From: a virus | Lineage: Duplodnaviria; Caudoviricetes | IMG/VR virus record: IMGVR_UViG_3300020576_003495 | Coordinates: 1-64,000 of that record | Direction: 5' to 3' (one strand) | DNA: 64,000 nucleotides | Translations under genes and position numbers: made by a program | Part shown: piece by piece, positions 1-64,000 of the stretch | Position numbering within the stretch: the first letter of the stretch is position 1 | Layout: the number at the start of each line of letters is the position of its first letter | Notes under the pieces: model-generated | Database searches by the model: none | What the model was told of the DNA's origin: nothing | Seen by the model: the letters and a program-made list of their open reading frames with translations, nothing else

Positions 1-168
1 CGCACACGCTTTCGCGTGGGTAAAGAAGGCTTCATTTTCAAGAAGACCGTACTGATTCTTGAGGTCGAAGAAGTTTATACGGAAGACATAGTTAATGTGC
101 CTTACACCAGTTGGCGTGATGCTACGCTTGCGGACGTTACCGTATCAAGGGAAACAGGGAAGGAATAA
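1..168 (+). CDS. partial (5'-truncated) phage hypothetical protein
   Basis: Frame 1 open from window start to TAA at 166-168 (...SWRDATLADVTVSRETGKE*), followed by the 174 gene. Confidence 0.6.
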   Translation, partial: RTRFRVGKEGFIFKKTVLILEVEEVYTEDIVNVPYTSWRDATLADVTVSRETGKE

Positions 169-173
169 AACGA

Positions 174-599
174 ATGAAAACACTTGAACAAATCAGATTG
201 CAGTACAAGTCAGAAACGCTGGGTGGTCGGGACATGGCGCGTCTGTGTCAGTTCATCCCCGAGTTTGAACTGGCTTCGTTCGGTCTGGAACTGAAACCTG
301 AATTCGTCGGCAAGCACGTTGCACTTGATTTCACGCGGGAAAATGTCCTTGCACAGTTGAAGGATGACGTTGAGTTCGGTTTTGAAAAGGCGCTCAACAA
401 GCGGGGGATCAGTGCTGGCTTGATGTACGAAGTCGTTGAAATGTGGAACTGGATTCTCGAAGAAGGGCTTGAAGGCTTCGAGGACTACGCTCAGTACGGT
501 CTTCCATTGTTCAAGGCTACAGCAGTGAAGTACGGCTTCCCTAACCCTATCGGGGACGATGTTGGGGACGAAGACAAATATTCGAGTGGGTATGACTGA
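174..599 (+). CDS. phage hypothetical protein
   Basis: 141-aa ORF, AAGGA RBS upstream, tightly packed. Confidence 0.75.
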   Translation: MKTLEQIRLQYKSETLGGRDMARLCQFIPEFELASFGLELKPEFVGKHVALDFTRENVLAQLKDDVEFGFEKALNKRGISAGLMYEVVEMWNWILEEGLEGFEDYAQYGLPLFKATAVKYGFPNPIGDDVGDEDKYSSGYD

Positions 600-601
600 T
601 T

Positions 602-853
602 ATGAATCTAATAAAACGTGTGTGGTGCTTCCTGTCGCGTGGTCGGCTGGTTTGGTTGAAAGACTACGATAGCGACATTACCTTAGCCATTGCCCGAAAA
701 GATGTGTGGGGCATGTGGAATGCCGAGAGATGGTGGCCGTTTAGCGTAACAAATTGCGTGCTCAAGGATGACGGTTCTGTACTACAACCGAACTACGTTA
801 CGCTATGGAAAGACGCCAAGAATCCTACAGAAAAACCGGAGTTTAAAAACTGA
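602..853 (+). CDS. phage hypothetical protein
   Basis: 83-aa ORF in tight operon. Confidence 0.65.
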   Translation: MNLIKRVWCFLSRGRLVWLKDYDSDITLAIARKDVWGMWNAERWWPFSVTNCVLKDDGSVLQPNYVTLWKDAKNPTEKPEFKN

Positions 854-936
854 TGGACGCTGATGACGTTAAAGCGCTATCGTGTGCTATTGAAAACTCG
901 GTGTCAGACAGAATTTTTGTGTTCGGGAGCAATTAG
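853..936 (+). pseudogene. orphaned original N-terminus of the FVFGSN-family gene at 1645
   Basis: MDADDVKALSCAIENSVSDRIFVFGSN*; translationally coupled (TGATG) to the 602 gene; TTTGTGTTCGGGAGCAATT matches TTTGTATTCGGGAGCAATT at about 1660. Confidence 0.75.
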
Positions 937-939
937 CCG

Positions 940-969
940 TTGCTTCTTATTTGTCTTTGGGTGTATAGT
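940..969 (+). promoter_or_regulatory. putative sigma70 promoter of the HNH cassette
   Basis: TTGCTT-18 bp-TATAGT upstream of ATG 1002. Confidence 0.45.
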
Positions 970-1001
970 AGCTAGGTTTCCAAACACGGATTAGTTTGCA
1001 C

Positions 1002-1655
1002 ATGCCAGCACGCATTATCTATAAAAAGGGGGATTTGATTCCCAACACTAGGCTAACGTACCAGTATGAACTACCTTCGTATAAAAACCGTCGTCAAGCC
1101 GTGTTTCTATGCTCTTGCGGGACTGTGATTGAGGCTACCGTCAATTGGGTTAGGTTTTTAAACATAACATCGTGTGGTTGTTATAGGTCTGAACTTGTTG
1201 CTGCCAAGAACACTAAGCATTCTAATGCTATTCGTGGTGCCCAATCAGGTGCCTATCGTTCATGGCAAGCGATGCACCAACGGGTTATAGTTAACCCACG
1301 GTACGCCCATGTTAAAGTGTGCGATAGATGGTCTGGTGATGATGGGTTCACTAATTTCTTGGCAGACATGGGAGAGCGACCGCATAAGCACACGATTGAA
1401 CGTAATGACAACGCTAAAGGCTACGAGCCTAGTAATTGTAGGTGGGCAACTAAGCTAGAACAAGCACAGAATCAATCACACACAGCCCGTGTAGTGATGG
1501 GTGATGAGACACACTCAATTGGCGAGTGGTGCCGTATAAAAGGGATCAGGTACGGTTTAGTAAAAGAACGTCGTAGGACAGGTATGACGCTAGAAGATTC
1601 CATTATGACGCCAATAAATACATCAAAACAGAGGTTTAAATGCAATGACAAGTAG
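1002..1655 (+). CDS. free-standing HNH homing endonuclease
   Basis: CSCG...SCGC N-terminus, SWQAMHQR, DMGERP..TIERNDNAKGYEPSNCRWAT motifs. Confidence 0.85.
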   Translation: MPARIIYKKGDLIPNTRLTYQYELPSYKNRRQAVFLCSCGTVIEATVNWVRFLNITSCGCYRSELVAAKNTKHSNAIRGAQSGAYRSWQAMHQRVIVNPRYAHVKVCDRWSGDDGFTNFLADMGERPHKHTIERNDNAKGYEPSNCRWATKLEQAQNQSHTARVVMGDETHSIGEWCRIKGIRYGLVKERRRTGMTLEDSIMTPINTSKQRFKCNDK

Positions 1656-2031
1656 GTGCTTTGTATTCGGGAGCAATTTTGATGGCCGTCATGGTAAGGG
1701 TGCAGCACTCTACGCCAAGCTTAACTACGGGGCTGTATACGGCGTTGGCGTGGGTAGAACAGGTAATGCCTATGCTATCCCCACTAAAGACGGACGACTG
1801 AGGACGCTCCCCCTGACCGTTATCAAGCAGTACGTGGACGGCTTTGTTGAGTATGCCAAAGCTAACCCCGACCTTGAGTTTAATGTCACGCGGGTAGGCT
1901 GCGGACTCGCAAATTTATGTGATAGCGCGGTAGCGCCCCTATTTTCTAGCGCATCAGAAAACTGCTTTTTTGACGAGTTTTGGAGAACCTACTTAGGCGA
2001 TTCTAAAAATTATTGGGGCACCTACGCATGA
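1645..2031 (+). CDS. conserved phage protein, FVFGSN..GRHG.GAA family (A1S_2505-like, possibly macrodomain-related)
   Basis: FVFGSNxxGRHGKGAA, YAIPTK, F.VTRVGCGLA motifs. Confidence 0.8.
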   Translation: MTSRCFVFGSNFDGRHGKGAALYAKLNYGAVYGVGVGRTGNAYAIPTKDGRLRTLPLTVIKQYVDGFVEYAKANPDLEFNVTRVGCGLANLCDSAVAPLFSSASENCFFDEFWRTYLGDSKNYWGTYA

Positions 2032-2654
2032 TAGGAAAAACATTCGGAAGGCTTACGGTAGTAGCACCGGCAGCTAAAACAGACAGGCACCTTAAATGGG
2101 AGTGCTTATGCGTCTGTGGAAACTTAACAAAAGTGCGAGCGTCGTCCTTAAGGACGGGAATAACAACATCCTGCGGTTGCGCCAACAGGGATGCAGTAAC
2201 CACACACGGGGGTAAAAAAACAAGGCTATATCAAACGTGGATAAACATGCGAAGACGCTGCACCGACACAAAAGCAACAGACTATAAGAATTATGGTGCG
2301 TTGGGCATTACTTACGCGCACACTTGGGACAATTTTGCTGTTTTTAGAGAGTGGGCGATTAAAGCGGGATACACAGATGAACTAACAATTGATAGAATAC
2401 ATGTAGAAGGTAATTACGAACCTGATAACTGCAAGTGGTCTGATTGGAACACTCAAGCCGCAAACCAAAGAAAAGCAGCGAACACGTCTTCAAAATACTT
2501 AGGTGTATCTTTAAGAGGAAGTAAGTGGGAGGCTTCCATAAAGCGTAGTGGTGTAGCGTACTACGTCGGGACGTTTGATACAGAACTTGAAGCAGCTATT
2601 GCAAGGGACGACTTCATAAAAACAAATAACTGGCCGCACAAGTTAAATTTTTAG
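2028..2654 (+). CDS. HNH homing endonuclease with C-terminal AP2 DNA-binding domain
   Basis: GKTFGRLTV, WINMRRRC, TIDRIHVEGNYEPDNCKW; SKYLGVS..WEASI..VGTFDTELEAAIARD (AP2). Confidence 0.88.
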   Translation: MIGKTFGRLTVVAPAAKTDRHLKWECLCVCGNLTKVRASSLRTGITTSCGCANRDAVTTHGGKKTRLYQTWINMRRRCTDTKATDYKNYGALGITYAHTWDNFAVFREWAIKAGYTDELTIDRIHVEGNYEPDNCKWSDWNTQAANQRKAANTSSKYLGVSLRGSKWEASIKRSGVAYYVGTFDTELEAAIARDDFIKTNNWPHKLNF

Positions 2655-2659
2655 CCTGA

Positions 2660-2755
2660 GTGGCCGGGTATTCCGACGAACAAATCGCACCGATGTTCAA
2701 AAAATCCCCCAAGAACTGTACTTTACCTGAAGGTTGGAGAAAGCTATGTCAATAA
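2660..2755 (+). pseudogene. orphaned original C-terminus of the FVFGSN-family gene
   Basis: Translates (V)AGYSDEQIAPMFKKSPKNCTLPEGWRKLCQ*, the family-typical continuation of GCGLA. Confidence 0.75.
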
Positions 2756-2979
2756 GTCTTGAAGGTGTCTCTTTGAACGTGTTGGAACACTTGAAGGTGA
2801 AGAACGGCTACAAGGAAAAAACTCCACAGTGCTCTGACTGTACGTATTTCATAGCAGACCCTGACAGGGTGAGCCTGACGGAGCGCAACAGGTGCGGAAG
2901 GAACCCCGACATTTACTTTCCCGTATCGTGCACGGCTGTTTGCCTAAAATGGGTGGCACGCCTTGACAAACCGTTCTGA
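2746..2979 (+). CDS. small Cys-rich hypothetical protein
   Basis: CSDC...C..C motif; GGAG RBS before ATG 2746. Confidence 0.6.
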   Translation: MSISLEGVSLNVLEHLKVKNGYKEKTPQCSDCTYFIADPDRVSLTERNRCGRNPDIYFPVSCTAVCLKWVARLDKPF

Positions 2980-2991
2980 TTGTTGTAGCAT
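2963..2991 (+). promoter_or_regulatory. phage sigma70-like promoter (TTGACAAA class)
   Basis: TTGACA-17-TAGCAT, followed by ACGGAGG RBS. Confidence 0.75.
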
Positions 2992-3014
2992 GTAGTTTCT
3001 AACACGGAGGTTAT

Positions 3015-3275
3015 ATGGATCATCTGCAACAAGTCAGTCTAAAGGATTGTACTTACTACAAGGAAACAGGCGTGTTGACGCTTGCAAGTAATTTCCTTTC
3101 GGGCGGTTTCCCTGAGTTTATCAAGGTGGTCAGTCATCGCACGGGCGGGTCTATCGTCTTTGAACAAGACGCTGAAGCGGCTATCGCCAACGAATTTTGG
3201 GACGGGGAGATGTGCGAGTACAAGCCACACTCCGATAACAACCGTGTATCTAAGCTGGTCGTCCATACTATTTAA
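3015..3275 (+). CDS. phage hypothetical protein
   Basis: 86 aa, strong GGAGG RBS. Confidence 0.75.
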   Translation: MDHLQQVSLKDCTYYKETGVLTLASNFLSGGFPEFIKVVSHRTGGSIVFEQDAEAAIANEFWDGEMCEYKPHSDNNRVSKLVVHTI

Positions 3276-3284
3276 GGAATACAC

Positions 3285-3983
3285 ATGACACGAAAATACG
3301 AAAAACCTAAGATTACGCCTGACACTTCGATGCACAGTGGGGATGTGTATTCTCACCCGGCCTACGGTCTGGTTACGCTGTCTCAAACAACAGGGGGCAG
3401 TACAACCTTGTTCGGATCAGACATCGGGCATAACGCGGCGATGCGAATTCAAGTGCAGCGTGCAGAACTGCGGCGTGACTTAGGGCGTGATTGGGTTTTC
3501 GGTAAAGACATTTTGTGTGAGTTTGAAATGTCACACGCTCAATTTGCACAGTTCATTACGTCGCAAGGCAATGGATCAGGCACACCGATTACCTTGCTGT
3601 ACGCTGCTCCCCCGAAGGCTGGTCTTGAGGTTATCCCCGCCATTGAACATATCCAATCCAAAGCGGATTTACACCGTGACGAAATTGGGCGTTCTTCTGC
3701 GGAACAAATCCAGAAGATCACTGAAGAACTGGCCGCAATCAATGTTTTGGTTGAATCAGGAACGATCCCCAAAAAGGCGCTGAAAGAGCGGTTGTTTTCT
3801 CTTAACTGCCACGTGAAAAACCTGCCGGGGAACCTTGAGTATTCGGTTAAGGCGGCTGAAGTGGCTCTTGAAAAGGCGACCAGTGACGCAAAAATAGAAG
3901 TCGAGTCCTACAGCCAAATGACAGCACATCGTCTGGGGCTGGATTCCATTTCAAAACTGGCTCAACTCGAAAACAAGGCATGA
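3285..3983 (+). CDS. conserved phage hypothetical protein
   Basis: 232 aa, HPAYG..LFGSDIGH..EFEMSHAQFAQFITS.G.G.GTPIT motifs, AAGGA RBS. Confidence 0.8.
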   Translation: MTRKYEKPKITPDTSMHSGDVYSHPAYGLVTLSQTTGGSTTLFGSDIGHNAAMRIQVQRAELRRDLGRDWVFGKDILCEFEMSHAQFAQFITSQGNGSGTPITLLYAAPPKAGLEVIPAIEHIQSKADLHRDEIGRSSAEQIQKITEELAAINVLVESGTIPKKALKERLFSLNCHVKNLPGNLEYSVKAAEVALEKATSDAKIEVESYSQMTAHRLGLDSISKLAQLENKA

Positions 3984-4342
3984 GAACAATCATCGCGGGT
4001 AGCCGTGGATGCTACGACAAGAGGGAACTGCTACGGGCGTTGAAGCTATGTGGCTGGACGCCCACGGTAGTCATCAGCGGAACTGCCCGTGGTGTGGATC
4101 AGATGGGCGAAGCATGGGCGATGGAGTTCGGTGTTCCGTGCGAGCAGTTCCCTGCGAATTGGGAACGCTATGGAAAAAGGGCAGGGCATATCAGGAATGA
4201 TGAAATGTCAAAGCACGCTGAAGCCCTGATTGCATTGTGGGATGGGGACAGCAAAGGCACCAAGGGGATGATTGATAGTGCCAGACGTAGGGGCTTGCGT
4301 GTGTACGTCCATAAACTATGGAGTGATGATGACGGATCGTGA
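3980..4342 (+). CDS. SLOG-family (DUF2493/YspA-like) protein
   Basis: IIAGSRG, VISGTARGVD, PANWERYGKRAGHIRN, ALWDGDSKGTKGMI. Confidence 0.85.
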   Translation: MRTIIAGSRGCYDKRELLRALKLCGWTPTVVISGTARGVDQMGEAWAMEFGVPCEQFPANWERYGKRAGHIRNDEMSKHAEALIALWDGDSKGTKGMIDSARRRGLRVYVHKLWSDDDGS

Positions 4343-4895
4343 AACTACGCCACTGTATGATCAATGGTTGTGGCGAGTCTACAACCTTGGATTTCCTGAT
4401 GGTCACGAGAATGGCCCGAATACATGGGGGGACTGGCAAATCATAAGCGCGGAAGATGCACTACGCCTAGCGGCTGATGACGCTGGAAGACGCTACGAGT
4501 TTGTACCTTATACACCTTGCAGACCAAGCAATACCGACATTGATGCCCACAATAAGAAAGGATTGCAAGTGACGGATCGTGAACTATTAGAAGCGGCTGC
4601 GATTGCCATGGATTATATCTACGTACAGGAGAACAAAAAGTTCCCCGTCGACGGTATGATGCTGATCAATGGGGATGTATGGAATCCGCTGAAGAACTTG
4701 GGGGATCGCTACGAGTTGATCAAAACCTTGCGCTTGAACATTGATTTTCCTGACCAGTGCGTATGGAAGCGTCTTCCCGACAGAACTTTGATCCAAGAAT
4801 TCTGGCATGAAGAAGGTGATGACGCTGACCCTGACCTTGGTGATGAAGCACACGCCGTTTTGCGTGCTGCGTTTGAAGTGGGAAGAAGAAAATGA
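4326..4895 (+). CDS. phage hypothetical protein (possible fusion; internal start GTG 4569)
   Basis: MTDRETT... and internal VTDRELLEAAA..WNPL. Confidence 0.65.
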   Translation: MMTDRETTPLYDQWLWRVYNLGFPDGHENGPNTWGDWQIISAEDALRLAADDAGRRYEFVPYTPCRPSNTDIDAHNKKGLQVTDRELLEAAAIAMDYIYVQENKKFPVDGMMLINGDVWNPLKNLGDRYELIKTLRLNIDFPDQCVWKRLPDRTLIQEFWHEEGDDADPDLGDEAHAVLRAAFEVGRRK

Positions 4896-5107
4896 CAATA
4901 CAAACTGAAGAACTACGAGCCGCTATACTCAATGCACGGGCGGCAAGCCTCAACGCTGAAATTGCGGGGATGGTGTCTGAAAATGAATTGCGTAGGTCAA
5001 CAGGGCAAACGTTAGCCTATGATGAAAAGGCTTTCCAGTTCGCTATCGAATACAATCGCATGGGCGAGAACAGCATTATCAACTTAGCCGTACACGGGGA
5101 GCTATAA
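4892..5107 (+). CDS. phage hypothetical protein
   Basis: 71 aa, ATGA coupling. Confidence 0.65.
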   Translation: MTIQTEELRAAILNARAASLNAEIAGMVSENELRRSTGQTLAYDEKAFQFAIEYNRMGENSIINLAVHGEL

Positions 5108-5517
5108 TGGCAATCACAATCACAGATGATCAGATTAAGCGGTGGATAGAAGACGGGATACAAGGGGCGTTGACTTCCATGCTCAAGGACAGGTATGGTA
5201 CGGGTGCGCAGATAAAGACGGTCGTAGAAACCGCTATCAAGAAGGCGGAACCTAAGATTGTCAAGGTTATTGATGCTGGTCTGGCTAAAGTGTTCGCATC
5301 ACCTGAATTCAATGCCAAGCTGGAAAATGACATCTCCATAGCACTGCGGAAAGAAATTTCAGACACGCTGGCGTCACAGTATCGGGGGGCTTTTACTGGT
5401 GTTATACGTGCCGCAGCGAAAGCATCGGCGCACAACGAAATCATTGCTCAGCGGGTGGTTGAACTGACGCAAGCAGGGATAACGAAATCAGTAACCACTG
5501 CCCACGGGGAGCTATAA
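5093..5517 (+). repeat. 15-bp direct repeat CACGGGGAGCTATAA flanking one gene
   Basis: Exact copies at 5093-5107 and 5503-5517. Confidence 0.8.
5107..5517 (+). CDS. phage hypothetical protein
   Basis: 136 aa, GGGGAG RBS. Confidence 0.7.
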   Translation: MAITITDDQIKRWIEDGIQGALTSMLKDRYGTGAQIKTVVETAIKKAEPKIVKVIDAGLAKVFASPEFNAKLENDISIALRKEISDTLASQYRGAFTGVIRAAAKASAHNEIIAQRVVELTQAGITKSVTTAHGEL

Positions 5518-5742
5518 ATGAAAATCTCTATTGAGGTTGAACTGCAACCTTTTGATGTTCCTACGTCCGTGTACACGGTTGGACGCCCACGGCTTAAGCA
5601 GGAAGGCTTTTCTGTAAAGGAATCCATCCCTTTAGCCGAGTTGGATTCAGCCACTCTTGAAAGTCTCTGCCAAGAGTTTCGACGCGGCGTGTTTTCGAGA
5701 GCGGGGAGAGACTTGCCTGATACTTCGGGTGGCACGTCATGA
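5518..5742 (+). CDS. phage hypothetical protein
   Basis: 74 aa with RBS. Confidence 0.7.
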   Translation: MKISIEVELQPFDVPTSVYTVGRPRLKQEGFSVKESIPLAELDSATLESLCQEFRRGVFSRAGRDLPDTSGGTS

Positions 5743-5975
5743 TTACCCTTAATGGAAAGGAAATTAAAGACCTTGCTGAGTCAGTTGGCTTGGTTGTCAA
5801 AGACCTTGATTACACCGATGAATTCGAAACTGAAATGACGATCATCCCATGCCCTGAAGTGGGTGTGGCGAACGACGACGGCGAAGTTGAGCACTATCGG
5901 TTTGTGGCCTACCTTGATGAGTATCCAGAGGAAGGTGTGAATCCTTTGGGAGCTAAGATTGACCACACCGTATAG
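5739..5975 (+). CDS. acidic phage hypothetical protein
   Basis: 78 aa, ATGA coupling. Confidence 0.65.
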   Translation: MITLNGKEIKDLAESVGLVVKDLDYTDEFETEMTIIPCPEVGVANDDGEVEHYRFVAYLDEYPEEGVNPLGAKIDHTV

Positions 5976-6162
5976 TTACACTCCGCTCGAAATAGAACTG
6001 CTTGACCTTCTGGACGCGATGTTTACACGCTATGAAGATGGCGTGGCATGCTACGGCAACCCAGAACATCTGGAAGATTTTATGGGGTATGCTATCCATC
6101 TTGATGATGCAACCTTCAAGAAGATAGCTGACGTTCTCAACGAGAACAAACCAAGGCAGTAG
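5959..6162 (+). CDS. phage hypothetical protein
   Basis: 67 aa, GGGAG upstream of TTG. Confidence 0.5.
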   Translation: MTTPYSYTPLEIELLDLLDAMFTRYEDGVACYGNPEHLEDFMGYAIHLDDATFKKIADVLNENKPRQ

Positions 6163-6219
6163 TGAACAGGAAGCCAAGAACAGGTAAAATGGCATATCAT
6201 CCACTGTTAAGAGGGTTTT

Positions 6220-6516
6220 ATGTCAAAGCTACTGAAGTCTGACCTTCCTGCTTTTAAAGACTGGCTTTCCCACCAAGGAATACGATTCATTGAGGGCAAG
6301 GGTGAATTCAAGGTGTTAAGCGTGATGACCAGCACAGGGTCACACCACTTGTTTGAGAAGCCTAATACCCACGATTACTATGTGGTGACAAAGTACCTTG
6401 CCCCGCTTTTACGTGGCTTTTTACATTATCAAGATGGCGAAAAACAAAAAACCCCGCAAGCAATACAAGCCACGGATTCAGGATCAGAACAAGCCAGTTT
6501 CAAAGAAGCGGCTTAG
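6220..6516 (+). CDS. phage hypothetical protein
   Basis: 98 aa, GAGG RBS. Confidence 0.6.
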   Translation: MSKLLKSDLPAFKDWLSHQGIRFIEGKGEFKVLSVMTSTGSHHLFEKPNTHDYYVVTKYLAPLLRGFLHYQDGEKQKTPQAIQATDSGSEQASFKEAA

Positions 6517-6883
6517 CGCTTTTGTTTTTCCGATGGAGTATTTCTATCGGCAGATTCTTGACGACGCTGTTTTCCATGTCGGTGCTGATGTCGTCTTCCT
6601 TGATTGGGAAGGTGAGTACCTAGAAGTAGAGGCGGCAATGGAGAGTTGGTGCTCTGCTTTCGAGCGATTAGCCCACGACATGAGGGGCGATTTGAAATTA
6701 CTTGCAATCCGCAAGATGGGTAAGTGGCTTCGTGTGGGGACACCGATCCCCGACGATCTAATAAAAAACTTCAGAGAAGAATTGGATGCGTGTATTCGAC
6801 TATACTCATCCGCCCCCGCCTATCAAATCGTCAGAAGCATGAAGACTGAGCAGATCGCTATAGAACTTGGCGTGTATGGTTAA
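6434..6883 (+). CDS. phage hypothetical protein with basic N-terminus
   Basis: MAKNKKPRKQYKPR...; overlaps the previous gene. Confidence 0.65.
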   Translation: MAKNKKPRKQYKPRIQDQNKPVSKKRLSAFVFPMEYFYRQILDDAVFHVGADVVFLDWEGEYLEVEAAMESWCSAFERLAHDMRGDLKLLAIRKMGKWLRVGTPIPDDLIKNFREELDACIRLYSSAPAYQIVRSMKTEQIAIELGVYG

Positions 6884-7209
6884 ATGCTCGTCTTGTTCAA
6901 AGAAACGACCAAGCAACATACAAGGCTTTGTAGGCTGCGCTGATGAACCCGCATGGGTATCTAAGTCTCCCGTGCTAGAACGTGACTGTGGGGGCTATGT
7001 GGCCGCTCCTGTGCCCTGTTATAATGAGTTTTCCCTAACACCACCCGAGGTAAAATCCCCCAAGAGCAAAAAGCAGAAAACACCCCCAAGTCCTTTGTCC
7101 ATGCGGGTTCCTAGCCCGTTCTCCATGAAAGCGTGATAGTATTAGGAGATACCCTTACGGGGTATGATTCGATAGCGTCAATCGACGCCTAATACTCATT
7201 GGAGACTTC

Positions 7210-7479
7210 ATGAATAAAATTTACTACAGCGTGTTCACCAAAGGTGAGCAGATATGGATTTACGCTGACCTTGCCACGGTAGATCACGGCTGCTTGAGCT
7301 TCTTTGATGTGGATGAAAAGGTCAACATCCTGATCGCCACGTTCGCATCAGGACACTGGCAGTATTGCTATGAAGCTGACCCGGCCACAGGGGAATCCAT
7401 CCCTGAACAGATTCCGTTCTGGAAGCGGCACAATCAAAAAGTAGTTCCCCACGAAGTCAATCGCAAACCCATTCGGTAA
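7210..7479 (+). CDS. phage hypothetical protein
   Basis: 89 aa, GGAGA RBS. Confidence 0.7.
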   Translation: MNKIYYSVFTKGEQIWIYADLATVDHGCLSFFDVDEKVNILIATFASGHWQYCYEADPATGESIPEQIPFWKRHNQKVVPHEVNRKPIR

Positions 7480-7480
7480 C

Positions 7481-9580
7481 ATGGGCACGACGTTCTCACG
7501 GATAATGAAATCCGACCCTTACCATGAACCCGCAGGTTCCAGTAAGGGTGGACGTTTTGCCAAGGCTAACGTCAGTGCCGAAGGATGGGATGCCGTACAG
7601 AAAAATCCTGTTCTTAAAGCAGGAACCAAATTTATTGTTTATCGTGTTGGAACGTCCCCCGAACTGAAAGGTGTCAACGGGGGCAATGCGTTCGGGATCG
7701 AAGCCCATATACTGAACTGGAAAGAAGAAGGCGAAATCAAGGACGAGAAGATTTACTCCCATGAAGTCACGCTCACCAAAGATACAGGGGAGTACGAGCA
7801 TATTGGTTTCAAGGGAAACCCAGAAGAAAAAGGAACTAACCCCCAAGTCGGGCGGGATCAGTATTTCTTCGGCACAGGCTACAGCTTCCCTAGCGACGGT
7901 GCGGGGTTCACTTCGAAACTAATAAAAGAAGTCCCTGTAAAGGACATATTAGCAGAAGCAGCGAAGGATGGAGATAATACACATCGTATTGCTACGGCCA
8001 TAGACAAGGCGTTTTCTAATAAAAAACCGCTGTGGGATGAAAAGGGTAATTTTTCAGATTCTCTTGGCATTGATCGAAAAGACATGCCGCAGATTCAATC
8101 CTCAGACTTTCCTGAGTTCACTGAATTCGCTAAGAAGAAAGGTATCACCATTACACCAGAACAGGTACACCTTTCTTCTTTGAAGCCCACACAGAAGCAC
8201 TTTAATGTGGAACAAGCGAAACAACTGACCCCCGAAGCTTTGAGTAAGCCGATAACCGTGTCAAAGGATAATTATGTTCTGGACGGTACGAACCGTTGGG
8301 CTAGGAACTTGGAATTGAATCCAGACGGTAAGGTTAACATCAACCGCATGTCGATCCCCGTTAGAAAAGCATTGGACTTGATGTTTAGCTTCCCCAAGGT
8401 GTTTTCAAAGACGCTGGCTCAAGTCGGTGCTACACAGAAGGGTGATAAGGTAGGCCATCCTTTCCGTGGGAATCAGTGGTCTGACTTAAGCCCTGTTGAC
8501 GCGAGTAAATCAGGACACACCATATCCAGAGGCATAGAGGCTAACGTGGAAGCTAACATCGGCCTTTACCATAAGATAAAAGACGGAACGGCCACAGCCG
8601 AAGACGTTTTAGGTATGGTCGACACCAAGCGCGTAGGAAACTACTGGTACTCCCACCAAGACGGTGCTGGTTTAGATGATTCAAAAGAGTTTGCTTATAC
8701 AGAGGAAGGTATTGATGGGGAAAACCGCAAAGAAGTAGAGAGCCGTTTTGCTGACGGACAGAAGCGTGTCTCTTTCTCTGTTTCTGTTGTCTTGGAAGGA
8801 AAACAGCCTGTTGGTTGGGACTCAGAAGACAACCCACCTAGCTTCGGGATGGGTAATTCCTACATCAATACAAAGAAGTGGAAAGAAGTGCAATTAACTG
8901 CCGTTCATTATAAAGCGGGGGATGGAAAGTGGCGCGCCATCCCCACAGACAGGAAAGTTAGTTTAGTTGGGCGTACCTTAAAACGTGATTTTTCACAGCT
9001 ACTGAAAGGGGATAAGGACGGTCATGCTTTCCACGGCAATCAGTGGATAGACCATACAGGGCAAACAGAAACAAAAGAATTCAAGGCGTGGTTCAAAAGG
9101 AGTAAGGTAGTAGATAAAGAAGGGAAACCACGGGTGATGTATCACGGAACGAATTCTGACTTCACTGAGTTTAGCTATAAGGCACCACAGAAAACTGGCG
9201 GGTCAAAAACGCATTGGATGGGGTTTTTCTTTTCTAACAACCCTGAGTTTGCAGACAGGTTTACGCGGGGTGGTGGTTCCGGGGCTAACGTCATGCCTGT
9301 GTATCTTAGTATAAAGAAGCCGTACATAGCAACATCTGCTGATATTGACCGCTACAACGAAAACACAGAAGAACAGAATGATTTGGAGTCGGTTAATCTA
9401 GCTGAGAAGGGCTTTGACGGAATCTTTATCCACGGCAATACTGCTGACTCCAAGTATGATGAGATAGTTGCTTTTAATCCCGAACAAATAAAGTCTGCTG
9501 TTGGAAACAACGGTAAGTTTGACCCCAAAGACGCCAACATCACCAAAATGGATTTTGCGAAGATTCTGAAAGCGTCGTAG
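7481..9580 (+). CDS. polyvalent multidomain protein: ParB-like domain plus ART-PolyVal-like ADP-ribosyltransferase domain; putative virion cargo
   Basis: LGIDRKDMPQI..LKPTQ..VSKDNYVLDGTNRW (ParB-like); FKAWFKRSKVVDKEGKPRVMYHGT..GFFFS..VMPVYL..GFDGI..EIVAFNPEQIKSAVGNNGKFD (ART-PolyVal-like). Confidence 0.8.
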   Translation: MGTTFSRIMKSDPYHEPAGSSKGGRFAKANVSAEGWDAVQKNPVLKAGTKFIVYRVGTSPELKGVNGGNAFGIEAHILNWKEEGEIKDEKIYSHEVTLTKDTGEYEHIGFKGNPEEKGTNPQVGRDQYFFGTGYSFPSDGAGFTSKLIKEVPVKDILAEAAKDGDNTHRIATAIDKAFSNKKPLWDEKGNFSDSLGIDRKDMPQIQSSDFPEFTEFAKKKGITITPEQVHLSSLKPTQKHFNVEQAKQLTPEALSKPITVSKDNYVLDGTNRWARNLELNPDGKVNINRMSIPVRKALDLMFSFPKVFSKTLAQVGATQKGDKVGHPFRGNQWSDLSPVDASKSGHTISRGIEANVEANIGLYHKIKDGTATAEDVLGMVDTKRVGNYWYSHQDGAGLDDSKEFAYTEEGIDGENRKEVESRFADGQKRVSFSVSVVLEGKQPVGWDSEDNPPSFGMGNSYINTKKWKEVQLTAVHYKAGDGKWRAIPTDRKVSLVGRTLKRDFSQLLKGDKDGHAFHGNQWIDHTGQTETKEFKAWFKRSKVVDKEGKPRVMYHGTNSDFTEFSYKAPQKTGGSKTHWMGFFFSNNPEFADRFTRGGGSGANVMPVYLSIKKPYIATSADIDRYNENTEEQNDLESVNLAEKGFDGIFIHGNTADSKYDEIVAFNPEQIKSAVGNNGKFDPKDANITKMDFAKILKAS

Positions 9581-9644
9581 TGCGCTTTGTGTTTTTCAGG
9601 TTCTTGGTTATACTCAAACCATAGTAAATATCATAGGAAGCATC

Positions 9645-10019
9645 ATGAAATTAAGCATCGTAGGAAAAGCCAACGTGCCTTCGGGTCTGGTTGAAATCTA
9701 TTCTGATGGGGATGTAGTTGTCACCACTAGGACGAGATACGGCGTGGTGATGACAGATTTGCCTTATGCCGTAATGAAACCCCTATATGACTCTTTGAAC
9801 TTGTCCCCCGATGATCCCCCGCCGATTGACCCGCAGGTAATCAACAAGCCCACAGGCAAACTGAAACCCCCCGCACGTATTGAGAAGACGCCTTCGGGAT
9901 GGAAAACCAATATTCGTGTGGGCAAAGAAGATCGAGTCTATTTCTACCGCACGCGGGATCAGTCCAGAGCAGCAAAGCCAATACACAAGATTGGTGGGCC
10001 AGAAGGTCGTATCAAGTAA
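9645..10019 (+). CDS. phage hypothetical protein
   Basis: 124 aa, AGGA RBS. Confidence 0.65.
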   Translation: MKLSIVGKANVPSGLVEIYSDGDVVVTTRTRYGVVMTDLPYAVMKPLYDSLNLSPDDPPPIDPQVINKPTGKLKPPARIEKTPSGWKTNIRVGKEDRVYFYRTRDQSRAAKPIHKIGGPEGRIK

Positions 10020-10021
10020 CC

Positions 10022-10249
10022 ATGTGGTCGCTCAATAATCTGACGCGGGATCAGATTGTCATGATCCTGCAACTACTCTATAGCCCCCACCTTCAGCAGC
10101 AGGTGTATATCGACTTCAAAAACCCTTATCGGGAGTTTCTTCCGTTTTGGGAAAATGCCGAGTTGCAGCAGAATTTTTTTAGGGGCTATGCACGGCACAT
10201 AAAACAAATCCCTGACGAACTTTATCGTGGGAAACTTCTGTTCTGTTGA
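10022..10249 (+). CDS. phage hypothetical protein
   Basis: MWSLNNLTRDQ.. directly after the previous stop. Confidence 0.5.
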   Translation: MWSLNNLTRDQIVMILQLLYSPHLQQQVYIDFKNPYREFLPFWENAELQQNFFRGYARHIKQIPDELYRGKLLFC

Positions 10250-10270
10250 AATTACTTGCACGGAGTGCAC

Positions 10271-10639
10271 ATGGCAACCATTGTTTATCATGATTCCACG
10301 GTTAAATCGTTCTACCCTGATGGGCGGGTAATTAATCCTCTCCCTTTGTACGCGGTGGGTGTCATCGGGTGTGAATTCAACCACGGGAATATCGTCCCCA
10401 TAGGGTCTACAACGCAGTGGTTTAGAACAAACATCGGTCTTATAGTTGAGTCGGGTGTTCTGGCACTGGTTACCGTCGTTCCTAACCTGAAGTACAAGAA
10501 TCTTTCTAGCCCAACACCCGTTGTGGTGGTGCAGGGTTCGGGTGAGATTATCATTGGGTTATGGACGTTGGGGGGACTTACCAGCGTGATAGAGTATGGC
10601 GATAAAATAGCTCAGGTTAACTTTGCAAAGTCTGCTTGA
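10271..10639 (+). CDS. degenerate trimeric dUTPase-like protein
   Basis: RTNIGLIV..GEIIIGL..IEYGDKIAQV resembles dUTPase motifs, but RSG and GxIDxDY are absent; ACGGAG RBS. Confidence 0.55.
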   Translation: MATIVYHDSTVKSFYPDGRVINPLPLYAVGVIGCEFNHGNIVPIGSTTQWFRTNIGLIVESGVLALVTVVPNLKYKNLSSPTPVVVVQGSGEIIIGLWTLGGLTSVIEYGDKIAQVNFAKSA

Positions 10640-10851
10640 TGGAAAATAGCATCGGGTTGCGGTATTGGTCGCTATCTTCCGAGCTAGACCCTAGATGGTG
10701 TAAAAGCGACTTGGACGTGATTGCCCACCCAAGGGGTGTCAACGGCTTCGCTCAACTGAAATGTGGGGAGCTATCTGCACAGTTCGGGAACATACCTACA
10801 GACTTGAAGATAGTCATTGGCAAGCAGACCATAGGGCAGTGTTTTGGGTAA
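10639..10851 (+). CDS. phage hypothetical protein
   Basis: 70 aa, coupled. Confidence 0.5.
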   Translation: MENSIGLRYWSLSSELDPRWCKSDLDVIAHPRGVNGFAQLKCGELSAQFGNIPTDLKIVIGKQTIGQCFG

Positions 10852-11149
10852 TACGACAACACCGTTCTTCTTTTGGGTAATAAGGCACAAGAACGAAATC
10901 TTCAAAGCAAGAGCGCCTTTCATGTGCAACATCGCTTTTGATGATGATTCGTATTTTGTATTAGAAGTGCCCCGGCTAAATATGTGTGCCTACACCAAGA
11001 AACGATCTGACTTGATTAACGAAGTGGGCGAGCAGTTATCAATGCTATGGAAGGAATACGCCATGGCTGACGAGGCTACGCTGGATGATGGTGCGGCTAT
11101 TTTGAAGCACGAACTTTTAAACACGTTTGAGAGAAAAGTAGATGTCTGA
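10844..11149 (+). CDS. HicB-like fold hypothetical protein
   Basis: FVLEVPRLNMCAY..DLINEVGEQLSMLWKEYA pattern. Confidence 0.45.
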   Translation: MGNTTTPFFFWVIRHKNEIFKARAPFMCNIAFDDDSYFVLEVPRLNMCAYTKKRSDLINEVGEQLSMLWKEYAMADEATLDDGAAILKHELLNTFERKVDV

Positions 11150-11528
11150 GTTGAACGTATTGACCACAGAACTTGAAACGGCACGCAAGATTTTCTGGTT
11201 GCTGGTGGAAGATCAGATTTTCCTGACCAGCTACAACAGCATAAAAGAAACGTGGGACGACGGTGCCTATCCTGCAATTAATTGCAACGATATTTTTGTG
11301 CCGGGGGCTGATGCGGAGAACTTAGCCGCAGAAGACTTGGACTTGTATATCGAAGCGGTGAAGAAGTGGCCGAAGACAGCGGGCTATGCGTGGTGTGCTG
11401 TTAAACGTGCGGCTAAGCCGTGGAGGAAGGTTGATTCAGCGAAGTGGGTTGATGACTACAACGCGGCTATAGATGGGATCACTGAGTTGTTTGTTCAACG
11501 AGACAAAAGGATTAAAAATGGAAACTAG
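11142..11528 (+). CDS. phage hypothetical protein
   Basis: 128 aa, INCNDIF..ADAE motif. Confidence 0.7.
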   Translation: MSELNVLTTELETARKIFWLLVEDQIFLTSYNSIKETWDDGAYPAINCNDIFVPGADAENLAAEDLDLYIEAVKKWPKTAGYAWCAVKRAAKPWRKVDSAKWVDDYNAAIDGITELFVQRDKRIKNGN

Positions 11529-11988
11529 ACCCTCGTGGGATGAGTATTTTATGCAGATTGCCAAAGACGTAGCTGCACGGGGGAGTTGTCTGCGGCGTAA
11601 GGTGGGTTGTGTCATCGTAACCAAGCATAACAGAATCATGTCGACAGGGTACAATGGGAAAGCTGCGGGTTTGCCTAACTGCGACACAGTTAGCCACGAG
11701 ATAGGTGCGGTTTATCCCCATGCCTGTTCTGCGGCATTTGCCCCTTCAGGTACGAACTTGGATGGCTGTGAAGCCCTTCATGCAGAGGATAACGCCTTGC
11801 TGTATTGTAAAAACGTAAGGAAAATATACACAGCTTACGTTACTGCATCCCCTTGTATTCGCTGCGTTAAGTCATTGTTGGGGACAGGGTGTAAGCGCAT
11901 CGTTTTTGCTGAGCAGTACCCTCACAGTGCGTCTATGGATTTATGGTTAGCCGCAGGGCGAGAGTGGATTTACTTGCCTAACTCTTGA
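11518..11988 (+). CDS. dCMP deaminase
   Basis: RPSWDEYFM, C.RRKVGCVI, TGYNG, HAEDNAL, SPCIRC. Confidence 0.93.
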   Translation: METRPSWDEYFMQIAKDVAARGSCLRRKVGCVIVTKHNRIMSTGYNGKAAGLPNCDTVSHEIGAVYPHACSAAFAPSGTNLDGCEALHAEDNALLYCKNVRKIYTAYVTASPCIRCVKSLLGTGCKRIVFAEQYPHSASMDLWLAAGREWIYLPNS

Positions 11989-12013
11989 CAAACTGTGCGT
12001 ATCGTGTGATAAT
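11985..12013 (+). promoter_or_regulatory. phage sigma70-like promoter (TTGACAAA class)
   Basis: TTGACA-17-GATAAT. Confidence 0.7.
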
Positions 12014-12267
12014 AGCCTATACACAGTTATACTAAGTTGTAACTATATTCGACTATACATAGGTATAAATATGACACCGTACACAACAACGGCGTACCCA
12101 ACCAGCCCTGCAAAATTTAACCCCGTGTTTCGTGGTTTCCACTACGCATCGGTGGCTTGTGGTGATAATCTTGACGCCCCTGATTTTATACTGCGCGGGG
12201 ATTTGTTTTGGGGTACGTGGACTCACGAAGCGCTGCCAGCCGTAGCCTACTCTCGTGGGTAATCACT

Positions 12268-12624
12268 ATGTCAATACATACAGAAATAACCGCATCGGAC
12301 TACATTAAGTATCGTGGGAAGTGCAAACAGCTTTGCGATGCTGCGTGTGTGGCTGATCCTTCTTTGACTTTGGTTCGTGGGCACTACTTCTGCCCCATCT
12401 GGAATACAAACGAACCGCACTGGTGGACGGTTAGGCCGAACGGTGAGATTTATGATCCCACCAAAAACCAGTTTCCATCAAAGGGCTTGGGTGAGTACGT
12501 TCCTTTTGATGGTGTTGTCAAGTGCGCTGAGTGCGGTAAGAAAATGAAAGAAGCTGAAGCACGCTTTGACAGCAACTACGCTTTTTGTAGTTCCCTGTGC
12601 AACATGAGGTTTGTGGGGCTATGA
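12268..12624 (+). CDS. transglutaminase/papain-like protein with C-terminal Zn finger
   Basis: GKC...HWW...YDPT putative Cys-His-Asp triad; CAEC..FCSSLC. Confidence 0.55.
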   Translation: MSIHTEITASDYIKYRGKCKQLCDAACVADPSLTLVRGHYFCPIWNTNEPHWWTVRPNGEIYDPTKNQFPSKGLGEYVPFDGVVKCAECGKKMKEAEARFDSNYAFCSSLCNMRFVGL

Positions 12625-12818
12625 TAAAAACAACGGGGCGATATGGAACACGCGAAGAACTGTGCTTTTTCGTCAATCGTTGGTACTACGGTTCGGAAAT
12701 GAAGCAAGCTGAGATTGCTAGGGTGTGCCGTGTGAGCGAAGGCACTGTGGCTAACATAATTAAGAAAGACGAGGGGTATGATGCGTACATGGCTTCTATT
12801 GCTGCTGATCTTCAGTAG
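12621..12818 (+). CDS. small helix-turn-helix protein
   Basis: MKQAEIARVCRVSEGTVANII. Confidence 0.7.
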   Translation: MIKTTGRYGTREELCFFVNRWYYGSEMKQAEIARVCRVSEGTVANIIKKDEGYDAYMASIAADLQ

Positions 12819-13260
12819 TCTGGTTAAGGCAGACCCAATCACATTGGATTTGCAAAACAACACGCCTTTGTTCGAGGGTGATGAGTGTCGTGTTTATACA
12901 GGGCAGGATGCTCTGCGTGCGGTGTATCAGTTAGTGGCGTCTACACGCATTCGTATTGAAGTTATTTCGTCCGTGGTGGAAGAACCAGCCTTCATCAAAT
13001 TATTAGAAGACAAGGCGGCTTTCGGAAAGCGCGTGAAGGTGTACTCCAACACAGTCCTGCATGGTGTAGAGTCGCACAAGTTGGGTGAAGCCCAACCCAG
13101 TTCGCTGATCATCCTGTCTGATTCTACTTACATTGGCATAGGCAACATTCGCATGACGAAAGCCGTACAGCGGTATTCCAGTTTTGTGGTGTGCCGTGAT
13201 GGGGAATCTTTTGACAGGATGAAAGAATCGGCAAAAGCCTACACTAGCGCTAGGAAATAA
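12781..13260 (+). CDS. secreted PLD/Nuc-like protein lacking the HxK motif
   Basis: Signal peptide MRTWLLLLLIFSSLVKA; SSLIILSDSTYIGIGN aligns to HxKxxxxD..GSxN. Confidence 0.5.
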   Translation: MRTWLLLLLIFSSLVKADPITLDLQNNTPLFEGDECRVYTGQDALRAVYQLVASTRIRIEVISSVVEEPAFIKLLEDKAAFGKRVKVYSNTVLHGVESHKLGEAQPSSLIILSDSTYIGIGNIRMTKAVQRYSSFVVCRDGESFDRMKESAKAYTSARK

Positions 13261-13263
13261 AGC

Positions 13264-13464
13264 ATGTCGGTGTATCAAACAAATGTATGGGTGTGCGAAG
13301 TATGCGGCTTTGTTGAGTCCACGAGCGAAGAAACATCCCCGTACAGCGACCCTGTTGTACTCCCGCCGAGAGGGGTGGAGTGGGAGTATCTTAAAAAAGA
13401 CGGAAAAGAGCTATTGGCTTGTCCCGCGTGCCAAGCAACTAACAAATGTAGTGTCTCTTCGTAG
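13264..13464 (+). CDS. small Zn-ribbon protein
   Basis: CEVC...CPAC. Confidence 0.65.
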   Translation: MSVYQTNVWVCEVCGFVESTSEETSPYSDPVVLPPRGVEWEYLKKDGKELLACPACQATNKCSVSS

Positions 13465-13500
13465 TAAGCTTCTAATATTGTGCACTGAGGGGTTTCTAGT

Positions 13501-14055
13501 ATGGCAAAGCGGATAATTATTGGTATTGCGGGGGCAATGGGGGCGGGAAAGACGACTGCGGCTGATGAACTGGTTCGCCAGTTTTTCGTGTGCAAGCTAT
13601 CCTTTGCCACACCGTTGAAAGAGGCTGCGTGTTCCCTCTTTGGATTGAAGCCAGAAGACTTCTCGCAAGGAAAAAGCGCAGTTGATCCCTATTGGGGGAT
13701 TACAAGGCGGGAAATGCTACAGAAGCTAGGAACCGAATGTATGCGTCAAAACTTCGGACAAGATTTCTGGGTACGTAGAGCAAAACTTGCCGTAGGGAAG
13801 GTCAGAGAACACATGACGGTGGTGTTTGATGACGTGCGTTTCCCCGACGAAGCGAATTGGATACGTAACAACAATGGTGTACTGCTACGGGTCACCCGAC
13901 CGCAGGAAGAAGACGTTCCCGGATCATCCCATGCCAGCGAAACACAAGAGTTTGAAGTTGACGCGACCTATGACAACAGTGGAACAAAACAACGCATGGG
14001 CATATACTTAGCTGAATTTTTCAGGCATACACAGGATAGATATGGAAGCAGGTGA
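13501..14055 (+). CDS. deoxynucleoside monophosphate kinase
   Basis: GIAGAMGAGKTT P-loop, SFATPLK, REMLQKLGTE, DDVRFPDE, HASE. Confidence 0.92.
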   Translation: MAKRIIIGIAGAMGAGKTTAADELVRQFFVCKLSFATPLKEAACSLFGLKPEDFSQGKSAVDPYWGITRREMLQKLGTECMRQNFGQDFWVRRAKLAVGKVREHMTVVFDDVRFPDEANWIRNNNGVLLRVTRPQEEDVPGSSHASETQEFEVDATYDNSGTKQRMGIYLAEFFRHTQDRYGSR

Positions 14056-14224
14056 GGTAGAATCCTTGCTAGGCAAGGTGATGTCTGTATTGGAGTCTCC
14101 CCTTGAAGAAATAGATCGCCAAGAGCTAGAGGGCACACGCGATGAACTGCTAAACGGCGTGATCCCCGATGTGGATTCTGTGGGGTTCCTGATAGCTGTG
14201 CACGATGCACTTGATATAGCTTGA
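14042..14224 (+). CDS. small acidic hypothetical protein
   Basis: 60 aa, AGGA RBS. Confidence 0.5.
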   Translation: MEAGEVESLLGKVMSVLESPLEEIDRQELEGTRDELLNGVIPDVDSVGFLIAVHDALDIA

Positions 14225-14249
14225 CAAAACAAGAACAGGGCGCTATACT
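14221..14249 (+). promoter_or_regulatory. phage sigma70-like promoter with a 14-bp motif near the start site
   Basis: TTGACA-17-TATACT; TGAAATTACTTGCA at 14258-14271. Confidence 0.8.
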
Positions 14250-14290
14250 TGGGCTATTGAAATTACTTGCAACAAAACAACGGAGTGTTT

Positions 14291-16405
14291 ATGAGTGCTG
14301 AATTTTACCCTGTAGGTTTTGGTTCCCCTTCGGAAGCGTCTATCGACGTTCTTGGGGGTAAAGGGCTTAACCTTTTGAAAATGGCTGGTCTGGGGATCAA
14401 TGTCCCCCCGGCAATCATTCTCCCCACTACGCTTTGTGCGGGTATCAACGCGGGTACGGAGTCCACTGCGGCACTTGCCCTGCAAGCCTATACTTACATT
14501 GATGAAATCGAAAAGAAGTTTGGCTATCTGCCACTTTTCTCTGTTCGTTCGGGCGCTAAGGTTAGCTGCCCCGGCATGTGCGAAACAATCCTAAACGTTG
14601 GCCTGACTTCAACCACGATTAAAGCGTGGGAAAAGCGCATCGGTGAACGTGCGGCTTGGGACTCGTATCGTCGTCTGATTCAGATGTTCGGTTCGGTGGT
14701 GTTCAATATTTCTTCCAGCAAGTACGAAGCGATTCTGGATGACGTTAAAGAAGTAGAGAAAGTTTCTACGGACGCCGAACTGTCGGTTCAATCCCTTAAA
14801 GTAATCTGCGAACTTTTCCTTGGCATCACGCCAGACTTCCCACAGACGTTCAAAATGCAATTGCGTCGGGCAATCAAGGCGGTTTACGGTTCGTGGAATA
14901 CCGACCGTGCGATTACCTATCGTAACCTGAACAAGATTCCGCATGACTTGGGGACTGCTTGTATTATTCAGGCAATGGTTTTCGGTAACATGAACGACAA
15001 GTCAGCTACGGGTGTTCTCTTTTCTCGTAACCCCGCTACAGGCGAAAATAAGGCGGTTGGTGAGTACCTTGTTAACGCTCAGGGCGAAGACGTGGTTTCT
15101 GGTGTGCGTACACCTTTGCCGATAGAGTCGATGCTTGAATGGAATACTGACAGCTTCGCACAGTTGATTCTAACGGCTGACAAGCTTGAAAAGTCGTTTG
15201 CCGACATGCAAGATATTGAATTCACTATTCAAGACGGTGAACTGTTTATCCTGCAAACTCGTAATGCCAAGCGCACGGCAAAAGCTGCGGTTAAGGTGGC
15301 GGTTGACTTGGTGTTTGAGGGCGTGATTGATCGTAAGACGGCATTCTCGCGTATTTCGTATGATCAATACCTCATGGCAAGTCGCCCTGTGATTGATCCT
15401 TCGTTTTCTATTGCCCCTACGGGTAAAGGACTGGCTGCGTCAACGGGTTTTGCTACGGGCGTGGCGGTGTTCTCATCGGAAAAAGCTGTTGAACTGGCGA
15501 AGACAAAAAGTGTTATTCTGCTGTCCAAGGAAACCACTCCTGATGACATCGCAGGGATGAATGCGGCTGTGGGGATTCTTACCCAAACAGGGGGATCATC
15601 CTCACACGCTGCGGTGGTGGCTCGCGGGATGGACAAGGTTTGCGTGGTCGGTTGCCTTGACTTGACTCAGGGAAAGACTGTTTCGGGGGGCGACTATTGG
15701 GCGTTGAACGGTGCTTACATCGCGGAAGGTGAAACCAAGATCACGATTGAGGGTGATACGGGCAACATTTGGGTTGGTAGCGATGTTCCGATAATTGCGG
15801 CTGATAGCAATACCGAACTGAGTACGTTATCTGCGTGGGTACACGGTGAAGTTTCTTTCGTGCCGCTGGTTACATCGGGTACTTACGGCTATCTTGACAC
15901 ACGTGAGTTTGATAAGAACCCCGACCATCTGAAGCATGTTGCTAACGACTTTGAAGGGATCATTTCTATCGCTACGTCAGTCGAATCGGTTGTTGAATAT
16001 GACAAGCCGCTGTTTGAGTTGTTTGAACTGTTCGACTACAAAAAGGTGTCAAGAAGCAAGCTGGACAGTCTGGCTGAAGCTAAGCCGACGAAGCCTGTGG
16101 CGATTGATCTTGGCTTTTTTAGCGTAACCCACAAGCTAAAAAGCAAGCTGACGGATGTTGGTTTTTCTTTGATCGAAGAAGTCAATTCTGTCGAAGATTT
16201 GCTTTTCGCCAAAGGAACCGTGAAGTTTGGCGACGGTTTGGCGAATAAAAAGGATGCCGTGGGTAAAGTGCTTGAATTGAAAGGCTTTTCTGGCGAACCC
16301 CTCACGGAGCTAGTGATTGCAGGGGATAGCGTTCCTTCAGTTGTTTCTTATCAGAAGTTGGTTGCTTCTGAAGACGTTGTTTTGAAGTCCCTTCTGAGTG
16401 CTTGA
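14291..16405 (+). CDS. pyruvate phosphate dikinase-like protein (ATP-grasp + phospho-His swivel domain; PEP/pyruvate barrel absent)
   Basis: LGGKG, SVRSGA..S.PGM..TILNVG, DSYRRLIQMF, QAMVFGN, NAQGEDVVSG.RTP, DIEFTI..LQTR, ETTPDDI.GM, SHAAVVAR; about 200-aa unrelated C-terminus. Confidence 0.9.
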   Translation: MSAEFYPVGFGSPSEASIDVLGGKGLNLLKMAGLGINVPPAIILPTTLCAGINAGTESTAALALQAYTYIDEIEKKFGYLPLFSVRSGAKVSCPGMCETILNVGLTSTTIKAWEKRIGERAAWDSYRRLIQMFGSVVFNISSSKYEAILDDVKEVEKVSTDAELSVQSLKVICELFLGITPDFPQTFKMQLRRAIKAVYGSWNTDRAITYRNLNKIPHDLGTACIIQAMVFGNMNDKSATGVLFSRNPATGENKAVGEYLVNAQGEDVVSGVRTPLPIESMLEWNTDSFAQLILTADKLEKSFADMQDIEFTIQDGELFILQTRNAKRTAKAAVKVAVDLVFEGVIDRKTAFSRISYDQYLMASRPVIDPSFSIAPTGKGLAASTGFATGVAVFSSEKAVELAKTKSVILLSKETTPDDIAGMNAAVGILTQTGGSSSHAAVVARGMDKVCVVGCLDLTQGKTVSGGDYWALNGAYIAEGETKITIEGDTGNIWVGSDVPIIAADSNTELSTLSAWVHGEVSFVPLVTSGTYGYLDTREFDKNPDHLKHVANDFEGIISIATSVESVVEYDKPLFELFELFDYKKVSRSKLDSLAEAKPTKPVAIDLGFFSVTHKLKSKLTDVGFSLIEEVNSVEDLLFAKGTVKFGDGLANKKDAVGKVLELKGFSGEPLTELVIAGDSVPSVVSYQKLVASEDVVLKSLLSA

Positions 16406-16476
16406 TTAACATGACTATTTACAATTCAAATAACTTCGTACAATTTAACCCCGTGGAGTTCTGCGGGGGGATTGAC

Positions 16477-16884
16477 ATGGAGTGTCCTAAGTGCTGTAGC
16501 GTTTCTGCGCGGTATATCGAAGACCACACGGGCGTTTTTCTAAAATGCTTTTGTGGTTTTCTAAAACTGGTTCAATCGAAGTATGCGGATGGTAGTCAGA
16601 CTGACCATATTGACATCGAAGAAGAAGTCACTCTACCAAGACGCGGAACAAAACTTTTGTGTGCCTTGGGCGCGTTATTTGCCATTGAACCCGCAAGCAC
16701 CAAGCATGTTACTGAACTGGTTAACCAAAGCGCGGAAGTTGCACAGACCAGTTCGGATGTGGCATCACAACTTACTATTCTCAGATACAAGGGTCTTGTT
16801 GAAATAACCGACTACAAGCGCGGCATCGTCGGCGGCAGCACTTGGATCACCACGGACACAGCTAAACGATTGATGGGGCGTTAA
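16477..16884 (+). CDS. Zn-ribbon + winged-helix putative transcription regulator
   Basis: CPKC..CFCG then SSDVASQLTILRYKGLV..GGSTW. Confidence 0.65.
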   Translation: MECPKCCSVSARYIEDHTGVFLKCFCGFLKLVQSKYADGSQTDHIDIEEEVTLPRRGTKLLCALGALFAIEPASTKHVTELVNQSAEVAQTSSDVASQLTILRYKGLVEITDYKRGIVGGSTWITTDTAKRLMGR

Positions 16885-16885
16885 T

Positions 16886-17194
16886 ATGGGTAAAGGATTA
16901 TCTTTGGGGGTGTCTGAGGGTAGGGTGATTTACCTTGGGGACACTCCGTTGACTGTCGTGTATATATCCCCTCGTAAAGATGAGATGGTGGTGTCTGTGA
17001 GGGGCACTGAGTTCGTGCTTGATGCGGTGGATTACATTGAGGTCATCCCCGATGTTTATGTAGGCGTTGGGCTTCCTGACCACGAGAAGACCAGAACACA
17101 AGCCCACATACTTATCAGCGCCCCACGTTCTGTCGTCATCCTACGCGACAACAATCGAGACAAACGAGTTGACAGTACGCTACAGTACCAGTAA
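16886..17194 (+). CDS. CsrA/RsmA-like protein with an internal insertion
   Basis: LSLGVSEGRVIYLGD...AHILISAPRSVVILRD matches the CsrA N- and C-terminal patterns. Confidence 0.55.
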   Translation: MGKGLSLGVSEGRVIYLGDTPLTVVYISPRKDEMVVSVRGTEFVLDAVDYIEVIPDVYVGVGLPDHEKTRTQAHILISAPRSVVILRDNNRDKRVDSTLQYQ

Positions 17195-17540
17195 GCCTTC
17201 GCCGGTTGAGGCCGCACCCACCACACCAACGGTTGTTACTCCGCACACACCGCGAAGAAAACGGATTGATGGGCGTACAGACGTGCGTACAGAAGGTCGT
17301 GGGTACTTGCGGGGTGTAGTTAGGCACAAGCCGCACGTTGAAGTGCTTGACAAACCAGAACCACAGGTATATACTCATAAACAATATGTGCGTTGTGCAT
17401 TCTGCAATGACACAAAACGGATTCTCGTGATAGACGATTGTGACTGTTGTGGTAAAGACAAGAACTGTCGTAAGTGCCACGGGACAAATGAAATACGAAA
17501 CACTATACCTTGCCAAGAGTGCAAGACGAAAGGGCGATAA
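17067..17540 (+). CDS. hypothetical protein with DnaJ-like Zn finger (start uncertain)
   Basis: CAFC..CDCC..CRKC..CQEC; an internal promoter suggests a shorter gene. Confidence 0.45.
   Translation: MGFLTTRRPEHKPTYLSAPHVLSSSYATTIETNELTVRYSTSKPSPVEAAPTTPTVVTPHTPRRKRIDGRTDVRTEGRGYLRGVVRHKPHVEVLDKPEPQVYTHKQYVRCAFCNDTKRILVIDDCDCCGKDKNCRKCHGTNEIRNTIPCQECKTKGR
17347..17375 (+). promoter_or_regulatory. phage sigma70-like promoter (TTGACAAA class)
   Basis: TTGACA-17-TATACT. Confidence 0.7.
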
Positions 17541-17990
17541 ATGTCTGCTGTACAAAATTTTGATTTCTCTTTTGGTGGATCACCCCGCAGGATTGTGGGT
17601 GGCCCTTACCGTGTCAAGCCTGATGGTTTTTTCGGCGTGAAGATGGCAAAAGAGATTAATCATCCTTGCAATATCGACATCCCCACAGAAGATTTTTCTG
17701 TGCCGGATAAAGAAGATTTGGATCGCGGGATCAGGCAAGCGCTTATCCCAATCGCACGCAAAAAACCGATGTATGTCGGGTGCATGGGGGGTATTGGTCG
17801 GACTGGCCTGTTCTTTGGTGCGCTGATGACTCTGCTTGGCGAAGAAAAAGCCGTTCAATACGTGCGAGACAACTACAAGAGCCACGCCATTGAAACGAAA
17901 GAACAACAAGCGCTAGTGACGGACTATAGCCCTAGCCTAAAAACCAAGGTGACGTTGGAAGTGGCGAAAGTAATTGCATTGTTCTATTGA
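17541..17990 (+). CDS. dual-specificity/protein-tyrosine phosphatase
   Basis: DFSVP, VGCMGGIGRTG (CX5R), VR..Y..HAIET.EQ. Confidence 0.88.
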   Translation: MSAVQNFDFSFGGSPRRIVGGPYRVKPDGFFGVKMAKEINHPCNIDIPTEDFSVPDKEDLDRGIRQALIPIARKKPMYVGCMGGIGRTGLFFGALMTLLGEEKAVQYVRDNYKSHAIETKEQQALVTDYSPSLKTKVTLEVAKVIALFY

Positions 17991-18015
17991 CAAACTTATG
18001 GCAGTGTAGTATCCT
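17987..18015 (+). promoter_or_regulatory. phage sigma70-like promoter (TTGACAAA class)
   Basis: TTGACA-17-TATCCT; AACGGAG RBS downstream. Confidence 0.75.
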
Positions 18016-18043
18016 CAAGCAATACTGAATCAACGGAGTGATT

Positions 18044-19021
18044 ATGAATTTAGAGCATTACAAAAAGGCGTTGCTATTCAAGCAGCAAGACGTTAGTGGG
18101 ACTCCACTGGTGTCTACGGCACAGCAACTCTCAAAATACCTCAAGGCGAATACGTCAGTCGGTGTTGAAGAAGAAGCGATTCTTTTCTATCTTCTCAACG
18201 ACGCTTTTGGCCGTCTGGGTTCACAATTCGACAAAAAAGAAAATCTGTCCGAAGAAGCGGACGCCTTGGCTCGGTTGTATCTGAAAAAAGCGTCTGAAAG
18301 TTCTGCTCGCCTGTTCTACTACATCCTTACCATTATTACACGCGAAGCTAGGCACGCCCCTTCACACTGTATTGCTAAGCTTGACCCGCAGTACAAGATC
18401 ACTGAGTTCATCAAGGGGCTAAAAAGTAACGCCTCGTCAAGTACAGCGGCGGATTACATGAAAGATGGCTGCGCGTCTACGCTCAGCGGTGTGTCTTTGG
18501 GCGAGTACGTGGCGGGGATTGTTGACGTGTTCAAGAAGTGGGGCAACCCAAACAACTTTGGTGGGAAGCCGTGGGCTGAAATCGCTGAAGTTCTGAGGAA
18601 AGTCGTTTTCGGTGAAATTTCTCTGGAATTGATGAATGACTTGTCGTGGTCGCTTGCACACAACAACGGCCCGATGTTCAACAAGGGCATGCTCTACGAC
18701 CACTACACAAAAGAGTTGCTGAAGATTCTTGACGTGCAGCGCTCGGGGCAGATTAGGGAGTACGTAGCTAACGGTGAACTTGGTAACTGTACGCACGCTC
18801 TGCATGATGCTTTGTCGGCTATTGATGCCTGTTTGCCTTGCCCAGACCCGCTTTATGTTGATTGGTTCAAGGTAGAGGCGCTAGGCGCTTTGGGTGATTA
18901 TCCAAGTGAAAAAGCTAAACAGGTAGCAGCACACGGGGCGTATTCTAAGGCGTATGCGAAGAAACAAATTTATGTCACGCCCAAATCGTATGCTTCTGTG
19001 ATTGAACGGAGTGCGGCATGA
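18044..19021 (+). CDS. conserved phage protein of unknown function
   Basis: REARH, FGGKPWAEIA, LAHNNGPMFNK motifs. Confidence 0.8.
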   Translation: MNLEHYKKALLFKQQDVSGTPLVSTAQQLSKYLKANTSVGVEEEAILFYLLNDAFGRLGSQFDKKENLSEEADALARLYLKKASESSARLFYYILTIITREARHAPSHCIAKLDPQYKITEFIKGLKSNASSSTAADYMKDGCASTLSGVSLGEYVAGIVDVFKKWGNPNNFGGKPWAEIAEVLRKVVFGEISLELMNDLSWSLAHNNGPMFNKGMLYDHYTKELLKILDVQRSGQIREYVANGELGNCTHALHDALSAIDACLPCPDPLYVDWFKVEALGALGDYPSEKAKQVAAHGAYSKAYAKKQIYVTPKSYASVIERSAA

Positions 19022-19860
19022 ACAAGCCGATGGATTGGGATTCTTGGAAGAAAGCAAAAGACCTTGCTTTGGCGAGTCGTACTGGCTCATCAAAAGGAAA
19101 AGTCATACCTTTCAATGACGCCAAAGCTACGTTCAGCACCAGCAAAACGAAAGCACCTGTGCGCGTGACTAAATCAACTCTCCCGAAGTGTGCACACAGC
19201 CACCCCGCGTTGGCAATAGGTGACTACAAAATTTACGGTGGGTCATGTTTAGACCCCGTGGTTAAAGACGCCGATGTTTACGTGGGCTTTGAGCGGAGCA
19301 TGGAACAGTTCAAAATCTATCCGTGGTCTGGTCGTATCGCCTTCGAATTCCATATCGTAGACAGCGGTGTTCCTGACAACATCGTTGAATTCAGGAAGCT
19401 GCTGGGCTATCTTGAAGACGCCTTGAAATCAGGGAAGAAGGTGCACTTGGGGTGCATTGGCGGACACGGAAGAACGGGTACGGTGCTGGCTGCTCTGGTT
19501 ATGCACATGACGGGCAACAAAAACGCCATTGAGTACGTGCGAACAAACTACTGCAAAAAAGCGGTAGAGAGTCAAAAGCAGATTGATTGGCTCAACAAGC
19601 ACTTTGGTATCGACAAGGTTGCCCCGTCAAAAACTTACCCCATAGCGGCACGGTACGGTGAGTACGAAGATAAGTATTACTCCGCGTTGGGTGTGGATAA
19701 GGGTTTTTATGCGAACAGGGAGCTAGACTTTTCTTCGTCAGGTTTACAGAAGGGGCACTCTGTTATTGCAAAGTCAACAAAGGGTCACGGCTCGGATGGG
19801 TACGTACAGACATGTAGCGTAACCCCGGTCAAGGTAAAAGGCAACGTTTGGGGGTTCTGA
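19018..19860 (+). CDS. dual-specificity/protein-tyrosine phosphatase
   Basis: IVDSGVP, HLGCIGGHGRTG (CX5R), VR.NYCKKAVES..Q. Confidence 0.88.
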   Translation: MNKPMDWDSWKKAKDLALASRTGSSKGKVIPFNDAKATFSTSKTKAPVRVTKSTLPKCAHSHPALAIGDYKIYGGSCLDPVVKDADVYVGFERSMEQFKIYPWSGRIAFEFHIVDSGVPDNIVEFRKLLGYLEDALKSGKKVHLGCIGGHGRTGTVLAALVMHMTGNKNAIEYVRTNYCKKAVESQKQIDWLNKHFGIDKVAPSKTYPIAARYGEYEDKYYSALGVDKGFYANRELDFSSSGLQKGHSVIAKSTKGHGSDGYVQTCSVTPVKVKGNVWGF

Positions 19861-19926
19861 AAAAATTCGGGTTGCTGTCGTCGGTGTTTACTGGCGACTC
19901 TAAGGGTGTCAGTGATAGCACTGTGC

Positions 19927-19955
19927 TTGACAAACTGAATAAAACGGACTATACT
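19927..19955 (+). promoter_or_regulatory. phage sigma70-like promoter (TTGACAAA class)
   Basis: TTGACA-17-TATACT; AACGGAG RBS then ATG 19986. Confidence 0.8.
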
Positions 19956-19985
19956 TCTAACAAATTAACTGCAACGGAGTGCGAA

Positions 19986-20828
19986 ATGGCGATTATGTAT
20001 AACAAAGGAACAGACTACTCAATTCTTAAGAGTTTGGGCGTGCCGAACGACCAATTACAGATACTTAAGTTTTCTTGTGTTATCTTGTCTGTTGGCACGG
20101 ACATCATCCGACTTGAAAAGGGTCAGTACAAACTTGAACTTTCGTTCGGTTCCCTTGGCGTTGGCAATGCCGTCAAGAACCCAAAAGCCACGATCAAGGT
20201 GGGTACGCTAGACGGTGGGGTATCTTTTCTACCGGCAGATTTAGCCGTTGCTAATTTCGTTTCTACGTTCATTTCCGAGATTGTGAATACGGCCAGTAGC
20301 ATTGATAACCTTGGTGTGCTCGTCCCTGATTCCCCCAGTTCATTCATCAGCAAGCCGAAAAAGATTCATTACGACCCCAACACAAACATTACTACCGACA
20401 GTGTAGGTGCGAAAACTTTAGGTGAGTTGCTGAAGGAAAAACTGACAACTATCCCCGAAGTAACTCTGGAAGATAACTACGCCAGTCTTCCTGTGGTTAA
20501 ACTCCGCGATGCGACGGTGCTGTATCAACGTGTGGAAGGGACTGATCCTTCGTCGGTTTATCGGCTGGTGGCTGCAAATGACAAGGTTAAGATGGCTGTT
20601 CGCGTGAAGCATGGCGTCACGCTTTCTATCCGTCTTGAGGGCACTATAAGCGATACTGTAGCGAATAAGCTGATTGGGTACGGACTCTCGAAAAAGAATT
20701 CGGGGCACTACAGCGGTCATTTTGACTGCAAGCAGTGCACGCCTGAGAATTTTATTGGCGCACTCATTGTGGGGTCTGGAATCCGCTTTACTACCCCCAT
20801 CCCCGACTACAGCAAGGTGTCCAAGTGA
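19986..20828 (+). CDS. phage hypothetical protein
   Basis: Start re-assigned to ATG 19986 from the promoter and RBS. Confidence 0.75.
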   Translation: MAIMYNKGTDYSILKSLGVPNDQLQILKFSCVILSVGTDIIRLEKGQYKLELSFGSLGVGNAVKNPKATIKVGTLDGGVSFLPADLAVANFVSTFISEIVNTASSIDNLGVLVPDSPSSFISKPKKIHYDPNTNITTDSVGAKTLGELLKEKLTTIPEVTLEDNYASLPVVKLRDATVLYQRVEGTDPSSVYRLVAANDKVKMAVRVKHGVTLSIRLEGTISDTVANKLIGYGLSKKNSGHYSGHFDCKQCTPENFIGALIVGSGIRFTTPIPDYSKVSK

Positions 20829-21046
20829 AGCTTGTAAAGGACATATCCAAGGAAGATTTCAGCGGTCTTGCTATCGGGGACGGCTTTGAAACACGGGGGG
20901 TTTTCTTCGGGGTTAGTGGCGAGCCTTTGGTTTGGACGCTGCGTGAAATTTCCTACTCACGTGAGTACTTCTTTACGGTGACCTATTTTGGTGTTTTTGT
21001 GGGGGAGTACTGTGTGTCCAATGGCGTAGCCACGGAGCTAGCATGA
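20825..21046 (+). CDS. phage hypothetical protein
   Basis: 73 aa, GTGA coupling. Confidence 0.6.
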   Translation: MKLVKDISKEDFSGLAIGDGFETRGVFFGVSGEPLVWTLREISYSREYFFTVTYFGVFVGEYCVSNGVATELA

Positions 21047-21579
21047 GAAAAGAATTCAACGATGAAATAACTTCGCTGGCTGATGTTCTTCAGATTACCG
21101 TGGACATGCATTCGCGTGATAATAGCACTTTGCTCACTGGTGGACGGCTGTTTAAACTCCCTCTAAGCAGTGCTGCGGGTGAAGACGCTGACTTGCATGT
21201 ACGCGCTAAAATAGAAGGTTCCTTTGTCGCAGAAGGGAGTGCAGCGGTGCTGGTGCATCTTAAAGGGCGGCTGTTCGTCTACCTGAGTTGTACCAAGGAA
21301 GATAAGTCTTCCTCTTACGGGGATTGTTTGCTAGACTTGCGCATTCTTGACGCGGGTAAAGGGGGCGTCAGGATGCTGCGGATAGCGGCACACGATGTTA
21401 GCATCGGCATAGCACGAAAACTATTAAAGCCTTACACCAAAGCTGTATTTAAAAAAACCACCAAAGACGTTCAATGGAAGGCTGTGGATGGGAAAGCTTA
21501 TACTGTGGTCAAAGGGAATAGACCCCAACCAGTCAAAGATGTTGCCGCCTCTGTTGAAGGGAACGGGTGTAACGTGTAG
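21043..21579 (+). CDS. phage hypothetical protein
   Basis: 178 aa, ACGGAG RBS. Confidence 0.7.
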   Translation: MRKEFNDEITSLADVLQITVDMHSRDNSTLLTGGRLFKLPLSSAAGEDADLHVRAKIEGSFVAEGSAAVLVHLKGRLFVYLSCTKEDKSSSYGDCLLDLRILDAGKGGVRMLRIAAHDVSIGIARKLLKPYTKAVFKKTTKDVQWKAVDGKAYTVVKGNRPQPVKDVAASVEGNGCNV

Positions 21580-24500
21580 GAACATCGGATTCAAGGAAGG
21601 GGAACTTCCTGAGTCGGCTGTGGGTGATGTAGTTATAGCATTAGGAAATCACCCCCTAGATGAGCTAAAAAAGCAAGGCATCGTCCCCAAGAACCGAACG
21701 ATAGGTTCAATGCGCGGTGTAGAAAAGGCGCTCCCATCGGGGGCGTCTTTGTTCGTCTCGTATTCCTTCAGTATCAGGTCAGTTGACTACTCCCTGTCGA
21801 TTGACTTGTGCGGGGACATAAAACTTGCGGTAAGAAAGCTGCTTACAGGGAGTGTCAAGCCCCCCGCTTTGGATTTCCAGTGGGTGCAGGACTTAACGGG
21901 CGTGATAGAGCAGCTAGACGCCTTGGTAGCGTCAAAAAAGACTATGGTGGACGTAGCAATAGACCTTGAAACCACGGGTCTGGTTGCGTATGACAAGTCC
22001 ACATGGATTGTCACCTTTCAAATCTCGCTGGATACCAAATCATCCCGCGTCATCCATTTCGATCAAGACTTTCAACCCAGAAACCCGAAGGGCGCGGCTA
22101 CGTGCCGTGAAGAACTAATCTGGCTTCAAGTCAACTACATCCTTACTCACCCCCAAGTTTCGATGAAGGGGGCGAACCTAAAGTACGATCTAAACTGGCT
22201 GCACGAGAAGTGGGGGATTCACTGCACCAACTTCAAGATGGACACCCTGTTGGTGGGGAGTCTGCTGGACGAAAACCGTTCTAATAGTTTGAAAACGCAC
22301 GCTCACGTTTACACGATCTACGGGGGGTATGAACTAGAGCTAAACCAGAACTACGACATAGCACGCCCCCAAGACGTTCCGCCTGATGTTCTTCTTCCGT
22401 ACTGCGGATACGATACGACAGTCTGCCTAGAAGCTGCGGAGAAGATGCGGCACGAGCTAGTTACTTACCGCTACCCTGCAACCTTAGACGGGGTGGGTGA
22501 TGTGCACGACCTTCCCATGTTGGCTAACTTTTACATAAAAATCCTGCACCCTGCCGCACGGGCGTATGAAGAAGTTGAGCAAGTCGGTGTTCTGGTCGAC
22601 ACGGTTTATTATAATAAATTCAAGCGTGAGCTACAGGCTGACACAAAAAACAACGCTGTACGTGCCCTAGCCATGCTGCCGGGGAGAATAAAAGCCAAGT
22701 ACAGAGACAACTTGGACTTGTCCCGAGCGGCTATGTTGGGGTGCTTCTTCTTTTCAAAATTGGGCATGAAGTTAAAGCCCGTAATGTTTACCCCGAAGCC
22801 CGACAAAAAGACAGGACTACCCAAACCATCAACGGCGATGGAACACTTCTTGAAGTTCGAGAAGAATCCTGTTGCTGCACCCTTCATCAAAGTGGTGAAA
22901 GAGTACAAGGACATTTCAAAAACCCTGAGCACTTACGTTGTGGGGTTCATGAAGCATCTTCGGTATGACGACCGTTTTCATGCAGGGTATTCATTGTATC
23001 GGGGTGCGTTGGAAAGCGATGAGCGTGACGCTGGTGCTGTATGCTTTCCTTCTGGTGAGCTAATACTAACCAATCGCGGTTACTTGCCTATTGAAGACGT
23101 AAAGATCAATGACTTAGTTATCTCTCACACAGGGGAACCGAAAGCTGTTTTTGATTTTATACCCAACGGTATTAAGCCGATTAAAAAGGTAACTCTGTCT
23201 AACGGTTTGTCGCTACGGACGACGAATAACCACCCCTACCTTTCTAATGGTGCGTGGGTTAATGCCGAAGATTTGAAAGTCGGGGACTCCGTTACTGTCC
23301 ATTCAGACGTTGAGGTATGGAAGCCCGTTCCTGATTGGGGCTACTCAGTGTCTAGTTGGGGGCGCGTCAAGTCACACTACAGCGGTAAGATTATAAAGGC
23401 GCATCAGAAGGGTAAGTGGGGGCATTTAAAAGTTCAATTTGCGCGGAACGGTTCTCAGGTCAGGGGAGAAGACCGCAGAGATTTTTCTCTGCATAGATTA
23501 GTGGCGTTAGCCTTCATACCAAACCCCGAAGGACATACCGAAGTTATGCACTTGAACGGCATTGCTTGGGATAACACGGTTGGAAATCTAGCTTGGGGTT
23601 CTGGGAAAACCAATCGTGACGATGCTTCGCAGCAAGGGCGGCTTAATAAGACACGCGGATCACAGGCAAAACTAACATGGGAGTCTGTGCAGCTAATTCG
23701 TGCGTCAACATTAAGCGACGGTGTTCTTGGCAAGATGCTTGGTGTGGCTAGGGAAAGTGTGCGTGACGCCAGAACAGGCAAACGGTGGAATAAAGACCCG
23801 CAATGGACGTACCCCAATAATTTTTATGAAGCATCCGTTGTTTGCATTGAAGACCAAGAGCCTGAGCCTACCTTTGGTGTTTCAGTGGCGGATAACTACT
23901 CGCATGTGTCGGGGGGCGTGGTAACGCACAACACAGGCCGCATCTCAATCACAGACCCGGCGCTTCAATGTTTAGAAGGTAGCACTACAGTCTTGACCGA
24001 AAAGGGAGAACACACTATACTCTCTGTGGTTCAGGGCGTAGAGCGCGGGGAAGGATTTACGGTACTAACCCATACTGGTGAGTGGAAGCCCGTGATTGGT
24101 GCTTATCGTAACGGTGTACAACCGTTATTGCGGATTACCACTAAATCAGGGGCAACTGTTGAATGCACAACTAATCACCCGTGGTTAACTGATATTGGGT
24201 TTGTTAAAGCCGACAAACTAGAAGTTGGGGCTTCGGTGTGGAGATACTATGAAGAAGCAGCGCGTGGTGGCGGGGATGAAAATAGGGCGTTGGACAGTCG
24301 TGCAGGACTTGGGTACGATTCTGGACGGCCATCGGAGATACGTCTGCCAGTGCGAATGTGGAACCATTCGGGAGCTTCGGGCGGGGTCACTGACTGTAAC
24401 GACTCCGAGCATGTCTTGTGGTTGTTACAGGCGGGACAGGCTAACAACACATGGTCACAACCGCAGAGGGAAGACATCATCTACCTATTGGTCATGGCAG

Positions 24501-27013
24501 CACATGCTGTCCAGATGTTACAACCCGAACGACAAAGACTACAAGGACTATGGGGGGAGAGGGATCATAGTCTGTTCTTCTTGGAAAGAGTCATTCGAGA
24601 TATTTCTGAAAGACATGGGGGAGAAGCCACAGAAGAAATCATTAGACAGGTTGGATACGAATGGGAATTACAGCTTAGACAATTGCAGGTGGGCGACAGA
24701 TTCGGAACAGGCGCGGAATCGCAGGGCCAGTGTCTACATCGAATTTATGGGGGAGAGAAAGCACCTAATCGAGTGGGCTGTTCAGATGAACATGAAACCA
24801 GCTACGTTAGCCGCGAGGCTGCGGAGAGGGTTGAACCCGACAGTAGCCCTTACCATGCCTGTCAAGCCTTGGTGGGGGGATTCAGTAAAGACTGCATCGT
24901 AAGCATTGAAGCCATAACACCAGAAGAAACTTTTGATTTAACTATCGCGGGTAGCCATTCATTCATTGCTAACGGGATGGTAGTGCACAATACAGTGCCC
25001 AAGAAGACGAAGTGGGCAAAGCCGTTACGCAGGGCGTATATTGCCCCACCCGGATTTGTGGTGTGCAATATCGACTACGGGCAAGGGGAATTACGCATAG
25101 CCGCAGATTTAAGCGGTGACCCTGTGATGTTGAACGCCTATGCCAACGACCTTGACTTGCATGCGGTTACGGGGGCGGGTCTTGCCAAGATTGATTTTGA
25201 AACGTTCATGTCCTACAAAGACAATGAAAACCCCGCCCTAGCTAAGATTTACGAGGATAAGCGTCAGGCGGCAAAGGGAGCTAACTTCGGCTTGGCTTTA
25301 CCTTCAAATAGTGTTTGCTTAACTAGCAATGGCAATATTAAAATCCAAGACGTAGAAGCACACCATAAACTGTGGGACGGATTGGAGTGGGTTAATCATG
25401 ACGGTATTATTCATCAAGGGTGGTTCGAAGTCTTTGAATGGGACGGAGTTAGCGCAACACCAAACCATAACGTCTGGACAGAAGACGGAAGAAAAATCGA
25501 ATTGCAGCAAGCCGCTAAAGAAGGTGCCAAGCTTGCAAGAACTGCAAGCGTTTCTGGAAAGCCGATCCTTCGGTACGATGACGTTAGCAAAGGGGGAGTC
25601 TCCACGGTTCTATTCGGACATAGTGCGAATGGATTGCTCTCTGTGCGGAACCTTTCATCAAGTTCGAGCAAGGGACTTATACTTGGGGCATACCCTTGGT
25701 GGGAAATGTGCAAGAAGGGACAAGTATCACGGAGACAAACGCGCCCAAGTTTTAGGGGCACGTTACGACTGTATGGTGCAGCGTTGCAACAGAGATACAC
25801 ACAAGCAGTCAAAAGACTACAAAGGGAAGGGAATAAAGTGCTTGTTCGAATCACGAGAGCATTTTATTCGTTGGGCGTTGGAAACATTCCCTGTGGGGAG
25901 TTACAAGGGTTTGGAGTTCGACAGGATAGACAACAAAGGACACTACTCACCAGAAAATCTTCGATTAGTCTCAAGTTCAGAGAACCATCGCAATTTGGAT
26001 CACAACGTCTTCCTGACGTATCAAGGCGTGAAGATGTTTTGGGCGGATTGGAAAAGTCCTTACCATCCCCGAAGAACACAAGCGTTTGCCAAAGCGGGTT
26101 TAACGGGAGGGCAGATAATTCAGCGAGCCAAGGATTCAATCGCCAAGAAGTGCAAAAATTGGAGAGTGTTGCAACAACGCCTAGAGACTCTTGGTTATGC
26201 GCCGACTACGGGGATAACGACACCTACGTTTACTTTTATGGGGATCGTGACCCCGTGGAAAGAATGGAAAAGCCCTTACAGCTTGGAGAAGACGAGAGAA
26301 CTGGTGTACGCGGGGTTGTCAGGGGAACAGATTATCGAGCGATGCAAGAACGTAATCGCAAAGAAGCAGAAGAATTACGAAGCCTTGGCTTTAAAACTGA
26401 AAGAGTTAGGGTATATGATATTCTGAACGCTGGCCCCCGCCGAAGATTCACTTGCTCGGGTGTTCTTGTGTCAAACTGCTACGGCATGGGCGCAGAGGGT
26501 TACAGGGACTATGCAGAGATAGCCTACAGGCACGTTATGACCTTGGAAGAGGCTACAATTAACCGTGATTTATTTTTCGAAACTTATAAATACCTTATCC
26601 CATGGCACGATAGGTACAAGGACTTCGCCAAGAAGTACGGCTACACGCACTCCCCGCTAGGTCGAATTAGGCATTTACCGTTGTTGAATAGCTCAGACAA
26701 GCAGGTAGCGTCCAAGGAACTGCGTAGAGCAGTCAACTCGCCCGTGCAAGGCTGCTTGTCTGACATGTCTTTGTGGGCAACATCAATTATGCATCGTGAA
26801 GGCTTGACAAAGAAAGCCCCGGTGGTGATGATGTGTCATGATGCGTTGGTGTTTTATCTTCCCGAAGACAACGTGGAGTATTACGCGAAGCGGTACAAAG
26901 AGATTATGGAGAATCTTCCCTTTGAACAAGTGCATTGGAAACCGAAGGTGAAGTTTTCCTGTGATGTGGAAATTGGCCCCTCGTGGTCTGCGCTCACCAA
27001 GCTTAAGTTATAA
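21488..27013 (+). CDS. polA: family A DNA polymerase with N-terminal UDG-like domain, 3'-5' exonuclease and three inteins
   Basis: DLETTGL, ANLKYD (exo); TGRIS..P.LQ, motif A IDYGQGELR, motif B RQAAKGANFGL/CYG, NSPVQG, motif C HD. Confidence 0.95.
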   Translation: MGKLILWSKGIDPNQSKMLPPLLKGTGVTCRNIGFKEGELPESAVGDVVIALGNHPLDELKKQGIVPKNRTIGSMRGVEKALPSGASLFVSYSFSIRSVDYSLSIDLCGDIKLAVRKLLTGSVKPPALDFQWVQDLTGVIEQLDALVASKKTMVDVAIDLETTGLVAYDKSTWIVTFQISLDTKSSRVIHFDQDFQPRNPKGAATCREELIWLQVNYILTHPQVSMKGANLKYDLNWLHEKWGIHCTNFKMDTLLVGSLLDENRSNSLKTHAHVYTIYGGYELELNQNYDIARPQDVPPDVLLPYCGYDTTVCLEAAEKMRHELVTYRYPATLDGVGDVHDLPMLANFYIKILHPAARAYEEVEQVGVLVDTVYYNKFKRELQADTKNNAVRALAMLPGRIKAKYRDNLDLSRAAMLGCFFFSKLGMKLKPVMFTPKPDKKTGLPKPSTAMEHFLKFEKNPVAAPFIKVVKEYKDISKTLSTYVVGFMKHLRYDDRFHAGYSLYRGALESDERDAGAVCFPSGELILTNRGYLPIEDVKINDLVISHTGEPKAVFDFIPNGIKPIKKVTLSNGLSLRTTNNHPYLSNGAWVNAEDLKVGDSVTVHSDVEVWKPVPDWGYSVSSWGRVKSHYSGKIIKAHQKGKWGHLKVQFARNGSQVRGEDRRDFSLHRLVALAFIPNPEGHTEVMHLNGIAWDNTVGNLAWGSGKTNRDDASQQGRLNKTRGSQAKLTWESVQLIRASTLSDGVLGKMLGVARESVRDARTGKRWNKDPQWTYPNNFYEASVVCIEDQEPEPTFGVSVADNYSHVSGGVVTHNTGRISITDPALQCLEGSTTVLTEKGEHTILSVVQGVERGEGFTVLTHTGEWKPVIGAYRNGVQPLLRITTKSGATVECTTNHPWLTDIGFVKADKLEVGASVWRYYEEAARGGGDENRALDSRAGLGYDSGRPSEIRLPVRMWNHSGASGGVTDCNDSEHVLWLLQAGQANNTWSQPQREDIIYLLVMAAHAVQMLQPERQRLQGLWGERDHSLFFLERVIRDISERHGGEATEEIIRQVGYEWELQLRQLQVGDRFGTGAESQGQCLHRIYGGEKAPNRVGCSDEHETSYVSREAAERVEPDSSPYHACQALVGGFSKDCIVSIEAITPEETFDLTIAGSHSFIANGMVVHNTVPKKTKWAKPLRRAYIAPPGFVVCNIDYGQGELRIAADLSGDPVMLNAYANDLDLHAVTGAGLAKIDFETFMSYKDNENPALAKIYEDKRQAAKGANFGLALPSNSVCLTSNGNIKIQDVEAHHKLWDGLEWVNHDGIIHQGWFEVFEWDGVSATPNHNVWTEDGRKIELQQAAKEGAKLARTASVSGKPILRYDDVSKGGVSTVLFGHSANGLLSVRNLSSSSSKGLILGAYPWWEMCKKGQVSRRQTRPSFRGTLRLYGAALQQRYTQAVKRLQREGNKVLVRITRAFYSLGVGNIPCGELQGFGVRQDRQQRTLLTRKSSISLKFREPSQFGSQRLPDVSRREDVLGGLEKSLPSPKNTSVCQSGFNGRADNSASQGFNRQEVQKLESVATTPRDSWLCADYGDNDTYVYFYGDRDPVERMEKPLQLGEDERTGVRGVVRGTDYRAMQERNRKEAEELRSLGFKTERVRVYDILNAGPRRRFTCSGVLVSNCYGMGAEGYRDYAEIAYRHVMTLEEATINRDLFFETYKYLIPWHDRYKDFAKKYGYTHSPLGRIRHLPLLNSSDKQVASKELRRAVNSPVQGCLSDMSLWATSIMHREGLTKKAPVVMMCHDALVFYLPEDNVEYYAKRYKEIMENLPFEQVHWKPKVKFSCDVEIGPSWSALTKLKL
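23042..23932 (+). mobile_element. intein 1 (297 aa) with in-frame NUMOD4/HNH endonuclease
   Basis: CFPSGELILT...TNNHP...VVTHN/T; EVWKPVP..YSVSSWGRVKS, HRLVALAFIPNP..HLNG..DN. Confidence 0.93.
23969..24991 (+). mobile_element. intein 2 (341 aa) with endonuclease encoded in the +1 frame
   Basis: CLEGSTTVLT..TTNHPW...TFDLTIAGSHSFIANGMVVHN/T. Confidence 0.93.
24249..24902 (+). CDS. HNH endonuclease nested out of frame in intein 2
   Basis: GGAG at 24240-24243 before ATG; IGRWTVV..CQCECG..SCGC..SWQHMLSRC..YGGRGI.VC..DMGEKP..LDRLDTNGNYSLDNCRWAT. Confidence 0.9.
   Translation: MKKQRVVAGMKIGRWTVVQDLGTILDGHRRYVCQCECGTIRELRAGSLTVTTPSMSCGCYRRDRLTTHGHNRRGKTSSTYWSWQHMLSRCYNPNDKDYKDYGGRGIIVCSSWKESFEIFLKDMGEKPQKKSLDRLDTNGNYSLDNCRWATDSEQARNRRASVYIEFMGERKHLIEWAVQMNMKPATLAARLRRGLNPTVALTMPVKPWWGDSVKTAS
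25295..26476 (+). mobile_element. intein 3 (394 aa), Ala1/Cys+1 KlbA-like (class 2), endonuclease in the +1 frame
   Basis: ALPSNSVCLT..ATPNHNVW...VYDILNAGPRRRFTCSGVLVSN/C; excision restores KGANFGL-CYGMG. Confidence 0.88.
25398..26426 (+). CDS. HNH endonuclease nested out of frame in intein 3 (true start probably 25524-25578)
   Basis: CSLCG, YDCMVQRC..DYKGKGIKC..FDRIDNKGHYSPENLRLV; duplicated C-terminal WKSPY..AGL.G.QII.R repeats. Confidence 0.85.
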   Translation: MTVLFIKGGSKSLNGTELAQHQTITSGQKTEEKSNCSKPLKKVPSLQELQAFLESRSFGTMTLAKGESPRFYSDIVRMDCSLCGTFHQVRARDLYLGHTLGGKCARRDKYHGDKRAQVLGARYDCMVQRCNRDTHKQSKDYKGKGIKCLFESREHFIRWALETFPVGSYKGLEFDRIDNKGHYSPENLRLVSSSENHRNLDHNVFLTYQGVKMFWADWKSPYHPRRTQAFAKAGLTGGQIIQRAKDSIAKKCKNWRVLQQRLETLGYAPTTGITTPTFTFMGIVTPWKEWKSPYSLEKTRELVYAGLSGEQIIERCKNVIAKKQKNYEALALKLKELGYMIF

Positions 27014-27044
27014 TAGGGGGTAACTTACTAAATCGTAGGAATAA

Positions 27045-27854
27045 ATGACAACTAAAAAAGACAATGTTATGTTATACACACACAGTAGGATAACAGATGA
27101 CGTTGTGTTTTATGTGGGTATCGGTGCGCGTGGTCGCCCTTGGAGTGTCTACGCCAGAAACCCGCATTGGCACCGTACCGTAGCAAAGCATGGCTACATG
27201 GTCAACATATTGCAAAGTGGTTTGAGTTGGGGAGATGCGTGTAAAAAAGAGAAGCAGCTTATTGCCGAGTATCGAACTGTAAGCGGCAAGGTTTTAACAA
27301 ATTTAACGGAAGGCGGCGAGGGTGCTTACGGATTAATCCACTCTGACGCTACACGAAATAAACTCAGGGAATCGGCAAAGTACCGTAAGCCTGTTTCTCA
27401 GGCCACAAGGGATAAACTACGTAAGTGTTTTTCCGCTGTTTCTCTTAAGAACTTATTAGATTGCCACGCCAGAAACAAGGGTAAAAAGTTGCCTGATGAA
27501 GTCAGGGCTAAGATTAGTTTAGCTCAAAAAGGGAGGGTTACTACAGACGAAACAAAAGCCAAATTACGTGCTGCTAACTTAGGGAAGGCACATAGCCCGT
27601 CTGTGAAAGCTAAAATCAGTGAGTCACATAAAAAACTAGAGTTCACAGCCGAACGAAAAGCGCAGCTTGACGCGGCTAGGGCGGCACGCCCACCAGTTTC
27701 AGAAGAAACACGTGAAAAGTTGAGGATTTCTCATTTAGCGTACTACGCTAAACGCAGGGATGAAAATAAATCATTGACCCTTACAGAAGAGCAAAAAGCG
27801 AGGAAGCGTGCTAGCACTCTAAGAAATAGGGAAAAAGCTAAAGGTGTGACATGA
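27045..27854 (+). CDS. GIY-YIG homing endonuclease with NUMOD3 repeats
   Basis: LYTHSR..FYVGIG..R, LTNLTEGGEG, repeated (S/T)xETxxK(L/I)(R/S). Confidence 0.85.
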   Translation: MTTKKDNVMLYTHSRITDDVVFYVGIGARGRPWSVYARNPHWHRTVAKHGYMVNILQSGLSWGDACKKEKQLIAEYRTVSGKVLTNLTEGGEGAYGLIHSDATRNKLRESAKYRKPVSQATRDKLRKCFSAVSLKNLLDCHARNKGKKLPDEVRAKISLAQKGRVTTDETKAKLRAANLGKAHSPSVKAKISESHKKLEFTAERKAQLDAARAARPPVSEETREKLRISHLAYYAKRRDENKSLTLTEEQKARKRASTLRNREKAKGVT

Positions 27855-28084
27855 AAGAAATTGTGGCGGTGATGATTGGGACGACTATCACAAGGGACAA
27901 AAAGACGTTTTTAGAAGCCTTACAAAGTAATCGGAACATTGGTCTATTAGATCGTAAGCACATGCAGTTCATGGCCGCATGTGACTTGGGGGATCGTTGG
28001 CGTGCACTGGCTGAAGCAGATACTTTATTTTGTGTGGATGATAAAGGGGAGTATCATCCCCCAAAGGAAACCCATGACGCTTGA
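27851..28084 (+). CDS. phage hypothetical protein
   Basis: 77 aa, ATGA coupling, AAGG RBS. Confidence 0.55.
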   Translation: MKEIVAVMIGTTITRDKKTFLEALQSNRNIGLLDRKHMQFMAACDLGDRWRALAEADTLFCVDDKGEYHPPKETHDA

Positions 28085-28298
28085 ACTGCTTTATGGCGGT
28101 AGTGCTTCGGCTAATGCCGTTCATGCCTACCTGCACAGAAGAAAACGGTTGTGTGCCTACGGTGCAAGCTGCCCAAGGTGCGGAACACGAAACCAAGTTC
28201 AACTGGTGGAGTACCTTAATCCACCCGCACGGTGGAAGTGCCGGTCGTGCAAACAAAAGTTTGTTTATGAGCCTCTAATAAAGGTAGAATGCAAGTAA
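28074..28298 (+). CDS. small Zn-ribbon protein
   Basis: CPRC..WKCRSC; AAGGA RBS. Confidence 0.6.
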   Translation: MTLELLYGGSASANAVHAYLHRRKRLCAYGASCPRCGTRNQVQLVEYLNPPARWKCRSCKQKFVYEPLIKVECK

Positions 28299-28322
28299 TT
28301 GCAGCATCCCTTGGGGCTAGAC

Positions 28323-30206
28323 ATGATCAAATACGCAAAATCTGTAGACGACAACGGTGACGGCCCACAGATTCATTTTATTAGAAAAGCGTCCAAGAAG
28401 GACACACAGGTAGTGACTTCTGATGTTCTCATCATGGAAGATGAGTTTCAGGGTCTGTACATTTCTAATAAAAAAAATACTAACGTAGTCATTGAACCAC
28501 CCTTCAATCCCCTTGTTCTAGCGTCCTTAGTTACCCGAAACAACATTCTTCAGCAATGTATCACGACGATGGAAGTCAACATCGACGGTACGGGTCACAC
28601 GTTTGATTTACTTGAGCCTGAAGAAGACAAGGAAACAGGGGACGTTGGTGGAGGCGATACAGAAGTTAAAGAGCCTGAACCCCTAAAGGACAGTGCACCC
28701 GCTTCCGAGGGGACAGCAGTGGCTAAAGTGCTAAAGTTCGCAAAGAATCCCACAGATATACCGCAGGACGCCTTTGCTAATACACCCCAACCTAACCCCT
28801 CAACTACCGTTCCTGTACCGTCTAATCCTGCAACGGCTGTGGGCGCTGGGCCTAAAGAAACAGAAGAATCATCCCCCGAAGTGGATAAAGAAAAGGAAAT
28901 GCTTGAGCATTTCTTTGATGAGCCTTTCCCCGGCATGTCCTTCGTTACACTGCGCAGAAAGCTGCGTGTTGATTTAGAGGCGACCGGAAACGCTTACATG
29001 GAAGTCATTCGGAATCTCAAAGGCGAAGTTGTCTTCCTTCGTCACCTAGAATCCGTCATGATGCGTCTGGTTAAGCTGGACGCCCCCGTGAATGTGGATG
29101 TCGCCGTGATGCGCGGCGGCACTGAAATCACAGCAACACTACCCATGCGTGAGCGCCGTTTCTGCTACAAGGTGGGGGCAAATCTTGTCTTTTACCGTGA
29201 TTTTGGATCATCTCGCCAAGTTAACAAAAAGACAGCGGCGTGGATTGAGCCTGATGATAAAAACGTAGATCAATCCTTGCTAGGCTCTGAGGTTATTCAC
29301 TTCACGGTCAACAAGGACTTCAGAACACACTATGGTTTGCCTCGCTGGATAAACAACCTGCCTTCTGTACTTGGCTCACGAAAAGCCGAAGAATACAACC
29401 TTGAATTCTTTGATTCAGGCGGTATCCCCCCGGCAATCATGTTCATCCAAGGCGGTGCGCTGGTCGGTGGTGTGAAAGAACAGCTTCAGCACTTCCTGTC
29501 AGGTAAAGCATCCCAAAAACACAGGGCGGCTATTGTCGAAGTCACGTCTACTTCAGGTTCTTTGGACTCCGCAGGGTCAGTTCAAGTGAAAACAGAGCGG
29601 TTTGGTTCAAGCGTGACAGACTTCATGTTCCAGAAGTACGACGATCAGACCAAAGAGCACATCAGAACATCGTTCCGTATCCCCGGCGTTCTAATAGGAA
29701 TCAGTAACGATTACAACTTGGCAACGTCTATCAGCGCCCTCAAATCCGCAGAGGCGCAGGTGTTCCAGCCTGAGCGTTTTGAATTCGATGAAGTCATCAA
29801 CAAGAAGATTTTGAAGGCGTTGGGGGCTAAACGGTACAAGTTCACGTCCAACCCAACCGTGTTCACCAACGACGAGATTCAAATACAATCCATGCAGTAT
29901 GCCGCCCCTGTATTGGGTGGTGAGGAAGTTGTGAAGACGCTCAACGCCATTACAGGCTTGTCAATGGAGTATTCTGAGGATAAAGACCCCACCAAACAGC
30001 AACAACTGGGTATGGGGGGCGATATGAGCGACGGTATGGGTGGCGGTGACCCAAGTGGCTACGGGGATAGTCCCGATACAGGCTACTCACCCCAAGGACA
30101 GCCAAACAATTTCAATTCTGATGCTCAGTGGGGAAATAATCCCCCCGCGTTTGGTGGAAATGAAATGGGAAGCCCTCCCCCCACAGGGGCTAACGCCACG
30201 TATTGA
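28323..30206 (+). CDS. portal protein
   Basis: IEPPFNP, DLEATGNAYMEVIR, EVIHF..YGLPRW, YNLEFFDSGGIP; upstream of the protease. Confidence 0.9.
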   Translation: MIKYAKSVDDNGDGPQIHFIRKASKKDTQVVTSDVLIMEDEFQGLYISNKKNTNVVIEPPFNPLVLASLVTRNNILQQCITTMEVNIDGTGHTFDLLEPEEDKETGDVGGGDTEVKEPEPLKDSAPASEGTAVAKVLKFAKNPTDIPQDAFANTPQPNPSTTVPVPSNPATAVGAGPKETEESSPEVDKEKEMLEHFFDEPFPGMSFVTLRRKLRVDLEATGNAYMEVIRNLKGEVVFLRHLESVMMRLVKLDAPVNVDVAVMRGGTEITATLPMRERRFCYKVGANLVFYRDFGSSRQVNKKTAAWIEPDDKNVDQSLLGSEVIHFTVNKDFRTHYGLPRWINNLPSVLGSRKAEEYNLEFFDSGGIPPAIMFIQGGALVGGVKEQLQHFLSGKASQKHRAAIVEVTSTSGSLDSAGSVQVKTERFGSSVTDFMFQKYDDQTKEHIRTSFRIPGVLIGISNDYNLATSISALKSAEAQVFQPERFEFDEVINKKILKALGAKRYKFTSNPTVFTNDEIQIQSMQYAAPVLGGEEVVKTLNAITGLSMEYSEDKDPTKQQQLGMGGDMSDGMGGGDPSGYGDSPDTGYSPQGQPNNFNSDAQWGNNPPAFGGNEMGSPPPTGANATY

Positions 30207-30208
30207 AA

Positions 30209-30231
30209 GAAGCCCTACGGGGCTTTTTTAT
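30209..30231 (+). terminator. rho-independent terminator
   Basis: AAGCCC stem, short loop, GGGCTT followed by a T tract. Confidence 0.8.
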
Positions 30232-30285
30232 TAGGTACGCTGCCTCTGTAGTACCCTTGTAAAAATTCTATTTTGCGGGGTTCCC

Positions 30286-31308
30286 ATGTCCGATCAAAGC
30301 ACAGTATTCAAAGCCATAAACGACGAGCAACGGATTGTTCAAGTCGAAGTTTATGCTCCCAACTCCCCAGACAGCGACGGCGACATCATGGATGCGCCGA
30401 CCATTGAGCGCATGGCACATGACTTCATGCGAACCAAGAAGCTGGACAAGATCGACGTGCAGCATGACAACAACAGCTACAAGGGTCTGTCGATTGTTGA
30501 GTCTTTCATTGCCAGAAAGAATGACGATACATTCATCCCCGGCTCGTGGGTTGTAGCGATACACGTCAACAACGACGCCATTTGGGACAAGATCAAAAAG
30601 GGTGAAATCAACGGCGTGTCCATTGAAGCCTTGGTCAGCAAGACCCCCCACGTGCTTGATATTGACATTCCCCCGGTAGTCAATGGACGAACCACAAAAT
30701 CTGAAGACCACGAACATGAATTTTTTGTCACGTTTGATAACGCAGGCAAGTTCATGGGCGGCAGAACGAACATCATCAAAGGCCACTACCACGATATTCG
30801 GGCGGGTACTGTAACCATGGATTCTGACGGTGTGGGCTGCGGCAATCACAGTCATCGCTTCTCGTTCGTAGAGGGTTTCAACGTGCCTTCCGACATCATC
30901 AACAAAGAAGAAACGCTGGTGCTTAAAGCTGATCCTGATAACGACCCTTGCTCTTTCCCCCTGCTCGCATCTACATTGATGGAAGCCAGAAATATCACGC
31001 ACAAGCTGCATCTGGCAACCCACAGCTTTGCCAAGCACTTGGCTTTGGATGCGCTGTACAAAGTCCTTCCTGACTTGACTGACGCTCTAATAGAAAGCTG
31101 GATGGGTAAGTATGGGGTTATTCCTGTTTACCCAGCAGCACACCCTTTGGAGTCTGGCGACCCTGTTTCGTTTATTGACAGTCTTAGTTCCTTTTTCACA
31201 TCTTGTCGTCAGTGCATCCCCCAACGGGATACGGAGTTGCAGAACGCGGCGGATGAGATTCAGACCGAAATCAACGACGCATCCTACAAGCTGAAGAACC
31301 TTTCGTAA
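30286..31308 (+). CDS. XkdF-like prohead serine protease fused to a C-terminal ferritin/Dps-like helical domain
   Basis: VYAP..DSDGD..MAHDF..DVQHD..VESFIA..GSWV..W..IKKGEINGVSIE; C-terminal HKLHLATHSFAKHLAL..Y..L.DL.D.LIE..MG.YG. Confidence 0.88.
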   Translation: MSDQSTVFKAINDEQRIVQVEVYAPNSPDSDGDIMDAPTIERMAHDFMRTKKLDKIDVQHDNNSYKGLSIVESFIARKNDDTFIPGSWVVAIHVNNDAIWDKIKKGEINGVSIEALVSKTPHVLDIDIPPVVNGRTTKSEDHEHEFFVTFDNAGKFMGGRTNIIKGHYHDIRAGTVTMDSDGVGCGNHSHRFSFVEGFNVPSDIINKEETLVLKADPDNDPCSFPLLASTLMEARNITHKLHLATHSFAKHLALDALYKVLPDLTDALIESWMGKYGVIPVYPAAHPLESGDPVSFIDSLSSFFTSCRQCIPQRDTELQNAADEIQTEINDASYKLKNLS

Positions 31309-31317
31309 GGAATCGCA

Positions 31318-32451
31318 ATGTTTGAAACGATATTAAAAGGCGGTGTGGGTTCTGGCCGACACAAAGGCATCCCCATGTCCAAGCTGTACAAGCTAGTGCA
31401 TCGTGAGTCGGGGAAGATCATTGCTGAAGGAACTTCAAAGCACATCACTTCGATGAAAAAAGCCAAGAACAAGGAACACGGTGACGGTACGCATTTCGTG
31501 GGGATAGGTAGTCCGAAAAGCACGCTTGGTGGTTATTGGAGTAATTCACACACACCTGAAGGCGTAAAGAAAGAAGAAACCATGTCAATCCTAGACACCG
31601 TTAACGAGCGGTTCAATGCTCAAAAAGAATCCCGCGAATTGCAATTACTTTCACCGTTGGAAAGGATTGCCAAGGCGATTCAGGATGATGTGATGATTTC
31701 CAATCCGTGCCTTGTACATAAAGATTGGAAAGACTGGAACGATAAACACAAGCACTTAGCGCAAGGGCATGAGTCGGCGCTAAAGTATCACGATCGCGGT
31801 TCTTTTGAATTCAAAGGACAGAGCGCTGGCGACCTTCATAAGAACGCTGCAAACCTTCATCGCACAGCGCTAGCCGCACACCAAAAGGCGCTTATTGAGC
31901 CTTCGGAAGAAAACCCCAAGAAGGCGATGTGCGCTACGGGGGACAGCAAAGACGCAACTTATGCAGCGATTAAATCTACCCCCGCCTACCAGCCTAAAGG
32001 GTTTGTGAAGAAAGAAGACCTTGAGTTGATTTACAAGGATTGGACAGCTTGGAATGATGCCAAGCGTGGGATGACGCCGACAGGTGAACACACGGGAGCG
32101 CATTTACGTCCTGCATCCAATCCAAAACCGGGTATGGCTTTCAGGTTTGCTGCTACACCCAACAAACACTCCTATGGCGGTGAGAGTACACGTCTTGACA
32201 ATCACCAGTTTGACCACAAGACCTACAACAAGAATCCGAACCCTTCGGCACACCACGCCCCCAATGCCCCCCAAGTGGCTATTGATGCGACAAAAGAACG
32301 CGCCGAGAGTCATATTGACGAAGCCAATAAGAATCGCCACAGTTATCCCGGAGAGAAAGAGTTGGTTCATTCGAAGCCACAAGCCCCTAAGAAGCAAGGA
32401 CGGTTTGCTCACTTTATGGATAGCCTAGCTCGAATGGGCAGCAGTGGCTGA
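31318..32451 (+). CDS. putative internal head/ejected protein (multi-module)
   Basis: MFETILK-GGVGSGRHK leader, two internal K-DW.xW motifs, His/Lys-rich; lies between protease and scaffold. Confidence 0.65.
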   Translation: MFETILKGGVGSGRHKGIPMSKLYKLVHRESGKIIAEGTSKHITSMKKAKNKEHGDGTHFVGIGSPKSTLGGYWSNSHTPEGVKKEETMSILDTVNERFNAQKESRELQLLSPLERIAKAIQDDVMISNPCLVHKDWKDWNDKHKHLAQGHESALKYHDRGSFEFKGQSAGDLHKNAANLHRTALAAHQKALIEPSEENPKKAMCATGDSKDATYAAIKSTPAYQPKGFVKKEDLELIYKDWTAWNDAKRGMTPTGEHTGAHLRPASNPKPGMAFRFAATPNKHSYGGESTRLDNHQFDHKTYNKNPNPSAHHAPNAPQVAIDATKERAESHIDEANKNRHSYPGEKELVHSKPQAPKKQGRFAHFMDSLARMGSSG

Positions 32452-32453
32452 TC

Positions 32454-32924
32454 ATGGTTTTATTAGAACGCCTAGCCAAAGAAGATTGGACTCAAGCCAG
32501 TTGGGGTGAGTCTGATCCCCCGTTCGTTGGGCGTAAGCAACCTGAGCAATCCCAAATAAACCCCAAGAAACGAAAGCCTCATATGTTTGCAAAAATGATG
32601 GTGAAGAAAGATTGGACAGTGTGGAATCAGCAGCATCGGGATAGCGCGTCAAAAGCTGCGTGGTCGGCTTCCGATGCGGCCAACACTGCTCGTTCAGATA
32701 ATGCTGCCATGATGAAGCTGCACAGACAAGCACAGCAAGCGCACGAGAGCGCGGCACAAGGTTATGCCAAGGAAAGCAATCAGTACAAAGAACACATGAG
32801 CGAAGCCTCGACTCATGCTCGCCGTTCTAATGAATTCCGTGACAAGTCGGCAAACGACAAGGGCTTCTCCACAGGAGCAAGCCAAGCGGTTCGTCGGTCT
32901 GGTTTCAGCAACTCATCCTTCTGA
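32454..32924 (+). CDS. putative internal head/ejected protein
   Basis: Internal MFAKMMVKK-DWTVWN (ATG 32583). Confidence 0.65.
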   Translation: MVLLERLAKEDWTQASWGESDPPFVGRKQPEQSQINPKKRKPHMFAKMMVKKDWTVWNQQHRDSASKAAWSASDAANTARSDNAAMMKLHRQAQQAHESAAQGYAKESNQYKEHMSEASTHARRSNEFRDKSANDKGFSTGASQAVRRSGFSNSSF

Positions 32925-32933
32925 AAGATAACT

Positions 32934-33284
32934 ATGTTTGCAAAAATTATGGTGCAGAAGGATTGGGCGGCGTTCGATGCCATGCGCAAGAACCCCCAAG
33001 CGCAGAAAGTGGCGATTGCAAAGAACCATGAGGTCGCTCAGGGTTTGCTAGCCAAATCTAATGAATTGAAAAACGATTCAGATAGAGCGGTTAAGTTGAA
33101 TGCTCACATGCTCACGCAAGGGTATCTTCCCGACGTAGCTGACAACGGGGACACGCTGTACCTTCCGTTAACAGGTGATCCCAAATCCGATAAACTTCCA
33201 TCAAATCCTGTAGCGGGGCACAAGGTTCATATTGTCCTGAACCATAAGACAGGGCATGTGGATGCTGTTAGTCGGTACACTTAG
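32934..33284 (+). CDS. putative internal head/ejected protein
   Basis: MFAKIMVQK-DWAAFD leader. Confidence 0.65.
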   Translation: MFAKIMVQKDWAAFDAMRKNPQAQKVAIAKNHEVAQGLLAKSNELKNDSDRAVKLNAHMLTQGYLPDVADNGDTLYLPLTGDPKSDKLPSNPVAGHKVHIVLNHKTGHVDAVSRYT

Positions 33285-33293
33285 GAGTTACCA

Positions 33294-33674
33294 ATGTTTG
33301 CAGAAATACTAAAGTCCGACCCCTACCTTGTCCAAAAGCATGGTGTTAAAGGGATGAAGCATGGAGTTAAGCATGCAAAGCCTACGCCTAGTATTGATCA
33401 TTATGCCGAGTCTATAAGGCACATGGAAGAGTCTAGTAGACTGTTTAAAATAAAGGGTCACAGCTTCGGCACAGAAATAGGCGCTCGCGCTGCAAATGCT
33501 TATCCGCTTCACGATACGGCATATAAGTTGCACAAGCGAGCTATAAACCATCCTTCAGATATAAATACCAAAGCGGCCATACGTGCTTCAGCTAAAGCCG
33601 ACCACGCATCGAAGATTCTTTATGATGATGACGCGCCACAGCAGTTACCAGAAAAGTATAGAACATCGGACTAA
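33294..33674 (+). CDS. putative internal head/ejected protein
   Basis: MFAEILK-SDPY..K-HGVKGMKHGVK leader; AGGAG RBS. Confidence 0.65.
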   Translation: MFAEILKSDPYLVQKHGVKGMKHGVKHAKPTPSIDHYAESIRHMEESSRLFKIKGHSFGTEIGARAANAYPLHDTAYKLHKRAINHPSDINTKAAIRASAKADHASKILYDDDAPQQLPEKYRTSD

Positions 33675-33688
33675 CTGAAGGTACTACC

Positions 33689-34282
33689 ATGTTTGAACGA
33701 ATGTTAACCCGCAAGATGTGGACAAGAGAAGCCCGAGAAGCTTCGGCTAAAGTACGTGCCGCACGTGCCGGACAAAGAACATCGCATTCACAGATTCAAG
33801 CTCCCACCTATACGCATCCTTCGGCACAGCTTCAACCGGAGAACTTTAATCAGAAAGTTCCTGAAGCGTATGACGAGGTTCCCGATGATGAGAAGAAAGT
33901 CAAGCCCCCCACATCCTACGGAAATCAGCGGAGAGTCCCCCCGGAATATGCTGCGAATGGTGGTGGTGTTGATCATGTGGCGGTTGCCAACACAATAATG
34001 AAGCAGTACGGGGGCAACCGATTTAAGGTGATGACTGGTGCAAGTAATTTCACTGCCAGCAAGACTCCCGAAGGACATCCCTACCTTTCCTTCAAGATTC
34101 CCCGTGCCAAGGGGATCACGCATGTCAAAACCGTCCTGAAGCCCGATGACACCTACGACGTGCACATGATTGGGGTTCATGGAAAGAGCATCAAAGAAAA
34201 GCATGTCGCTCATGGGATGCACGCGGATCAACTGGAAGCGCACTTTCAACATCACACCGGACTTTCCACGAGGCTATTCTAA
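33689..34282 (+). CDS. putative internal head/ejected protein
   Basis: MFERMLTRK-MWTREAREAS leader; C-terminal VANTI.KQ.GGNRF.VMTGA..DTYDV..DQL..F...TGL.T.L domain. Confidence 0.65.
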   Translation: MFERMLTRKMWTREAREASAKVRAARAGQRTSHSQIQAPTYTHPSAQLQPENFNQKVPEAYDEVPDDEKKVKPPTSYGNQRRVPPEYAANGGGVDHVAVANTIMKQYGGNRFKVMTGASNFTASKTPEGHPYLSFKIPRAKGITHVKTVLKPDDTYDVHMIGVHGKSIKEKHVAHGMHADQLEAHFQHHTGLSTRLF

Positions 34283-34776
34283 TGAATACATTTGATGAAG
34301 TAAAAAAAGAATTCTTTCTGGCGCTCAAGGGTGTGGATAAGGCTAACAACGCGGCTACGCCACAAGGCGGAACAACGCAAGCGACCTTCGCTCCCATCAA
34401 CCAACCTAGCCCACAGATTTATACGGCACAAGAAGCGGTTCGGTCTTTATCCAACCACCTTCAACACCCGTGTTCAATCAACCACGATGCTTCAACCACG
34501 GGGGTTCGTCATGCTTCAATGACGGTTCATCCTGAGTGGAATCAGGAACACGTCAAAGAGCAAGCCGATTCCCATTTGGTAAGTTCGGGGTTTAAGGGCA
34601 AGAAAGCTGACGGTTACACAGGAAAAACTTATGAGCATCCACAAACAGGCGCTAAGGTGCATGTGGCTACCATAGGGAAACATCTGGTTATCACGTCAGA
34701 TGACAAAAAGGGCACCAAGGGAACGCCCTACGTAGCAAACCCGGATGCATCGGGGGATAAGAAGGGAAAGAAGTAA
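34282..34776 (+). CDS. putative internal head protein
   Basis: 164 aa, His/Lys-rich, FFLALK-G leader-like segment. Confidence 0.55.
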   Translation: MNTFDEVKKEFFLALKGVDKANNAATPQGGTTQATFAPINQPSPQIYTAQEAVRSLSNHLQHPCSINHDASTTGVRHASMTVHPEWNQEHVKEQADSHLVSSGFKGKKADGYTGKTYEHPQTGAKVHVATIGKHLVITSDDKKGTKGTPYVANPDASGDKKGKK

Positions 34777-34879
34777 GCTTTTTTCTTACTGCTACCTGAT
34801 TTCAAAATAGTTTCAATTTTTATTAGGTAGTAAATTTGTTGCTAGTATGCAGCTATTGTCGAATATCGGAGTGAGTGCG

Positions 34880-36145
34880 GTGCCACAGATAAAGATGAAC
34901 GTGACGAAGTTAGGTGACCCAACAGTCAACTATATCTCGCTTGTCAATCGCGGTGCCAATCGTATTCCTTTCCGCATTGTTAAACATGATAAACAGGAGT
35001 CGAATATGATTGACCTCGCAAATCTCAACATCAGCAAGCTTCTCAAGCAAGATAAAGCCGCTGAAGTGAGTGCACCAACTATCGTTGGTTTCGTGACCAT
35101 GAAAGATGAGAACTTCGAGGCTGTCAAAGACGGACTCAAGAACGCAGGCTTCATGGTGTCCAAGCAGTTTGAAGAAGCCGATGGTTCGGTGGTTTTCAAA
35201 CAAGAAGACACGATGCCAGAAGAATTCACCGTCCTCAAGATGTGTGACTCGCTTCTCGTTCTGGTGGACAAGCTGGACACCGACGACCTCGTTGGCGGCA
35301 CGATCTACGAATCCTTGCTGAAGGAAGATTCTTTCATCCCTTCGCCTGACATCGCCACAGAAGGTCTGGCTCTCGCCATTAGCGAAATCTCCGCTTCGCA
35401 GGATACCCCGCAAGACAAGGTTGCCAAGATGGAACTGGTTACCAAAGATCACAACGGCTACCTGACCAAGCTGTTCTCATGGGTTCCTGCCCGTTTGACC
35501 GAACTTGCCAAGGAACTTGAAGCCAACATTGCCGACCACAAGATCATTTCTGGTTCTACCACAGGTGAAGTGCAAAGCCCGGACAAGAACAAAACCACCA
35601 CAGGTATTGACACGGGCGGTAAGGACGGCGTTGAAGCTAAAGGCACGCCTGCCCCGTCGCCATTCAACGGTGAAATCGACAAGGGTAAAACCGACCCAAT
35701 TCCTGCCAAGGTTACCAAGGAAGACAAATCCACGGACGACAAGACAGCCGACCAAGTTGCTGCCGATGCTGACCCGATGGCTACGTTGGTTTCCAAGATG
35801 GAAACCATGCTTGCTTCCTTGCAAGAAACCATGCAGCAAAACATCACCAAGCAGTCCGAAGAAATCGCAGAAAAAATCTCTGCGGTGGCTCAGTCTGTTG
35901 AAGTTCTCAAGCAGTCACAAGACGTTCTTTCGGATCGTGTTGTGGCGGCTGAAAAAGTTGCAAAGTCTGCTGACAGCGCCGTTCGTGGTCGTATGATCAC
36001 ATCCGATGTTGGTGACGATGCAGTGCATACCACGCAGAAGTCGGATGGTTCGTCCGAAGGCTACGGTGGCTGCATTGATACTGCTTTCCAAAGCACTGTG
36101 CGGAAAACAGCCCTGTCAGCGCGTCAGCGTCCGGCAAATCGGTAA
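34880..36145 (+). CDS. capsid scaffold protein (nested in-frame start at 35006)
   Basis: YISLVNRGAN N-terminus, acidic/coiled-coil body, directly upstream of the MCP; CAGGAG before ATG 35006. Confidence 0.75.
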   Translation: MPQIKMNVTKLGDPTVNYISLVNRGANRIPFRIVKHDKQESNMIDLANLNISKLLKQDKAAEVSAPTIVGFVTMKDENFEAVKDGLKNAGFMVSKQFEEADGSVVFKQEDTMPEEFTVLKMCDSLLVLVDKLDTDDLVGGTIYESLLKEDSFIPSPDIATEGLALAISEISASQDTPQDKVAKMELVTKDHNGYLTKLFSWVPARLTELAKELEANIADHKIISGSTTGEVQSPDKNKTTTGIDTGGKDGVEAKGTPAPSPFNGEIDKGKTDPIPAKVTKEDKSTDDKTADQVAADADPMATLVSKMETMLASLQETMQQNITKQSEEIAEKISAVAQSVEVLKQSQDVLSDRVVAAEKVAKSADSAVRGRMITSDVGDDAVHTTQKSDGSSEGYGGCIDTAFQSTVRKTALSARQRPANR

Positions 36146-36170
36146 TTTTTTTAATCATTAGGAGTTTTTT

Positions 36171-37118
36171 ATGCCTAGCAATCGTGACCTTATCGCCAAA
36201 GCCGATTTAGCCCTGTCTGATCTGGCTTCCAACGGTGGTATGCTTCTCCCTGAGCAAGCAGACAAGTTTATTCGTGTTCTGATCGAACAACCGACCATTC
36301 TCAATGTGTGCCGTGTTGTGACCATGAACTCCCCACAGCGCAAGATCAACAAGATCGGTTTCGGCTCCCGCATCATGCGTGCTGCTGTTTCCGCTACAGC
36401 GCTGGCCGATGGTGACCGTGTTAAGCCTGATCTTTCCCAGATTACGTTGAACACCAAAGAAGTTATTGCGGAAATCCACCTTCCGTATGACGTTCTTGAA
36501 GACAACATCGAAGGCGGCAACATCGCTGTTCCGCTTCAATCCCCGGCTGGTGGTTTGCATGACACCATCGTTCAACTGATCGCAGAACGCGCTGCTCTTG
36601 ACCTTGAAGAACTCATCCTTCTTGGCGATACGACGCTGGCTGGCTCCGATGCCTACCTTGGTCTGCTTGACGGCTATATCAAGCGCATCAATTCTCACGT
36701 TGTCGATGCTGCCGGTGCCACAATCAGCAAGACGCTGCTCAAGAACGCTCTCAAGTCGCTCCCGCCGAAGTATCTGCGTGACCGTGGCGCTCTGAACTTC
36801 TTCGCTTCGGTTAACAACGAAACAGAACTGCGTGACACCTATGCAAGCCGTAACACACCTTTCGGTGACACGACTCTGCAAGGCTTCAACCCGCTGATGA
36901 TGTACGGTTCGCCAGTTCAAGCCGTGCCGCTGATGCCTGAAAACCGTGTTATTCTTACCAACCCGCTGAACCTGATCTTCGGCGTGCAGCGTAAGATCAA
37001 CATCGAATATACGAAAGATATTCGGGCCAGAGTTTTTATCATCGTTTTGACCGCCAGAGTAGACGCTCAAATCGAAGAAACAAATGCGGCTGCAATAGTT
37101 AGGAACATAGGTTCGTAA
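36171..37118 (+). CDS. major capsid protein (HK97 fold)
   Basis: GGMLLPEQADKFI, LEDNIEG, AERAALDLEEL..GD; strongly biased codons; AGGAG RBS; followed by a terminator. Confidence 0.92.
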   Translation: MPSNRDLIAKADLALSDLASNGGMLLPEQADKFIRVLIEQPTILNVCRVVTMNSPQRKINKIGFGSRIMRAAVSATALADGDRVKPDLSQITLNTKEVIAEIHLPYDVLEDNIEGGNIAVPLQSPAGGLHDTIVQLIAERAALDLEELILLGDTTLAGSDAYLGLLDGYIKRINSHVVDAAGATISKTLLKNALKSLPPKYLRDRGALNFFASVNNETELRDTYASRNTPFGDTTLQGFNPLMMYGSPVQAVPLMPENRVILTNPLNLIFGVQRKINIEYTKDIRARVFIIVLTARVDAQIEETNAAAIVRNIGS

Positions 37119-37148
37119 TAAAACCTAAGTAGCACAAGTACTTATAAG

Positions 37149-37180
37149 AAAGCCGGGGTTAGTTCTCTGGCTTTTTTTTT
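37149..37180 (+). terminator. rho-independent terminator
   Basis: AAAGCCGGGG...CTCTGGCTTT followed by a T run. Confidence 0.8.
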
Positions 37181-37259
37181 CGTCCGTGCATTATGAAAAT
37201 AACTATTGACTACACGGCAGTAGCACACTAGACTAGGTTTTTTTTAAAGAGGATGATCT

Positions 37260-38039
37260 ATGCTAGTCACGGGTGATTTTATGCAAATTGTTTACACTTT
37301 TGGAAGTTGGCGAAGCATGCGAGACAGATGCACGGTTCCTAGCAGCGCAAATTACCTTAGCTACGGTGGTCGTGGAATCATTGTGTGCGAGCGATGGCTA
37401 GAATCTGCGGATAACTTCGTTGTAGATATGGGGATAAAGCCTGTGGGAACTTCCCTAGAGCGCCTTGACGTTAACGGAAATTACGAACCGGCTAACTGTC
37501 AGTGGGCGACAAAGAAACAGCAAGCCCAAAATAGGCGCACCAGCATTGCGCTCACGCATAACGGTGAAACAAAGAACGTTGCTGAGTGGGCTAGGGAAAA
37601 AGGTATGGGCGTGTCGACACTAATTGGGCGACACCACTCAGGAATGCCCCTAGAAAAAGCCTTGGGCGATAAAGTCCATACTAACGCTAAGGAGCGTGCG
37701 CGTAATCGTAAGAGCAACGTCTTAGTTACTTACGACGGTAAAACACAATGCATGATTGAATGGGCAGAAGAAATAAACATTCCTGTGAAGACGCTATGGC
37801 ACCGTAAATCTTTGGGTTGGTCAGATGAGAAAATAGTTACCACTCCGACACATCGTAACCCCGATGTCCCTAAGTTTTATCCTTTCCCCACAGAATCCGG
37901 TGTTGAGATGTTGAATCTTTCAGAAATTGCGCGTAGAACGAATCAAACATTAACAGCGGTTAGAGTTAAAATCTTAGACGGTGAATCCCCTGAAGTGGTG
38001 TTTTCTAATAAAAAACGTAAGCCTAAGCGTTGCAAGTAA
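37260..38039 (+). CDS. free-standing HNH homing endonuclease
   Basis: SWRSMRDRC..YGGRGIIVCERW..DMG..SLERLDVNGNYEPANCQWAT; repeated GET...EWA DNA-binding modules. Confidence 0.88.
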   Translation: MLVTGDFMQIVYTFGSWRSMRDRCTVPSSANYLSYGGRGIIVCERWLESADNFVVDMGIKPVGTSLERLDVNGNYEPANCQWATKKQQAQNRRTSIALTHNGETKNVAEWAREKGMGVSTLIGRHHSGMPLEKALGDKVHTNAKERARNRKSNVLVTYDGKTQCMIEWAEEINIPVKTLWHRKSLGWSDEKIVTTPTHRNPDVPKFYPFPTESGVEMLNLSEIARRTNQTLTAVRVKILDGESPEVVFSNKKRKPKRCK

Positions 38040-38131
38040 TTTCACCAACCCCCTAACGCAAAATTGCTTTAGCTTACCTGTTGCGCTACTATACCTAGCC
38101 GAACACTTGTTCGTACTTATAGGAGCTACAC

Positions 38132-38470
38132 ATGGCATACGCACTCACCCTCGTTGGGGCATCAACCTTTATTTCTGCTAGCGGCAAAATCTATCACAAA
38201 GGGCCAGCTTACTCTCCCGACGCTGCTGAAGAAGCTACGCTTATTGCAGCAAAAGATGATTACGAAGTACCGTACTTCGCCAAAGTGGCGGGGGATATTC
38301 CTGTTGAAGTCGCTGAGTCGGTTCCTGAGAGTCCTGTCCCCACGATTGAAGCCGTAGCCAAGAGCATCAATGATCCCACGCCAAGCGCTAGCACAGCAGA
38401 GCAAGGTGAAACGGATACGGCAACTGAACCCACCCGTCGCGTAGGTCGTCCCGCCAAAGTCGCTATTTAA
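38132..38470 (+). CDS. virion-associated hypothetical protein
   Basis: 112 aa, AGGAG RBS, position after the MCP. Confidence 0.65.
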   Translation: MAYALTLVGASTFISASGKIYHKGPAYSPDAAEEATLIAAKDDYEVPYFAKVAGDIPVEVAESVPESPVPTIEAVAKSINDPTPSASTAEQGETDTATEPTRRVGRPAKVAI

Positions 38471-38491
38471 GTTTGATCGTTCGGGGGCAGT

Positions 38492-39178
38492 ATGAAACTT
38501 TTATTAGATGTTGAGGCAATCCGCAAGCGTTTAAGCTTGATGGATCACCCCGATGTTATTTCTGCCCTCGAATCGGTTCTATCCTCTGCGCAAACGTATT
38601 TTGAGGAAGTGCTGGATACCAAATTTCTGAAGCGGTCAGGTACAGACTACTTCAATCTGGACACCGACTTGAATCCCTACGCGCCCAATGGATTCTACAG
38701 GCTACGGCTTAAACGAGCGCTTATCAGGGAAGCTATGCCTTTGGTGATTACAGGGGCATCATCCTACAAAGACTTGCTGGCGGGTGTGGGGACGTATGTA
38801 CTGGATGAATCCAAGGGTGAGTTTTACACCGACTTCATACGTGGGGTAGTGTATATCAACAAGGATGGTGCTAGGGATTACACAGGCACGTCCATTACCC
38901 CCCGTGTGGATCAATGGGGCAACCTAAGTACGGTTAACCCTAATGGATACTACAAGGTAGCCTACGACTCTGGTTTTATCTCTAGTTCGGAGTTGCCCGA
39001 CTGGCTAAAGGAAGCGTTCACATCGTATGTTCCGTTTCTTGTTAATCAGCAGCAGACCTACAACAAAGTGGATCAACAAACACCCGCGTTTGAGGAAGGT
39101 AAGAAGACCGCTTTGAAATTATTAGAACCCTACATGCGTGATGTAGGGCTGTGCTTCAGGCCGATTAGGAGCGTCTGA
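38492..39178 (+). CDS. head-tail adaptor
   Basis: Position; YKVAYDSGF..LPDWLKEA..LLEPY pattern. Confidence 0.65.
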   Translation: MKLLLDVEAIRKRLSLMDHPDVISALESVLSSAQTYFEEVLDTKFLKRSGTDYFNLDTDLNPYAPNGFYRLRLKRALIREAMPLVITGASSYKDLLAGVGTYVLDESKGEFYTDFIRGVVYINKDGARDYTGTSITPRVDQWGNLSTVNPNGYYKVAYDSGFISSSELPDWLKEAFTSYVPFLVNQQQTYNKVDQQTPAFEEGKKTALKLLEPYMRDVGLCFRPIRSV

Positions 39179-39588
39179 TGCTATCCTTTGAGGCGCTTAT
39201 CCCCCCTCTAGCAGTAGACCTCACCATCGACACAGAACTGCTTTTGGATGATGCCGCGTCCATGATTCTTCACGGCAATCTCACCCGTTTCTTACAGCAG
39301 GTATCCCCCGATGGTGAGAAGTGGGTGCCGTCAAAAGCCGCACTGCGTAGAAAGATACGCGGTATACCGGGGGGCACACTATATGACACAGGCGACCTGT
39401 TCCGCAGTCTGGCTACAGTTAGGGTGGATGAGAATACACGGTCAATCGGAACCAACGTCCCCTACGCAGCACAGCATGAGTTCGGTTTGATGGGTATGGA
39501 GAGGCGCGACTTCTTGGGCGTTTCCGACTCCGATTTTGTTGCTCTGCAAGGTCTTATGGATATTCGATTTAAGGCGTACATAAAATGA
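39178..39588 (+). CDS. virion morphogenesis/tail completion protein (Mu gpG / P2 S-like)
   Basis: RF..QVSPDG.KW, LYDTGDLFRS, IGTNVPYAAQHEFG, RRDFLG. Confidence 0.85.
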   Translation: MLSFEALIPPLAVDLTIDTELLLDDAASMILHGNLTRFLQQVSPDGEKWVPSKAALRRKIRGIPGGTLYDTGDLFRSLATVRVDENTRSIGTNVPYAAQHEFGLMGMERRDFLGVSDSDFVALQGLMDIRFKAYIK

Positions 39589-40019
39589 CGACGGCAACAG
39601 ACTGCGTTCTTGATTTGCAGACCAAAATTCAAGCTGTCGCTACGTTAACTCAGAATACCTTCTTCGTCTACACGCAAGAGGATATGCTGAAGCGCACAGC
39701 CAAGATCACTTATCCCGCAGCGGGAATCATCTACGAAGGTATCAGGGCGAAGCCCGACGCTATGGACGGAAAAACAGCTATGGGCTTGTCGGCTGATTTC
39801 TACTGTGCTGTGCTGGTGTTGGTCGGGGGATCATCTTTCGGTAATGTGGATTACAAAGCAGAAGCCATAAAACTGGTGGATACCGTTCGTGGGAAGATAC
39901 TCAAGACACGATCCCCGTCTGGTCACTTCTGGAAGTTCCTTGTTGAATCCCCTGTTGTAGATATTGATGGGGCTTTTGGTTATTACATTCGGTTCAGCAC
40001 CCCTATTATGCTGGCTTAA
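39585..40019 (+). CDS. tail terminator protein
   Basis: Position before the tail tube; YPAAGIIYEG pattern. Confidence 0.6.
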   Translation: MTTATDCVLDLQTKIQAVATLTQNTFFVYTQEDMLKRTAKITYPAAGIIYEGIRAKPDAMDGKTAMGLSADFYCAVLVLVGGSSFGNVDYKAEAIKLVDTVRGKILKTRSPSGHFWKFLVESPVVDIDGAFGYYIRFSTPIMLA

Positions 40020-40067
40020 TTATAGCGTAAATATTAGGTGCGTTTTCTTCTGTTAGGATTGCATACC

Positions 40068-40352
40068 ATGAAAGCTAAACTTTTAAAAGAGCATGAACAC
40101 GCAGGGAAACTACTTCCTGTAGGTTCTATCATCGAGTTAGACCTAGATCAGTATAACTGGTTGGTTGATCTTAAGGTGGTAACGTGCGACATCGCTGACG
40201 CTGTTGTAGGAGCATCTGTGACCCAAGAGGTTACTCTCGTTCCTGCCAAAGAAACAAGCGACTACGTGGCTCCCCAGAAGAAGTCTTTTTGGGGTAAAGC
40301 GTCTATCGCTTCCGATGCTCCTAGCGAGCCTACCGAAGCACAAGGTAATTAA
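40068..40352 (+). CDS. small tail-region protein
   Basis: LLKEHEHAG...G..IEL..DQYNWL motif. Confidence 0.6.
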   Translation: MKAKLLKEHEHAGKLLPVGSIIELDLDQYNWLVDLKVVTCDIADAVVGASVTQEVTLVPAKETSDYVAPQKKSFWGKASIASDAPSEPTEAQGN

Positions 40353-40373
40353 TTTTTTTCAGGAGTATCTGAC

Positions 40374-41147
40374 ATGGCATGGGAAACAGTATCGAATTAC
40401 TACTCTGGTCAAGGCGTTGTTATGATTGGCCCCCGCGACACATCCGGCGCAAACGCGAAACCTGCTGGCTTGATCGAAGTCGGTAACGTCTCCGAACTCA
40501 AGTTGTCGGTTAATACGTCGACCGTTGAGCACAAGGAAACGACCACAGGCGCACGTGCTATTGACTTGCGTTTGACCACGGAAATCAAAGCTAACCTGAT
40601 GATGACCATCGAAAACTTCAGCGCGAAGAACCTCGCTCAAGCCCTTCGTGGCAAGACGGCTGCGGTGACTGGCTCAACGGTTACAGCAGAAGCTGTTAAG
40701 GCTTATCCGGGCTTCATCATGCCGCTGCAACACATCAAAGTGTCTGCGGTTACTGTCAAGACGGTCACTCCGTCTGCTTCATTGACGGCTGGCGATGACT
40801 ACGAAGTGAATCTGGAAGCTGGTTCTATCAAGTGGCTTGAAGGCGGCACGGGTGGTGTGACGGCTGGTGAAGATTGCGTTGTGAATTACACCTTTGCTAC
40901 TCAGAACCAAGTTGAAGCCCTGACCGAACCGATGCAAACCATTTGGATGCGCTTCGAAGGTCTGAACAGCGCCGACACCAACAAGCCTGTTGTTATCGAC
41001 GTGTTCAAGTTCAGCACCGACCCGCTGAAGGAACTTGACTTGATTGGCGACAAGGTTAACGCCTTCGCTCTTGAAGGAACGGTTCTGGCCGACCTGTCAC
41101 AACCGTCCGGCAAGTCACGCTACTTCGCTACCCGCATGCTGGCCTAA
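40374..41147 (+). CDS. major tail tube protein
   Basis: YYSGQG, VGNVSELKL, NLAQALRG, RFEGLN, LEGTVLAD; biased codons. Confidence 0.85.
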   Translation: MAWETVSNYYSGQGVVMIGPRDTSGANAKPAGLIEVGNVSELKLSVNTSTVEHKETTTGARAIDLRLTTEIKANLMMTIENFSAKNLAQALRGKTAAVTGSTVTAEAVKAYPGFIMPLQHIKVSAVTVKTVTPSASLTAGDDYEVNLEAGSIKWLEGGTGGVTAGEDCVVNYTFATQNQVEALTEPMQTIWMRFEGLNSADTNKPVVIDVFKFSTDPLKELDLIGDKVNAFALEGTVLADLSQPSGKSRYFATRMLA

Positions 41148-41231
41148 GCTAGCGGCTTCTGCCTAAAAGGATAGGCTGCTCTGCTGTATAGCTTTGCGGC
41201 CTTTCTTTTCAACTGAACAAAGGAAAATATT

Positions 41232-41894
41232 ATGTCTCTCCAAACAGTAGGAAAGGACTTCGGCGTAGCGGGTTCTGTTGTTAATGATGGAACGCTTGCC
41301 AAGGTTCTTCAAGAACTCCAAGGCTTGAATATCTCCGTTGTCGCTGGTGCGGCTGCTGGTACGGCGATGAACGTTGCTGCGCTTCGCACTGAAGACACGG
41401 TTATTTCGGCGGTTGTCTCTACGGATGCTGGCGGCGCTCTGGCCGATGATACGGCCAACGTGACGATTCAATCCACCAAGGCTTTCGGCACGATCACCAT
41501 TTCTGGCAACCCGGTTGCTAATGAAACGTTCGTTGTCAATGGCGTAACTTACACCTTCAAGGCTGCGGTTACTGGCCCGAAGCAGGTTCTGATCACGGCT
41601 GGCAACAACACCACGATGGCTACGGCTGCGGCTGCGGCAATCAATGCTTACGAAACCACCAAGGTTGCTGTTGATGCGGGTGTTGTGGCTACGTCGGCTC
41701 TAGGTGTCGTTACGGTAACGGCTGTTGTCGATGGAACTGCTGGCAATGCGATCACCCTGACTGAAGCGGCTACCAACGTTGCTGTGACGGGCGCTGGTAC
41801 GCTCACAGGCGGAACGGCTACAGGAAGCATCAAGTCCACGACGAACCTCACGGGCAAGTCGGTTACGCTGTTCTGGTTCAACAAGACCGCTTAA
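41232..41894 (+). CDS. Ala/Thr-rich virion structural/decoration protein
   Basis: GTITISGNP..VNGVTYTF..GTAGNAITL..LTGG; biased codons. Confidence 0.7.
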   Translation: MSLQTVGKDFGVAGSVVNDGTLAKVLQELQGLNISVVAGAAAGTAMNVAALRTEDTVISAVVSTDAGGALADDTANVTIQSTKAFGTITISGNPVANETFVVNGVTYTFKAAVTGPKQVLITAGNNTTMATAAAAAINAYETTKVAVDAGVVATSALGVVTVTAVVDGTAGNAITLTEAATNVAVTGAGTLTGGTATGSIKSTTNLTGKSVTLFWFNKTA

Positions 41895-41914
41895 CCTTCG
41901 GTTCTGCCACCAAC

Positions 41915-41945
41915 CAAAAAGCCCCTTCACGGGGCTTTTGTTTTT
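41915..41945. terminator. bidirectional rho-independent terminator
   Basis: CAAAAAGCCCC-TTCAC-GGGGCTTTTGTTTTT between convergent genes. Confidence 0.8.
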
Positions 41946-41957
41946 GGTGCTTTGCAG

Positions 41958-42203
41958 TTACTTGCAGCGGCGTTTCAGTTCGGCTTTGACAGCTTTAGCT
42001 GTCTCACCACGCCATGTCCCCGCGTTATTCAGGAAGTAGAGGACGATGCTCTTGGCACTATCGCAACCGTACTTGTCTTCGATGTTGATAATTTCAATCA
42101 TCGCTTGCAGATAGGGTTTAGCCGCAGGATGAACTTTATCCCCCCAATCCTTGCGGATGAGTTGAGCCAGTTGGTAGATCGTCAGTTCTTTAAGGTTTTC
42201 CAT
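41958..42203 (-). CDS. conserved phage hypothetical protein
   Basis: I.KDW..V..AAKPYL.AM..YFL.NA..WRGE.AK.VKAEL. Confidence 0.75.
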   Translation of the reverse strand: MENLKELTIYQLAQLIRKDWGDKVHPAAKPYLQAMIEIINIEDKYGCDSAKSIVLYFLNNAGTWRGETAKAVKAELKRRCK

Positions 42204-42205
42204 GA

Positions 42206-42628
42206 TTAGTCCTTCACAATAAACGGCTTGTCCCACTCACCGACTTTAAGGTCGACGTAAAATCCACACTCGAAATAATCCGTTTGAATATCCGAGTTGT
42301 CATAGTTGCCGGTATTCAGCACCTTCAGGATTTTCTGAAAGACTTCTTTGTTTTCCAGCATCATAGGTTCGTGATACACGTTAACGCTGAAGTTGTCTTC
42401 TGCTAGCCTATCCCGCCCGACGTAGTTTTGACTATCGGCTCGATAGCCGGGGTTCTTAGCGTACACCGCACGGTTATGCTCATCAATCAAATCAACCGGC
42501 GCTGAACGAATAGTCATTACGAGGGTACTGTGGTGCCTCACGCCCAAGCTGTACTTCCAACCTTTCGGGACGACCTTTTTCAGTTGTTCCGCAATTTCCT
42601 TCTTTTTCTCTTGGCTCATGTAAGCCAT
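42206..42628 (-). CDS. LPD29-like phage protein
   Basis: YDNSDIQTDYF..FY motif; GGAGG RBS. Confidence 0.65.
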   Translation of the reverse strand: MAYMSQEKKKEIAEQLKKVVPKGWKYSLGVRHHSTLVMTIRSAPVDLIDEHNRAVYAKNPGYRADSQNYVGRDRLAEDNFSVNVYHEPMMLENKEVFQKILKVLNTGNYDNSDIQTDYFECGFYVDLKVGEWDKPFIVKD

Positions 42629-42660
42629 TTTGCCCTCCGTGGCAGTTAGTTCATGTAGTA

Positions 42661-42689
42661 ACTATATACTTTATAGCACCGTTTGTCAA
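42661..42689 (-). promoter_or_regulatory. phage sigma70-like promoter (TTGACAAA class)
   Basis: Minus-strand TTGACA-17-TATAGT. Confidence 0.8.
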
Positions 42690-42868
42690 GAGTTACTTTT
42701 GAGTGTTGCTTTTACCGTGATATACCCTTTGGTTTGGATGAGTGCGTAATCCCAATAGTCCTGCGGATGTTGTTCCATGAAGCTAAGAATGTTTTCCGAG
42801 AACAGTTGTGGGTTGTTCTTCACCCAAGTCTTAGAAAACTCCGTTTCTCTGTCTGAATACTGTAGCAT
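42686..42868 (-). CDS. small hypothetical protein
   Basis: 60 aa, CAGGAG RBS on the minus strand. Confidence 0.55.
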   Translation of the reverse strand: MLQYSDRETEFSKTWVKNNPQLFSENILSFMEQHPQDYWDYALIQTKGYITVKATLKSNS

Positions 42869-42899
42869 GTTTAAATTCTCCTGTAGTGTTTGCCAAAAC

Positions 42900-43361
42900 T
42901 TACTTCTTAGGTTTCCCTACTTTGGTCAAGGTTTCTTGGTAGGCCAACGCCAGCTTTACTTGGGCGTCTTTTTCTTCACCCGTGAAGCCTTTACGCACGC
43001 TACTACTCGGGGACAAGTAGCTGATCAGTTTTTTGGTGACGATCTTAACTTGCTGGTATTGACCATCACCACTGTAAACCCCTTGTTCTTTGGCGTTACC
43101 GATGTCAATAGAATCGACTCTGCTGAAGCTGGCTGATGAAAGCACTTCACATAGAACAAGATCACCGACCTTGATTTCATCCGCACGCACTGAGCGTAGC
43201 GCATTAAGGTAGTCTTGGGCAGCACGACCACGTTTGGTCAGCTTGACGCCCTTGCCCCCGCAACCGTAGCAACGATCACCGTGCATCTGGTTGTAGGAGT
43301 AACGTCCTGACCCCCCGCAACGACCGCAGGGGACATTTTCAAATAAAAGGGCTTTGGTCAT
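42900..43361 (-). CDS. CxxCxGxG Zn-finger phage protein
   Basis: CGRCGGSG..CYGCGGKG; ATGA-coupled to the 43358 gene. Confidence 0.7.
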   Translation of the reverse strand: MTKALLFENVPCGRCGGSGRYSYNQMHGDRCYGCGGKGVKLTKRGRAAQDYLNALRSVRADEIKVGDLVLCEVLSSASFSRVDSIDIGNAKEQGVYSGDGQYQQVKIVTKKLISYLSPSSSVRKGFTGEEKDAQVKLALAYQETLTKVGKPKK

Positions 43362-43618
43362 TTGTATCTTTCGTAGCTTCTGATCTTGGATGACTTGTTG
43401 GCGTTGTGGTTGATGAACTTGACAGGGATGTTCCTGTCGCTCAACGCCCTGCAAAGTGCAGACAGGTCACAGTCTTCTTCAAGGTAGACATGCTCCCCAC
43501 GTTGATAGGAATAGCTGGAAATCTTGTCGGCTATGCCCAAGTCGGTAAGCAGCGAGCGCTTTACTTTACCCCAACCGTGTCCGGGGTCAGTGTAGTATTG
43601 GATTGTCTTGATTTTCAT
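43358..43618 (-). CDS. conserved phage/MGE hypothetical protein
   Basis: DPGHGW..V...ISSYSY..YLEEDCD. Confidence 0.75.
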   Translation of the reverse strand: MKIKTIQYYTDPGHGWGKVKRSLLTDLGIADKISSYSYQRGEHVYLEEDCDLSALCRALSDRNIPVKFINHNANKSSKIRSYERYK

Positions 43619-43645
43619 GTATCACTCCGTTGATTAGATAACTAC

Positions 43646-43673
43646 AGTATACAGCAATGACCACGTTTGTCAA
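43646..43673 (-). promoter_or_regulatory. phage sigma70-like promoter (TTGACAAA class)
   Basis: Minus-strand TTGACA-16-TATACT; AACGGAG RBS downstream. Confidence 0.7.
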
Positions 43674-43748
43674 GCTGTTTGTTGTTGCAATTAATTTCAC
43701 GCAAGGGTAAGCTAGCGTTTTTCCCATAACACAACACAGGTGAAGCGC

Positions 43749-44219
43749 ATGGGCGTCAAAGTATCCGATCTATTCCCAGAGAAAACTTTCATACCGATCA
43801 ATGGCGTGAATGTTGAATTGCATCCGCTTTCTTTAACGCAGATTATCCACCTGCTGACGATCTATAGGCAAGACTTGATCATCATGTTTGCTGATAGTGC
43901 TGAGGGGAGCTTGAACTTGGTTTCTCTGGTAGCTACGGCACCCGTAATGGCGGCAGACATTATTGCGTTTGGCATCAACGCCGAAGATCAAATCGCTGAT
44001 ATTCGTGATCTTCCCGGCTTCACTCAAGTAGAACTACTAGCTGGTGTATGGGCAGCGAGCGTGCCTGACCCAAAAAAGCTGATGTCCTTGTTATCCGGGG
44101 CGATGGCAGGGTTGCAGAAAGTCGGAATAAGCCCCAGCCTAGAGCAAGAGCCAGACAGTACCCCTCCCGATACAACATTAGAAACCCTGCCGGAAGCCGC
44201 GCCCGAGTCTACAACCTGA
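43749..44219 (+). CDS. tail assembly chaperone (G)
   Basis: Position before the tape measure; contains a slippery site. Confidence 0.8.
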   Translation: MGVKVSDLFPEKTFIPINGVNVELHPLSLTQIIHLLTIYRQDLIIMFADSAEGSLNLVSLVATAPVMAADIIAFGINAEDQIADIRDLPGFTQVELLAGVWAASVPDPKKLMSLLSGAMAGLQKVGISPSLEQEPDSTPPDTTLETLPEAAPESTT

Positions 44220-44446
44220 TTGAAGACGTAGACGAGTCTTTGGGCAGTGCTGTTGATATGCTGATTGCGGCGGGGCACACCCTGTCTGACATCAAAGAGT
44301 ACAGCGTTAAGCAGATTCAGAAGTTTTCTGAGTTGTTCCGTCTAAGGAACAAGGTGTTTCTGTGCGAGTCCTCTATCTCTATGCGTGCTGCCTACCACGC
44401 AGATGGAAAAGCGTATAAAGCATTTATTGATACTGCGTCAAAATAA
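44069..44446 (+). CDS. tail assembly chaperone -1 frameshift extension (T of G-T)
   Basis: A AAA AAG at 44072-44078; the -1 frame opens right after TGA 44066-44068 and stays open to 44446 (LIAAGH.LSDI.EY). Confidence 0.82.
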   Translation, partial: PKKADVLVIRGDGRVAESRNKPQPRARARQYPSRYNIRNPAGSRARVYNLIEDVDESLGSAVDMLIAAGHTLSDIKEYSVKQIQKFSELFRLRNKVFLCESSISMRAAYHADGKAYKAFIDTASK

Positions 44447-44503
44447 GTTAGGTTAGGTCTGCTTGTGTCAGAATTGCCGTAGATACCGCTCAGGGATTTT
44501 TTC

Positions 44504-47500
44504 ATGGCAATTACGCAAGAAGTACAGATACTGCTTAAGGCAGTTGATGGATTCACCCCCACAGTAAAGAAAATAAACGCGGCTATAGTCGGTCTGGGGG
44601 GAGCCTTTGACGGCATAAAGAAGAATATCGCTGGCGTTGCTGATTTAGTAGCGCGGTTAGAGTCGTCCCTCGTAGGTATAGGCAGGGCTGTAGCCCCTGC
44701 ACTGTCTAGCGTACAGAGCCAGCTTGACGCTATAGCCAGTAGCACAGAAAAAGCAATAGCAGCACCAACAAATAAGGCGTTAGTAAACAAAGCATCAGCT
44801 ACGGCAAATGAGCAAAAAGCCGTGGGTCATGGTGGGGACGCTGTTGGTCACCCTTTCCGTGGGAACCAGTACACCACGGTAGATGCTTCTGGGTTGATTG
44901 TTCCTAGACTGGTAAATAAAGAATCAACCAATTCGTCCAGTGTGATTGAACATCAGACGGTAGTTCAACAAAAGGTTGATAGGAAAGACGAAACCCACGC
45001 AGAGAAGAACACAGCAGCATCGGTTCCTACCGCTACCCAACCAACTGTTCCGGGTCAGGCCGCTCCTGCGGGGTTTATTTCCAAGCTGTTGCAGCATATC
45101 CCCGAACAAGAAGGTCACGCTTCTCCGGGGGCACCTAAAGTCCATGACATACCCGGTGCCAGTGGTGTCCATGCGCTTACAGAGGGTTTTGGTGAACTGA
45201 AAGAAGGTGTTGGTGCGTCCAACGAAGCCCTTGAAAAACTTTCGAATCTAATAAAAGTTTTAGGCAGAGGCTACCTGCTTCTGCAAGGCGTTAAGCTGTT
45301 TGAAGAAATGGCGGGTGAAGCGGCTGAAGTAGAGCGTCTTGGTACCGTGGTTCACATGGTCGGTGCTAATGCAGGATACATGGCGTCAGAAGTAGATGCC
45401 GCCGATAAAAAGGTTCAATCGCTTGGCATTACGGCATCTGCATCACGAACATCCTTGACTGAATTCATCAAGTCTGGCCTTGCTTTGGAAGGTGCGGCTA
45501 AGCTAGCCCGAGCAGCACAAGACTTAGCGGTTATCTCTGGTGAAAATTCTTCCGACACTTTCCGTGGGTTGACTGAAGCGATTAGTGAGCAGTCCATTAT
45601 GATGCTGCGCTGGCGCGGTATCAGTGTGACCAACGAAGAAGCACAACAAAAATTTGCTGCACAGCAAGGACGTTCTGTATCGTCACTAACCGAAGTTGAG
45701 AAGAAACAAGCCCTTCTGAATCTAACATTGGAAAGGGCGGCATCGCTGTCAGGCATTTATGAAGCTGCGATGGGTGACGTGGGGAAACAAGCGTCATCGC
45801 TCGCACGTTATCAGGAAGAAGCTGCGGAGACACTGCAACATGCCATGCTCCCTGCGTATTCTCAGGTGGTTACTGAGCTAACCATTTTCCTGCGCAACTT
45901 ACGGACGTTGACCGAAGAATACAACGCAGCGCACCATGGGTCTACGGGATTCAGTGACGGTGTTGGCCTTGTCGCAAGAAATATTAGAAAGGGTCTTGAA
46001 ACACTCGTTTCCTACCGGCAAGAAATAACCACGCTAGCCAAAGCCTATATTGCCTTTAAAGCGGCTCAGGCTGGTGTCTCATTCTTTGCTAATGCCAAGG
46101 ATACGGCTAAAAAAGGCTTTGGAAATCTCGCTGAAGGTAAATCTTGGGGAGGCAAAGCTAAGGGTGAGTTAGCCCATGACAAAGAACAGGTTGCTACGGA
46201 CGAAGCCAAGGTTAAAGCAACCACGGCACATGCGGCTGCGTCCACGAAAGCTGAAATCGCCATTACAGGCGAAGCAACAGCCACAGGGCGTCTGGCTGGG
46301 GCAGTTAATGCCACAGCGATAGCGTATGAACGGATGGCTGTTTCACGTGCTGCGGCGTTAAAGAATCCGCTGAGCATGGTTGCCGGTGAAGTCCAAAACA
46401 CTAATAAAGCAGCACTGCAAACGACGCCTACAGGGTCTGTAGCACAAAAGACACCCGTTAAAGTGCCAACACAGCCAACTGTATATCCCGTTGATGTTGC
46501 CGCTAAAGTAAAAGCTGTAGAGCGTCCTAAGCAACCCGTCAATATCATGTCGGCTAGTGTTAATGCCGCACTGAATAATCCAAACGGAAATCTTGGATAC
46601 ACGCAATACAACCCTGCGGGTAAATTGGTTAACGATGGGGGCAGTTTCAGCGGACAGCGTGCTAGTGCGGCACTAGGCTATCGCCCACGCCCTGTAGATA
46701 ACGCACTGAGCCTTGTTCCCGTAGTAGCCTCACGCTCCCCAACAAAAGCACCTACAGTCACAGCAGAGGCGTCTGGCGCGTCTAACGTTGCTAACGCTGC
46801 CAGCACCATAGCTCCGGCTGTAATAAGCGCAACAGGCGCTGTAGGGGTGCTAGGAAAGGCATTTACTGTTGTCGGCGGAATCATCAAGGGAATCTGGTCG
46901 CTGCTTGGCGGTATTCCGGGGATAATTATAGGTTTGGCAGGGTATTGGCTTGTCTTTGGTGGGGGTGTTGAAAAGATTGGTAAGGTCTTCGATGTTATTG
47001 CCCACACAGCAATGAACATTAAAGACACCATCCATAGCTGGTTCTCTGGTGACAACGAAAAGAAGGAACAGCTAAAGAACCGTATTGCGGATCGCAACAA
47101 AGCGTATGCTGAATCCCAAAAAGACGAAGCACATCTTGAACTACCTGAGTCCAAGGAATACAGCGGTCTATACAAAACCAAGCGGGACGCCGAAGAAAAG
47201 AAAATATACCTTGAGTACCAACAAGGGAAGATCGTGCAGCAACTCAAGGCATCCTACAACGTAGGTGACCAAGAGAAGTCGGATGAACTCAAGGAACAAA
47301 TCAGAACAGCCAAGGAAGAAGCAAAGGCCGCTAACGAAGCATTAGAAAAGTATGAAGAAGAAAACAAGGACAAGCTGACGCCGGGTGTCAAAAAACTAAT
47401 AACGTCCAAGGCGGATAAGGAAGCCTTCCAAAAGGGCATAGAGAACCAAAACAGGCTGGATGTAACTGATCTACAGAACACGCGGAAACAAACAGGGCAA

Positions 47501-50500
47501 GATCAGACCATCTTCAACTATGGGGCACCTGTGTCTATTGGGTTGATGTCGAACCTGAAAGAAGCACGTCTTGAGGTTGATGCGTTTTCAAAGAATATGT
47601 ATGGCGCTGACGCTAGTATTCAGCGTGTTACTCAAGCCTACGAAAACTTTATTGATTCTGCCAAGACAACAGGGGAAATTATTGTTGCTCAGCGCGAATG
47701 GCAAAAGCTGATAGATGAAAATGCCGCTAAGCTGGATGTTCTTACTCAGCTTAAAGGCGGTGCGTCCAAAGAAAAGGCGGGGGCGTCCCCGAAAGAAGCC
47801 GCTTTGTTTAAGGCAACGTCAGAAAGCATTACGGATGAAGCCAATAAATCGGGGGAAACCCCTGACGAAATTATTGCCAAGCGCATTAAGGCCGCAGAAG
47901 CGTTGAAGAGCGGGTTCACTGATTTTGGCAACCCATTGAAAGCTAGCCAGAAGCGCGAAGAAGAACTCAAGGCAAGCCCTGAAAAAGCCAAAGCGTACTA
48001 TGACGAACTTGTAAAAACAGGGGAAATCAGCAAGGAAGTTGCCACGTCTTTCGACGGTAACCTTGATGGTCAAATTGACCTAGCGCTAGGCCATGCGGCG
48101 GGGCTTACCAAAGAGTTTGAACGGCTTGGGGCGACGGTACAAAGCCTGTCTGCTGAAAAAGCCGCGTTCAACGCTTGGGAATTGGCGATAGATGAGTTAA
48201 CCAAGAAAACAGAGTACTTCGCCAAGCAGATAGCCAAAGTCAAAGAACTCAACGATGCGCAGTTCCAACTAGAAACCAGTGCCCTTAGTGGGGCTGAATT
48301 CAAGGGGGATAAAACGTCTACCGTAATGGCGTCTATTAACGTAGAGGCTGAAAGAATAAAATACGAAAGGGCAATGGCTTACATCAAACTTACGGCTGAC
48401 AAGCGTAAGGCGGTATCCACCGTGTCAACGCAGACAGGTTTGGATAGCGATTCCACCAAGAAAGAAACCACGCTTGCCAACGAAAGAGAGACTTACGAAA
48501 AGTCGCTGAAAGCGTATCGTGAAGAACACAAGGCTGAGATAGAAGGCACGCCAGAAAAAGCAAAAGACTCACATGGCACAGAGGGAAAGAAGAACTCAGG
48601 CTTCTTTAACATCCTAGTCAACGGCTATAACGTCAAAGATGATAAGGTTGTGGCTGGTGTTGTTGAAGCCAAGGAAAAAGGAAAAGTAGAAGTACCGGAA
48701 GCCGCTAAAAAACCAGCAACGCCAGAAGTTAAGGCCGCTACCGCCCCAACTCCCCCTGTTGCTACTACCACGAAGAAAGAAGGGTCAGGGGTAGAGGATG
48801 TTATCCGTAACACAGAAGAAAAGAAAAAAGCACTAGAAGAACGTCTGGTAAAAGAAGGTAAAGGGCGTGAGCTAGAGATTTATACGGCTGAACAGAAACT
48901 TACAGAACTGAAGAAAGCAAAAGACAAAGTTTTGGCTACGGAGTCGGCCAAAACAAAAGAAGACGCGGAAACCAAGGTAGTAGAGCAAGAAAAGAAGGTT
49001 GCAGAGCTAAAAGATGCTTTAGCACGCGACAAGAAATTTGCCAGCGCGGCGTATGTCACTAATCGCCTTGAGTCACTGAACGCTAAGCCTGTAAGTGAAC
49101 TTACTGCGTCAGAAAAGGAAGAAAAAACACAACTTACCCAAGCCAACGCCAAAGGGGTCGACACAACAGGAACGAAGTCGCTCACTCTGGAAGGCACGTC
49201 CAGTGATAAGGCGCAGCTTGATAAGTACAACTTTGTATTAGAAAACGCGGAAAAACAAAAGAAGTCTGAGGATAAGTACAAAAAAGAAGCTGCAACACGA
49301 GAAGACTCAGCGAGTACTAATGCTAAGGAATCTAAAGCCAATCTGGAAGAAAAGGCTGGCATCTCTGCACTTGCGCTGGACGCTGATTCGGCTAAAGATC
49401 GCCTGAAAGTATCGCAGAATTACTACGATGCCCTGCGTAAGCAGTTGGATATTTATTACGCTGGCTACACGGCAAAAGTAGAAAGCATGCGTGATATTCA
49501 CAAAGGGGAAATCGACCTAGCAACCACGCTGGTTAACCAACGGCATGGTGACGTTATTGCTGGCGAGCAAATGAAGTTCAACCCGCTCAAGGAAAATATC
49601 TACTCCGCTGAGGCCGCTCAAGGGCAAGCCAAGTTAGGTGCCGAAGGCGCTAAGTACGAAGAAAACTTGTCGGCCTTGAAAAAGAGTGAAGACAAGCAGA
49701 AAGAGATGGTTAACAAGGGAGATGCTACACCCCACGACAAGCAGTTGCAGCTTAACCAAATCGAAGCCGAAGGCATCACTAAACGGCTTGCTTTGAACAA
49801 GGATTATTTCAGCCAACTCAATAGCTTGCGTGAAGATGCTCTAGCAAAGGCTAAACAACACGCCCAAGCGGCTGTTGATTTCGAGAAGCAGGCACGGGAT
49901 ACGATCCTTGAGGGGAATAAGACGCTACGGGAAATGAACCGTACTAACATGTCTGCCCCAGACAAGTACATAGACCAGAAAAAAGAATACGCTGAAGCCA
50001 TGTCCCGTGGCGAAGAAATGCGCAAAGCGGGTGACTTCAAGGCCGCAGAGAAGCAGTTCCAGAGTGCACAAGGCATGGCTAGCGGACTTCTTAACTCCGA
50101 TGCCGTTGACCCGCTTACAGCTAAACGCGAGGCTATGGAAAGGCACGCTGCTGCGACACAATCTCTAGTGGGTGTGCAGACTGAACAAGGGTCAATAGAG
50201 AGGGCTGGTGAAGCTAGCCAGATGGCTACGGTTCAAAACGTGACGGAAACCATGTCGCGTCTTTCCGAGAGCATGCACGAACTTGCCACAAACGCTGAAG
50301 TCAAGCTGAATCCTAAGCTTGACGAGGCCGCTATTGCTGACATACAAAAACAGCTTAACGGCGTTACTGCGGATCACACGGCTGATATAAAAGTAGCTTT
50401 GAACAACGAAAGCGTAGACGCACTGTACAAATCGGTTCAAGGTGCCCTCGATAATCACACGTTCTCTGTAAACATCGAAGAAGCCAACGTTAAGGGCAGT

Positions 50501-53500
50501 AATAGTAGGTCAGCAAAGTCCACCGATGAGTCTGGTGACAGGATAGCTAAAGCTGATGGTGGGCTTATCCAAGGTGTAGGCACAGGAACATCGGACTCTA
50601 TACCAGCACTGCTATCCCATGGTGAGTTTGTCGTTAAGCGTGACGCAACAGACCACTACGGCACAGAGTTTTTGAGTCTTCTTAATTCTAGGGCGTTACG
50701 CTTTTCTGAAGGTGGTGTGGTTGAAGGGAAGCGTAAAGAGGGAATTGCTGGCTGGTTGTTCCACCAAAAATACACGGCTGAAGACGTAGAGAATTCTAAG
50801 ACCGTCAAGAAGTCTATTCTGAAAGAGTCGCAGCATGAAGACTTGCTAAACCGCGCCTTGTCGTCCGAAACCACCAGAAGGGCGCAAATTGCGCAAGCCG
50901 CAGCGTATTCTAATTATTCTCTGGGTGGTTTGGTTAGCCATTTCGATAGTGGTGGTGATTCAGGAGAATTGCTCCCCGGTCAGGTGATGTACAAAGGAAA
51001 ACCTACTTGGGCTTCTCAAGTGCCGAGTGAACCTAAGAAGAAAGAGGGGTTCTTTGGTTCGTTGTTTAGCAAAGTGGGGAGTACTGACGAAAAGAAACCC
51101 GCTGTAGGGAGCACACATGTAGAACCAGCGCATGCACAGGGAACCGTCCTTGGTAATAAGGATGAACTGCAAAAAGTTGCAAACTACGCTGAAGGCGGTG
51201 ACGTAAAACTTGAACCCGGACAGGTTCTGTACAACGGGAAAGCGGTCTGGGCTTCACAGGTTCCGAGGGATTCTAATAAAAAAGAAGGTTTATTTTCCCG
51301 CATCCTAAACAGCCTGACGCCAAAAGAATCAGAACCGAAATCTGACGACAGCGGCTTCTTAGGTGGTCTTCTTGGTAAGAGCCTAGAATCAGACGACAGG
51401 AGAATGGCGCGGACTGTTGCTGCTGCTAATTACGCTGATGGTGGTGGCGTTGGCGACAGCGCTTCTTGGGGTGGTGAAACAACTCGTTTCAATCGCCTTT
51501 CTTCAGACGAACCTAAGAAGTCGTCTACGACAACGACTTCCACCACAAAAACAATCAACTCAAACACAGGAAGAACTAAAGAAGCTGACGGTCACGGTAT
51601 TTTAGGAAGTGTTGCTAGGCACCTAGAACTGAAAGATATTGTAAAGTCTGGAAGGGCGCTAACCAACGCTGATTTGGCGGCTAAAGACCCGTCTGATAAA
51701 AACGTAGCGGCACCATCGTCTTCTAAAGGGTACAGCGAGGTAAAGGCGTCAGATAACTGGTTTAACGCGCTCAAATCTGCGCACAAGCGCAGCGAAGCCG
51801 AAGATATTTGGAATGAGTATCAGACCGCACGCATCGCACGTAGTAACCACTACGACAATTTCGGCAGTAGCCACACCACGTCTTCTACTGGAACTCGCGT
51901 AACTGCGCGTGACTTGGGGGGTCTGTACGCTTCTGGTGGTGATGTAGTTAATCCTACTCTTGTCAAGTATGCCGGTGGGGGTCTAGTCGGATTTAACACG
52001 GGAACTACACCAGAAAAACTGGCGGAAGCTGAAAAACAAAGACGCCTGACTGCGGGACAACCCGCATCAAACCCCACAGCTACACCTGCGGCTGATCCAA
52101 GCGGGGCTTTGCTGGCAATACAGCTTTCTAAAGGTTGGTCAAACGATCTTGCTGCTGCATCCGCCTATGGACTTGAGCCACTAACACCTAAGTCAGTAAC
52201 TCAAACCGTATCTAATGCCAGTGTTGTCAATACCAATAAAGATGAAGCCACAGTAAAGAGGACTCCTAGCGTTTTGGGTAGCGCTGCAAGGCATACTTCT
52301 TTAGTAGACGCGGTGAAGTCTGGAAGGGCGTTAACTAGCTCTGATTTGGCTGATGATGCTTCTTCGGGAAAAATGGCGGCAGTCGCATCTTCGTCCACAG
52401 GGTACAACGAAGTGAAGGCGTCCGACCAGTGGTTCAATAAGCTGAAATCTAATAGAAAGCGGAGCGAAGCAGAAGAAATTTGGAACGACTATCAATCGGC
52501 GCGTATCCAGAGAAGTAATCACTATGATAACTTCGGAAGTAGCCACACCACATCATCTACAGGAGAGCGAGTAACGGCTCGTGATCTAGGTGGTATGTAT
52601 GCTGAAGGCGGTATTGTAGTTCCCCCAATGCTGTCCCTTATGGACAGGTTTGCTGAAGGTGGTATTGCACAGCGAACGGGTGAGTATTGGGCGCACGATA
52701 ATGAAGAATTCGAAAAATCTCACCCGAACCCGCTACAGCAGCTTGGACGACTGCTAAACCCGATTACCGGGTTTGGGTCAGCACTGGGAACCGTTCACAA
52801 AGCTGCTGGTGAGGGGGATTTATTAGGCTTGGGGATGGGCATACTGGGTGCACTCCCTGTGTTCGGGTCTGCTGTGCACGGCGCGAGGGGGATGAAACTT
52901 ACAGCGGACTTGGTTAAGCGTGCGTCAGAACACACGCTCAAGGATCGCACAAAAGAAATGGTGGCAGAGAACATTAAACACCAGACCCATGCGAGCCTAC
53001 CTATCGGGGACATACTGGAAAGGGTTAAAAGTGTAAGGGGCGAGCTACCAAATCTGAGGAATGCTCCGCGTGCTAAGCGAAACTATGCGCAAGGTGATTC
53101 CAACAGCCTCACTGATTTCATTTCAGATAGCAGCAATATAACCAAAGTCTTAAGTTCTGCTTACGATAAGGACAAGCTTAAAGGCACACGCTACGCTCAA
53201 TTTGCTGAAGGTGGTGATGTTGTTGATCGTATCTTGACCGCATTTGGCCTTAACGGGAGGTTAGACCGCACAGCAGAGTCAGTACTTGGTGGAAAGAAGA
53301 AAATATACGGTGATGCTACCAGTGGGATACGCGGTGCCACGGGCGGGATGGCTACCCCTGACGGGTTTATCAATGCACTGGTGTCACACGGGGAATTCCG
53401 TGTTAACAAAGATGCTGTCTCCCACTACGGTTCAGGTTTGTTTAATGCAATTAACGATATGAGTTATTCTCGTTTTTCTGATGGTGGCCTAGCAGGAGCA

Positions 53501-53683
53501 GCTTCGGATATGCTAAATGCAGAAAACCTGCCCAACTCAGGCCAAACCATGACTCCATCAGAAATGATTGAGTTGAGTGTAAAGATTGGTGAGGCTAAAG
53601 CATCAAAAGTGCAAGGTTCTCGTGATAGCATATACAATTTGGTTCATTCTTTGCGAGACTTGCAAGATAGGTCAATGACGTGA
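44504..53683 (+). CDS. tape measure protein (3059 aa) with expanded repetitive C-terminus
   Basis: LKAVDGFT N-terminus, AAKLARAAQDLA, long coiled coils, GTGTSDSIPALLSHGEFVV. Confidence 0.9.
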   Translation: MAITQEVQILLKAVDGFTPTVKKINAAIVGLGGAFDGIKKNIAGVADLVARLESSLVGIGRAVAPALSSVQSQLDAIASSTEKAIAAPTNKALVNKASATANEQKAVGHGGDAVGHPFRGNQYTTVDASGLIVPRLVNKESTNSSSVIEHQTVVQQKVDRKDETHAEKNTAASVPTATQPTVPGQAAPAGFISKLLQHIPEQEGHASPGAPKVHDIPGASGVHALTEGFGELKEGVGASNEALEKLSNLIKVLGRGYLLLQGVKLFEEMAGEAAEVERLGTVVHMVGANAGYMASEVDAADKKVQSLGITASASRTSLTEFIKSGLALEGAAKLARAAQDLAVISGENSSDTFRGLTEAISEQSIMMLRWRGISVTNEEAQQKFAAQQGRSVSSLTEVEKKQALLNLTLERAASLSGIYEAAMGDVGKQASSLARYQEEAAETLQHAMLPAYSQVVTELTIFLRNLRTLTEEYNAAHHGSTGFSDGVGLVARNIRKGLETLVSYRQEITTLAKAYIAFKAAQAGVSFFANAKDTAKKGFGNLAEGKSWGGKAKGELAHDKEQVATDEAKVKATTAHAAASTKAEIAITGEATATGRLAGAVNATAIAYERMAVSRAAALKNPLSMVAGEVQNTNKAALQTTPTGSVAQKTPVKVPTQPTVYPVDVAAKVKAVERPKQPVNIMSASVNAALNNPNGNLGYTQYNPAGKLVNDGGSFSGQRASAALGYRPRPVDNALSLVPVVASRSPTKAPTVTAEASGASNVANAASTIAPAVISATGAVGVLGKAFTVVGGIIKGIWSLLGGIPGIIIGLAGYWLVFGGGVEKIGKVFDVIAHTAMNIKDTIHSWFSGDNEKKEQLKNRIADRNKAYAESQKDEAHLELPESKEYSGLYKTKRDAEEKKIYLEYQQGKIVQQLKASYNVGDQEKSDELKEQIRTAKEEAKAANEALEKYEEENKDKLTPGVKKLITSKADKEAFQKGIENQNRLDVTDLQNTRKQTGQDQTIFNYGAPVSIGLMSNLKEARLEVDAFSKNMYGADASIQRVTQAYENFIDSAKTTGEIIVAQREWQKLIDENAAKLDVLTQLKGGASKEKAGASPKEAALFKATSESITDEANKSGETPDEIIAKRIKAAEALKSGFTDFGNPLKASQKREEELKASPEKAKAYYDELVKTGEISKEVATSFDGNLDGQIDLALGHAAGLTKEFERLGATVQSLSAEKAAFNAWELAIDELTKKTEYFAKQIAKVKELNDAQFQLETSALSGAEFKGDKTSTVMASINVEAERIKYERAMAYIKLTADKRKAVSTVSTQTGLDSDSTKKETTLANERETYEKSLKAYREEHKAEIEGTPEKAKDSHGTEGKKNSGFFNILVNGYNVKDDKVVAGVVEAKEKGKVEVPEAAKKPATPEVKAATAPTPPVATTTKKEGSGVEDVIRNTEEKKKALEERLVKEGKGRELEIYTAEQKLTELKKAKDKVLATESAKTKEDAETKVVEQEKKVAELKDALARDKKFASAAYVTNRLESLNAKPVSELTASEKEEKTQLTQANAKGVDTTGTKSLTLEGTSSDKAQLDKYNFVLENAEKQKKSEDKYKKEAATREDSASTNAKESKANLEEKAGISALALDADSAKDRLKVSQNYYDALRKQLDIYYAGYTAKVESMRDIHKGEIDLATTLVNQRHGDVIAGEQMKFNPLKENIYSAEAAQGQAKLGAEGAKYEENLSALKKSEDKQKEMVNKGDATPHDKQLQLNQIEAEGITKRLALNKDYFSQLNSLREDALAKAKQHAQAAVDFEKQARDTILEGNKTLREMNRTNMSAPDKYIDQKKEYAEAMSRGEEMRKAGDFKAAEKQFQSAQGMASGLLNSDAVDPLTAKREAMERHAAATQSLVGVQTEQGSIERAGEASQMATVQNVTETMSRLSESMHELATNAEVKLNPKLDEAAIADIQKQLNGVTADHTADIKVALNNESVDALYKSVQGALDNHTFSVNIEEANVKGSNSRSAKSTDESGDRIAKADGGLIQGVGTGTSDSIPALLSHGEFVVKRDATDHYGTEFLSLLNSRALRFSEGGVVEGKRKEGIAGWLFHQKYTAEDVENSKTVKKSILKESQHEDLLNRALSSETTRRAQIAQAAAYSNYSLGGLVSHFDSGGDSGELLPGQVMYKGKPTWASQVPSEPKKKEGFFGSLFSKVGSTDEKKPAVGSTHVEPAHAQGTVLGNKDELQKVANYAEGGDVKLEPGQVLYNGKAVWASQVPRDSNKKEGLFSRILNSLTPKESEPKSDDSGFLGGLLGKSLESDDRRMARTVAAANYADGGGVGDSASWGGETTRFNRLSSDEPKKSSTTTTSTTKTINSNTGRTKEADGHGILGSVARHLELKDIVKSGRALTNADLAAKDPSDKNVAAPSSSKGYSEVKASDNWFNALKSAHKRSEAEDIWNEYQTARIARSNHYDNFGSSHTTSSTGTRVTARDLGGLYASGGDVVNPTLVKYAGGGLVGFNTGTTPEKLAEAEKQRRLTAGQPASNPTATPAADPSGALLAIQLSKGWSNDLAAASAYGLEPLTPKSVTQTVSNASVVNTNKDEATVKRTPSVLGSAARHTSLVDAVKSGRALTSSDLADDASSGKMAAVASSSTGYNEVKASDQWFNKLKSNRKRSEAEEIWNDYQSARIQRSNHYDNFGSSHTTSSTGERVTARDLGGMYAEGGIVVPPMLSLMDRFAEGGIAQRTGEYWAHDNEEFEKSHPNPLQQLGRLLNPITGFGSALGTVHKAAGEGDLLGLGMGILGALPVFGSAVHGARGMKLTADLVKRASEHTLKDRTKEMVAENIKHQTHASLPIGDILERVKSVRGELPNLRNAPRAKRNYAQGDSNSLTDFISDSSNITKVLSSAYDKDKLKGTRYAQFAEGGDVVDRILTAFGLNGRLDRTAESVLGGKKKIYGDATSGIRGATGGMATPDGFINALVSHGEFRVNKDAVSHYGSGLFNAINDMSYSRFSDGGLAGAASDMLNAENLPNSGQTMTPSEMIELSVKIGEAKASKVQGSRDSIYNLVHSLRDLQDRSMT

Positions 53684-54081
53684 TTATAATTCGCTTAGGG
53701 GGTTTGGAGTTGAATCCAAGCCTGAACTGGACAGACAGGTTTCAGTCGTATCAGGTGGCTCAGACGGTTAGCCGCACTGTGGGGGGTAAAGCCGTAGTTT
53801 TTGCCACGCCTTTGCAAGCGGGTCGAAAGGTCACATTGGAGTCAACGCAAGAGCAAGGCTGGTTAACGCTTGACATGGTGACTGACCTAGCAGTTATGGC
53901 GTCAACGGTAGGGTCTTCCTTCTTGCTTGAAGTCGGTGATGATGCAGGGACGTTAGAAACGCTAAATGTAATATTCAGGCACAACGAACCCCCTGCGTTA
54001 GAATTGTCCCCCATGATAAATCGCCCCAAGCATGAAACCGAAGATATGTTTTATGGGAAAATAAAGCTGTTAACCATCTAA
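53680..54081 (+). CDS. distal tail protein-like
   Basis: Immediately after the TMP; LNWTD..Q...RTVGG..GRKVTL..GWL..IKLLTI. Confidence 0.65.
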   Translation: MIIIRLGGLELNPSLNWTDRFQSYQVAQTVSRTVGGKAVVFATPLQAGRKVTLESTQEQGWLTLDMVTDLAVMASTVGSSFLLEVGDDAGTLETLNVIFRHNEPPALELSPMINRPKHETEDMFYGKIKLLTI

Positions 54082-54111
54082 ATTTGCAATTACTTTCATT
54101 GGAGTTTCACC

Positions 54112-55095
54112 ATGGCACTACTACCCGCCGACATCAAGCTTTTCAAACCCGCTAACATTTCAGACACGTCATCCAATGGCGGGGAGATAACCACCGTTGA
54201 ATTGTTGGATGTGGTTGGGGCATTATTCGCCAACGTGGATAATACAGAACGTACTACAGGATCAACCAAGTGGCGCAAGATGTTCTACAAGCTGCATAAT
54301 AACGGGATTGATCCTTTGATAGCCGCACGTGTGTTCATGGACAAGGATACGGGGGGTAGCGATACTGTTCTATTCGTCCCCGGAACAACGACAGACACGC
54401 AGAGCAGCATTAGCGCATCGCCCATTTTTGGTGTGTTTCCCCTAAGCCAATCCATCCTGTCAGGATCAACAGAAGTTAAAGCCACACTACCCGCTGGCAT
54501 AGCCAACCCTTTTTATATTGGCGGTGTTATTCGGGTAACCAACAAGCCCACAGTAGCTGATGCGGGTGATGAGGATTTCGTTACTGTAACGGCCATGTCG
54601 GGAACTACAGGCGTTATCACTATGACGGTCAGCCCTGCGGTCAATAGTTCGTACACAGCAGCAACAACCAAAGTAGCGGGTGTTCATGAGTTTGGAGATT
54701 TAGTGGCAAACGTATCCGACCTTGTTGATGCGTCGGCCACAGGATCATTGGACATCTCAAGCATCGTGTGTAACAACAAGGCAACCATAGACTCTGTGTG
54801 GACGTTCGCATTCACATCAGCTACAGCGTTCAATGTGTCATCCAGTGCGCTTGGTTCTATGGGGACAGGGAATATCGTTACTTCTACGTTTTCTATCGAC
54901 AACGCTGGTGTTAGCCTTCCGTACTTCACAATCCCCAACACGGCTTGGGGCGGCACGTTTACCAACGGGGATACTTTTAACTTTACGACCAATGCGGCAA
55001 GCGTACCTTTGTGGATAAAGCGTGTTGTTCCTGCGGGTTCTACACCAACAACGGTTAATCGTGCTGTTTTCGTTCTTGACGGCGGTTCAATCTAA
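54112..55095 (+). CDS. tail tip structural protein
   Basis: SNGG..LF.NV...ER..G..WRKMF..PLWIKRVVPAG. Confidence 0.7.
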   Translation: MALLPADIKLFKPANISDTSSNGGEITTVELLDVVGALFANVDNTERTTGSTKWRKMFYKLHNNGIDPLIAARVFMDKDTGGSDTVLFVPGTTTDTQSSISASPIFGVFPLSQSILSGSTEVKATLPAGIANPFYIGGVIRVTNKPTVADAGDEDFVTVTAMSGTTGVITMTVSPAVNSSYTAATTKVAGVHEFGDLVANVSDLVDASATGSLDISSIVCNNKATIDSVWTFAFTSATAFNVSSSALGSMGTGNIVTSTFSIDNAGVSLPYFTIPNTAWGGTFTNGDTFNFTTNAASVPLWIKRVVPAGSTPTTVNRAVFVLDGGSI

Positions 55096-55097
55096 CC

Positions 55098-56099
55098 ATG
55101 GCATTAGAAGTCCGTGCCGTAGTAGCCAACATACCAGCTACGGTAACAAAACTCCACGGATACCCGCTTAAGCTGGTTGGGGATTCTTTCCATGTGCAGG
55201 TGTATCCACCGGGGAACGTTGTTGAGGTAACTGATGGGACGCTGAATCTAATAAAAGCCAACATACGGATTTACATCCCCGGTTCCTTGGTGCGTTTTAA
55301 CAACTCTGTTACAGCCCCATCTGGTTGGCTGGAAATAGGGCATTGGGCAATACTGTATAGTTTTACTGAGACTGTTCTCCACAGCACCAGACCGCTATCC
55401 ATAACATACGACCAAGAATCAGGAAACTTCATAGCTTCTCATCCGTGCCATGCCGCAATAAAGATGGAACCTTTCTTTGCCGAGTACGATTTGTATTCCT
55501 ACACACCCGCTTTCGGTAAAGAAGTTGTGACCTTCGATCCTTGGCTTGGTAAAGAGTACAGAATGTCATCCACGTTTTATGGCACAGCGTACTGCATTCA
55601 TAGGTTTGACCCCGCTCTGCAACTGCCGCCTGCTGTGGCTACGTTTGACATACCCGCGCCGACCATTATTCCGTCTAGTTCAACCAACCTGTATAACACC
55701 TATAGCATAACAACGCCCACCATATTGACTGACCGTGGGGAGTGGCTGCGACCAGCTAAGTGGGACAGCCCTGATTACGATAAAGCCAATGCTTATGGGC
55801 CGGGTGTTGAGGGGCCGAGTAAAGAAGACTCGTGGGTAATGAAAAACAGCGTCATTGAAACAGGACATAACACGGCTGACGGGGACAATATTCACCACAC
55901 AAAACCGAAGCCTCTTGTTATCGGCAGCACGGTAGTTCCAGCGGATCAACTTGTAGTGCAGTATCAAATAAACAAAAAGCCGCCCGGTATGAGCGAGCAG
56001 GACTACCAGAACAGCTTATCTTACGCAGCAAATCGTATTGCTTACCATAATGCCAGCCAGATACTTGATACAACCACACCCGGTTCTGGTGTTGCCTGA
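55098..56099 (+). CDS. tail-region protein
   Basis: 333-aa ORF in the tail operon. Confidence 0.6.
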   Translation: MALEVRAVVANIPATVTKLHGYPLKLVGDSFHVQVYPPGNVVEVTDGTLNLIKANIRIYIPGSLVRFNNSVTAPSGWLEIGHWAILYSFTETVLHSTRPLSITYDQESGNFIASHPCHAAIKMEPFFAEYDLYSYTPAFGKEVVTFDPWLGKEYRMSSTFYGTAYCIHRFDPALQLPPAVATFDIPAPTIIPSSSTNLYNTYSITTPTILTDRGEWLRPAKWDSPDYDKANAYGPGVEGPSKEDSWVMKNSVIETGHNTADGDNIHHTKPKPLVIGSTVVPADQLVVQYQINKKPPGMSEQDYQNSLSYAANRIAYHNASQILDTTTPGSGVA

Positions 56100-59000
56100 T
56101 GTCTGAACCATTAAGCATAGGTATCGTAAAGGATAGGGATGAAGCTAAGGCGTACTTCAAACCTGAGACAAGTTTTTATACGTTTTACACTGTTGAGGAT
56201 GTTTATTTATCCCTAACCACGGATACGGATAACGATCCTATTTTTGGTAGTGTGTCCCTTTACAACCCCGCAAAATCAAGTAAGGCCAAACCCCTAAACT
56301 CCACAAAGCATATTGCGCCAGAAAAGCAGTGGGGTAACGCTCCGACAACGAATGTAACGGCTAACGCCACAGTGCCTACAATGGTGTCCAACCAGCTTGG
56401 TCAGCGGTCGTGGGCGTACAGTCCGACAGCCTTCTGCGTAAGCTATTCGCCTTCTAATATTTTTAATTGGGGAGGTAAAGCACACAGCATCTTGACGACG
56501 AGAACGCCCAACGAGTTTCCTGTTTCATGGGGAACGCGGCCAGCGATGTACACACAAACAGCATTACCAGCAACAACAGCAAAAGCAAGCTACAACATAG
56601 AAACCGTAGTCCCGAAGTTACCTACGCCTAGATGGTGGAGGCGCTGCGGTGTGCAACGTGTCGTTAGCGAAAATTTTGGCTCACGTTTATTTTATGTGCT
56701 GACAGACTCTCTTAGCCGTTTCTATGTTTACCCCGTAGGCATCCCCTTAAGTGACATTGTTGATGGCGTAACTTCTGACCGTGAGTACTATGCACCGGAT
56801 GCTTACGTGCAGTCTTGGGATTTTCCTTTTTCTGCACACGGGCTAGAGGTTCCATCTGCCGACACAGCTTACGCGCTAAACTCCAAACTGTACAAATCAA
56901 GCACGTTCAAAGCCAACGCACGCCCTGTTTTTGTGTGGGGTAATTCACCCGTTGATGGAGATTCGGCTAAAAGTAATCCAACAACGTATGATGATTGGGC
57001 GGGGTACGAAAGTGGATTTTCCCTGTCTAAGCCATTAAATTCAGCGCATTACGTGTGGTCGTTCAACTACAACAGCACACGCGCTACAACCATAGCCTAT
57101 AAGTTGAAAACGGATCAACGAGTCATGCAGGGTATTCTTGGTGATGATTATCCGATGTGGAGACACAAAGACTGTCCCTACGGGTACGCCATACCTACAG
57201 TGCTGAAGGATAAAGTAAATGCTAGTGTAGCGTCAGCAATGGCTGTGGAAGGCGTTAACTTTTCAAAAGACAACCGTACCCTTATCCCCTGCAAAGATTC
57301 TGTTACCGCTTTGCTTGAAGTGGGTATAGACATTGTTTTGACGGGGGACACGATAGGAGATTTCGTAGCAACGTTTTCTGTACTTAAAGCCGACCTGTCA
57401 ACAACAAGCGGGAATTATTATGTGGCGTCGGGGTATTCGCGCCCAAAGTGGTCGGACAACTGGCAGAAAATAGTTAACGGTAATGGTCTGGCATGGTCGA
57501 CCTTAAAGTTGTCTGGTGATACTACTGATCTAGCAGGGTACCGACTTACGGACACAGTTTTTACGAACAACACAGAAACAAACCTAGATTTCTCAGCGCG
57601 TGCTAGCGTGTCGACAACAAAGAAAGATTTTTATGAGTACATCCGGTTATTCTTCTCTGAGGGCAGGAGTGACCTTGATGAGTTTTATACCGAACTTGTT
57701 AAGGTTCTGCCAACCCTTGAAGTAAAAAGCAGTACCGTGTCAGGAGATTTCTGGTCGTGTAAGCCTGCGGACGTAAGTTCTAATAAAACGGGGTTTACTA
57801 CAGCTACGTGGGGGCCGATGCTCAAAGTCCCTATAGGCACAATGATAACGGATTACGAAATTTATGCTGGGGACAGGTTAGTTGATCCCGGCGAAGTTAC
57901 GTTTGTCTCCATGCACTCATTGGCATGGCACCTATTAAATGATCCCGCGCTACTGAAATTTATCAGTGCGCAGATAGCTGTTAATTTGAGTCGTAGCGAT
58001 TACGTTGAGGATTCGCACGATGAGGATGAGCTAGCTTATTATTTTGGGGCGTACTACTACCCCGGCGTAACCATAGACGGCGAGCTACTGTACATACCCA
58101 CTGCCACTAACCCAGATACATCTGCCACGTTAGAACACTATCCAGAGGCGCTGTATGCTTTCCAAGGCTACTTATTAGAAGCGCTCTACTTTGTAAATTC
58201 ATCTAAATCAGCATTGTTTACTGAAGCGTATGACGGCCCGTTATCCCATTTCTACTGGCACAACTATGACATAATCTTTAGACTGATGCAGTTGGCTCTG
58301 GTTAATAAGCTGCTGATTTATTCTGAGCTAGAGGATGTTATACGCACCAAGTTTATGCAGGTGTATTTTCAGTTCATGTTCACCGGAAGCACTTCTCCGC
58401 TAGAGATAAAGCTAGAATTCCCGCACCCGCCTGACCCCCCACCACCAGCCGAGACTGACTACCGAACCTTGTACTTCGACAATCTATACGAAGATTGGAG
58501 TATTAGCACCATAGATGGGTACATGGTATCCAACATAGATACGATGCGTGTCAGGTTGCCGTTGAATGCGGCGGCGTCTAACACGCTAGACATCAACGTT
58601 CTTCCCGAGGATCGAACAAAACGGTTCATGGCGACGTTGGTTACTTTCCCTTCAGCGGACGCCGAATTGGTCTATGCACAGACGCAAGCCATGGAGTCGT
58701 TTGGGAGGAAAGTGTACGACTTTAAAGCTTTTTTATGTGGCTACGAGACGTACACAGAGTATGACGATACCACAGGGCTACCCACAGGCAATACGCCTGT
58801 TAGAGACATGTACGTGTATAAGTTGGTGGACACAGAGTACGTCGTTAGCCGTACCAGCTTGGATATACTTGGTAACTTCCCTGAATTGAAACAGGAGGAT
58901 TTACCTTCTTACGGCAAGCCGTTGAATCTCCCGCCGAATATAAATGCCGCGCCTTTGGACATGGAGTGTGCTGAGTTTTTAAAGAGTGATGCGCTCAACT

Positions 59001-59905
59001 ACACCAGACTTGCCTTTAGAAATATCCAAAGTAGCGGTGAAGGGACGAAGCCTTGCGAAACCTATTGGTCTGTTACCACGGGTGTTGATTTCCACATAAA
59101 AGTGACGAAGGATACGGTTACCAATGTGGTGGCTGCGCATGACTTTTCAAATTCAGACACTATGATTTATGCGTGTTCTGCCAATGAGAACTTTCATTCG
59201 TTTTCTTTGGGATCAGCACAGCTTCGGGCTACTGAAGTTGTTGAATTAAACGGTGGTGTTTTAGAGTCAGATATATTGACGCCTTCCGCGTCAGGAACAA
59301 CCCTCGACATATCAGAGTACGCGCTGCTTTACAATTGGGTTCATGCTAACTTTTTTGGGTCTGATTACTACATCCCTAAAACATGGCTGCACTCATCTCC
59401 CTATGCTACGGATGGGAGTGCTGCAACAGAAGCCGCTTTAACCTACGGTGATATTCCAACGAGAGAGTACCTTAATCGGGGCTACTCTATGGGGCCAGAA
59501 ACGCCGAAGGGTGTGTATTCATTCGTAACGTCAGATGCCTACGGCTCAGCCGCTGGCTATTCGCTGCCGCCTAAAGGCACGTTGCAAGTAATTTCAGCGG
59601 CAATACCCACAACAGGCAAACGTAAAAATGCCATATCATCAAAGTATTCATCGGCGCAAACACTGGACTTTGTGTTTTCTAGGAGGCGCAAAGGGGACGC
59701 CACGTTCTACTATAAAACCACGCATAACGACCTATTTAATGGCGCTTTTGCACTTGCTTTATCAGAACCTAGAAAGTACCTGTATTATTGCGATACAACG
59801 TCTTCTGGTGTCGGCGGAGGGTTTGCTACGGCAGGGGGGTTTTACCCATTCAAGCTGCCCAATGTGGGCACAGAATCGTGCCCTAACTTAAAGAAAGAAT
59901 GGTAA
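56099..59905 (+). CDS. large tail-region protein
   Basis: 1268-aa ORF, TGATG coupled. Confidence 0.65.
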   Translation: MSEPLSIGIVKDRDEAKAYFKPETSFYTFYTVEDVYLSLTTDTDNDPIFGSVSLYNPAKSSKAKPLNSTKHIAPEKQWGNAPTTNVTANATVPTMVSNQLGQRSWAYSPTAFCVSYSPSNIFNWGGKAHSILTTRTPNEFPVSWGTRPAMYTQTALPATTAKASYNIETVVPKLPTPRWWRRCGVQRVVSENFGSRLFYVLTDSLSRFYVYPVGIPLSDIVDGVTSDREYYAPDAYVQSWDFPFSAHGLEVPSADTAYALNSKLYKSSTFKANARPVFVWGNSPVDGDSAKSNPTTYDDWAGYESGFSLSKPLNSAHYVWSFNYNSTRATTIAYKLKTDQRVMQGILGDDYPMWRHKDCPYGYAIPTVLKDKVNASVASAMAVEGVNFSKDNRTLIPCKDSVTALLEVGIDIVLTGDTIGDFVATFSVLKADLSTTSGNYYVASGYSRPKWSDNWQKIVNGNGLAWSTLKLSGDTTDLAGYRLTDTVFTNNTETNLDFSARASVSTTKKDFYEYIRLFFSEGRSDLDEFYTELVKVLPTLEVKSSTVSGDFWSCKPADVSSNKTGFTTATWGPMLKVPIGTMITDYEIYAGDRLVDPGEVTFVSMHSLAWHLLNDPALLKFISAQIAVNLSRSDYVEDSHDEDELAYYFGAYYYPGVTIDGELLYIPTATNPDTSATLEHYPEALYAFQGYLLEALYFVNSSKSALFTEAYDGPLSHFYWHNYDIIFRLMQLALVNKLLIYSELEDVIRTKFMQVYFQFMFTGSTSPLEIKLEFPHPPDPPPPAETDYRTLYFDNLYEDWSISTIDGYMVSNIDTMRVRLPLNAAASNTLDINVLPEDRTKRFMATLVTFPSADAELVYAQTQAMESFGRKVYDFKAFLCGYETYTEYDDTTGLPTGNTPVRDMYVYKLVDTEYVVSRTSLDILGNFPELKQEDLPSYGKPLNLPPNINAAPLDMECAEFLKSDALNYTRLAFRNIQSSGEGTKPCETYWSVTTGVDFHIKVTKDTVTNVVAAHDFSNSDTMIYACSANENFHSFSLGSAQLRATEVVELNGGVLESDILTPSASGTTLDISEYALLYNWVHANFFGSDYYIPKTWLHSSPYATDGSAATEAALTYGDIPTREYLNRGYSMGPETPKGVYSFVTSDAYGSAAGYSLPPKGTLQVISAAIPTTGKRKNAISSKYSSAQTLDFVFSRRRKGDATFYYKTTHNDLFNGAFALALSEPRKYLYYCDTTSSGVGGGFATAGGFYPFKLPNVGTESCPNLKKEW

Positions 59906-61647
59906 TGGCTATAGCACCAACATTACTCGCTGGAAGTCAAGTCGCCTTAGAGTTCACAACGATGCCTTTTGTGGAACCGTTGTTTTTACGTGGATTTACG
60001 CAAACACCGAAACTTAAAGCGGCGTATCTCCCCACAGAAAATTCCATACGCTTTTGGATTTCCGATACAGCGGGGGACATGCTAACCCAAGTGTCGTCAG
60101 ATTCAGTCTTTGCTGTTCCTTCAACGCCCTACTCATCTAATTTAAATACCTACAGCGTTATAGCTTACAGCAGAGCAGGTGCCGTTTGTCTGATGCGCAT
60201 AAACCCAAACGCTTCTGGCTATGCTGCTTTTGTCCAAACTGCTACTGCACCTTTGGCGCGTATTGAACAGTCGTTAACCGAAACACTAAGCATAAATTTC
60301 GCAGCAACAAGTCCTCTGGCAACAGTGTACAGCAGCACGGTGAACAGGGATACGGGAGTCTCTTTGTTTGACAATGCCTACTGGTCTTCGTTTAATAGGA
60401 GCGTATCGGTAGCCGCGCCAATAACAGGGTTGGTTCCTCTCGTAACAAGCGGTTTCTCCATAGGAAACTCGTGGATGAAGCAGACTGTTGATGTTGGAAC
60501 TGGCGACATTTATGTTGCGGTTGCCAGCAATTCAGCAACAGGGATAGACGCTGATTTAGGCACCCCTGTCATGATAGTTAAAAACGACGGCACGGTTGGT
60601 TCTCCTGTGTATGTTGTTCCGCCAAACGCTCTAATAAACCTACCTGATACGAAGTATCAATTCACAGCAACAAGCTACACTAGCGCGACGGACGCCAGCA
60701 GTCCTTATCCCTATATTGTGGCTGTAGCCCAAGACGGCAGTGCTTTCGTATTTACTGTAATCGTGGCTTTGGTCAACAAGACCTACGCTGGAACTGTAGC
60801 CCTTACTTTCGACTTTTCCCCTTCTTACCTAAGACGCTACATGTCAGCGTCTGGTCTTGGGGGCGCTTTGACTACACAACTACAACCACCCCCAGTTAAC
60901 GCTTTACCCATGTCAAAAATTACAGGGGTGCGCGTTATCGGTTTGGGGGGTCTGGTTTCTTTAAGTGACATAACGCTAAAGCAACGAACAAATTCACCCA
61001 CGGGTGTTCCTTTGGTACAAGGGCTGTACCCTGCCGTAGACCCTGACAGATACACCTACCTATCTGCATCAGGTGACGGGGTTAATTTCGGTGCAGAGGT
61101 TCTAGCTACAGCGTCTGGTGTCTACACACTGTACACGACTAATGGTGGTACTGTAGCTGTGACAACGAACAGGCTGCTATACGATCCTTATTACAATGGC
61201 GTTGAGGTTGTAAAGTACAACTACTCCGCGTACTCCCTTCTTGACCAAGCAACGGCGTCCAAGCTGCTTCTTGGGGATATTGAGTACAAGTGTTTTTTCC
61301 TTGTTAACACACACCCCACACAAACCATTACCACACTGAAACTATGGTCAGACTATAACTGCGACTACCTGACAGGCTCAACAGCCAACGATAACTACAT
61401 CCAGATGGGCATCATTACTAATGACAGGGACGGGACAGCTAACCCAACCATAGCGAATCAAACCACGGCTCCGGTTGGAATAACTTTCGCGTTTCACAAC
61501 TCTGAGTTAGAAGCGGCTGTGGTGTCCACATTGCTTCCGGGCGAATGCGTTCCTATATGGGTGAAGCGTGTGATAAAGTCTGGGCAGGTGCCAAGTGGCT
61601 TGCCTGAAAACATCACTAGCTCGCTACGACTTAAATTGACGTACTAA
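59905..61647 (+). CDS. tail tip/fibre-like protein with C-terminal domain paralogous to the 54112 product
   Basis: Ser/Thr-rich; C-terminal GDIEYKCFFLVNTH..PIWVKRVI. Confidence 0.65.
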   Translation: MAIAPTLLAGSQVALEFTTMPFVEPLFLRGFTQTPKLKAAYLPTENSIRFWISDTAGDMLTQVSSDSVFAVPSTPYSSNLNTYSVIAYSRAGAVCLMRINPNASGYAAFVQTATAPLARIEQSLTETLSINFAATSPLATVYSSTVNRDTGVSLFDNAYWSSFNRSVSVAAPITGLVPLVTSGFSIGNSWMKQTVDVGTGDIYVAVASNSATGIDADLGTPVMIVKNDGTVGSPVYVVPPNALINLPDTKYQFTATSYTSATDASSPYPYIVAVAQDGSAFVFTVIVALVNKTYAGTVALTFDFSPSYLRRYMSASGLGGALTTQLQPPPVNALPMSKITGVRVIGLGGLVSLSDITLKQRTNSPTGVPLVQGLYPAVDPDRYTYLSASGDGVNFGAEVLATASGVYTLYTTNGGTVAVTTNRLLYDPYYNGVEVVKYNYSAYSLLDQATASKLLLGDIEYKCFFLVNTHPTQTITTLKLWSDYNCDYLTGSTANDNYIQMGIITNDRDGTANPTIANQTTAPVGITFAFHNSELEAAVVSTLLPGECVPIWVKRVIKSGQVPSGLPENITSSLRLKLTY

Positions 61648-61648
61648 T

Positions 61649-63472
61649 ATGACCACCAGCACGGTTGATTCCTTAATCCTCATTCCTGTAGGAGAACCCG
61701 CAACGTTATGGGACGTTAGCGAGGATTGGAATTACCTAGAAACCCCCAGTCAGATATACGATAAGCGCCTGTCCGTGCGAAAGTTCGTGCGCTACCCTGA
61801 ACGAGTAAGTGCAAGTGCCCCCGTAAGTTACAATGCGCTAGTCCGCTTTTCTGTTAGAAAAACAGTTCATAGGGCGCTCTATTCTCCTGTTAACAAAAGC
61901 GGCGACGTTTTGTATTCGTCCTACAACCGTGTTGCTTGTAGGAAGACGCTGAAGAACGCTTTGTATAGTCCTGTGGTGACCAGTTATGCGGCACTATGGG
62001 GGCCAGTGGTGTCTCGACTGACTGTTTCGTTCGGTGTTCGCTATTCACGGTGGGACGCTGTAGTATCCAGCAACCCCCTGTCTTACCTCACGGGGACTCG
62101 CGTTAGTGCGAGGTACAGCGCACAGTACATGATACTAGCCCACTGCACGGTGAGCCATGCCGTGTCTTATTACGACTACACAAGGTTGTATAAGTCGGTA
62201 TCGGTGCATTACTCAGTGAAAGATACAGACAGGGTATTTAAGCGTGCAAACGTGCAGTACTTGTCTGTCTTAGTCACGGGTGTTGCTATTATTCCTGTAG
62301 AACCTATCATCATTATTGACTCCGAGTTAGTCTATGTAAAAGACATGACGGTATCTGCGGATGAAGGAAACTTCACCTATTCTTGTGAAGCTACGCTGGC
62401 TAACTACGCTGATTTCCCAAAGTTTTTAGCCAACAAAGAATTCCATGTGAACATTCAGGGCGAGATTTATTACTTTGTGGTCGACAGTCGATCCATGGAC
62501 AGGAAAGATATAACCGCCCCCCACGCCACTGTTAGAGGCTTATCCAGAACATCCCTGCTTACGGGGGCAAAGTCTAAACAAATCATCGGTATAACGATAG
62601 ACACACCGAAGACAGCGAACGAAATTGCTAATCTTCTGGTTTATGATAGCACGATAAATCGCTCTGGCTACATCCCACCACCGGGCGATATGTCTTGGGA
62701 GATTCTTGATTGGGGATTACCCGCCTATCGTTTCGGTGTGGAGAATCAATACCCGCTAGACTCAGTGAAATTACTTGCAGAAGCAGTTGGCGGTGTCGTT
62801 GAATCCACGCCAGAAGGTAACATCAGAGTTAGGTACAAGCACCCTGTTGCTGTTCCTACGTATTCAGATGCTACGACAGACCACTTTTTATTAGATTCTG
62901 ACGATATTCTGTCCATGCAGGAGCGGCATTCACCCAACAAAAAGACGGATAGCATCTATGTCAAGACGTTCCAAGACATCGGTGTGGCTGACGTTATTGA
63001 GTTCTTCGATGTGGAAACTGTTGGGGGCGATTTAGGGTATTTTGACGATGGTAGAACAGCCTACTCTGGTGGTTTTGTTCGAGTTTTCCCAGCTATTTGG
63101 CGGGACAACGTTGAGCTATATACCACGAATAAAAACGTAGAACTTGAGTACCTTGGTATTGAAAATTGGCGTCCTAATGAGTGGCAAGCACCAGATTTCG
63201 GGTGGGAACTTATAGAGATAACTCGATCACAAGGTTCAGCACGGTACCCTGTGTGTGCCATCCAGAGTTACGGGTATCTCACCGAACCTGCGGGTAGCAT
63301 CATCATGCAAGACTACTCAAAGACGTTTTATACATCCGATTTAAACATTAGATTCAGTATGCTTAAGTTAAAATACACCACACGTTGTCATCTTTGGAAA
63401 CTGAAGGCACCGGGCGGAACGCATCTACAGCTTTGCGTCCGTGATACGGTTTTCAACTCTTACTTGAGGTAG
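61649..63472 (+). CDS. tail hub/baseplate-like protein
   Basis: W.I.DW.LP..F....P...V..LAEAVGGVVES.P.G...VRY motif. Confidence 0.65.
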   Translation: MTTSTVDSLILIPVGEPATLWDVSEDWNYLETPSQIYDKRLSVRKFVRYPERVSASAPVSYNALVRFSVRKTVHRALYSPVNKSGDVLYSSYNRVACRKTLKNALYSPVVTSYAALWGPVVSRLTVSFGVRYSRWDAVVSSNPLSYLTGTRVSARYSAQYMILAHCTVSHAVSYYDYTRLYKSVSVHYSVKDTDRVFKRANVQYLSVLVTGVAIIPVEPIIIIDSELVYVKDMTVSADEGNFTYSCEATLANYADFPKFLANKEFHVNIQGEIYYFVVDSRSMDRKDITAPHATVRGLSRTSLLTGAKSKQIIGITIDTPKTANEIANLLVYDSTINRSGYIPPPGDMSWEILDWGLPAYRFGVENQYPLDSVKLLAEAVGGVVESTPEGNIRVRYKHPVAVPTYSDATTDHFLLDSDDILSMQERHSPNKKTDSIYVKTFQDIGVADVIEFFDVETVGGDLGYFDDGRTAYSGGFVRVFPAIWRDNVELYTTNKNVELEYLGIENWRPNEWQAPDFGWELIEITRSQGSARYPVCAIQSYGYLTEPAGSIIMQDYSKTFYTSDLNIRFSMLKLKYTTRCHLWKLKAPGGTHLQLCVRDTVFNSYLR

Positions 63473-63478
63473 ACCACC

Positions 63479-64000
63479 ATGGCACTAGAACAACATGCCG
63501 TAACAACCACCATATCCTGTAGTGTCTCTGGGGGAGAGGGGCATCTCCAAGGGGAGATAGATTCCCGACCTTATGGCTTAAATGGTGGGCGTTCTCAGTA
63601 CTTCCCCGGCGATGACTGTTTCGTACTTATCTACAAATCAATCAACGTGACCATCATGGGGTCTTTCGTTACGGGGGGTAGCTTTAGCCACAACGTTCCG
63701 GGTCTTTCGGTTGGTTATAACATTGTTCGTGAGGGGCTATCCTTCTCTACCCCTGTTGCTAATTTCTCTAAGCCAGCCCCATCCAATTTGATCGTACTTA
63801 ATGCTTTGTATCTTCAAAGCGGTGGGTTTACTTTCGTCCCCAACACCACGGTAGCTCGACTTCTCACGTGGGTAGGCTCAGGCGACCCTGCGGCACAACC
63901 CCCCTATGCTTTTGTCTTTGTTGAGTACTCACCTACCGCACAGGTTGGTAAATTCAGCAATCTTCCTGCTCCCCCAACAGGCTCCGTCTTTAGCTGGCCT
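63479..64000 (+). CDS. partial tail protein (3'-truncated)
   Basis: GAGG RBS; MALEQHAV..EIDSRPYGLNGG..F.PGD, appears open to the window end. Confidence 0.65.
   Translation, partial: MALEQHAVTTTISCSVSGGEGHLQGEIDSRPYGLNGGRSQYFPGDDCFVLIYKSINVTIMGSFVTGGSFSHNVPGLSVGYNIVREGLSFSTPVANFSKPAPSNLIVLNALYLQSGGFTFVPNTTVARLLTWVGSGDPAAQPPYAFVFVEYSPTAQVGKFSNLPAPPTGSVFSWP

Follow-up and report, generated by a model that had tools for sequence, protein, structure and literature searches.

Noc of Bacillus subtilis and the related ParB proteins bind palindromic 14- to 16-bp sites (NBS and parS) as dimers through a ParB-type helix-turn-helix; NBS sites are scattered over the replicon and do not cluster, and binding specificity in this family has been changed through few residues (PMC7383237, PMC8429893). 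The phage array described here likewise consists of dispersed, unclustered 14-bp dyads, and one residue of the candidate binding protein tracks one base of the site. In contrast to NBS, the array is phage-borne, evenly spaced and far denser (one site per 2 to 5 kb), and the candidate binder lacks the ParB_N CTPase domain, so that alone it would not form a CTP-gated clamp. KorB of the IncP-1 plasmid RK2, a ParB-family protein, recognizes OB operators, palindromes of comparable length (core TTTAGCGGCTAAA), acts as a CTPase sliding clamp with KorA and also represses transcription at promoters as far as 1.5 kb from OB (PMC11790492). Compared with KorB, the predicted DNA-binding domain stands alone here, and the 30 to 50 sites per genome are regularly spaced and mostly away from promoters. 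RK2 itself has about 12 scattered OB sites, of which some directly precede -35 boxes and others are remote from any promoter.

Among phages, Cluster O mycobacteriophages carry more than 30 invariant copies per genome of a 17-bp dyad repeat, TGTTCGGNNNCCGAACA. These copies are inter- and intragenic, in either orientation and mostly off promoters; a transcriptional role was thought unlikely, no function was assigned, no binder was reported and no spacing statistics were given (PMC4351075). The present array is of the same kind, with 33 to 40 sites in the record studied here and 35 each in the phages DLP5 and VH2, mixed placement, and most promoters free of a site. Sequence, phage lineage and hosts differ from those of Cluster O, which speaks for a similar type of array and not for shared origin, and the present analysis adds a candidate binder, covariation and even spacing. 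Cluster A stoperators also comprise tens of 13- to 14-bp sites for one phage protein genome-wide, often at stop or start codons, but are asymmetric and bound by a monomeric two-domain repressor (PMC9283540). The sites described here are instead dyads, often deep in genes, and occur in both orientations among same-strand genes. Stoperators run oriented with transcription. Chi sites are short, asymmetric and active in one orientation, unlike a 14-bp dyad without orientation bias.

Site array and spacing

The analyzed window comprises the first 64,000 nt of a 178-kb record of an uncultured phage (G000). The 14-base near-palindrome TGCAAGTAATTTCA was found seven times in the window (0 expected), at all of the positions given in a first-pass annotation (Table 1), and 16 times in the whole record. 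In 100 dinucleotide-preserving shuffles, no match was obtained. A search of the window that tolerated up to two mismatches to TGCAAGTAATTTCA gave 13 distinct sites (17 strand matches), versus 0.63 expected. This limit includes all variants listed in the first-pass annotation with the exception of that at 17965, which has three mismatches to the exact word and deviates from the degenerate dyad TGMAAKTAMTTKCA at its first base alone; the site at 11273 is, as described, a perfect palindrome. The degenerate dyad identified 33 sites in the record, and 40 when two mismatches were allowed (0.2 expected); with its flanking T and A, the dyad spans 16 bp.

TABLE 1 Dyad sites and an adjacent promoter in the window
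Feature	Position	Strand	Context
Variant TGCAAGTAATTTCC	3083..3096		Within ORF 3015-3275
Exact site	6693..6706	-	Intragenic, ORF 6398/6638-6883
Exact site	10247..10260	-	Its TGA terminates ORF 9899-10249; GGAG 1 nt after; next ATG at 10271
Perfect palindrome TGCAATTAATTGCA	11273..11286		Intragenic, ORF 11142-11528, read as AINC
Exact site	14258..14271	-	19 nt upstream of PPDK-like gene (start 14291); 8 nt downstream of TATACT -10 box; position kept in G002 (82185) and G003 (13548)
Variant CGAAAGTAATTGCA	17965..17978		8 nt upstream of TTGACA -35 box; position kept in G002 (79006), G003 (16918) and VH2 (21770), each ahead of a 325-aa conserved gene
Sigma-70-type promoter TTGACAAAC-N17-TATCCT	17987..18021	+	Immediately downstream of site 17965
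Variant TGCAAGTAATTGCA	28290..28303		Upstream of portal gene; its TAA closes ORF 28074-28298; position kept in G002 (73213) and G003 (23143)
Variant TGCAATTACTTTCA	31640..31653		Intragenic, ORF 31318-32451
Exact site	34039..34052	+	Intragenic, ORF 33689-34282
Exact site	38031..38044	+	Its TAA is the stop codon of HNH gene 37260-38039; relatives' site directly 3' of capsid gene (G002 66749, G003 30438), HNH gene intervening in G000
Variant TGCAGTTACTTGCA	41953..41966		Junction of rightward genes with leftward block 41958-43618
Variant TGCAATTAATTTCA	43686..43699		Divergent intergenic region, 49 nt before rightward gene 43749; 12 nt upstream of leftward TTGACAAAC promoter (-35 at 43668-43673)
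Variant TGCAATTACTTTCA	54085..54098		Between gene ending 54081 and ATG at 54112; GGAG 2 nt after
Exact site	59583..59596	+	Intragenic, 1268-aa tail gene 56099-59905
Exact site	62766..62779	-	Intragenic, gene 61649-63472

Overall, G000 carries one near-palindrome per 2 to 5 kb, within and between genes. Site-by-site placement bore out the earlier description of copies in both orientations, inside genes and beside promoters; others lie at stop codons or beside Shine-Dalgarno sequences, and intragenic sites use both stop-free reading frames. The quasi-regular gaps proposed earlier are also evident, most of those in the window measuring 2.4 to 4.0 kb. Two gaps of about 10.3 kb extend from 17965 to 28290 over the intein-bearing polA and from 43686 to 54085 over the tape measure gene, which encodes 3059 aa. 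Over the whole record, placement was more even than random (coefficient of variation [CV] of gaps, 0.61 to 0.62 versus 0.97 to 0.98; P = 0.0004 to 0.003), with a smallest gap of 1026 bp (P ~0.001). Spacing was likewise even in related phages, with CVs of 0.38 in VH2 and 0.47 in DLP5, compared with 0.61 in G000 and ~0.98 for random placement, and the gaps in G007 were 3.8 to 6.8 kb.

Bases 3 and 12 of the G000 sites were C/T in 22 cases, C/G in 6 and A/G in 5, while A/T, which could pair, was never observed. On these combinations, the sites are better described as double-stranded dyads than as hairpins. This bears on a possible RNA-level role as a 5' untranslated hairpin in translation or RNA processing, for example, as a CsrA-like target or as an AU-rich enhancer before the Shine-Dalgarno sequence. 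In every genome examined, about a quarter of the sites end 0 to 4 nt before GGAG or AGGAG, and in most relatives the gene after the PPDK-like one is CsrA-like, both in keeping with such a role. However, bases 3 and 12 cannot pair in the form that dominates in G000, both orientations occur in genomes with genes on a single strand, and numerous copies sit ahead of promoters or well inside long genes. An RNA-level element is therefore highly improbable.

Conservation in related phages

A large group of related phages shares the array, among them cultured phages of Stenotrophomonas, Vibrio and Rhodobacter. Among distant relatives, in addition to DLP5 and VH2 (VH2_2019), the same dyad family, with the core TGCAATTAATTGCA, was found in RcZahn (21 sites), a 92-kb provirus (52 sites) and a 98.8-kb contig of a Burkholderia ubonensis isolate. 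The dominant variant differs from genome to genome. In one lineage (L094 and G006 to G009), both half-sites have switched symmetrically to TGCACTCAAGTGCA, A5 being replaced by C and T10 by G. The claim that the dyads are sites for a dimeric phage protein is thus well supported by the dyad itself, this half-site switch and the base combinations that argue against a hairpin.

Site positions were retained at 30 to 50% protein identity upstream of the PPDK-like gene, the 325-aa gene and the portal gene and after the capsid gene. An intragenic copy was also conserved: within the PPDK-like gene, a site occupies the same codons while the encoded peptide shifts from AIDCK or AINCK to ALKCK in step with the motif variant. 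This retention and the use of both stop-free reading frames show that the sites are selected at the DNA level.

Relation to promoters

Conserved sigma-70-type promoters of the form TTGACAAA-N17-TAnnnT mostly lack a site in G000: 4 or 5 of the 38 have one, and 34 of the 38 do not. The array is not a promoter operator. The distance from site to -35 box is nevertheless fixed at 8 to 9 nt in G000, G002 and VH2, which points to a transcriptional role, secondary in the reading that we favor below.

A stoperator-like or P1 C1-like global repression would assign the whole array to transcription. An immunity repressor, which need not be the ParB-like protein, would occupy all sites in the plasmid-prophage state, shutting promoters and blocking read-through both ways, and even spacing would limit the run of leaky transcription. 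Many sites overlap stop codons or sit just 5' of Shine-Dalgarno sequences, those at conserved promoters precede the -35 box by 8 to 9 nt or closely follow the -10 box, and site density equals that of stoperators (PMC9283540). The lifestyle of the group is also compatible, as DLP5 and DLP3 are temperate phages that persist as phagemids or pseudolysogens (PMC5834331, PMC7326821). The same holds for another isolated relative, VHS1 (PMC3148565). Likewise, G002 is classed as a provirus, and the B. ubonensis contig of this type comes from an isolate. However, the symmetric sites face either way relative to transcription; in VH2, whose genes all share a strand, the dominant variant occurs 9 times one way and 11 times the other. 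The majority of DLP5 sites are intragenic, the strong G000 promoters mostly lack a site, and no conventional repressor common to all array-bearing genomes was found (HTH_3 was detected in G002 and RcZahn only). The stoperator-like role suggested in the first-pass annotation is at odds with these properties and is unlikely, and the genome-organizing or parS/NBS-like array proposed alongside it fits best.

Candidate binding protein

None of the three binders proposed from the window was supported. The Zn-ribbon wHTH protein (16411-16884) is absent from the array-bearing VH2, G002, G003 and RcZahn, and the HTH at 12597-12818 gave no more than a sub-threshold Sigma70_r4 match. A profile search for ParB_N (PF02195) detected this domain neither in the 7481 protein nor elsewhere in the whole G000 record. 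In relatives, a ParB_N protein is encoded beside TerL; its recognition helix is not conserved, and its sequence does not follow the motif class. The wHTH and MerR-like proteins are confined to subsets of the array-bearing genomes.

The most likely candidate is a conserved protein encoded outside the window (G000:113262-114029), with two diverged paralogs at 115162-116610. Its family is present in 7 of the 7 relatives that cover that region and includes DLP5 gp67 (DLP05_067) and VH2_00009. Sequence searches with the candidate gave neither a Pfam nor a PDB match. Residues 29 to 153 of its AlphaFold2 model (pLDDT 82) aligned in VIA-align with 4umk (Spo0J-parS; Z 10.1), 6y93 (Noc-NBS; Z 9.3), 6t1f (Z 9.2) and 1r71 (the KorB DNA-binding domain; Z 6.7), with unrelated rows starting from Z 4.5, although the matched region is a helical domain, a class in which middling Z scores are common. 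The candidate is therefore predicted to carry a ParB-type helix-turn-helix DNA-binding domain. The ParB_N CTPase domain is absent from the family.

A site lies upstream of the candidate's gene in six relatives (VH2, DLP5, G002 [two sites], RcZahn, L225 and L228); G000 has none close to its own copy, the nearest being 756 bp upstream. Furthermore, the residue after L-x-W-T/S-K-x in the family varies with base 5 of the site: all 31 arrays with A at this base go with K, all 3 with C go with R, and enrichment of G goes with Q or A. This covariation is drawn from few independent lineages and uncorrected for phylogeny. The residue is S in G000, where base 5 is mostly A, and in RcZahn, where A and G are mixed. 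Of 46 distinct K-type proteins of the family, 31 are encoded in loci with a TGCAA-type array, and about 15 loci encode a family protein with no array or only a degenerate one.

The covariation and the site upstream of the ParB-like gene would be left unexplained if the dyads were landmarks for a DNA transaction. Under this proposal, they would be bidirectional Chi-like self-markers or recombination hotspots, used by the phage's module of helicase, Cas4-like nuclease and RecA, or else regularly placed sites at which priming or packaging starts. Even spacing at 2 to 5 kb, maintenance of sites within genes and a palindrome functional from either direction are consistent with this, and E. coli Chi-site spacing and Okazaki-fragment length are of similar scale. 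Moreover, replication/recombination genes and the PPDK-like module are the only non-structural genes common to all array-bearing genomes. However, none of the shared enzymes contains residues that separate the two motif classes, nor does the ParB_N protein beside TerL track them, and the Chi sites known so far are short sequences without symmetry, whereas the primase sites known so far comprise three nucleotides. We consider such landmarks distinctly unlikely.

Proposed role and implications

On balance, the dyads are probably docking sites for a conserved ParB/Noc/KorB-like phage protein, kept at roughly even intervals over the whole genome. The binder would be two-fold symmetric and would contact double-stranded DNA. 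Because of its fold, its presence in all covering relatives, the sites upstream of its own gene and the residue that tracks one base, we infer it to be the 113262-114029 protein, with a predicted ParB/Noc/KorB-type helix-turn-helix domain and a C-terminal helical domain but no CTPase domain. With less assurance, by analogy to Noc-NBS or KorB-OB, the array may mark or organize the genome as a whole. Marking could help to silence, segregate or compact a phage genome of a type that is maintained in relatives as a plasmid-like prophage, and promoter-adjacent sites would be a secondary use and not the purpose of the array.

Dispersed dyad arrays in phages were known from Cluster O without an assigned binder or function. 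Here, such an array is present in workable cultured phages (DLP5, DLP3, VH2_2019 and RcZahn), along with a specific candidate protein and a residue-to-base prediction. The array raises the question of why a virus retains docking sites at intervals of a few kilobases when this costs it amino-acid changes. One tentative answer is that this widespread group of 80- to 180-kb Proteobacteria siphophages maintains, over its whole chromosome, an even lattice of sites for a ParB/Noc-like protein that has lost its CTPase and that might mark, silence or segregate the whole genome at once, like a nucleoid protein; the spacing itself would then be selected, and protein and sites would co-evolve by single-residue specificity switches. 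As a practical signature, the motif allows members of the group to be recognized in metagenomes. Should the protein prove to act in the manner of Noc or KorB but lack a CTP switch, the known modes of action of the ParB family would be widened, and the persistence of these phages as plasmid-like prophages could be explained.

Frequency and spacing of the dyad

The first-pass annotation had reported seven exact copies of TGCAAGTAATTTCA in the window, and all were recovered at the same positions (see the table). Base composition did not account for them, as 0 matches were obtained in 100 dinucleotide-preserving shuffles of the window. With up to two mismatches to TGCAAGTAATTTCA, 13 distinct sites (17 strand matches) were found in the window, compared to 0.63 expected. 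The full 178,170-bp IMG/VR record (G000), whose first 64 kb make up the window, contains 16 exact and 12 one-mismatch copies of TGCAAGTAATTTCA and 33 sites matching the degenerate dyad TGMAAKTAMTTKCA, which reaches 16 bp when the flanking T and A are included. Up to two mismatches to TGCAATTAATTGCA gave 40 sites in G000, versus 0.2 expected under a first-order Markov model. Gaps in G000 were more even than random (CV, 0.61-0.62 versus 0.97-0.98; P = 0.0004-0.003), with a shortest gap of 1026 bp. Within the window, both gaps of 10 kb do correspond, as previously stated, to the intein-bearing polA and the gene for a 3059-aa tape measure protein.

Related strains from activated-sludge and wastewater runs carry different sequence in place of two stretches of the window, and one variant site falls within the first of these stretches. 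The block of leftward genes there is apparently a variable region.

Features of G000 discussed in the text (coordinates up to 64,000 lie in the window)
Feature	Coordinates	Remark
Exact dyad copies	6693, 10247, 14258, 34039, 38031, 59583, 62766	
Sites 8-9 nt upstream of a -35 box	17965, 121907, 139185	
Site 12 nt upstream of a -35 box	43686	Other strand
Promoter examples	2963, 11985, 14221, 17347, 17987, 19927	
HTH protein	12597-12818	
Conserved gene module	14291-20828	Upstream of polA
Zn-ribbon wHTH protein	16411-16884	Directly after PPDK-like gene
325-aa protein	18044-19021	
Replaced stretches	41894-42252, 42582-42904	
Variant site in first replaced stretch	41953	
Leftward gene block	41958-43618	
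SF2 helicase	90442-92715	L088:6443-8716; outside window
Candidate binder	113262-114029	Outside window

Distribution of the array among relatives

Relatives were found via the portal protein (G002 and G003; 40 to 47% identity) and via the capsid protein (phage isolates), and their sequences indicate that the dyad array is a hallmark of a large phage group. G002, whose 92-kb record is classified as proviral, carries 43 to 52 sites, the majority perfect palindromes, and G003 carries 14 to 19 sites within 33 kb. There are 35 sites each in Stenotrophomonas phage DLP5 (dominant form, TGCAATCAATTGCA; CV, 0.47) and Vibrio phage VH2_2019 (VH2; chiefly TGCAATTAACTGCA or the perfect palindrome; CV, 0.38) and 21 in Rhodobacter phage RcZahn. 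Nine sites, spaced ~2.4 kb apart, were found in 21 kb of a 98.8-kb contig from a Burkholderia ubonensis isolate genome, and the relative G007 has ten, 3.8 to 6.8 kb apart. The dominant variant is genome specific and lies one or two bases off the perfect palindrome; the lineage comprising L094 and G006 to G009 has TGCACTCAAGTGCA, with both half-sites altered together.

Full-text searches of the accessible literature with the exact motif strings returned nothing relevant, the sole match being a chance 12-letter one in an unrelated paper, and the repeat is not mentioned in the DLP3 and RcZahn papers. The nearest published phenomenon is an unexplained 17-bp dyad repeat in Cluster O mycobacteriophages (PMC4351075).

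Nature of the sites and selection on them

A palindromic repeat could act as an RNA element, but this is unlikely here, and the sequences argue for double-stranded DNA dyads rather than hairpins. The dominant G000 form cannot fold into a clean stem, and sites occur in both orientations even where all genes share one strand. In unrelated proteins, intragenic copies occupy both stop-free reading frames, encoding peptides of the xQLIA or AINC type. Bases 3/12 across the G000 sites were C/T (n = 22), C/G (n = 6), or A/G (n = 5) but never A/T (n = 0); thus, one half-site may tolerate weakening, yet the pairing-compatible A/T combination is avoided.

Selection on the sites acts at the level of the DNA itself. 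Between genomes whose proteins are just 30 to 50% identical, site positions are kept ahead of the PPDK-like gene, in the interval separating the phosphatase and 325-aa protein genes, ahead of the portal gene, and past the capsid gene. In the PPDK-like gene of DLP5, the Burkholderia contig, G002, and L094, one site has kept its codon position, while the encoded peptide varies with the local motif variant (AIDCK, AINCK, or ALKCK). The majority of DLP5 sites lie within annotated genes, among them tape measure and tail genes.

Promoter and gene-junction settings

Sites near promoters and gene junctions were found in three recurrent settings. In the first, the site precedes a sigma-70-type -35 box by 8 to 9 nt, frequently with a terminator just before the site; to the G000 examples (see the table), G002 adds four and VH2 at least seven. 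In the second, the site lies 2 to 9 nt downstream of a -10 box. In the third, a Shine-Dalgarno sequence follows the end of the site by 0 to 4 nt, and the TGA/TAA of the site is commonly the stop codon of the preceding gene. Of the 38 conserved TTGACAAA-N17-TAnnnT promoters in G000, however, just four carry a site (five counting one degenerate site), so the array is not a promoter element per se. The G000 promoter family itself is very uniform (sigma-70-type TTGACAAA(C/T)-N17-TAnnnT at all 38 places), and its extended -35 box (TTGACAAAAC) is shared with VH2 despite the different host of that phage.

Rejected binding proteins and neighboring genes

The three binders proposed in the first-pass annotation did not hold up. 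The protein at 7481, considered ParB-like, shows an ART-PolyVal domain only, and no ParB_N domain was found anywhere in the G000 record. The HTH protein scores below the family threshold. The Zn-ribbon wHTH protein has a genuine domain and is kept in DLP5, the B. ubonensis contig, L093, L094, L096, and G008, but it is missing from four array-bearing genomes (VH2, G002, G003, and RcZahn).

Further candidates were also rejected. A ParB_N protein adjoining TerL is encoded in G002, G003, VH2, DLP5, RcZahn, and G008 and absent from G000; its helix-turn-helix-like segment is acidic and lacks conservation, and the protein shows no difference between the two motif classes (A or C at half-site base 5). 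A MerR-like protein after the helicase gene occurs in some array-bearing genomes only, and HTH_3 is limited to G002 and RcZahn. The conserved 325-aa protein has invariant polar motifs that look enzymatic and received no Pfam, PDB, or Atlas assignment. Essentially no columns in shared enzymes discriminated the motif classes.

No homolog of the large-terminase family common to the relatives was found in the G000 record, which is therefore probably incomplete. Together with the absence of ParB_N and a 91% completeness estimate, this suggests that the terminase region lies past a contig end.

The conserved module upstream of polA is syntenic in all relatives examined. It encodes a PPDK/PEP-synthase-like dikinase, a CsrA-like small protein, two dual-specificity-phosphatase-like proteins, the 325-aa protein (motifs TRESRH, GGKxW, and HNNGPxFNKG), and a 280-aa protein, and may act on nucleotides or modify DNA. 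The SF2 helicase has 757 aa, versus ~450 aa in relatives, and its extra segment looks like an intein; its L225 and L228 homologs contain Hom_end_hint domains.

A candidate ParB/Noc-like binder

A candidate binder family was present in 7/7 relatives covering its region; DLP05_067 and VH22019_00009 are orthologs of the G000 protein. Its core is strongly conserved (FKLGGVL...RKAxY...LGWTKL), with no match to Pfam or PDB sequences. In an AlphaFold2 model (pLDDT, 82), residues 29 to 153 match the DNA-binding domains of ParB, Noc, and KorB (Z, 10.1, 9.3, and 6.7, with unrelated rows from Z 4.5 down); the family is without a CTPase domain. The gene is preceded by a dyad in VH2, DLP5, G002 (two sites), RcZahn, L225, and L228, and the DLP5 copy is that genome's sole perfect palindrome.

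In IMG/VR, 117 relatives were identified, and most of 80 loci encoding this family have a TGCAA-N4-TTGCA array. Across the loci, the residue following L-x-W-T/S-K-x tracks half-site base 5, although this covariation comes from few independent lineages and ignores kinship: K accompanies A (31/31 arrays, detected across 46 distinct K-type proteins), R accompanies C (3/3), and G is enriched with Q or A. G000 and RcZahn have S at this position. The recognition-helix type (xYRKA versus xGRKAR) showed no correspondence with the central bases (TTAA or TCAA).

In ~15 loci encoding the candidate, the array is degenerate or absent. L227/L239 (IMGVR_UViG_3300026121_000008), L229, L232, L238, and L247 keep the ParB-like protein with a degenerate or undetectable array; decay of the array may be under way in these lineages. 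Degenerate arrays among these relatives have mixed half-sites (TGCAC with TTGCA/TTGCC).

Possible role of the array

Because of the even spacing, the intragenic sites, and the predicted ParB/Noc-like fold, we favor a genome-wide marking or organizing role, which would resemble that of Noc-NBS or KorB-OB (PMC8429893, PMC11790492). Stoperator-like roadblocking (PMC9283540) is a possible alternative, and a Chi-like or priming landmark is a less likely reading of the array. A marking or organizing role would suit the persistence of relatives as phagemids (PMC5834331, PMC7326821).

Follow-up and report, generated by a model that had tools for sequence, protein, structure and literature searches.

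A phage family-A DNA polymerase intein with an HNH-like nuclease gene in the +1 frame of its endonuclease slot

The polymerase gene and its inteins

The window analysed here, a stretch of 64,000 nucleotides corresponding to positions 1 to 64,000 of the virus record IMGVR_UViG_3300020576_003495 (Caudoviricetes), carries a DNA polymerase gene with Pfam matches to DNA_pol_A (E 5e-45), DNA_pol_A_exo1 and Intein_splicing, which is interrupted by three inteins, as follows:

21488–27013, forward strand: family-A DNA polymerase gene, a single open reading frame (ORF) of 1841 codons whose precursor product contains three inteins
23042–23932, forward strand: intein 1, with Pfam PT-HINT, NUMOD4 and HNH_3 matches, endonuclease in frame
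23969–24991, forward strand: intein 2, a class-1 HINT intein of 341 codons at DPALQ/TVPKK, just upstream of polymerase motif A
25295–26476, forward strand: intein 3, a second dual-frame intein, at motif B, with a +1 ORF at 25398–26426

Intein 1 lies upstream of intein 2, separated from it by 12 extein residues, and the HINT lobes of the two share 33–41% identity. In intein 3, the +1 ORF matches phrog_374 (E 1e-23) and the polymerase frame has no stops where 15–23 would be expected, a layout that is likewise kept in the related locus L003.

Intein 2, the subject of this report, starts at the TGT codon of Cys1 (23969–23971) and ends with CAC AAT (His-Asn) at 24991, after which comes ACA (Thr+1), and its C-extein can be aligned to the Klenow sequence IPVRNEEGRRIRQAFIAP. 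Within these limits the following elements are found:

23969–24250, forward strand: N-terminal splicing lobe, intein residues 1–94, blocks A and B, pLDDT 78–90
24240–24243, forward strand: GGAG resembling a Shine-Dalgarno motif, 5 nt upstream of the nuclease ATG and within polymerase-frame Trp-Arg codons
24249–24902, forward strand: +1-frame nuclease gene of the HNH-like family phrog_374, 217 codons and TAA
24251–24817, forward strand: the nuclease gene as read in the polymerase frame, intein residues 95–283, a stop-free linker with no Pfam match
24818–24991, forward strand: C-terminal splicing lobe, intein residues 284–341, blocks F and G, pLDDT 55–92 over residues 281–330

The first ~28 codons of the C-terminal lobe overlap the low-confidence tail of the nuclease (tail pLDDT 60–87), and the last 12 residues of the intein model have a pLDDT below 50.

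The residues expected of the splicing lobes were found to be invariant in nine aligned relatives, namely C1, T67, N69, H70 and P71 in the N-terminal lobe, which include the block B motif T-x-x-H, and D323, L324, T325, H330, S331, F332, H340 and N341 in the C-terminal lobe, with Thr+1 present after the intein in 9/9 loci. The confident parts of the structural model match the solved mini-inteins Mtu RecA, NpuDnaB and gp41-1 with a probability of 1.00 and TMt values of 0.59–0.73 (Mtu RecA, E 3e-5 and TMt 0.6; NpuDnaB, TMt 0.73). On the combined evidence of sequence and predicted fold, intein 2 is a class-1 HINT intein, and a preliminary description of this DNA, which had given the element these same limits and normal splicing blocks, proved exact on both points.

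Splicing itself is predicted, and the expected product reads TGRISITDPALQ-TVPKKTKWAKPLRRAY, which may be compared with TGRISIKDPALQTIPKKTKWAKPLRRAF in the intein-less relative P0155. The predicted spliced junction is the empty allele of the closest relatives, given that the relatives that have no intein read TGRISIKDPALQ/TIPKKTKWAK at the insertion site.

The nuclease gene

The +1 frame is open between a stop at 24219–24221 and the TAA at 24900–24902, and its ATG lies at 24249. A GGAGAT or GGGGAT motif is found 3–7 nt upstream of the nuclease ATG in nearly all of 21 relatives, and a Shine-Dalgarno-like motif of this kind precedes half of the gene starts in the window. The ORF matches the PHROG family phrog_374, annotated as “HNH endonuclease”, over residues 1–203 (E 3.5e-63), and the endonuclease VII family phrog_1035 matches it only at E 0.0021.

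Searches of the ORF against Pfam and NCBIfam returned no HNH match, and HNH_3 was weakly matched by only 2 of 50 members of the nuclease family. The AlphaFold model of the protein has a pLDDT of 90.2, and its residues 67–162 resemble the PacI-DNA complex 3m7k_A with a Z score of 6.2, which the tool ranks as middling (rmsd 3.2, 81 residues aligned). A Foldseek search of the model against the PDB gave nothing at E <= 0.001, and a sequence search of the PDB gave no match. The preliminary description had proposed a complete HNH in the +1 frame with its own GGAG, of which the ORF, the GGAG and the full-length phrog_374 match are borne out; the word HNH, given that Pfam and NCBIfam do not recognise one, draws on the PHROG family and the moderate fold match.

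In HNH enzymes, the first strand usually ends with the first catalytic His, and the metal ligands are Asn or His. The nuclease has the motif S-L-D-R-L-D, followed by N145 and N157, and these two Asn residues and four Cys are conserved, with an Arg that is invariant throughout the family (R134, in D-R-x-D) at the position expected for the first catalytic His, as placed by eye. Because this Arg replaces the usual His, nuclease activity is not assured.

The family consists mostly of free-standing genes, with at least 7,795 proteins and with free-standing homologs in 1,166 phage records. Three free-standing paralogs are present in the window itself:

996–1655, forward strand: 32% identity, placed in the tree together with the intein-borne copies
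2013–2654, forward strand: 32% identity
37260–38039, forward strand: 41% identity, extended at the C-terminus, likewise placed together with the intein-borne copies

These identities agree with the family relationship that had been proposed for the free-standing HNH genes of the window. In a quick tree of the nucleases, the intein-borne copies were not resolved as one clade, and the best matches in 5.8 billion proteins included neither an identical nor a close entry for the ORF.

Two open frames and the selection acting on them

Within intein 2, the polymerase frame has no stops, the +1 frame has 11, all of them outside the nuclease ORF, and the +2 frame has 29. When the nuclease protein was held fixed and its codons were resampled synonymously or shuffled, between 9.7 and 14.1 stops were expected in the polymerase frame across the ORF, and none of 20,000 shuffles reached the observed value of zero. 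The same frame has 30, 18 and 33 stops in the free-standing paralogs at 996, 2013 and 37260, respectively. At the junctions of the intein-borne nuclease ORFs where the next codon begins with AA, AG or GA, a codon ending in T is never found (0/1,075), compared with T at 21% in the rest of these ORFs and 81/195 in the free-standing paralogs.

Over the overlapping stretch, amino-acid identity is 0.44 when read in the nuclease frame and 0.25 when read in that of the polymerase, the former exceeding the latter in 36/36 pairs, and the differences amount to 0.43, 0.42 and 0.58 at the three successive codon positions of the nuclease. The values of pS/pN are 0.73/0.41 in the nuclease frame and 0.44/0.49 in the polymerase frame; pN/pS in the nuclease frame falls to about 0.2–0.3 in the closest pairs, the closest of which (L007 and L010) has a pN of 0.16 and a pS of 0.74. 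In the splicing lobes, it is the third codon position of the polymerase frame that varies most (0.69 and 0.64).

These comparisons indicate that the nuclease frame of the overlap is under purifying selection and that the polymerase frame there is under none, and that the direction of selection flips inside intein 2. The polymerase-frame middle is, by the same comparisons, unconserved, and it is predicted to be unstructured (pLDDT 21–32). The dual-frame layout is real and maintained by selection. The preliminary description had held both frames to be stop-free and the polymerase-frame middle to be non-homologous, and had called for a dN/dS-type check of the two frames; the stop counts, the pN values, which in that middle are about equal to pS or higher, and the contrast between purifying and relaxed selection in the two frames all fall on its side.

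Relatives and other states of the insertion site

The comparison was made on nine aligned loci and was later widened to 21 distinct inteins that share this insertion site in the polymerase and whose sequences come from independent samples and assemblers. In all of the 21 inteins that hold the nuclease, the ORF is intact, lies at the +1 offset (none is in frame) and fills the endonuclease slot between blocks B and F. Five loci recovered by pattern scans (L029, L032, L034, L046 and L047) were excluded from this set, as they are inteins of other genes, at a P-loop GK/T site.

Other states of the same site are also found, such as mini-inteins of 161–168 aa and deletion remnants (L012, L021, L027 and L042), as well as a split equivalent of intein 2 in L003 and L004, where the host gene is in two ORFs and the C-terminal half opens with a +1-frame ATG that is preceded by GAGGGGG and coincides in position with the start of the nuclease. 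Pseudogenisation was considered for L022, L028, L041 and L043 and rejected, given that the stops in their tblastn matches are the natural ends of shorter ORFs, and no decayed full-length copy was therefore found.

The closest extein relatives (P0153–P0155, 51–58%) have empty alleles at the site, and P0013 and P0015 have 51% N-extein and 61–64% C-extein identity. The closest relative of the intein with its nuclease, L005, belongs to a distant polymerase, with 36% N-extein and 47% C-extein identity. Mobility of the intein is suggested by these pairwise identities rather than by a tested phylogeny, and among the relatives the nuclease and the splicing lobes diverge together. The intein region found no match in cultured-phage records as DNA or as protein, and the polymerase N-terminus, used as a query in viral contigs, yielded no confirmed locus.

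Interpretation and alternative explanations

The endonuclease slot of inteins normally holds an in-frame endonuclease domain. We interpret intein 2 as a cis-splicing class-1 intein with a separate, same-strand HNH-like nuclease gene in the +1 frame, which is likely to be its homing enzyme, and give this reading a probability of roughly 80%; each of the structural elements of the interpretation in the preliminary description is supported by the comparative data.

The phrog_374 gene occupies the slot, and under this interpretation the ribosomes that start at the polymerase ATG would run through it in frame 0, producing an unstructured linker of ~190 residues between the two HINT lobes, which may then fold together and splice out the whole insert to leave ...TGRISITDPALQ-TVPKK.... 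The nuclease would be translated separately, by internal initiation at GGAG-N5-ATG (24249), and, being made on its own, its amount need not track that of the polymerase. Its most likely role would be that of a homing endonuclease, which would cut intein-less polymerase alleles and spread the intein and nuclease as a unit, and the arrangement may have originated when a free-standing gene invaded a mini-intein.

The +1 protein may also be expressed and not be a homing enzyme, in which case a phage HNH-like or DNA-binding copy would have lodged in the tolerant middle of an intein that is inherited mainly vertically. This is unlikely, although it would agree with the invariant Arg at the usual place of the catalytic His, the lack of a Pfam HNH match, the huge and mostly free-standing family and the co-divergence of nuclease and splicing lobes, given that the position of the ORF, exactly in the slot between blocks B and F in every one of the 21 inteins, and the patchy distribution of the intein relative to the extein, with empty nearest relatives, both fit homing, and that the central domain resembles PacI, an HNH enzyme.

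A decaying, untranslated relic, which would leave the intein effectively a mini-intein with a long loop, is very improbable for the +1 ORF. The mini-inteins and deletion remnants at the same site indicate that loss of the nuclease does happen, but wherever the nuclease is still held its ORF is intact, the pN/pS of the closest pairs is low, the start signal is conserved and the protein is modelled at a pLDDT of 90.

Given that both frames lie on one mRNA, and that neither a separate promoter nor an RNA element was found, the nuclease might be made by a programmed +1 ribosomal frameshift, fused to the N-extein and the N-terminal lobe, with no internal initiation. A hairpin at the nuclease start was sought, with no predicted pairs in eight loci, and the counts of promoter-like sites (6 vs 3.6 +/- 1.8 in shuffled sequence) and terminator-like sites (3 vs 2.9) are not above chance, so that one candidate, TTGACC-17-TATACT at 23993–24021, is not claimed as a promoter. 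In most loci, however, a +1-frame stop lies 12–57 nt upstream of the nuclease ATG, as it does in the window, so that a shift site would have hardly any space, and the Shine-Dalgarno motif and the ATG are conserved at the right spacing, making a frameshift scarcely credible. An ordinary in-frame endonuclease domain split by assembly or sequencing frameshifts, which the preliminary description had named as a possible refutation and in favour of which nothing was found beyond the metagenomic origin of the record, is the least probable of all and is effectively refuted, given that two compensating errors would leave many polymerase-frame stops where there are none, that the +1 offset with the same two open frames recurs in 21 distinct sequences from independent assemblies, and that no relative has the domain in frame.

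Wider significance

Beyond the reading of intein 2 as a cis-splicing intein with its own overlapping nuclease gene, it is possible, and offered here tentatively, that the overlap is a stable partnership and not a passing accident, which might shield the nuclease from decay by indels and provide a one-step route to split inteins. Decay through indels that are not multiples of three would be blocked because these would break the essential polymerase, and a frame protected in this manner would explain the intact ORF of all 21 nuclease-bearing inteins at identities of 36–80%. Given that the ribosome-binding site and ATG of the nuclease sit at the natural split point, one out-of-frame deletion can yield a translationally coupled split intein, and a deletion of the L003/L004 type would, if this is true, represent a natural route in one step from cis-splicing to split inteins.

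Inteins with a homing enzyme encoded by a separate overlapping gene were until recently thought to be curiosities; at this polymerase site the overlapping layout is the rule. A single site presents the whole life cycle (empty, nuclease-bearing, deletion remnants, mini-inteins and split intein), which allows direct tests there of how split inteins arise and of the model in which the splicing domain came first and the endonuclease later. Annotation misses nuclease genes of this kind, which the gene callers did not call, and intein 2 appears to tolerate an arbitrary linker of ~190 residues, a property of interest for the engineering of inteins that carry inserts.

Comparison with known systems

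Inteins with an out-of-frame nuclease are already known as a kind (Gosselin et al. 2025; Phillips et al. 2026; Gorbalenya 1998), having been described in preprints of 2025–2026 and, according to Phillips et al. (2026), first proposed by Gorbalenya (1998). The statement in the preliminary description that similar inteins had been reported from actinobacteriophages is correct and corresponds to the work of Gosselin et al. (2025). As here, their endonuclease gene lies on the same strand in another frame, within the endonuclease slot of an intein whose own frame is open there and has no recognisable structure, and the nuclease is kin to free-standing phage genes, one of which is proposed to have invaded the intein. 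Their nucleases are, however, endonuclease VII-like and in “frame 3”, whereas the present one is phrog_374 HNH-like and in +1, and their hosts are actinophage genes, the polymerase among them being named as Pol III alpha, in contrast to the present family-A polymerase, which belongs to an uncultured phage of 178 kb; the layout that they call rare is found here in 21 of 21 nuclease-bearing inteins at the site.

The cyanobacterial dnaX intein (Phillips, DeSimone and Gogarten, bioRxiv 10.64898/2026.09.14.751524) has an out-of-frame LAGLIDADG endonuclease, and is similar in its overlapping coding, in the low dN/dS of the nuclease frame and raised dN/dS of the intein frame, in the coexistence of mini-intein and empty alleles, and in an origin that is read as the secondary invasion of a mini-intein. 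It differs in being in a cellular gene, with a +2 ORF, where the present case concerns a phage polymerase and an HNH-like gene in +1. As the nuclease family, for which phrog_374 is the best match, differs from those of the published cases (endonuclease VII-like or LAGLIDADG), intein 2 is not the same element as any of them.

The fractured genes with split inteins of Dassa et al. (2009, PMC2677866) also have an endonuclease gene of the free-standing type at the intein slot of a phage replication gene, and their step III, in which the endonuclease is lost and the C-terminal part keeps an upstream control element, matches L003 and L004. The polymerase of the window is, by contrast, one uninterrupted ORF, the frame of which runs through the nuclease gene, so that intein 2 is contiguous and should splice in cis.

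The hidden HNH genes of the ShiLan type in phage methylase genes (Arsenault et al. 2025, PMC11855218) are likewise nested out of frame in a host ORF that is free of stops. They lack a splicing domain, and the protein is believed to retain the additional loop, whereas intein 2 has intact HINT lobes on either side of its nuclease gene.

The polymerase gene and its inteins

The window, which covers the first 64 kb of an uncultured 178-kb virus record, holds a polymerase gene interrupted by three inteins:

21488-27013, + strand: family-A DNA polymerase, 1,841 codons, with Pfam DNA_pol_A, a 3'-5' exonuclease domain and intein splicing domains
23042-23932, + strand: intein 1, with an ordinary in-frame NUMOD4 + HNH_3 endonuclease
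23969-24991, + strand: intein 2, from CLEGST to VVHN, with Thr+1 next
25295-26476, + strand: intein 3, in polymerase motif B

Just 12 extein residues (TGRISITDPALQ) separate intein 1 from intein 2. Their splicing (HINT) lobes are related (33-41% identity), while their endonucleases differ, that of intein 1 being an in-frame NUMOD4/HNH_3 and that of intein 2 overlapping and of another family. Both inteins also occur together in several related loci, including L002, L010 and L012. Among the relatives, the number of inteins per polymerase gene ranges from 0 to 3, and the L002 polymerase (809-5863) is without intein 3 and carries an extra intein in the exonuclease domain (CVDAST start, ASHN|S end), absent from the window.

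In the polymerase frame, the AlphaFold model of intein 2 has a pLDDT of 78-90 for residues 1-94 and 55-92 for residues 281-330, and these confident lobes match solved mini-inteins, i.e., the Mtu RecA splicing domain, NpuDnaB, gp41-1 and the DnaX mini-intein (prob 1.00, TMt up to 0.73). The catalytic residues C1, T67, H70, D323, H340 and N341 are invariant across nine aligned relatives, and Thr+1, the first C-extein residue, follows the intein in 9/9 loci. The intervening residues 95-283 have no family match in this frame and a pLDDT of only 21-32, and the preliminary description was thus right both in assigning normal splicing blocks to intein 2 and in reading its centre as non-homologous sequence. 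Excision of 23969-24991 yields TGRISITDPALQ-TVPKKTKWAKPLRRAY, the closest intein-less relatives have TGRISIKDPALQTIPKKTKWAKPLRRAF at the same junction, and the Klenow segment IPVRNEEGRRIRQAFIAP...DYSQIELR aligns with the C-extein from its residue 2, which places the insertion site in the DPxLQ|N/T-IP element directly before motif A.

Two open frames in one intein

In intein 2, the open stretch of the +1 frame spans 24219 to the TAA at 24900-24902 and contains an ATG at 24249 with a GGAG 5 bases upstream. On either side of this stretch, the +1 frame has a normal stop density, with 7 stops among the first 84 codons of the intein and 4 among the last 30, and the +2 frame contains 29. Under null models in which the 217-residue +1 protein was fixed (synonymous resampling by phage usage, within-gene synonymous shuffle, or codon-order shuffle), the polymerase frame had a mean of 9.7-14.1 stops and was stop-free in none of 20,000 trials of each kind, which bears out the earlier observation of two stop-free frames. 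The equivalent frame of the three free-standing paralogs in the window contains 18, 30 and 33 stops.

A stop in the polymerase frame requires a T-ending nuclease codon followed by one that begins with AA, AG or GA. Across 21 distinct intein-borne copies, this combination occurs at 0/1,075 stop-prone junctions, against 81 of 195 in the free-standing paralogs, and T is the last base of 21% of the other codons in the intein-borne ORFs. The nuclease gene is therefore limited to codons that leave the polymerase frame readable.

Intein 3 is a second dual-frame intein, with a +1 ORF (25398-26426, 342 codons) that matches phrog_374, the phage "HNH endonuclease" family (E 1e-23), and 0 polymerase-frame stops vs 15-23 expected. 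The related locus L003 has the same layout at 4897-5652 (nuclease identity 54%). The first residue of intein 3 seems to be Ala (ALPSN), and excision restores ANFGL-CYGMG.

The nuclease gene

The +1 ORF of intein 2 matches phrog_374 over residues 1-203 (E 3.5e-63), as well as four more HNH or restriction-endonuclease PHROGs (E 1e-13 to 1e-48). Free-standing full-length homologs of ~40% identity are found in 1,166 phage records of many hosts (tblastn), and a protein search returned at least 7,795 relatives. The proposed kinship with free-standing HNHs of the same window holds, at 32-41% identity to the ORFs at 996, 2013 and 37260, and a quick tree has one 15-row group (SH-aLRT 93) that unites the ten intein-borne copies and two of the window paralogs, among others.

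The AlphaFold model (mean pLDDT 90.2, 50-sequence alignment) has a small SH3/Tudor-like barrel in its N-terminal 50 residues, and its residues 67-162 superpose on the DNA-bound HNH restriction enzyme PacI (Z 6.2, rmsd 3.2, 81 residues). On the other hand, the protein has no match in Pfam or NCBIfam, Foldseek with the model gave no significant match, and an invariant Arg (R134 in D-R-x-D) is found across the family where the first catalytic His would be placed, so that an HNH-like nuclease, of putative activity, is the best reading. Of the complete HNH gene originally described, the ORF and its GGAG stand, and the HNH identity rests on the phrog_374 match and the moderate fold match to PacI.

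In a search of 5.8 billion proteins, the 24249-24902 ORF was absent from the best matches, as was its intein-borne relative of 60% identity; such nested genes are evidently skipped by gene callers, which leaves the family invisible in protein databases. Outside any intein, directly downstream of the polymerase gene of L002 (6154-6402), is a further member of this family, either a fragment or a short copy, with 50% identity across 84 residues.

Relatives at the same site

A region-restricted protein search recovered more than 20 polymerases that carry an intein at this position, in no case with the nuclease in frame. At the DNA level (nine loci fetched and two pattern scans), the nuclease lies at the +1 offset in every same-site intein in which it is detectable, i.e., 21 distinct sequences with a nuclease identity of 36-80%, all with the ORF intact and the polymerase frame open. 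The start position is conserved (GGAGAT or GGGGAT, 3-7 bases, ATG), and the motif coincides with Gly-Asp codons of the polymerase frame in many loci and Trp-Arg codons in the window. In most loci a +1-frame stop lies 12-57 nt upstream of the ATG, which favours internal initiation over frameshifting.

The pattern scans also drew in inteins of ~400-430 residues (L029, L032, L034 and L046) at a P-loop GK|T site of another, helicase- or terminase-like protein, with related C-lobes and no detected phrog_374 nuclease.

Selection in both frames, a check proposed in the preliminary description, was measured on a nine-locus codon alignment and revealed a conserved nuclease frame. This frame is better conserved than the polymerase frame in 36/36 pairs (mean identity 0.44 vs 0.25), with differences of 0.43, 0.42 and 0.58 at nuclease codon positions 1, 2 and 3, and a pS of 0.73 and pN of 0.41, against 0.44 and 0.49, respectively, in the polymerase frame. 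In the closest pairs, the nuclease-frame pN/pS is 0.22 (L007-L010) and 0.32 (L009-L011), and that of the polymerase frame exceeds 1. The splicing lobes reverse this pattern, with polymerase codon position 3 the most variable (0.69 and 0.64), and the "owner" of the DNA therefore switches twice inside the intein. Double constraint is confined to ~85 nt at the 3' end, in which the low-confidence nuclease tail overlaps with the start of the C-lobe. The weak similarity in the polymerase-frame "junk", common to many of the same-site polymerases of the protein search, is a side effect of the conserved nuclease frame.

Other states of the site and possible mobility

Mini-inteins of 161-168 residues occupy the site in L027, L042 and L012, the last of which retains a 63-residue nuclease remnant in the +1 frame, and L021 has a 200-residue intein that keeps the last 44 nuclease codons alone. 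A split intein is present in two samples (L003, at 4200-4460, and L004; the same in L023 and L024), in which polymerase ORF 1 terminates within the N-lobe and ORF 2, with an 8-nt overlap, opens at the nuclease-start position of other loci with a +1-frame ATG preceded by GAGGGGG and continues directly into the C-lobe. These split loci are without the nuclease gene, and their sequences suggest that one deletion, of a length not a multiple of three, would turn a dual-frame intein into the split form.

Empty alleles are found in the nearest extein relatives, the polymerases P0153 (58%), P0154 and P0155 (51-52%). The nearest intein and nuclease relative, L005 (52% and 60% identical, respectively), has a polymerase distant from that of the window (N-extein 36%, C-extein 47%), and the intein-bearing polymerases closest in extein, P0013 and P0015 (N-extein 51%, C-extein 61-64%), have more distant inteins (38%, 36%). 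This discordance suggests that intein 2 may have spread horizontally.

In the most likely mechanism, a single mRNA would be read in two frames: the long read would give the polymerase precursor, from which intein 2, with a floppy ~190-residue loop, would splice in cis, and a short read from the internal ribosome-binding site would give the nuclease, which would home the intein and nuclease as a unit into empty alleles. We assign a probability of roughly 0.8 to this reading of a cis-splicing intein with an internally initiated homing nuclease. Its main rival, in which the +1 protein is expressed as a lodger and is not the homing enzyme of intein 2, appears improbable.

Comparison with known systems

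Inteins with out-of-frame endonucleases are of a kind already known. The similar actinophage inteins mentioned in the preliminary description are on record: Gosselin, Arsenault and Gogarten (bioRxiv 10.1101/2025.01.02.630785) reported inteins in which an endonuclease VII-like gene occupies "frame 3", together with cases of antisense endonucleases, and proposed an origin through invasion by free-standing genes. Phillips et al. (bioRxiv 10.64898/2026.09.14.751524) described a LAGLIDADG gene in the +2 frame of a cyanobacterial dnaX intein, which resembles intein 2 in its frame-dependent selection, and credited the first proposal to Gorbalenya (1998). Arsenault et al. (PMC11855218) described hidden HNH genes without splicing domains. 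The one-deletion route that may have led to the split form of L003 and L004 would match step III in the Dassa et al. model. What is new in intein 2 is the nuclease family, the +1 frame and the polymerase site, together with the use of the overlap by all the nuclease-bearing inteins at this site, at which the full range of states, from empty to split, can also be seen.

Follow-up and report, generated by a model that had tools for sequence, protein, structure and literature searches.

The family A DNA polymerase gene in the window (the whole stretch of phage DNA analyzed here, 64,000 nucleotides) raises two questions, namely how an intein that begins with alanine could be spliced out of polymerase motif B, and how the nuclease gene that overlaps this intein in another reading frame came to be there. 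The gene (polA, 21488-27013, plus strand, with ATG 21539 as the start chosen by gene callers) is an intact ORF of 1841 codons that matches the Pfam DNA_pol_A and 3'-5' exonuclease models and contains three inteins. Searches of the phage's own record (178 kb, estimated to be 91% complete) found one PolA and neither PolB nor PolIII alpha; no replicative polymerase other than polA was detected there. Intein 1 (23042-23932, +) runs from Cys1 to His-Asn/Thr+1, encodes an in-frame NUMOD4 plus HNH_3 endonuclease (Pfam PT-HINT, NUMOD4 and HNH_3) and is also present in the homologue P0004. Intein 2 (23969-24991, +) likewise runs from Cys1 to His-Asn/Thr+1 and has its own +1-frame nuclease ORF at 24225-24902.

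Intein 3, which raises both questions, occupies motif B at 25295-26476 (+) and comprises 394 residues in frame 0, which reads ...KGANFGL/ALPSNSVCLT ... VYDILNAGPRRRFTCSGVLVSN/CYGMG. The N-extein ends with the KGANFGL half of motif B (O-helix; 25274-25294, +), the intein starts with Ala1 (codon GCT, 25295-25297, +), and the first C-extein residue is Cys+1 (codon TGC, 26477-26479, +). The close homologue P0004 is intein-free at motif B and reads KGANFGL-V-YGMG, which places the junction at NFGL/A...N/C. Relative to P0004, the window polymerase has 394 extra residues exactly at this junction, Cys+1 stands where the intein-free allele has Val, and the Pfam DNA_pol_A match picks up again at Cys+1; intein 3 itself was not detected by Pfam models. 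A sequence-only reading of this DNA had already proposed a motif B intein that starts ALPSN without Cys or Ser at position 1, has Asp in block F and ends VSN/C, and each of these items was recovered at its position. Ala1 is real, as it aligns gap-free with the Cys1 of relatives and is identical in two assemblies, which differ from each other at one residue.

An AlphaFold2 model built on a 43-sequence alignment gave pLDDT values of 96-97 for residues 1-85, 83-97 for residues ~345-395 and 30-58 between them. The model predicts a normal HINT domain made up of the first ~85 and last ~50 residues. The N-terminal segment (25295-25549, +) holds blocks A and B, the latter being T55-P-N-H58 at 25457-25468 (+), and the C-terminal segment (26327-26476, +) holds block F (VYDILNAG, 26411-26434, with its Asp, D375, at 26417-26419) and block G (VLVSN, 26462-26476), whose Ser393-Asn394 terminate the intein at 26476. 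The two are joined by a frame-0 linker of ~260 codons (25550-26326, +), which is the nuclease gene read out of frame, stop-free and without predicted fold. When the model was used in a structure search, the first 32 matches were all of the HINT fold (inteins, intein-like and hedgehog domains), led by 2imz (Z 15.6, 111 residues aligned, 2.0 A), after which the score fell to Z 3.4.

The residues of this domain carry the full class 2 sequence signature. Intein 3 has no Cys, Ser or Thr at position 1 and no WCT triplet, and it has Cys+1 together with Thr B:7, His B:10 and Asp F:4, a combination that has been stated as a class 2 requirement (PMC4031507). At G:6 it has Ser (Ser393) in place of His, and all KlbA inteins have Ser at this position (PMC4031507). 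T55, H58, D375, N394 and C+1 (C395) are invariant in our alignment A2. We also considered class 3, which is defined by Trp B:12, Cys F:4 and Thr G:5 (PMC2807308), and rejected it because these positions are Val60, Asp375 and Val392 in intein 3. The absence of a starting cysteine makes the rare class 2 route the probable mode of splicing for intein 3. The earlier description of the intein as KlbA-like holds for the signature but not for kinship. Orthology with KlbA was rejected, as intein 3 resides in a phage polymerase and is closest to Cys1 inteins, and KlbA (2jnq) appeared only at rank 27 of the structure search, with Z 9.8 versus Z 15-16 for class 1 mini-inteins. The likeness is one of convergence.

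One alternative is that splicing starts from another nucleophile, either at a junction moved to Cys8 (...SV/CLTSNG...) or through Cys8 or Cys387 in a role resembling that of class 3, for which the WCT residues are missing as described above. The sequence from Cys8 onward does resemble an intein start, and Cys8, where relatives have Val or Ile, is common to the nearest Ala1 relative, P0008. However, the intein-free P0004 indicates that Cys8 is not the junction, because seven extra residues would then remain in motif B; a junction at a nearby cysteine was also what the sequence-only reading had named as fatal to its proposal. Both the gap-free alignment and the model put residue 8 inside a beta strand and place Ala1 where an intein canonically begins. 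In P0010 and P0041, which are also Ala1 inteins, position 8 is occupied by Val. As for Cys387, it is found in Cys1 relatives and is missing from P0041. We give this alternative hardly any weight.

A more serious alternative is that Ala1 is inactivating, in which case intein 3 would have lost splicing and the polymerase gene would be dead or dying. A change from Cys1 to Ala abolishes splicing in standard class 1 inteins (PMC2807308), and a candidate class 2 intein from Arthrobacter FB24 proved to be a pseudogene (PMC3196547). Cys is also the prevailing start, in 81 of 81 IMG/VR and GenBank relatives and in 51 of the 56 inteins at the motif B site, and the Ala1 lineages are all rare, each known from a singleton cluster or from two near-identical sequences. 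On the other hand, the polymerase ORF, every splicing motif and the +1 nuclease gene are all intact, and the record, largely complete as estimated, holds no second polymerase that was detected. Four of the 56 motif B inteins have Ala1, namely those of the window, P0008, P0010 and P0041 (locus L146; Ala1 codon GCT). Cys to Ala takes two base changes, yet Ala is the sole non-nucleophile seen at position 1, and it always occurs with Cys+1. All four end in Ser-Asn, and Ala1 is found in none of the HN-type relatives; Pfam exonuclease and polymerase domains are present in each of P0008, P0010 and P0041. Moreover, the four cases reside in full-length polymerases and have diverged to ~50% identity within the intein. 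We consider a dead intein unlikely on this evidence.

Probable splicing by the class 2 route introduces the question of how Ala1 arose. The nearest relatives of intein 3 are Cys1 inteins; its HINT columns are 70% identical to those of the Cys1 intein P0002, and outside residue 1 its active-site motifs are the same as in Cys1 relatives. Ala1 is a later change inside a Cys1 family, and plausibly came via Ser1. P0041 is the sister of the Ser1 intein P0021 (SH-aLRT 96). Parsimony requires three changes at residue 1. An AU test rejects a single Ala1 clade when all alignment columns are used (p 0.003) and does not reject it when they are limited to the HINT columns (p 0.35), so that Ala1 is either recurrent or long-lived. 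It is an evenly poised possibility that the N-terminal nucleophile was lost within this phage polymerase family, probably from Cys1 through Ser1 to Ala1 and possibly more than once, always on a Ser-G:6/Cys+1 background, giving functional class 2 inteins convergent with archaeal KlbA.

Next, we consider the nuclease. The ORF in the +1 frame runs from ATG 25398 to TGA 26424-26426 (25398-26426, +; 342 codons, or 356 open codons), with TTG 25434 as an alternative start, and a putative ribosome-binding site, GGAG (25385-25388, +), lies 9 nt upstream of the ATG. Its TGA lies across the codons for Leu and Asn in block F. The sequence-only reading had given the correct frame and end for this gene, although its length of about 300 codons has to be replaced by 342. 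The product consists of a zinc-ribbon cysteine motif, a nuclease core and two C-terminal repeats. The core, DRIDNKGHYSPENLR (25920-25964, +, +1 frame), contains the family-invariant residues R176, Y183 and N187 in our alignment A3, and the repeats are a tandem duplication of the C-terminal module (26013-26198 and 26229-26414, together 26013-26414, +, +1 frame) whose halves are 47% identical to each other (BLASTP, E 9e-21). The window nuclease has Gly at the third zinc-ribbon Cys position.

The window nuclease matched PHROG 374 (E 1e-23) and 3377 (E 5e-22), both annotated as HNH endonuclease. A Pfam search with the window protein gave no match, and among the family nucleases only one member touched HNH_3 (E 0.003). 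A PDB profile search gave weak matches to PacI (E 0.12) and I-HmuI (E 0.43), and an hhalign comparison with the HNH_3 domain of intein 1 was not significant. The family core in alignment A3 is D-R-[IL]-D ... Y ... N-x-R, and the first His of HNH_3 proteins is replaced by Arg in every member, so this replacement characterizes the family and does not signal decay. The name 'HNH' is based on the PHROG models, matches to Pfam and PDB sequences being weak, and we refer to the product as a putative HNH-like homing endonuclease.

We also examined how the two frames constrain each other. When the +1 ORF was shuffled synonymously 20000 times, frame 0 was open in 0/20000 cases (mean 15 stops), and the same number of shuffles of frame 0 left the +1 ORF open in 0/20000 (mean 9.4 stops). 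Over the length of intein 3, the +2 frame is interrupted by 29 stops. Because frame 0 is kept stop-free, a ribosome can read it straight through the intein. In 34 distinct 309-aa family members, codons 1-60 and 301-309 vary most at position 3 of frame 0, and codons 91-270 do so at position 3 of the nuclease. This switch of wobble position, as measured in those 34 members, shows that at the family level the nuclease reading is under purifying selection where the two frames overlap; such selection was one of the points on which the sequence-only reading had staked its proposal.

Intein 3 belongs to a large phage polymerase intein family whose small HINT domain is interrupted by a long linker. 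A nuclease homologue lies in the +1 frame, and in no other frame, in 54/54 long family inteins fetched from IMG/VR, and the window ORF has homologues in 53 related inteins, likewise in the +1 frame. The same HINT and +1-frame nuclease layout occurs in the GenBank phage polymerases of Javan113 and vB_Gva_AB1, and the closest relatives, P0002, P0003 and P0008, share the HINT lineage, the nuclease family and the +1 phase. The dual-frame layout is common, being present in hundreds of environmental phage sequences as well as in GenBank phages that carry no annotation of it. Since the HINT domain and the +1 nuclease co-occur in Streptococcus and Gardnerella phages and in all of the long IMG/VR inteins, the unit is older than its arrival in this polymerase gene and entered it ready-made.

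The sequence-only reading had instead proposed an independent HNH capture, with the architecture arising twice in one gene. A resident mini-intein would then have acquired its +1 nuclease here. About 20 relatives are indeed mini-inteins of 120-170 aa without a nuclease, this phage genome contains free-standing nucleases of the same family that could have been donors, and BLAST between the HINT parts of inteins 2 and 3 found no similarity. The nucleases of these two inteins are 30% identical and form one family with the same +1 phase. However, the same combination of HINT lineage, nuclease and phase recurs throughout the relatives described above, including phages of Gram-positive hosts, and P0003 has inteins homologous to those of the window at both dual-frame sites. 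We regard a local capture as very improbable and the earlier proposal as unsupported; two invasions of the polymerase gene took place, each by an intein whose dual-frame layout was already in place.

We therefore lean, with somewhat better than even confidence, towards a joint reading in which intein 3 is a mobile motif B intein with class 2 splicing and a separate +1 nuclease, the unit having been acquired ready-made and Ala1 having appeared later. As residue 1 is Ala, the usual first acyl shift would be impossible. The thiol of Cys+1 would directly attack the Leu(-1)-Ala1 peptide bond to form a branched thioester, helped by Thr55 and His58 of block B and Asp375 of block F, and Asn394 would then cyclize, leaving the exteins rejoined as NFGL-CYGMG. 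The nuclease would be translated separately on the polymerase mRNA, from an internal start at ATG 25398 or TTG 25434. It may cut intein-free alleles (NFGL-V-YGMG), and repair would copy in the intein together with the Cys+1 codon.

The dual-frame layout and the class 2 route are each of known kinds, while their combination, or the occurrence in this gene, has not been reported. Class 2 splicing has so far been demonstrated only in archaeal KlbA inteins, and as of 2014 class 2 inteins were all KlbA orthologues. If intein 3 and its three Ala1 relatives splice, then they would constitute a second class 2 lineage, from bacterial viruses and nested among very similar Cys1 inteins. Why class 2 but not class 1 inteins activate the N-terminal amide for Cys+1 attack "remains to be fully determined" (PMC4031507, 2014). 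If they do splice, this question would be reduced to comparing a few substitutions, with natural matched pairs available, such as intein 3 and the Cys1 relative with the 70% identical HINT. The recently described class of inteins with a separate overlapping homing endonuclease is also widened, by an HNH-like family and by family A polymerases.

Among known systems, the KlbA intein of Methanocaldococcus jannaschii and its archaeal orthologues (Southworth 2000; Johnson 2007; reviewed in PMC4031507) likewise have Ala1, Ser G:6, a terminal Asn, Cys+1 and the T/H/D residues without WCT. By analogy with this matching signature, direct Cys+1 attack on the N-terminal amide would be the expected chemistry of intein 3. 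In contrast to KlbA, intein 3 is non-orthologous, lies in a phage polymerase, overlaps a nuclease gene and is a candidate for class 2 splicing. Alternation of Ser1 and Ala1 outside KlbA, as found here, has been described for archaeal RFC-S inteins at insertion point b, which 'might belong to class 2' (Novikova et al. 2016, PMC4760082). Those inteins differ in being archaeal, in another host protein and without an overlapping nuclease, and both cases are class 2 candidates only.

Out-of-frame intein nucleases have been described in 2025-2026 preprints. One intein survey with an out-of-frame EndoVII-like nuclease shares with our case a nuclease inside the intein and an in-frame reading that is open but unfolded, which its authors read as a free-standing endonuclease invading an intein. 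No inteins other than those of classes 1 and 3 were reported there, and the present case differs in its HNH-like PHROG 374 nuclease, its +1 phase (not frame 3) and its family A polymerase host. The cyanobacterial dnaX intein (Phillips, DeSimone, Gogarten; bioRxiv 10.64898/2026.09.14.751524) likewise has an overlapping nuclease ORF, under purifying selection with the intein frame relaxed, and coexisting mini-intein relatives, but its nuclease is a LAGLIDADG enzyme in the +2 frame, its host is a bacterial clamp-loader gene, and it starts with Cys. The 'hidden' HNH of ShiLan in phage DNA methylases (PMC11855218) is also out of frame within an insertion that is open in the host frame; it has no detectable splicing domain, whereas the nuclease of intein 3 is flanked by a complete HINT. 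Streptococcus phage Javan113 and Gardnerella phage vB_Gva_AB1 (MK448670 and MW387018, where the host proteins are annotated only as DNA polymerase) also have inteins in motif B. These inteins have a homologous HINT (BLASTP E 5e-22) and a +1-frame nuclease of the same family at the equivalent site, and they differ from intein 3 in having Cys1, His-Asn, a length of 309 aa and a host of another polymerase subfamily (KIAELA/C...HN/CGYGG).

The polA gene (21488-27013, + strand), a single ORF of 1841 codons encoding a family A DNA polymerase with a 3'-5' exonuclease domain, carries three inteins on this strand: intein 1 (23042-23932), which contains an in-frame NUMOD4/HNH_3 endonuclease, intein 2 (23969-24991) and intein 3 (25295-26476). 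It is the sole family A polymerase gene of the 178,170-bp phage record (estimated to be 91% complete), whose first 64 kb make up the window; family B and PolIII alpha polymerases were not detectable in that record. A megablast search of GenBank phages with the polA gene gave no match, and the G+C content of intein 3 was not distinctive. Directly 3' of polA, a 269-aa ORF (27045-27854) matches a NUMOD3 motif (E 1.9e-9) and has a start that looks GIY-YIG-like by eye. This ORF probably encodes a further free-standing homing endonuclease, so that the polymerase locus would comprise three inteins and a fourth mobile-element gene.

Frame 0 across intein 3 reads ...KGANFGL / ALPSNSVCLT ... TPNH ... 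VYDILNAGPRRRFTCSGVLVSN / CYGMG..., where slashes mark the junctions. The homologous polymerase P0004, whose exteins are 85% identical, has intein 1 only and reads KGANFGL-V-YGMG at this site. The insert is therefore exactly Ala1 to Asn394, with Val replaced by Cys+1. Thus, both the sequence itself and the intein-free allele bear out the sequence-only reading, which had placed an intein without Cys or Ser at position 1 at 25295-26476. That reading had also considered that the true N-terminal junction might lie at a nearby Cys. We rejected Cys8 as the junction, because compared with the P0004 allele it would add seven residues within the O-helix motif.

We then modelled intein 3 with AlphaFold2 from an alignment of 43 relatives, because the single-sequence model had a pLDDT of only 32. 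In the alignment-based model, residues 1-85 scored 96-97 and residues from about 345 to 395 scored 83-97, with values of 30-58 for the approximately 260 residues between them. As modelled, intein 3 is a HINT domain interrupted by a linker without a predicted fold. When the model was searched against representative structures, the first 32 rows were all HINT-fold proteins (inteins, intein-like and hedgehog domains), and beyond these rows the Z-score fell to 3.4. The best match was the Mtu RecA mini-intein 2imz (Z 15.6, 111 residues, 2.0 Å), and gp41-1 and NpuDnaB were also among the best. Pfam did not recognise the HINT domain, and the intein profile had no match among PDB sequences.

The +1 frame of intein 3 contains an ORF of 342 codons (25398-26426) that starts with ATG and whose TGA stop falls across the Leu-Asn codons of block F; the frame and end are as first described, and the length exceeds the approximately 300 codons originally given. 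When the +1 ORF was shuffled synonymously (n = 20000), frame 0 was never open (0 cases; mean of 15 stops), and in the reverse test, with frame 0 shuffled (n = 20000), the +1 ORF was likewise open in 0 cases (mean of 9.4 stops). The +2 frame contains 29 stops over the length of the intein.

The product matches PHROG 374 (E 1e-23) and PHROG 3377 (E 5e-22), both annotated as HNH endonuclease, and by sequence the ORF resembles homing-endonuclease genes. Beyond the PHROGs, the HNH label is insecure: the nuclease had no match in Pfam or NCBIfam, its PDB profile matches were weak (PacI, E 0.12; I-HmuI, E 0.43), comparison of its family with the HNH_3 domain of intein 1 by hhalign gave no significant match, and from the protein atlas came no more than leads (I-HmuI NUMOD-like, DUF723). 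Features of the family alignment are a four-Cys zinc ribbon, a conserved core of D-R-[IL]-D...Y...N-x-R and, at the C-terminal end, a helical module; every member has Arg at the position of the first His of HNH_3 proteins. In the window copy, the third Cys of the ribbon is Gly (GGKC, compared with GCxxC in the family; 25698-25712, nuclease residues about 101-105); a His four residues upstream of the Gly might substitute for the Cys. This nuclease may be weakened. The C-terminal module is duplicated in tandem in the +1 frame (26013-26198 and 26229-26414; 47% identity, E 9e-21), which accounts for the 394 aa of intein 3 compared with 309-323 aa in most relatives. The inteins of the homologous polymerases P0008 and P0003 are similar in length to intein 3.

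A search of IMG/VR with the nuclease as a single query found no close relative. Within this phage, free-standing genes of the nuclease family occur at 996-1655 and 2013-2654 of the window and at about 146.3-146.9 kb of the whole genome (L227:1408-2022). Together with the +1-frame copies in two inteins, the phage thus has at least five. These free-standing genes could be donors or relatives of the intein cassettes.

We also used the nuclease in a tblastn search, which led to genes annotated as 'DNA polymerase' in Streptococcus phage Javan113 and Gardnerella phage vB_Gva_AB1. In both, the equivalent motif B site holds a homologous intein (BLASTP E 5e-22) that has a nuclease ORF in the +1 frame: in Javan113 (MK448670), the intein is at 2853-3779 of locus L001 and the ORF at 2998-3771, and in vB_Gva_AB1 (MW387018) they are at 2898-3824 and 3043-3846 of locus L002. 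Each GenBank record has one 'DNA polymerase' CDS here, and the intein and overlapping ORF are unannotated. When IMG/VR was scanned with the intein alignment, 234 relatives were confirmed and 80 of them retrieved. All 54 long inteins among them (250-317 aa) have a nuclease homologue in the +1 frame and in no other, and about 20 are mini-inteins of 120-170 aa without the nuclease. In addition, phmmer against 1.84 billion representative proteins gave 1922 matches at E <= 0.001, and many alignments run on into and across the frame-0 'junk', in keeping with a shared overlap.

Among 34 distinct 309-aa members, frame-0 position 3 is the most variable in codons 1-60 and 301-309, and in codons 91-270 the peak moves to frame-0 position 1, which is the third position of the nuclease. 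This switch indicates that, in the overlap, purifying selection acts on the nuclease frame and frame 0 is merely kept open; selection on the +1 product, a check proposed from the sequence, is therefore detected at the family level. In many members (e.g., L002, L013, L022 and L044), the nuclease ORF continues past blocks F and G to a stop 19-28 nt into the C-extein, so that the last 30-40 intein codons are constrained in both frames, with low variability at all three codon positions.

The nucleases of inteins 2 and 3 belong to one family (30% identity, E 4e-14) and have the same phase, whereas their HINT domains have no BLAST similarity. The sequence-only reading had inferred an independent HNH capture for intein 3, with the architecture arising twice in one gene. 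Local capture of the nuclease in this gene is highly improbable, given the +1-frame nuclease in all long IMG/VR inteins and in the GenBank phages. Since the two-frame layout is a family trait, polA was instead invaded by a ready-made unit of intein and nuclease. P0003 has inteins homologous to both intein 2 and intein 3, at both sites. The HINT lineage of intein 3 also occupies other sites (loci L104, L126, L127 and L178; L028 and L058; L006, L012 and others), such as ...YGGKLVEN/C, ...ERFVGK[TV]/C and ...SNKCLQF/C...HN/CNGSPY. It is found in other host proteins too; at the loci just listed, some hosts may be something other than family A polymerases. The nearest match of the L028 nuclease is the intein 2 nuclease (E 4e-31), which suggests swapping of nuclease cassettes and HINT domains.

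Residue 1 is Cys in all 81 IMG/VR and GenBank relatives. Among the best 150 of the 1922 database matches, 56 inteins, chosen by similarity to the window, occupy the NFG site: 51 have Cys1, one has Ser1 (P0021) and four have Ala1 (the window, P0008, P0010 and P0041). All four Ala1 inteins end in Ser-Asn followed by Cys, and P0008, P0010 and P0041 have both the exonuclease and polymerase domains of Pfam. The P0041 contig (L146) has the same GCT codon as the window and an intact +1 nuclease ORF. No more Ala1 relatives turned up when searching was extended around P0041 and P0008. We rejected a sequencing error as the source of Ala1, since two assemblies, one residue different from each other, agree on it and going from Cys to Ala takes two base substitutions. 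Ala (GCN) is two changes from Cys (TGY) and one from Ser (TCN), which fits a path from Cys through Ser to Ala.

In a full-intein tree built without residue 1, the window and P0008 form a pair (SH-aLRT 95) within a six-member clade (SH-aLRT 97) that includes P0010 and three Cys1 inteins; in the tree's other half, P0041 is paired with the Ser1 intein P0021 (SH-aLRT 96). Parsimony gives three changes of residue 1, and the AU test rejects a single Ala1 clade (p 0.003). A tree from only the HINT columns again gives three changes, and there one Ala1 clade is not rejected (p 0.35). Ala1 thus arose repeatedly or lasted through deep divergence. Such recurrence or persistence would hardly be expected if Ala1 were lethal in an essential gene, and we consider it unlikely that intein 3 is dead. 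His23 (25361-25363) is present in all four Ala1 inteins and in three of the 52 Cys1 or Ser1 inteins at this site; it is a candidate co-varying residue, on two or three independent events and not beyond chance.

Class 2 inteins are defined by the lack of an N-terminal nucleophile or WCT triplet, together with Thr B:7, His B:10, Asp F:4, Ser G:6, Asn G:7 and Cys+1 (PMC2807308, PMC4031507). Intein 3 has this whole signature, so direct attack by Cys+1 is, from sequence, its most likely splicing route. A link between Ala1 and Ser G:6 is only suggestive, given few lineages and a sample picked by similarity to the window. Cys+1 would attack the Leu-Ala1 amide directly, after which Asn would cyclise and an S-to-N shift would take place. 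That a different nucleophile acts, or that the junction has moved to Cys8, is scarcely credible: Cys8 is shared with P0008 only, position 8 is Val in the other two Ala1 inteins and it lies inside a beta strand of the model. From the alignment and model we rejected two internal Cys residues as nucleophiles, Cys8 in a substitute role and Cys387 in a class 3-like one.

The nuclease would probably be translated from an internal start, either ATG 25398, with GGAG 9 nt upstream, or TTG 25434, two codons upstream of the usual ATG position of the family; that ATG, within the Tyr49-Asp50 codons, is absent here because residue 49 is Trp. The patchy distribution of the family and the existence of P0004 point to homing into intein-free alleles.

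The description of intein 3 as a KlbA-like class 2 intein holds for the signature but not for kinship. On HINT columns its nearest row is the Cys1 intein P0002 (70% identity), and the class 2 KlbA intein 2jnq matches the model with only Z 9.8. Intein 3 is not a KlbA relative, and the likeness is convergent, within a Ser-G:6 subfamily of class 1 inteins. Out-of-frame endonucleases in inteins were already described in 2025-2026, as EndoVII-like enzymes in actinophages (bioRxiv 10.1101/2025.01.02.630785) and as a separate LAGLIDADG nuclease gene in a cyanobacterial dnaX intein (bioRxiv 10.64898/2026.09.14.751524). Phage methylases contain a hidden HNH without a splicing domain (PMC11855218), whereas intein 3 has a HINT domain. 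Ser1/Ala1 alternation has been recorded, without tests, in archaeal RFC-S inteins (PMC4760082). Two features are new here: a family A polymerase intein that carries a nuclease of an HNH-like family and, more importantly, a class 2 sequence signature outside KlbA, nested among Cys1 relatives.
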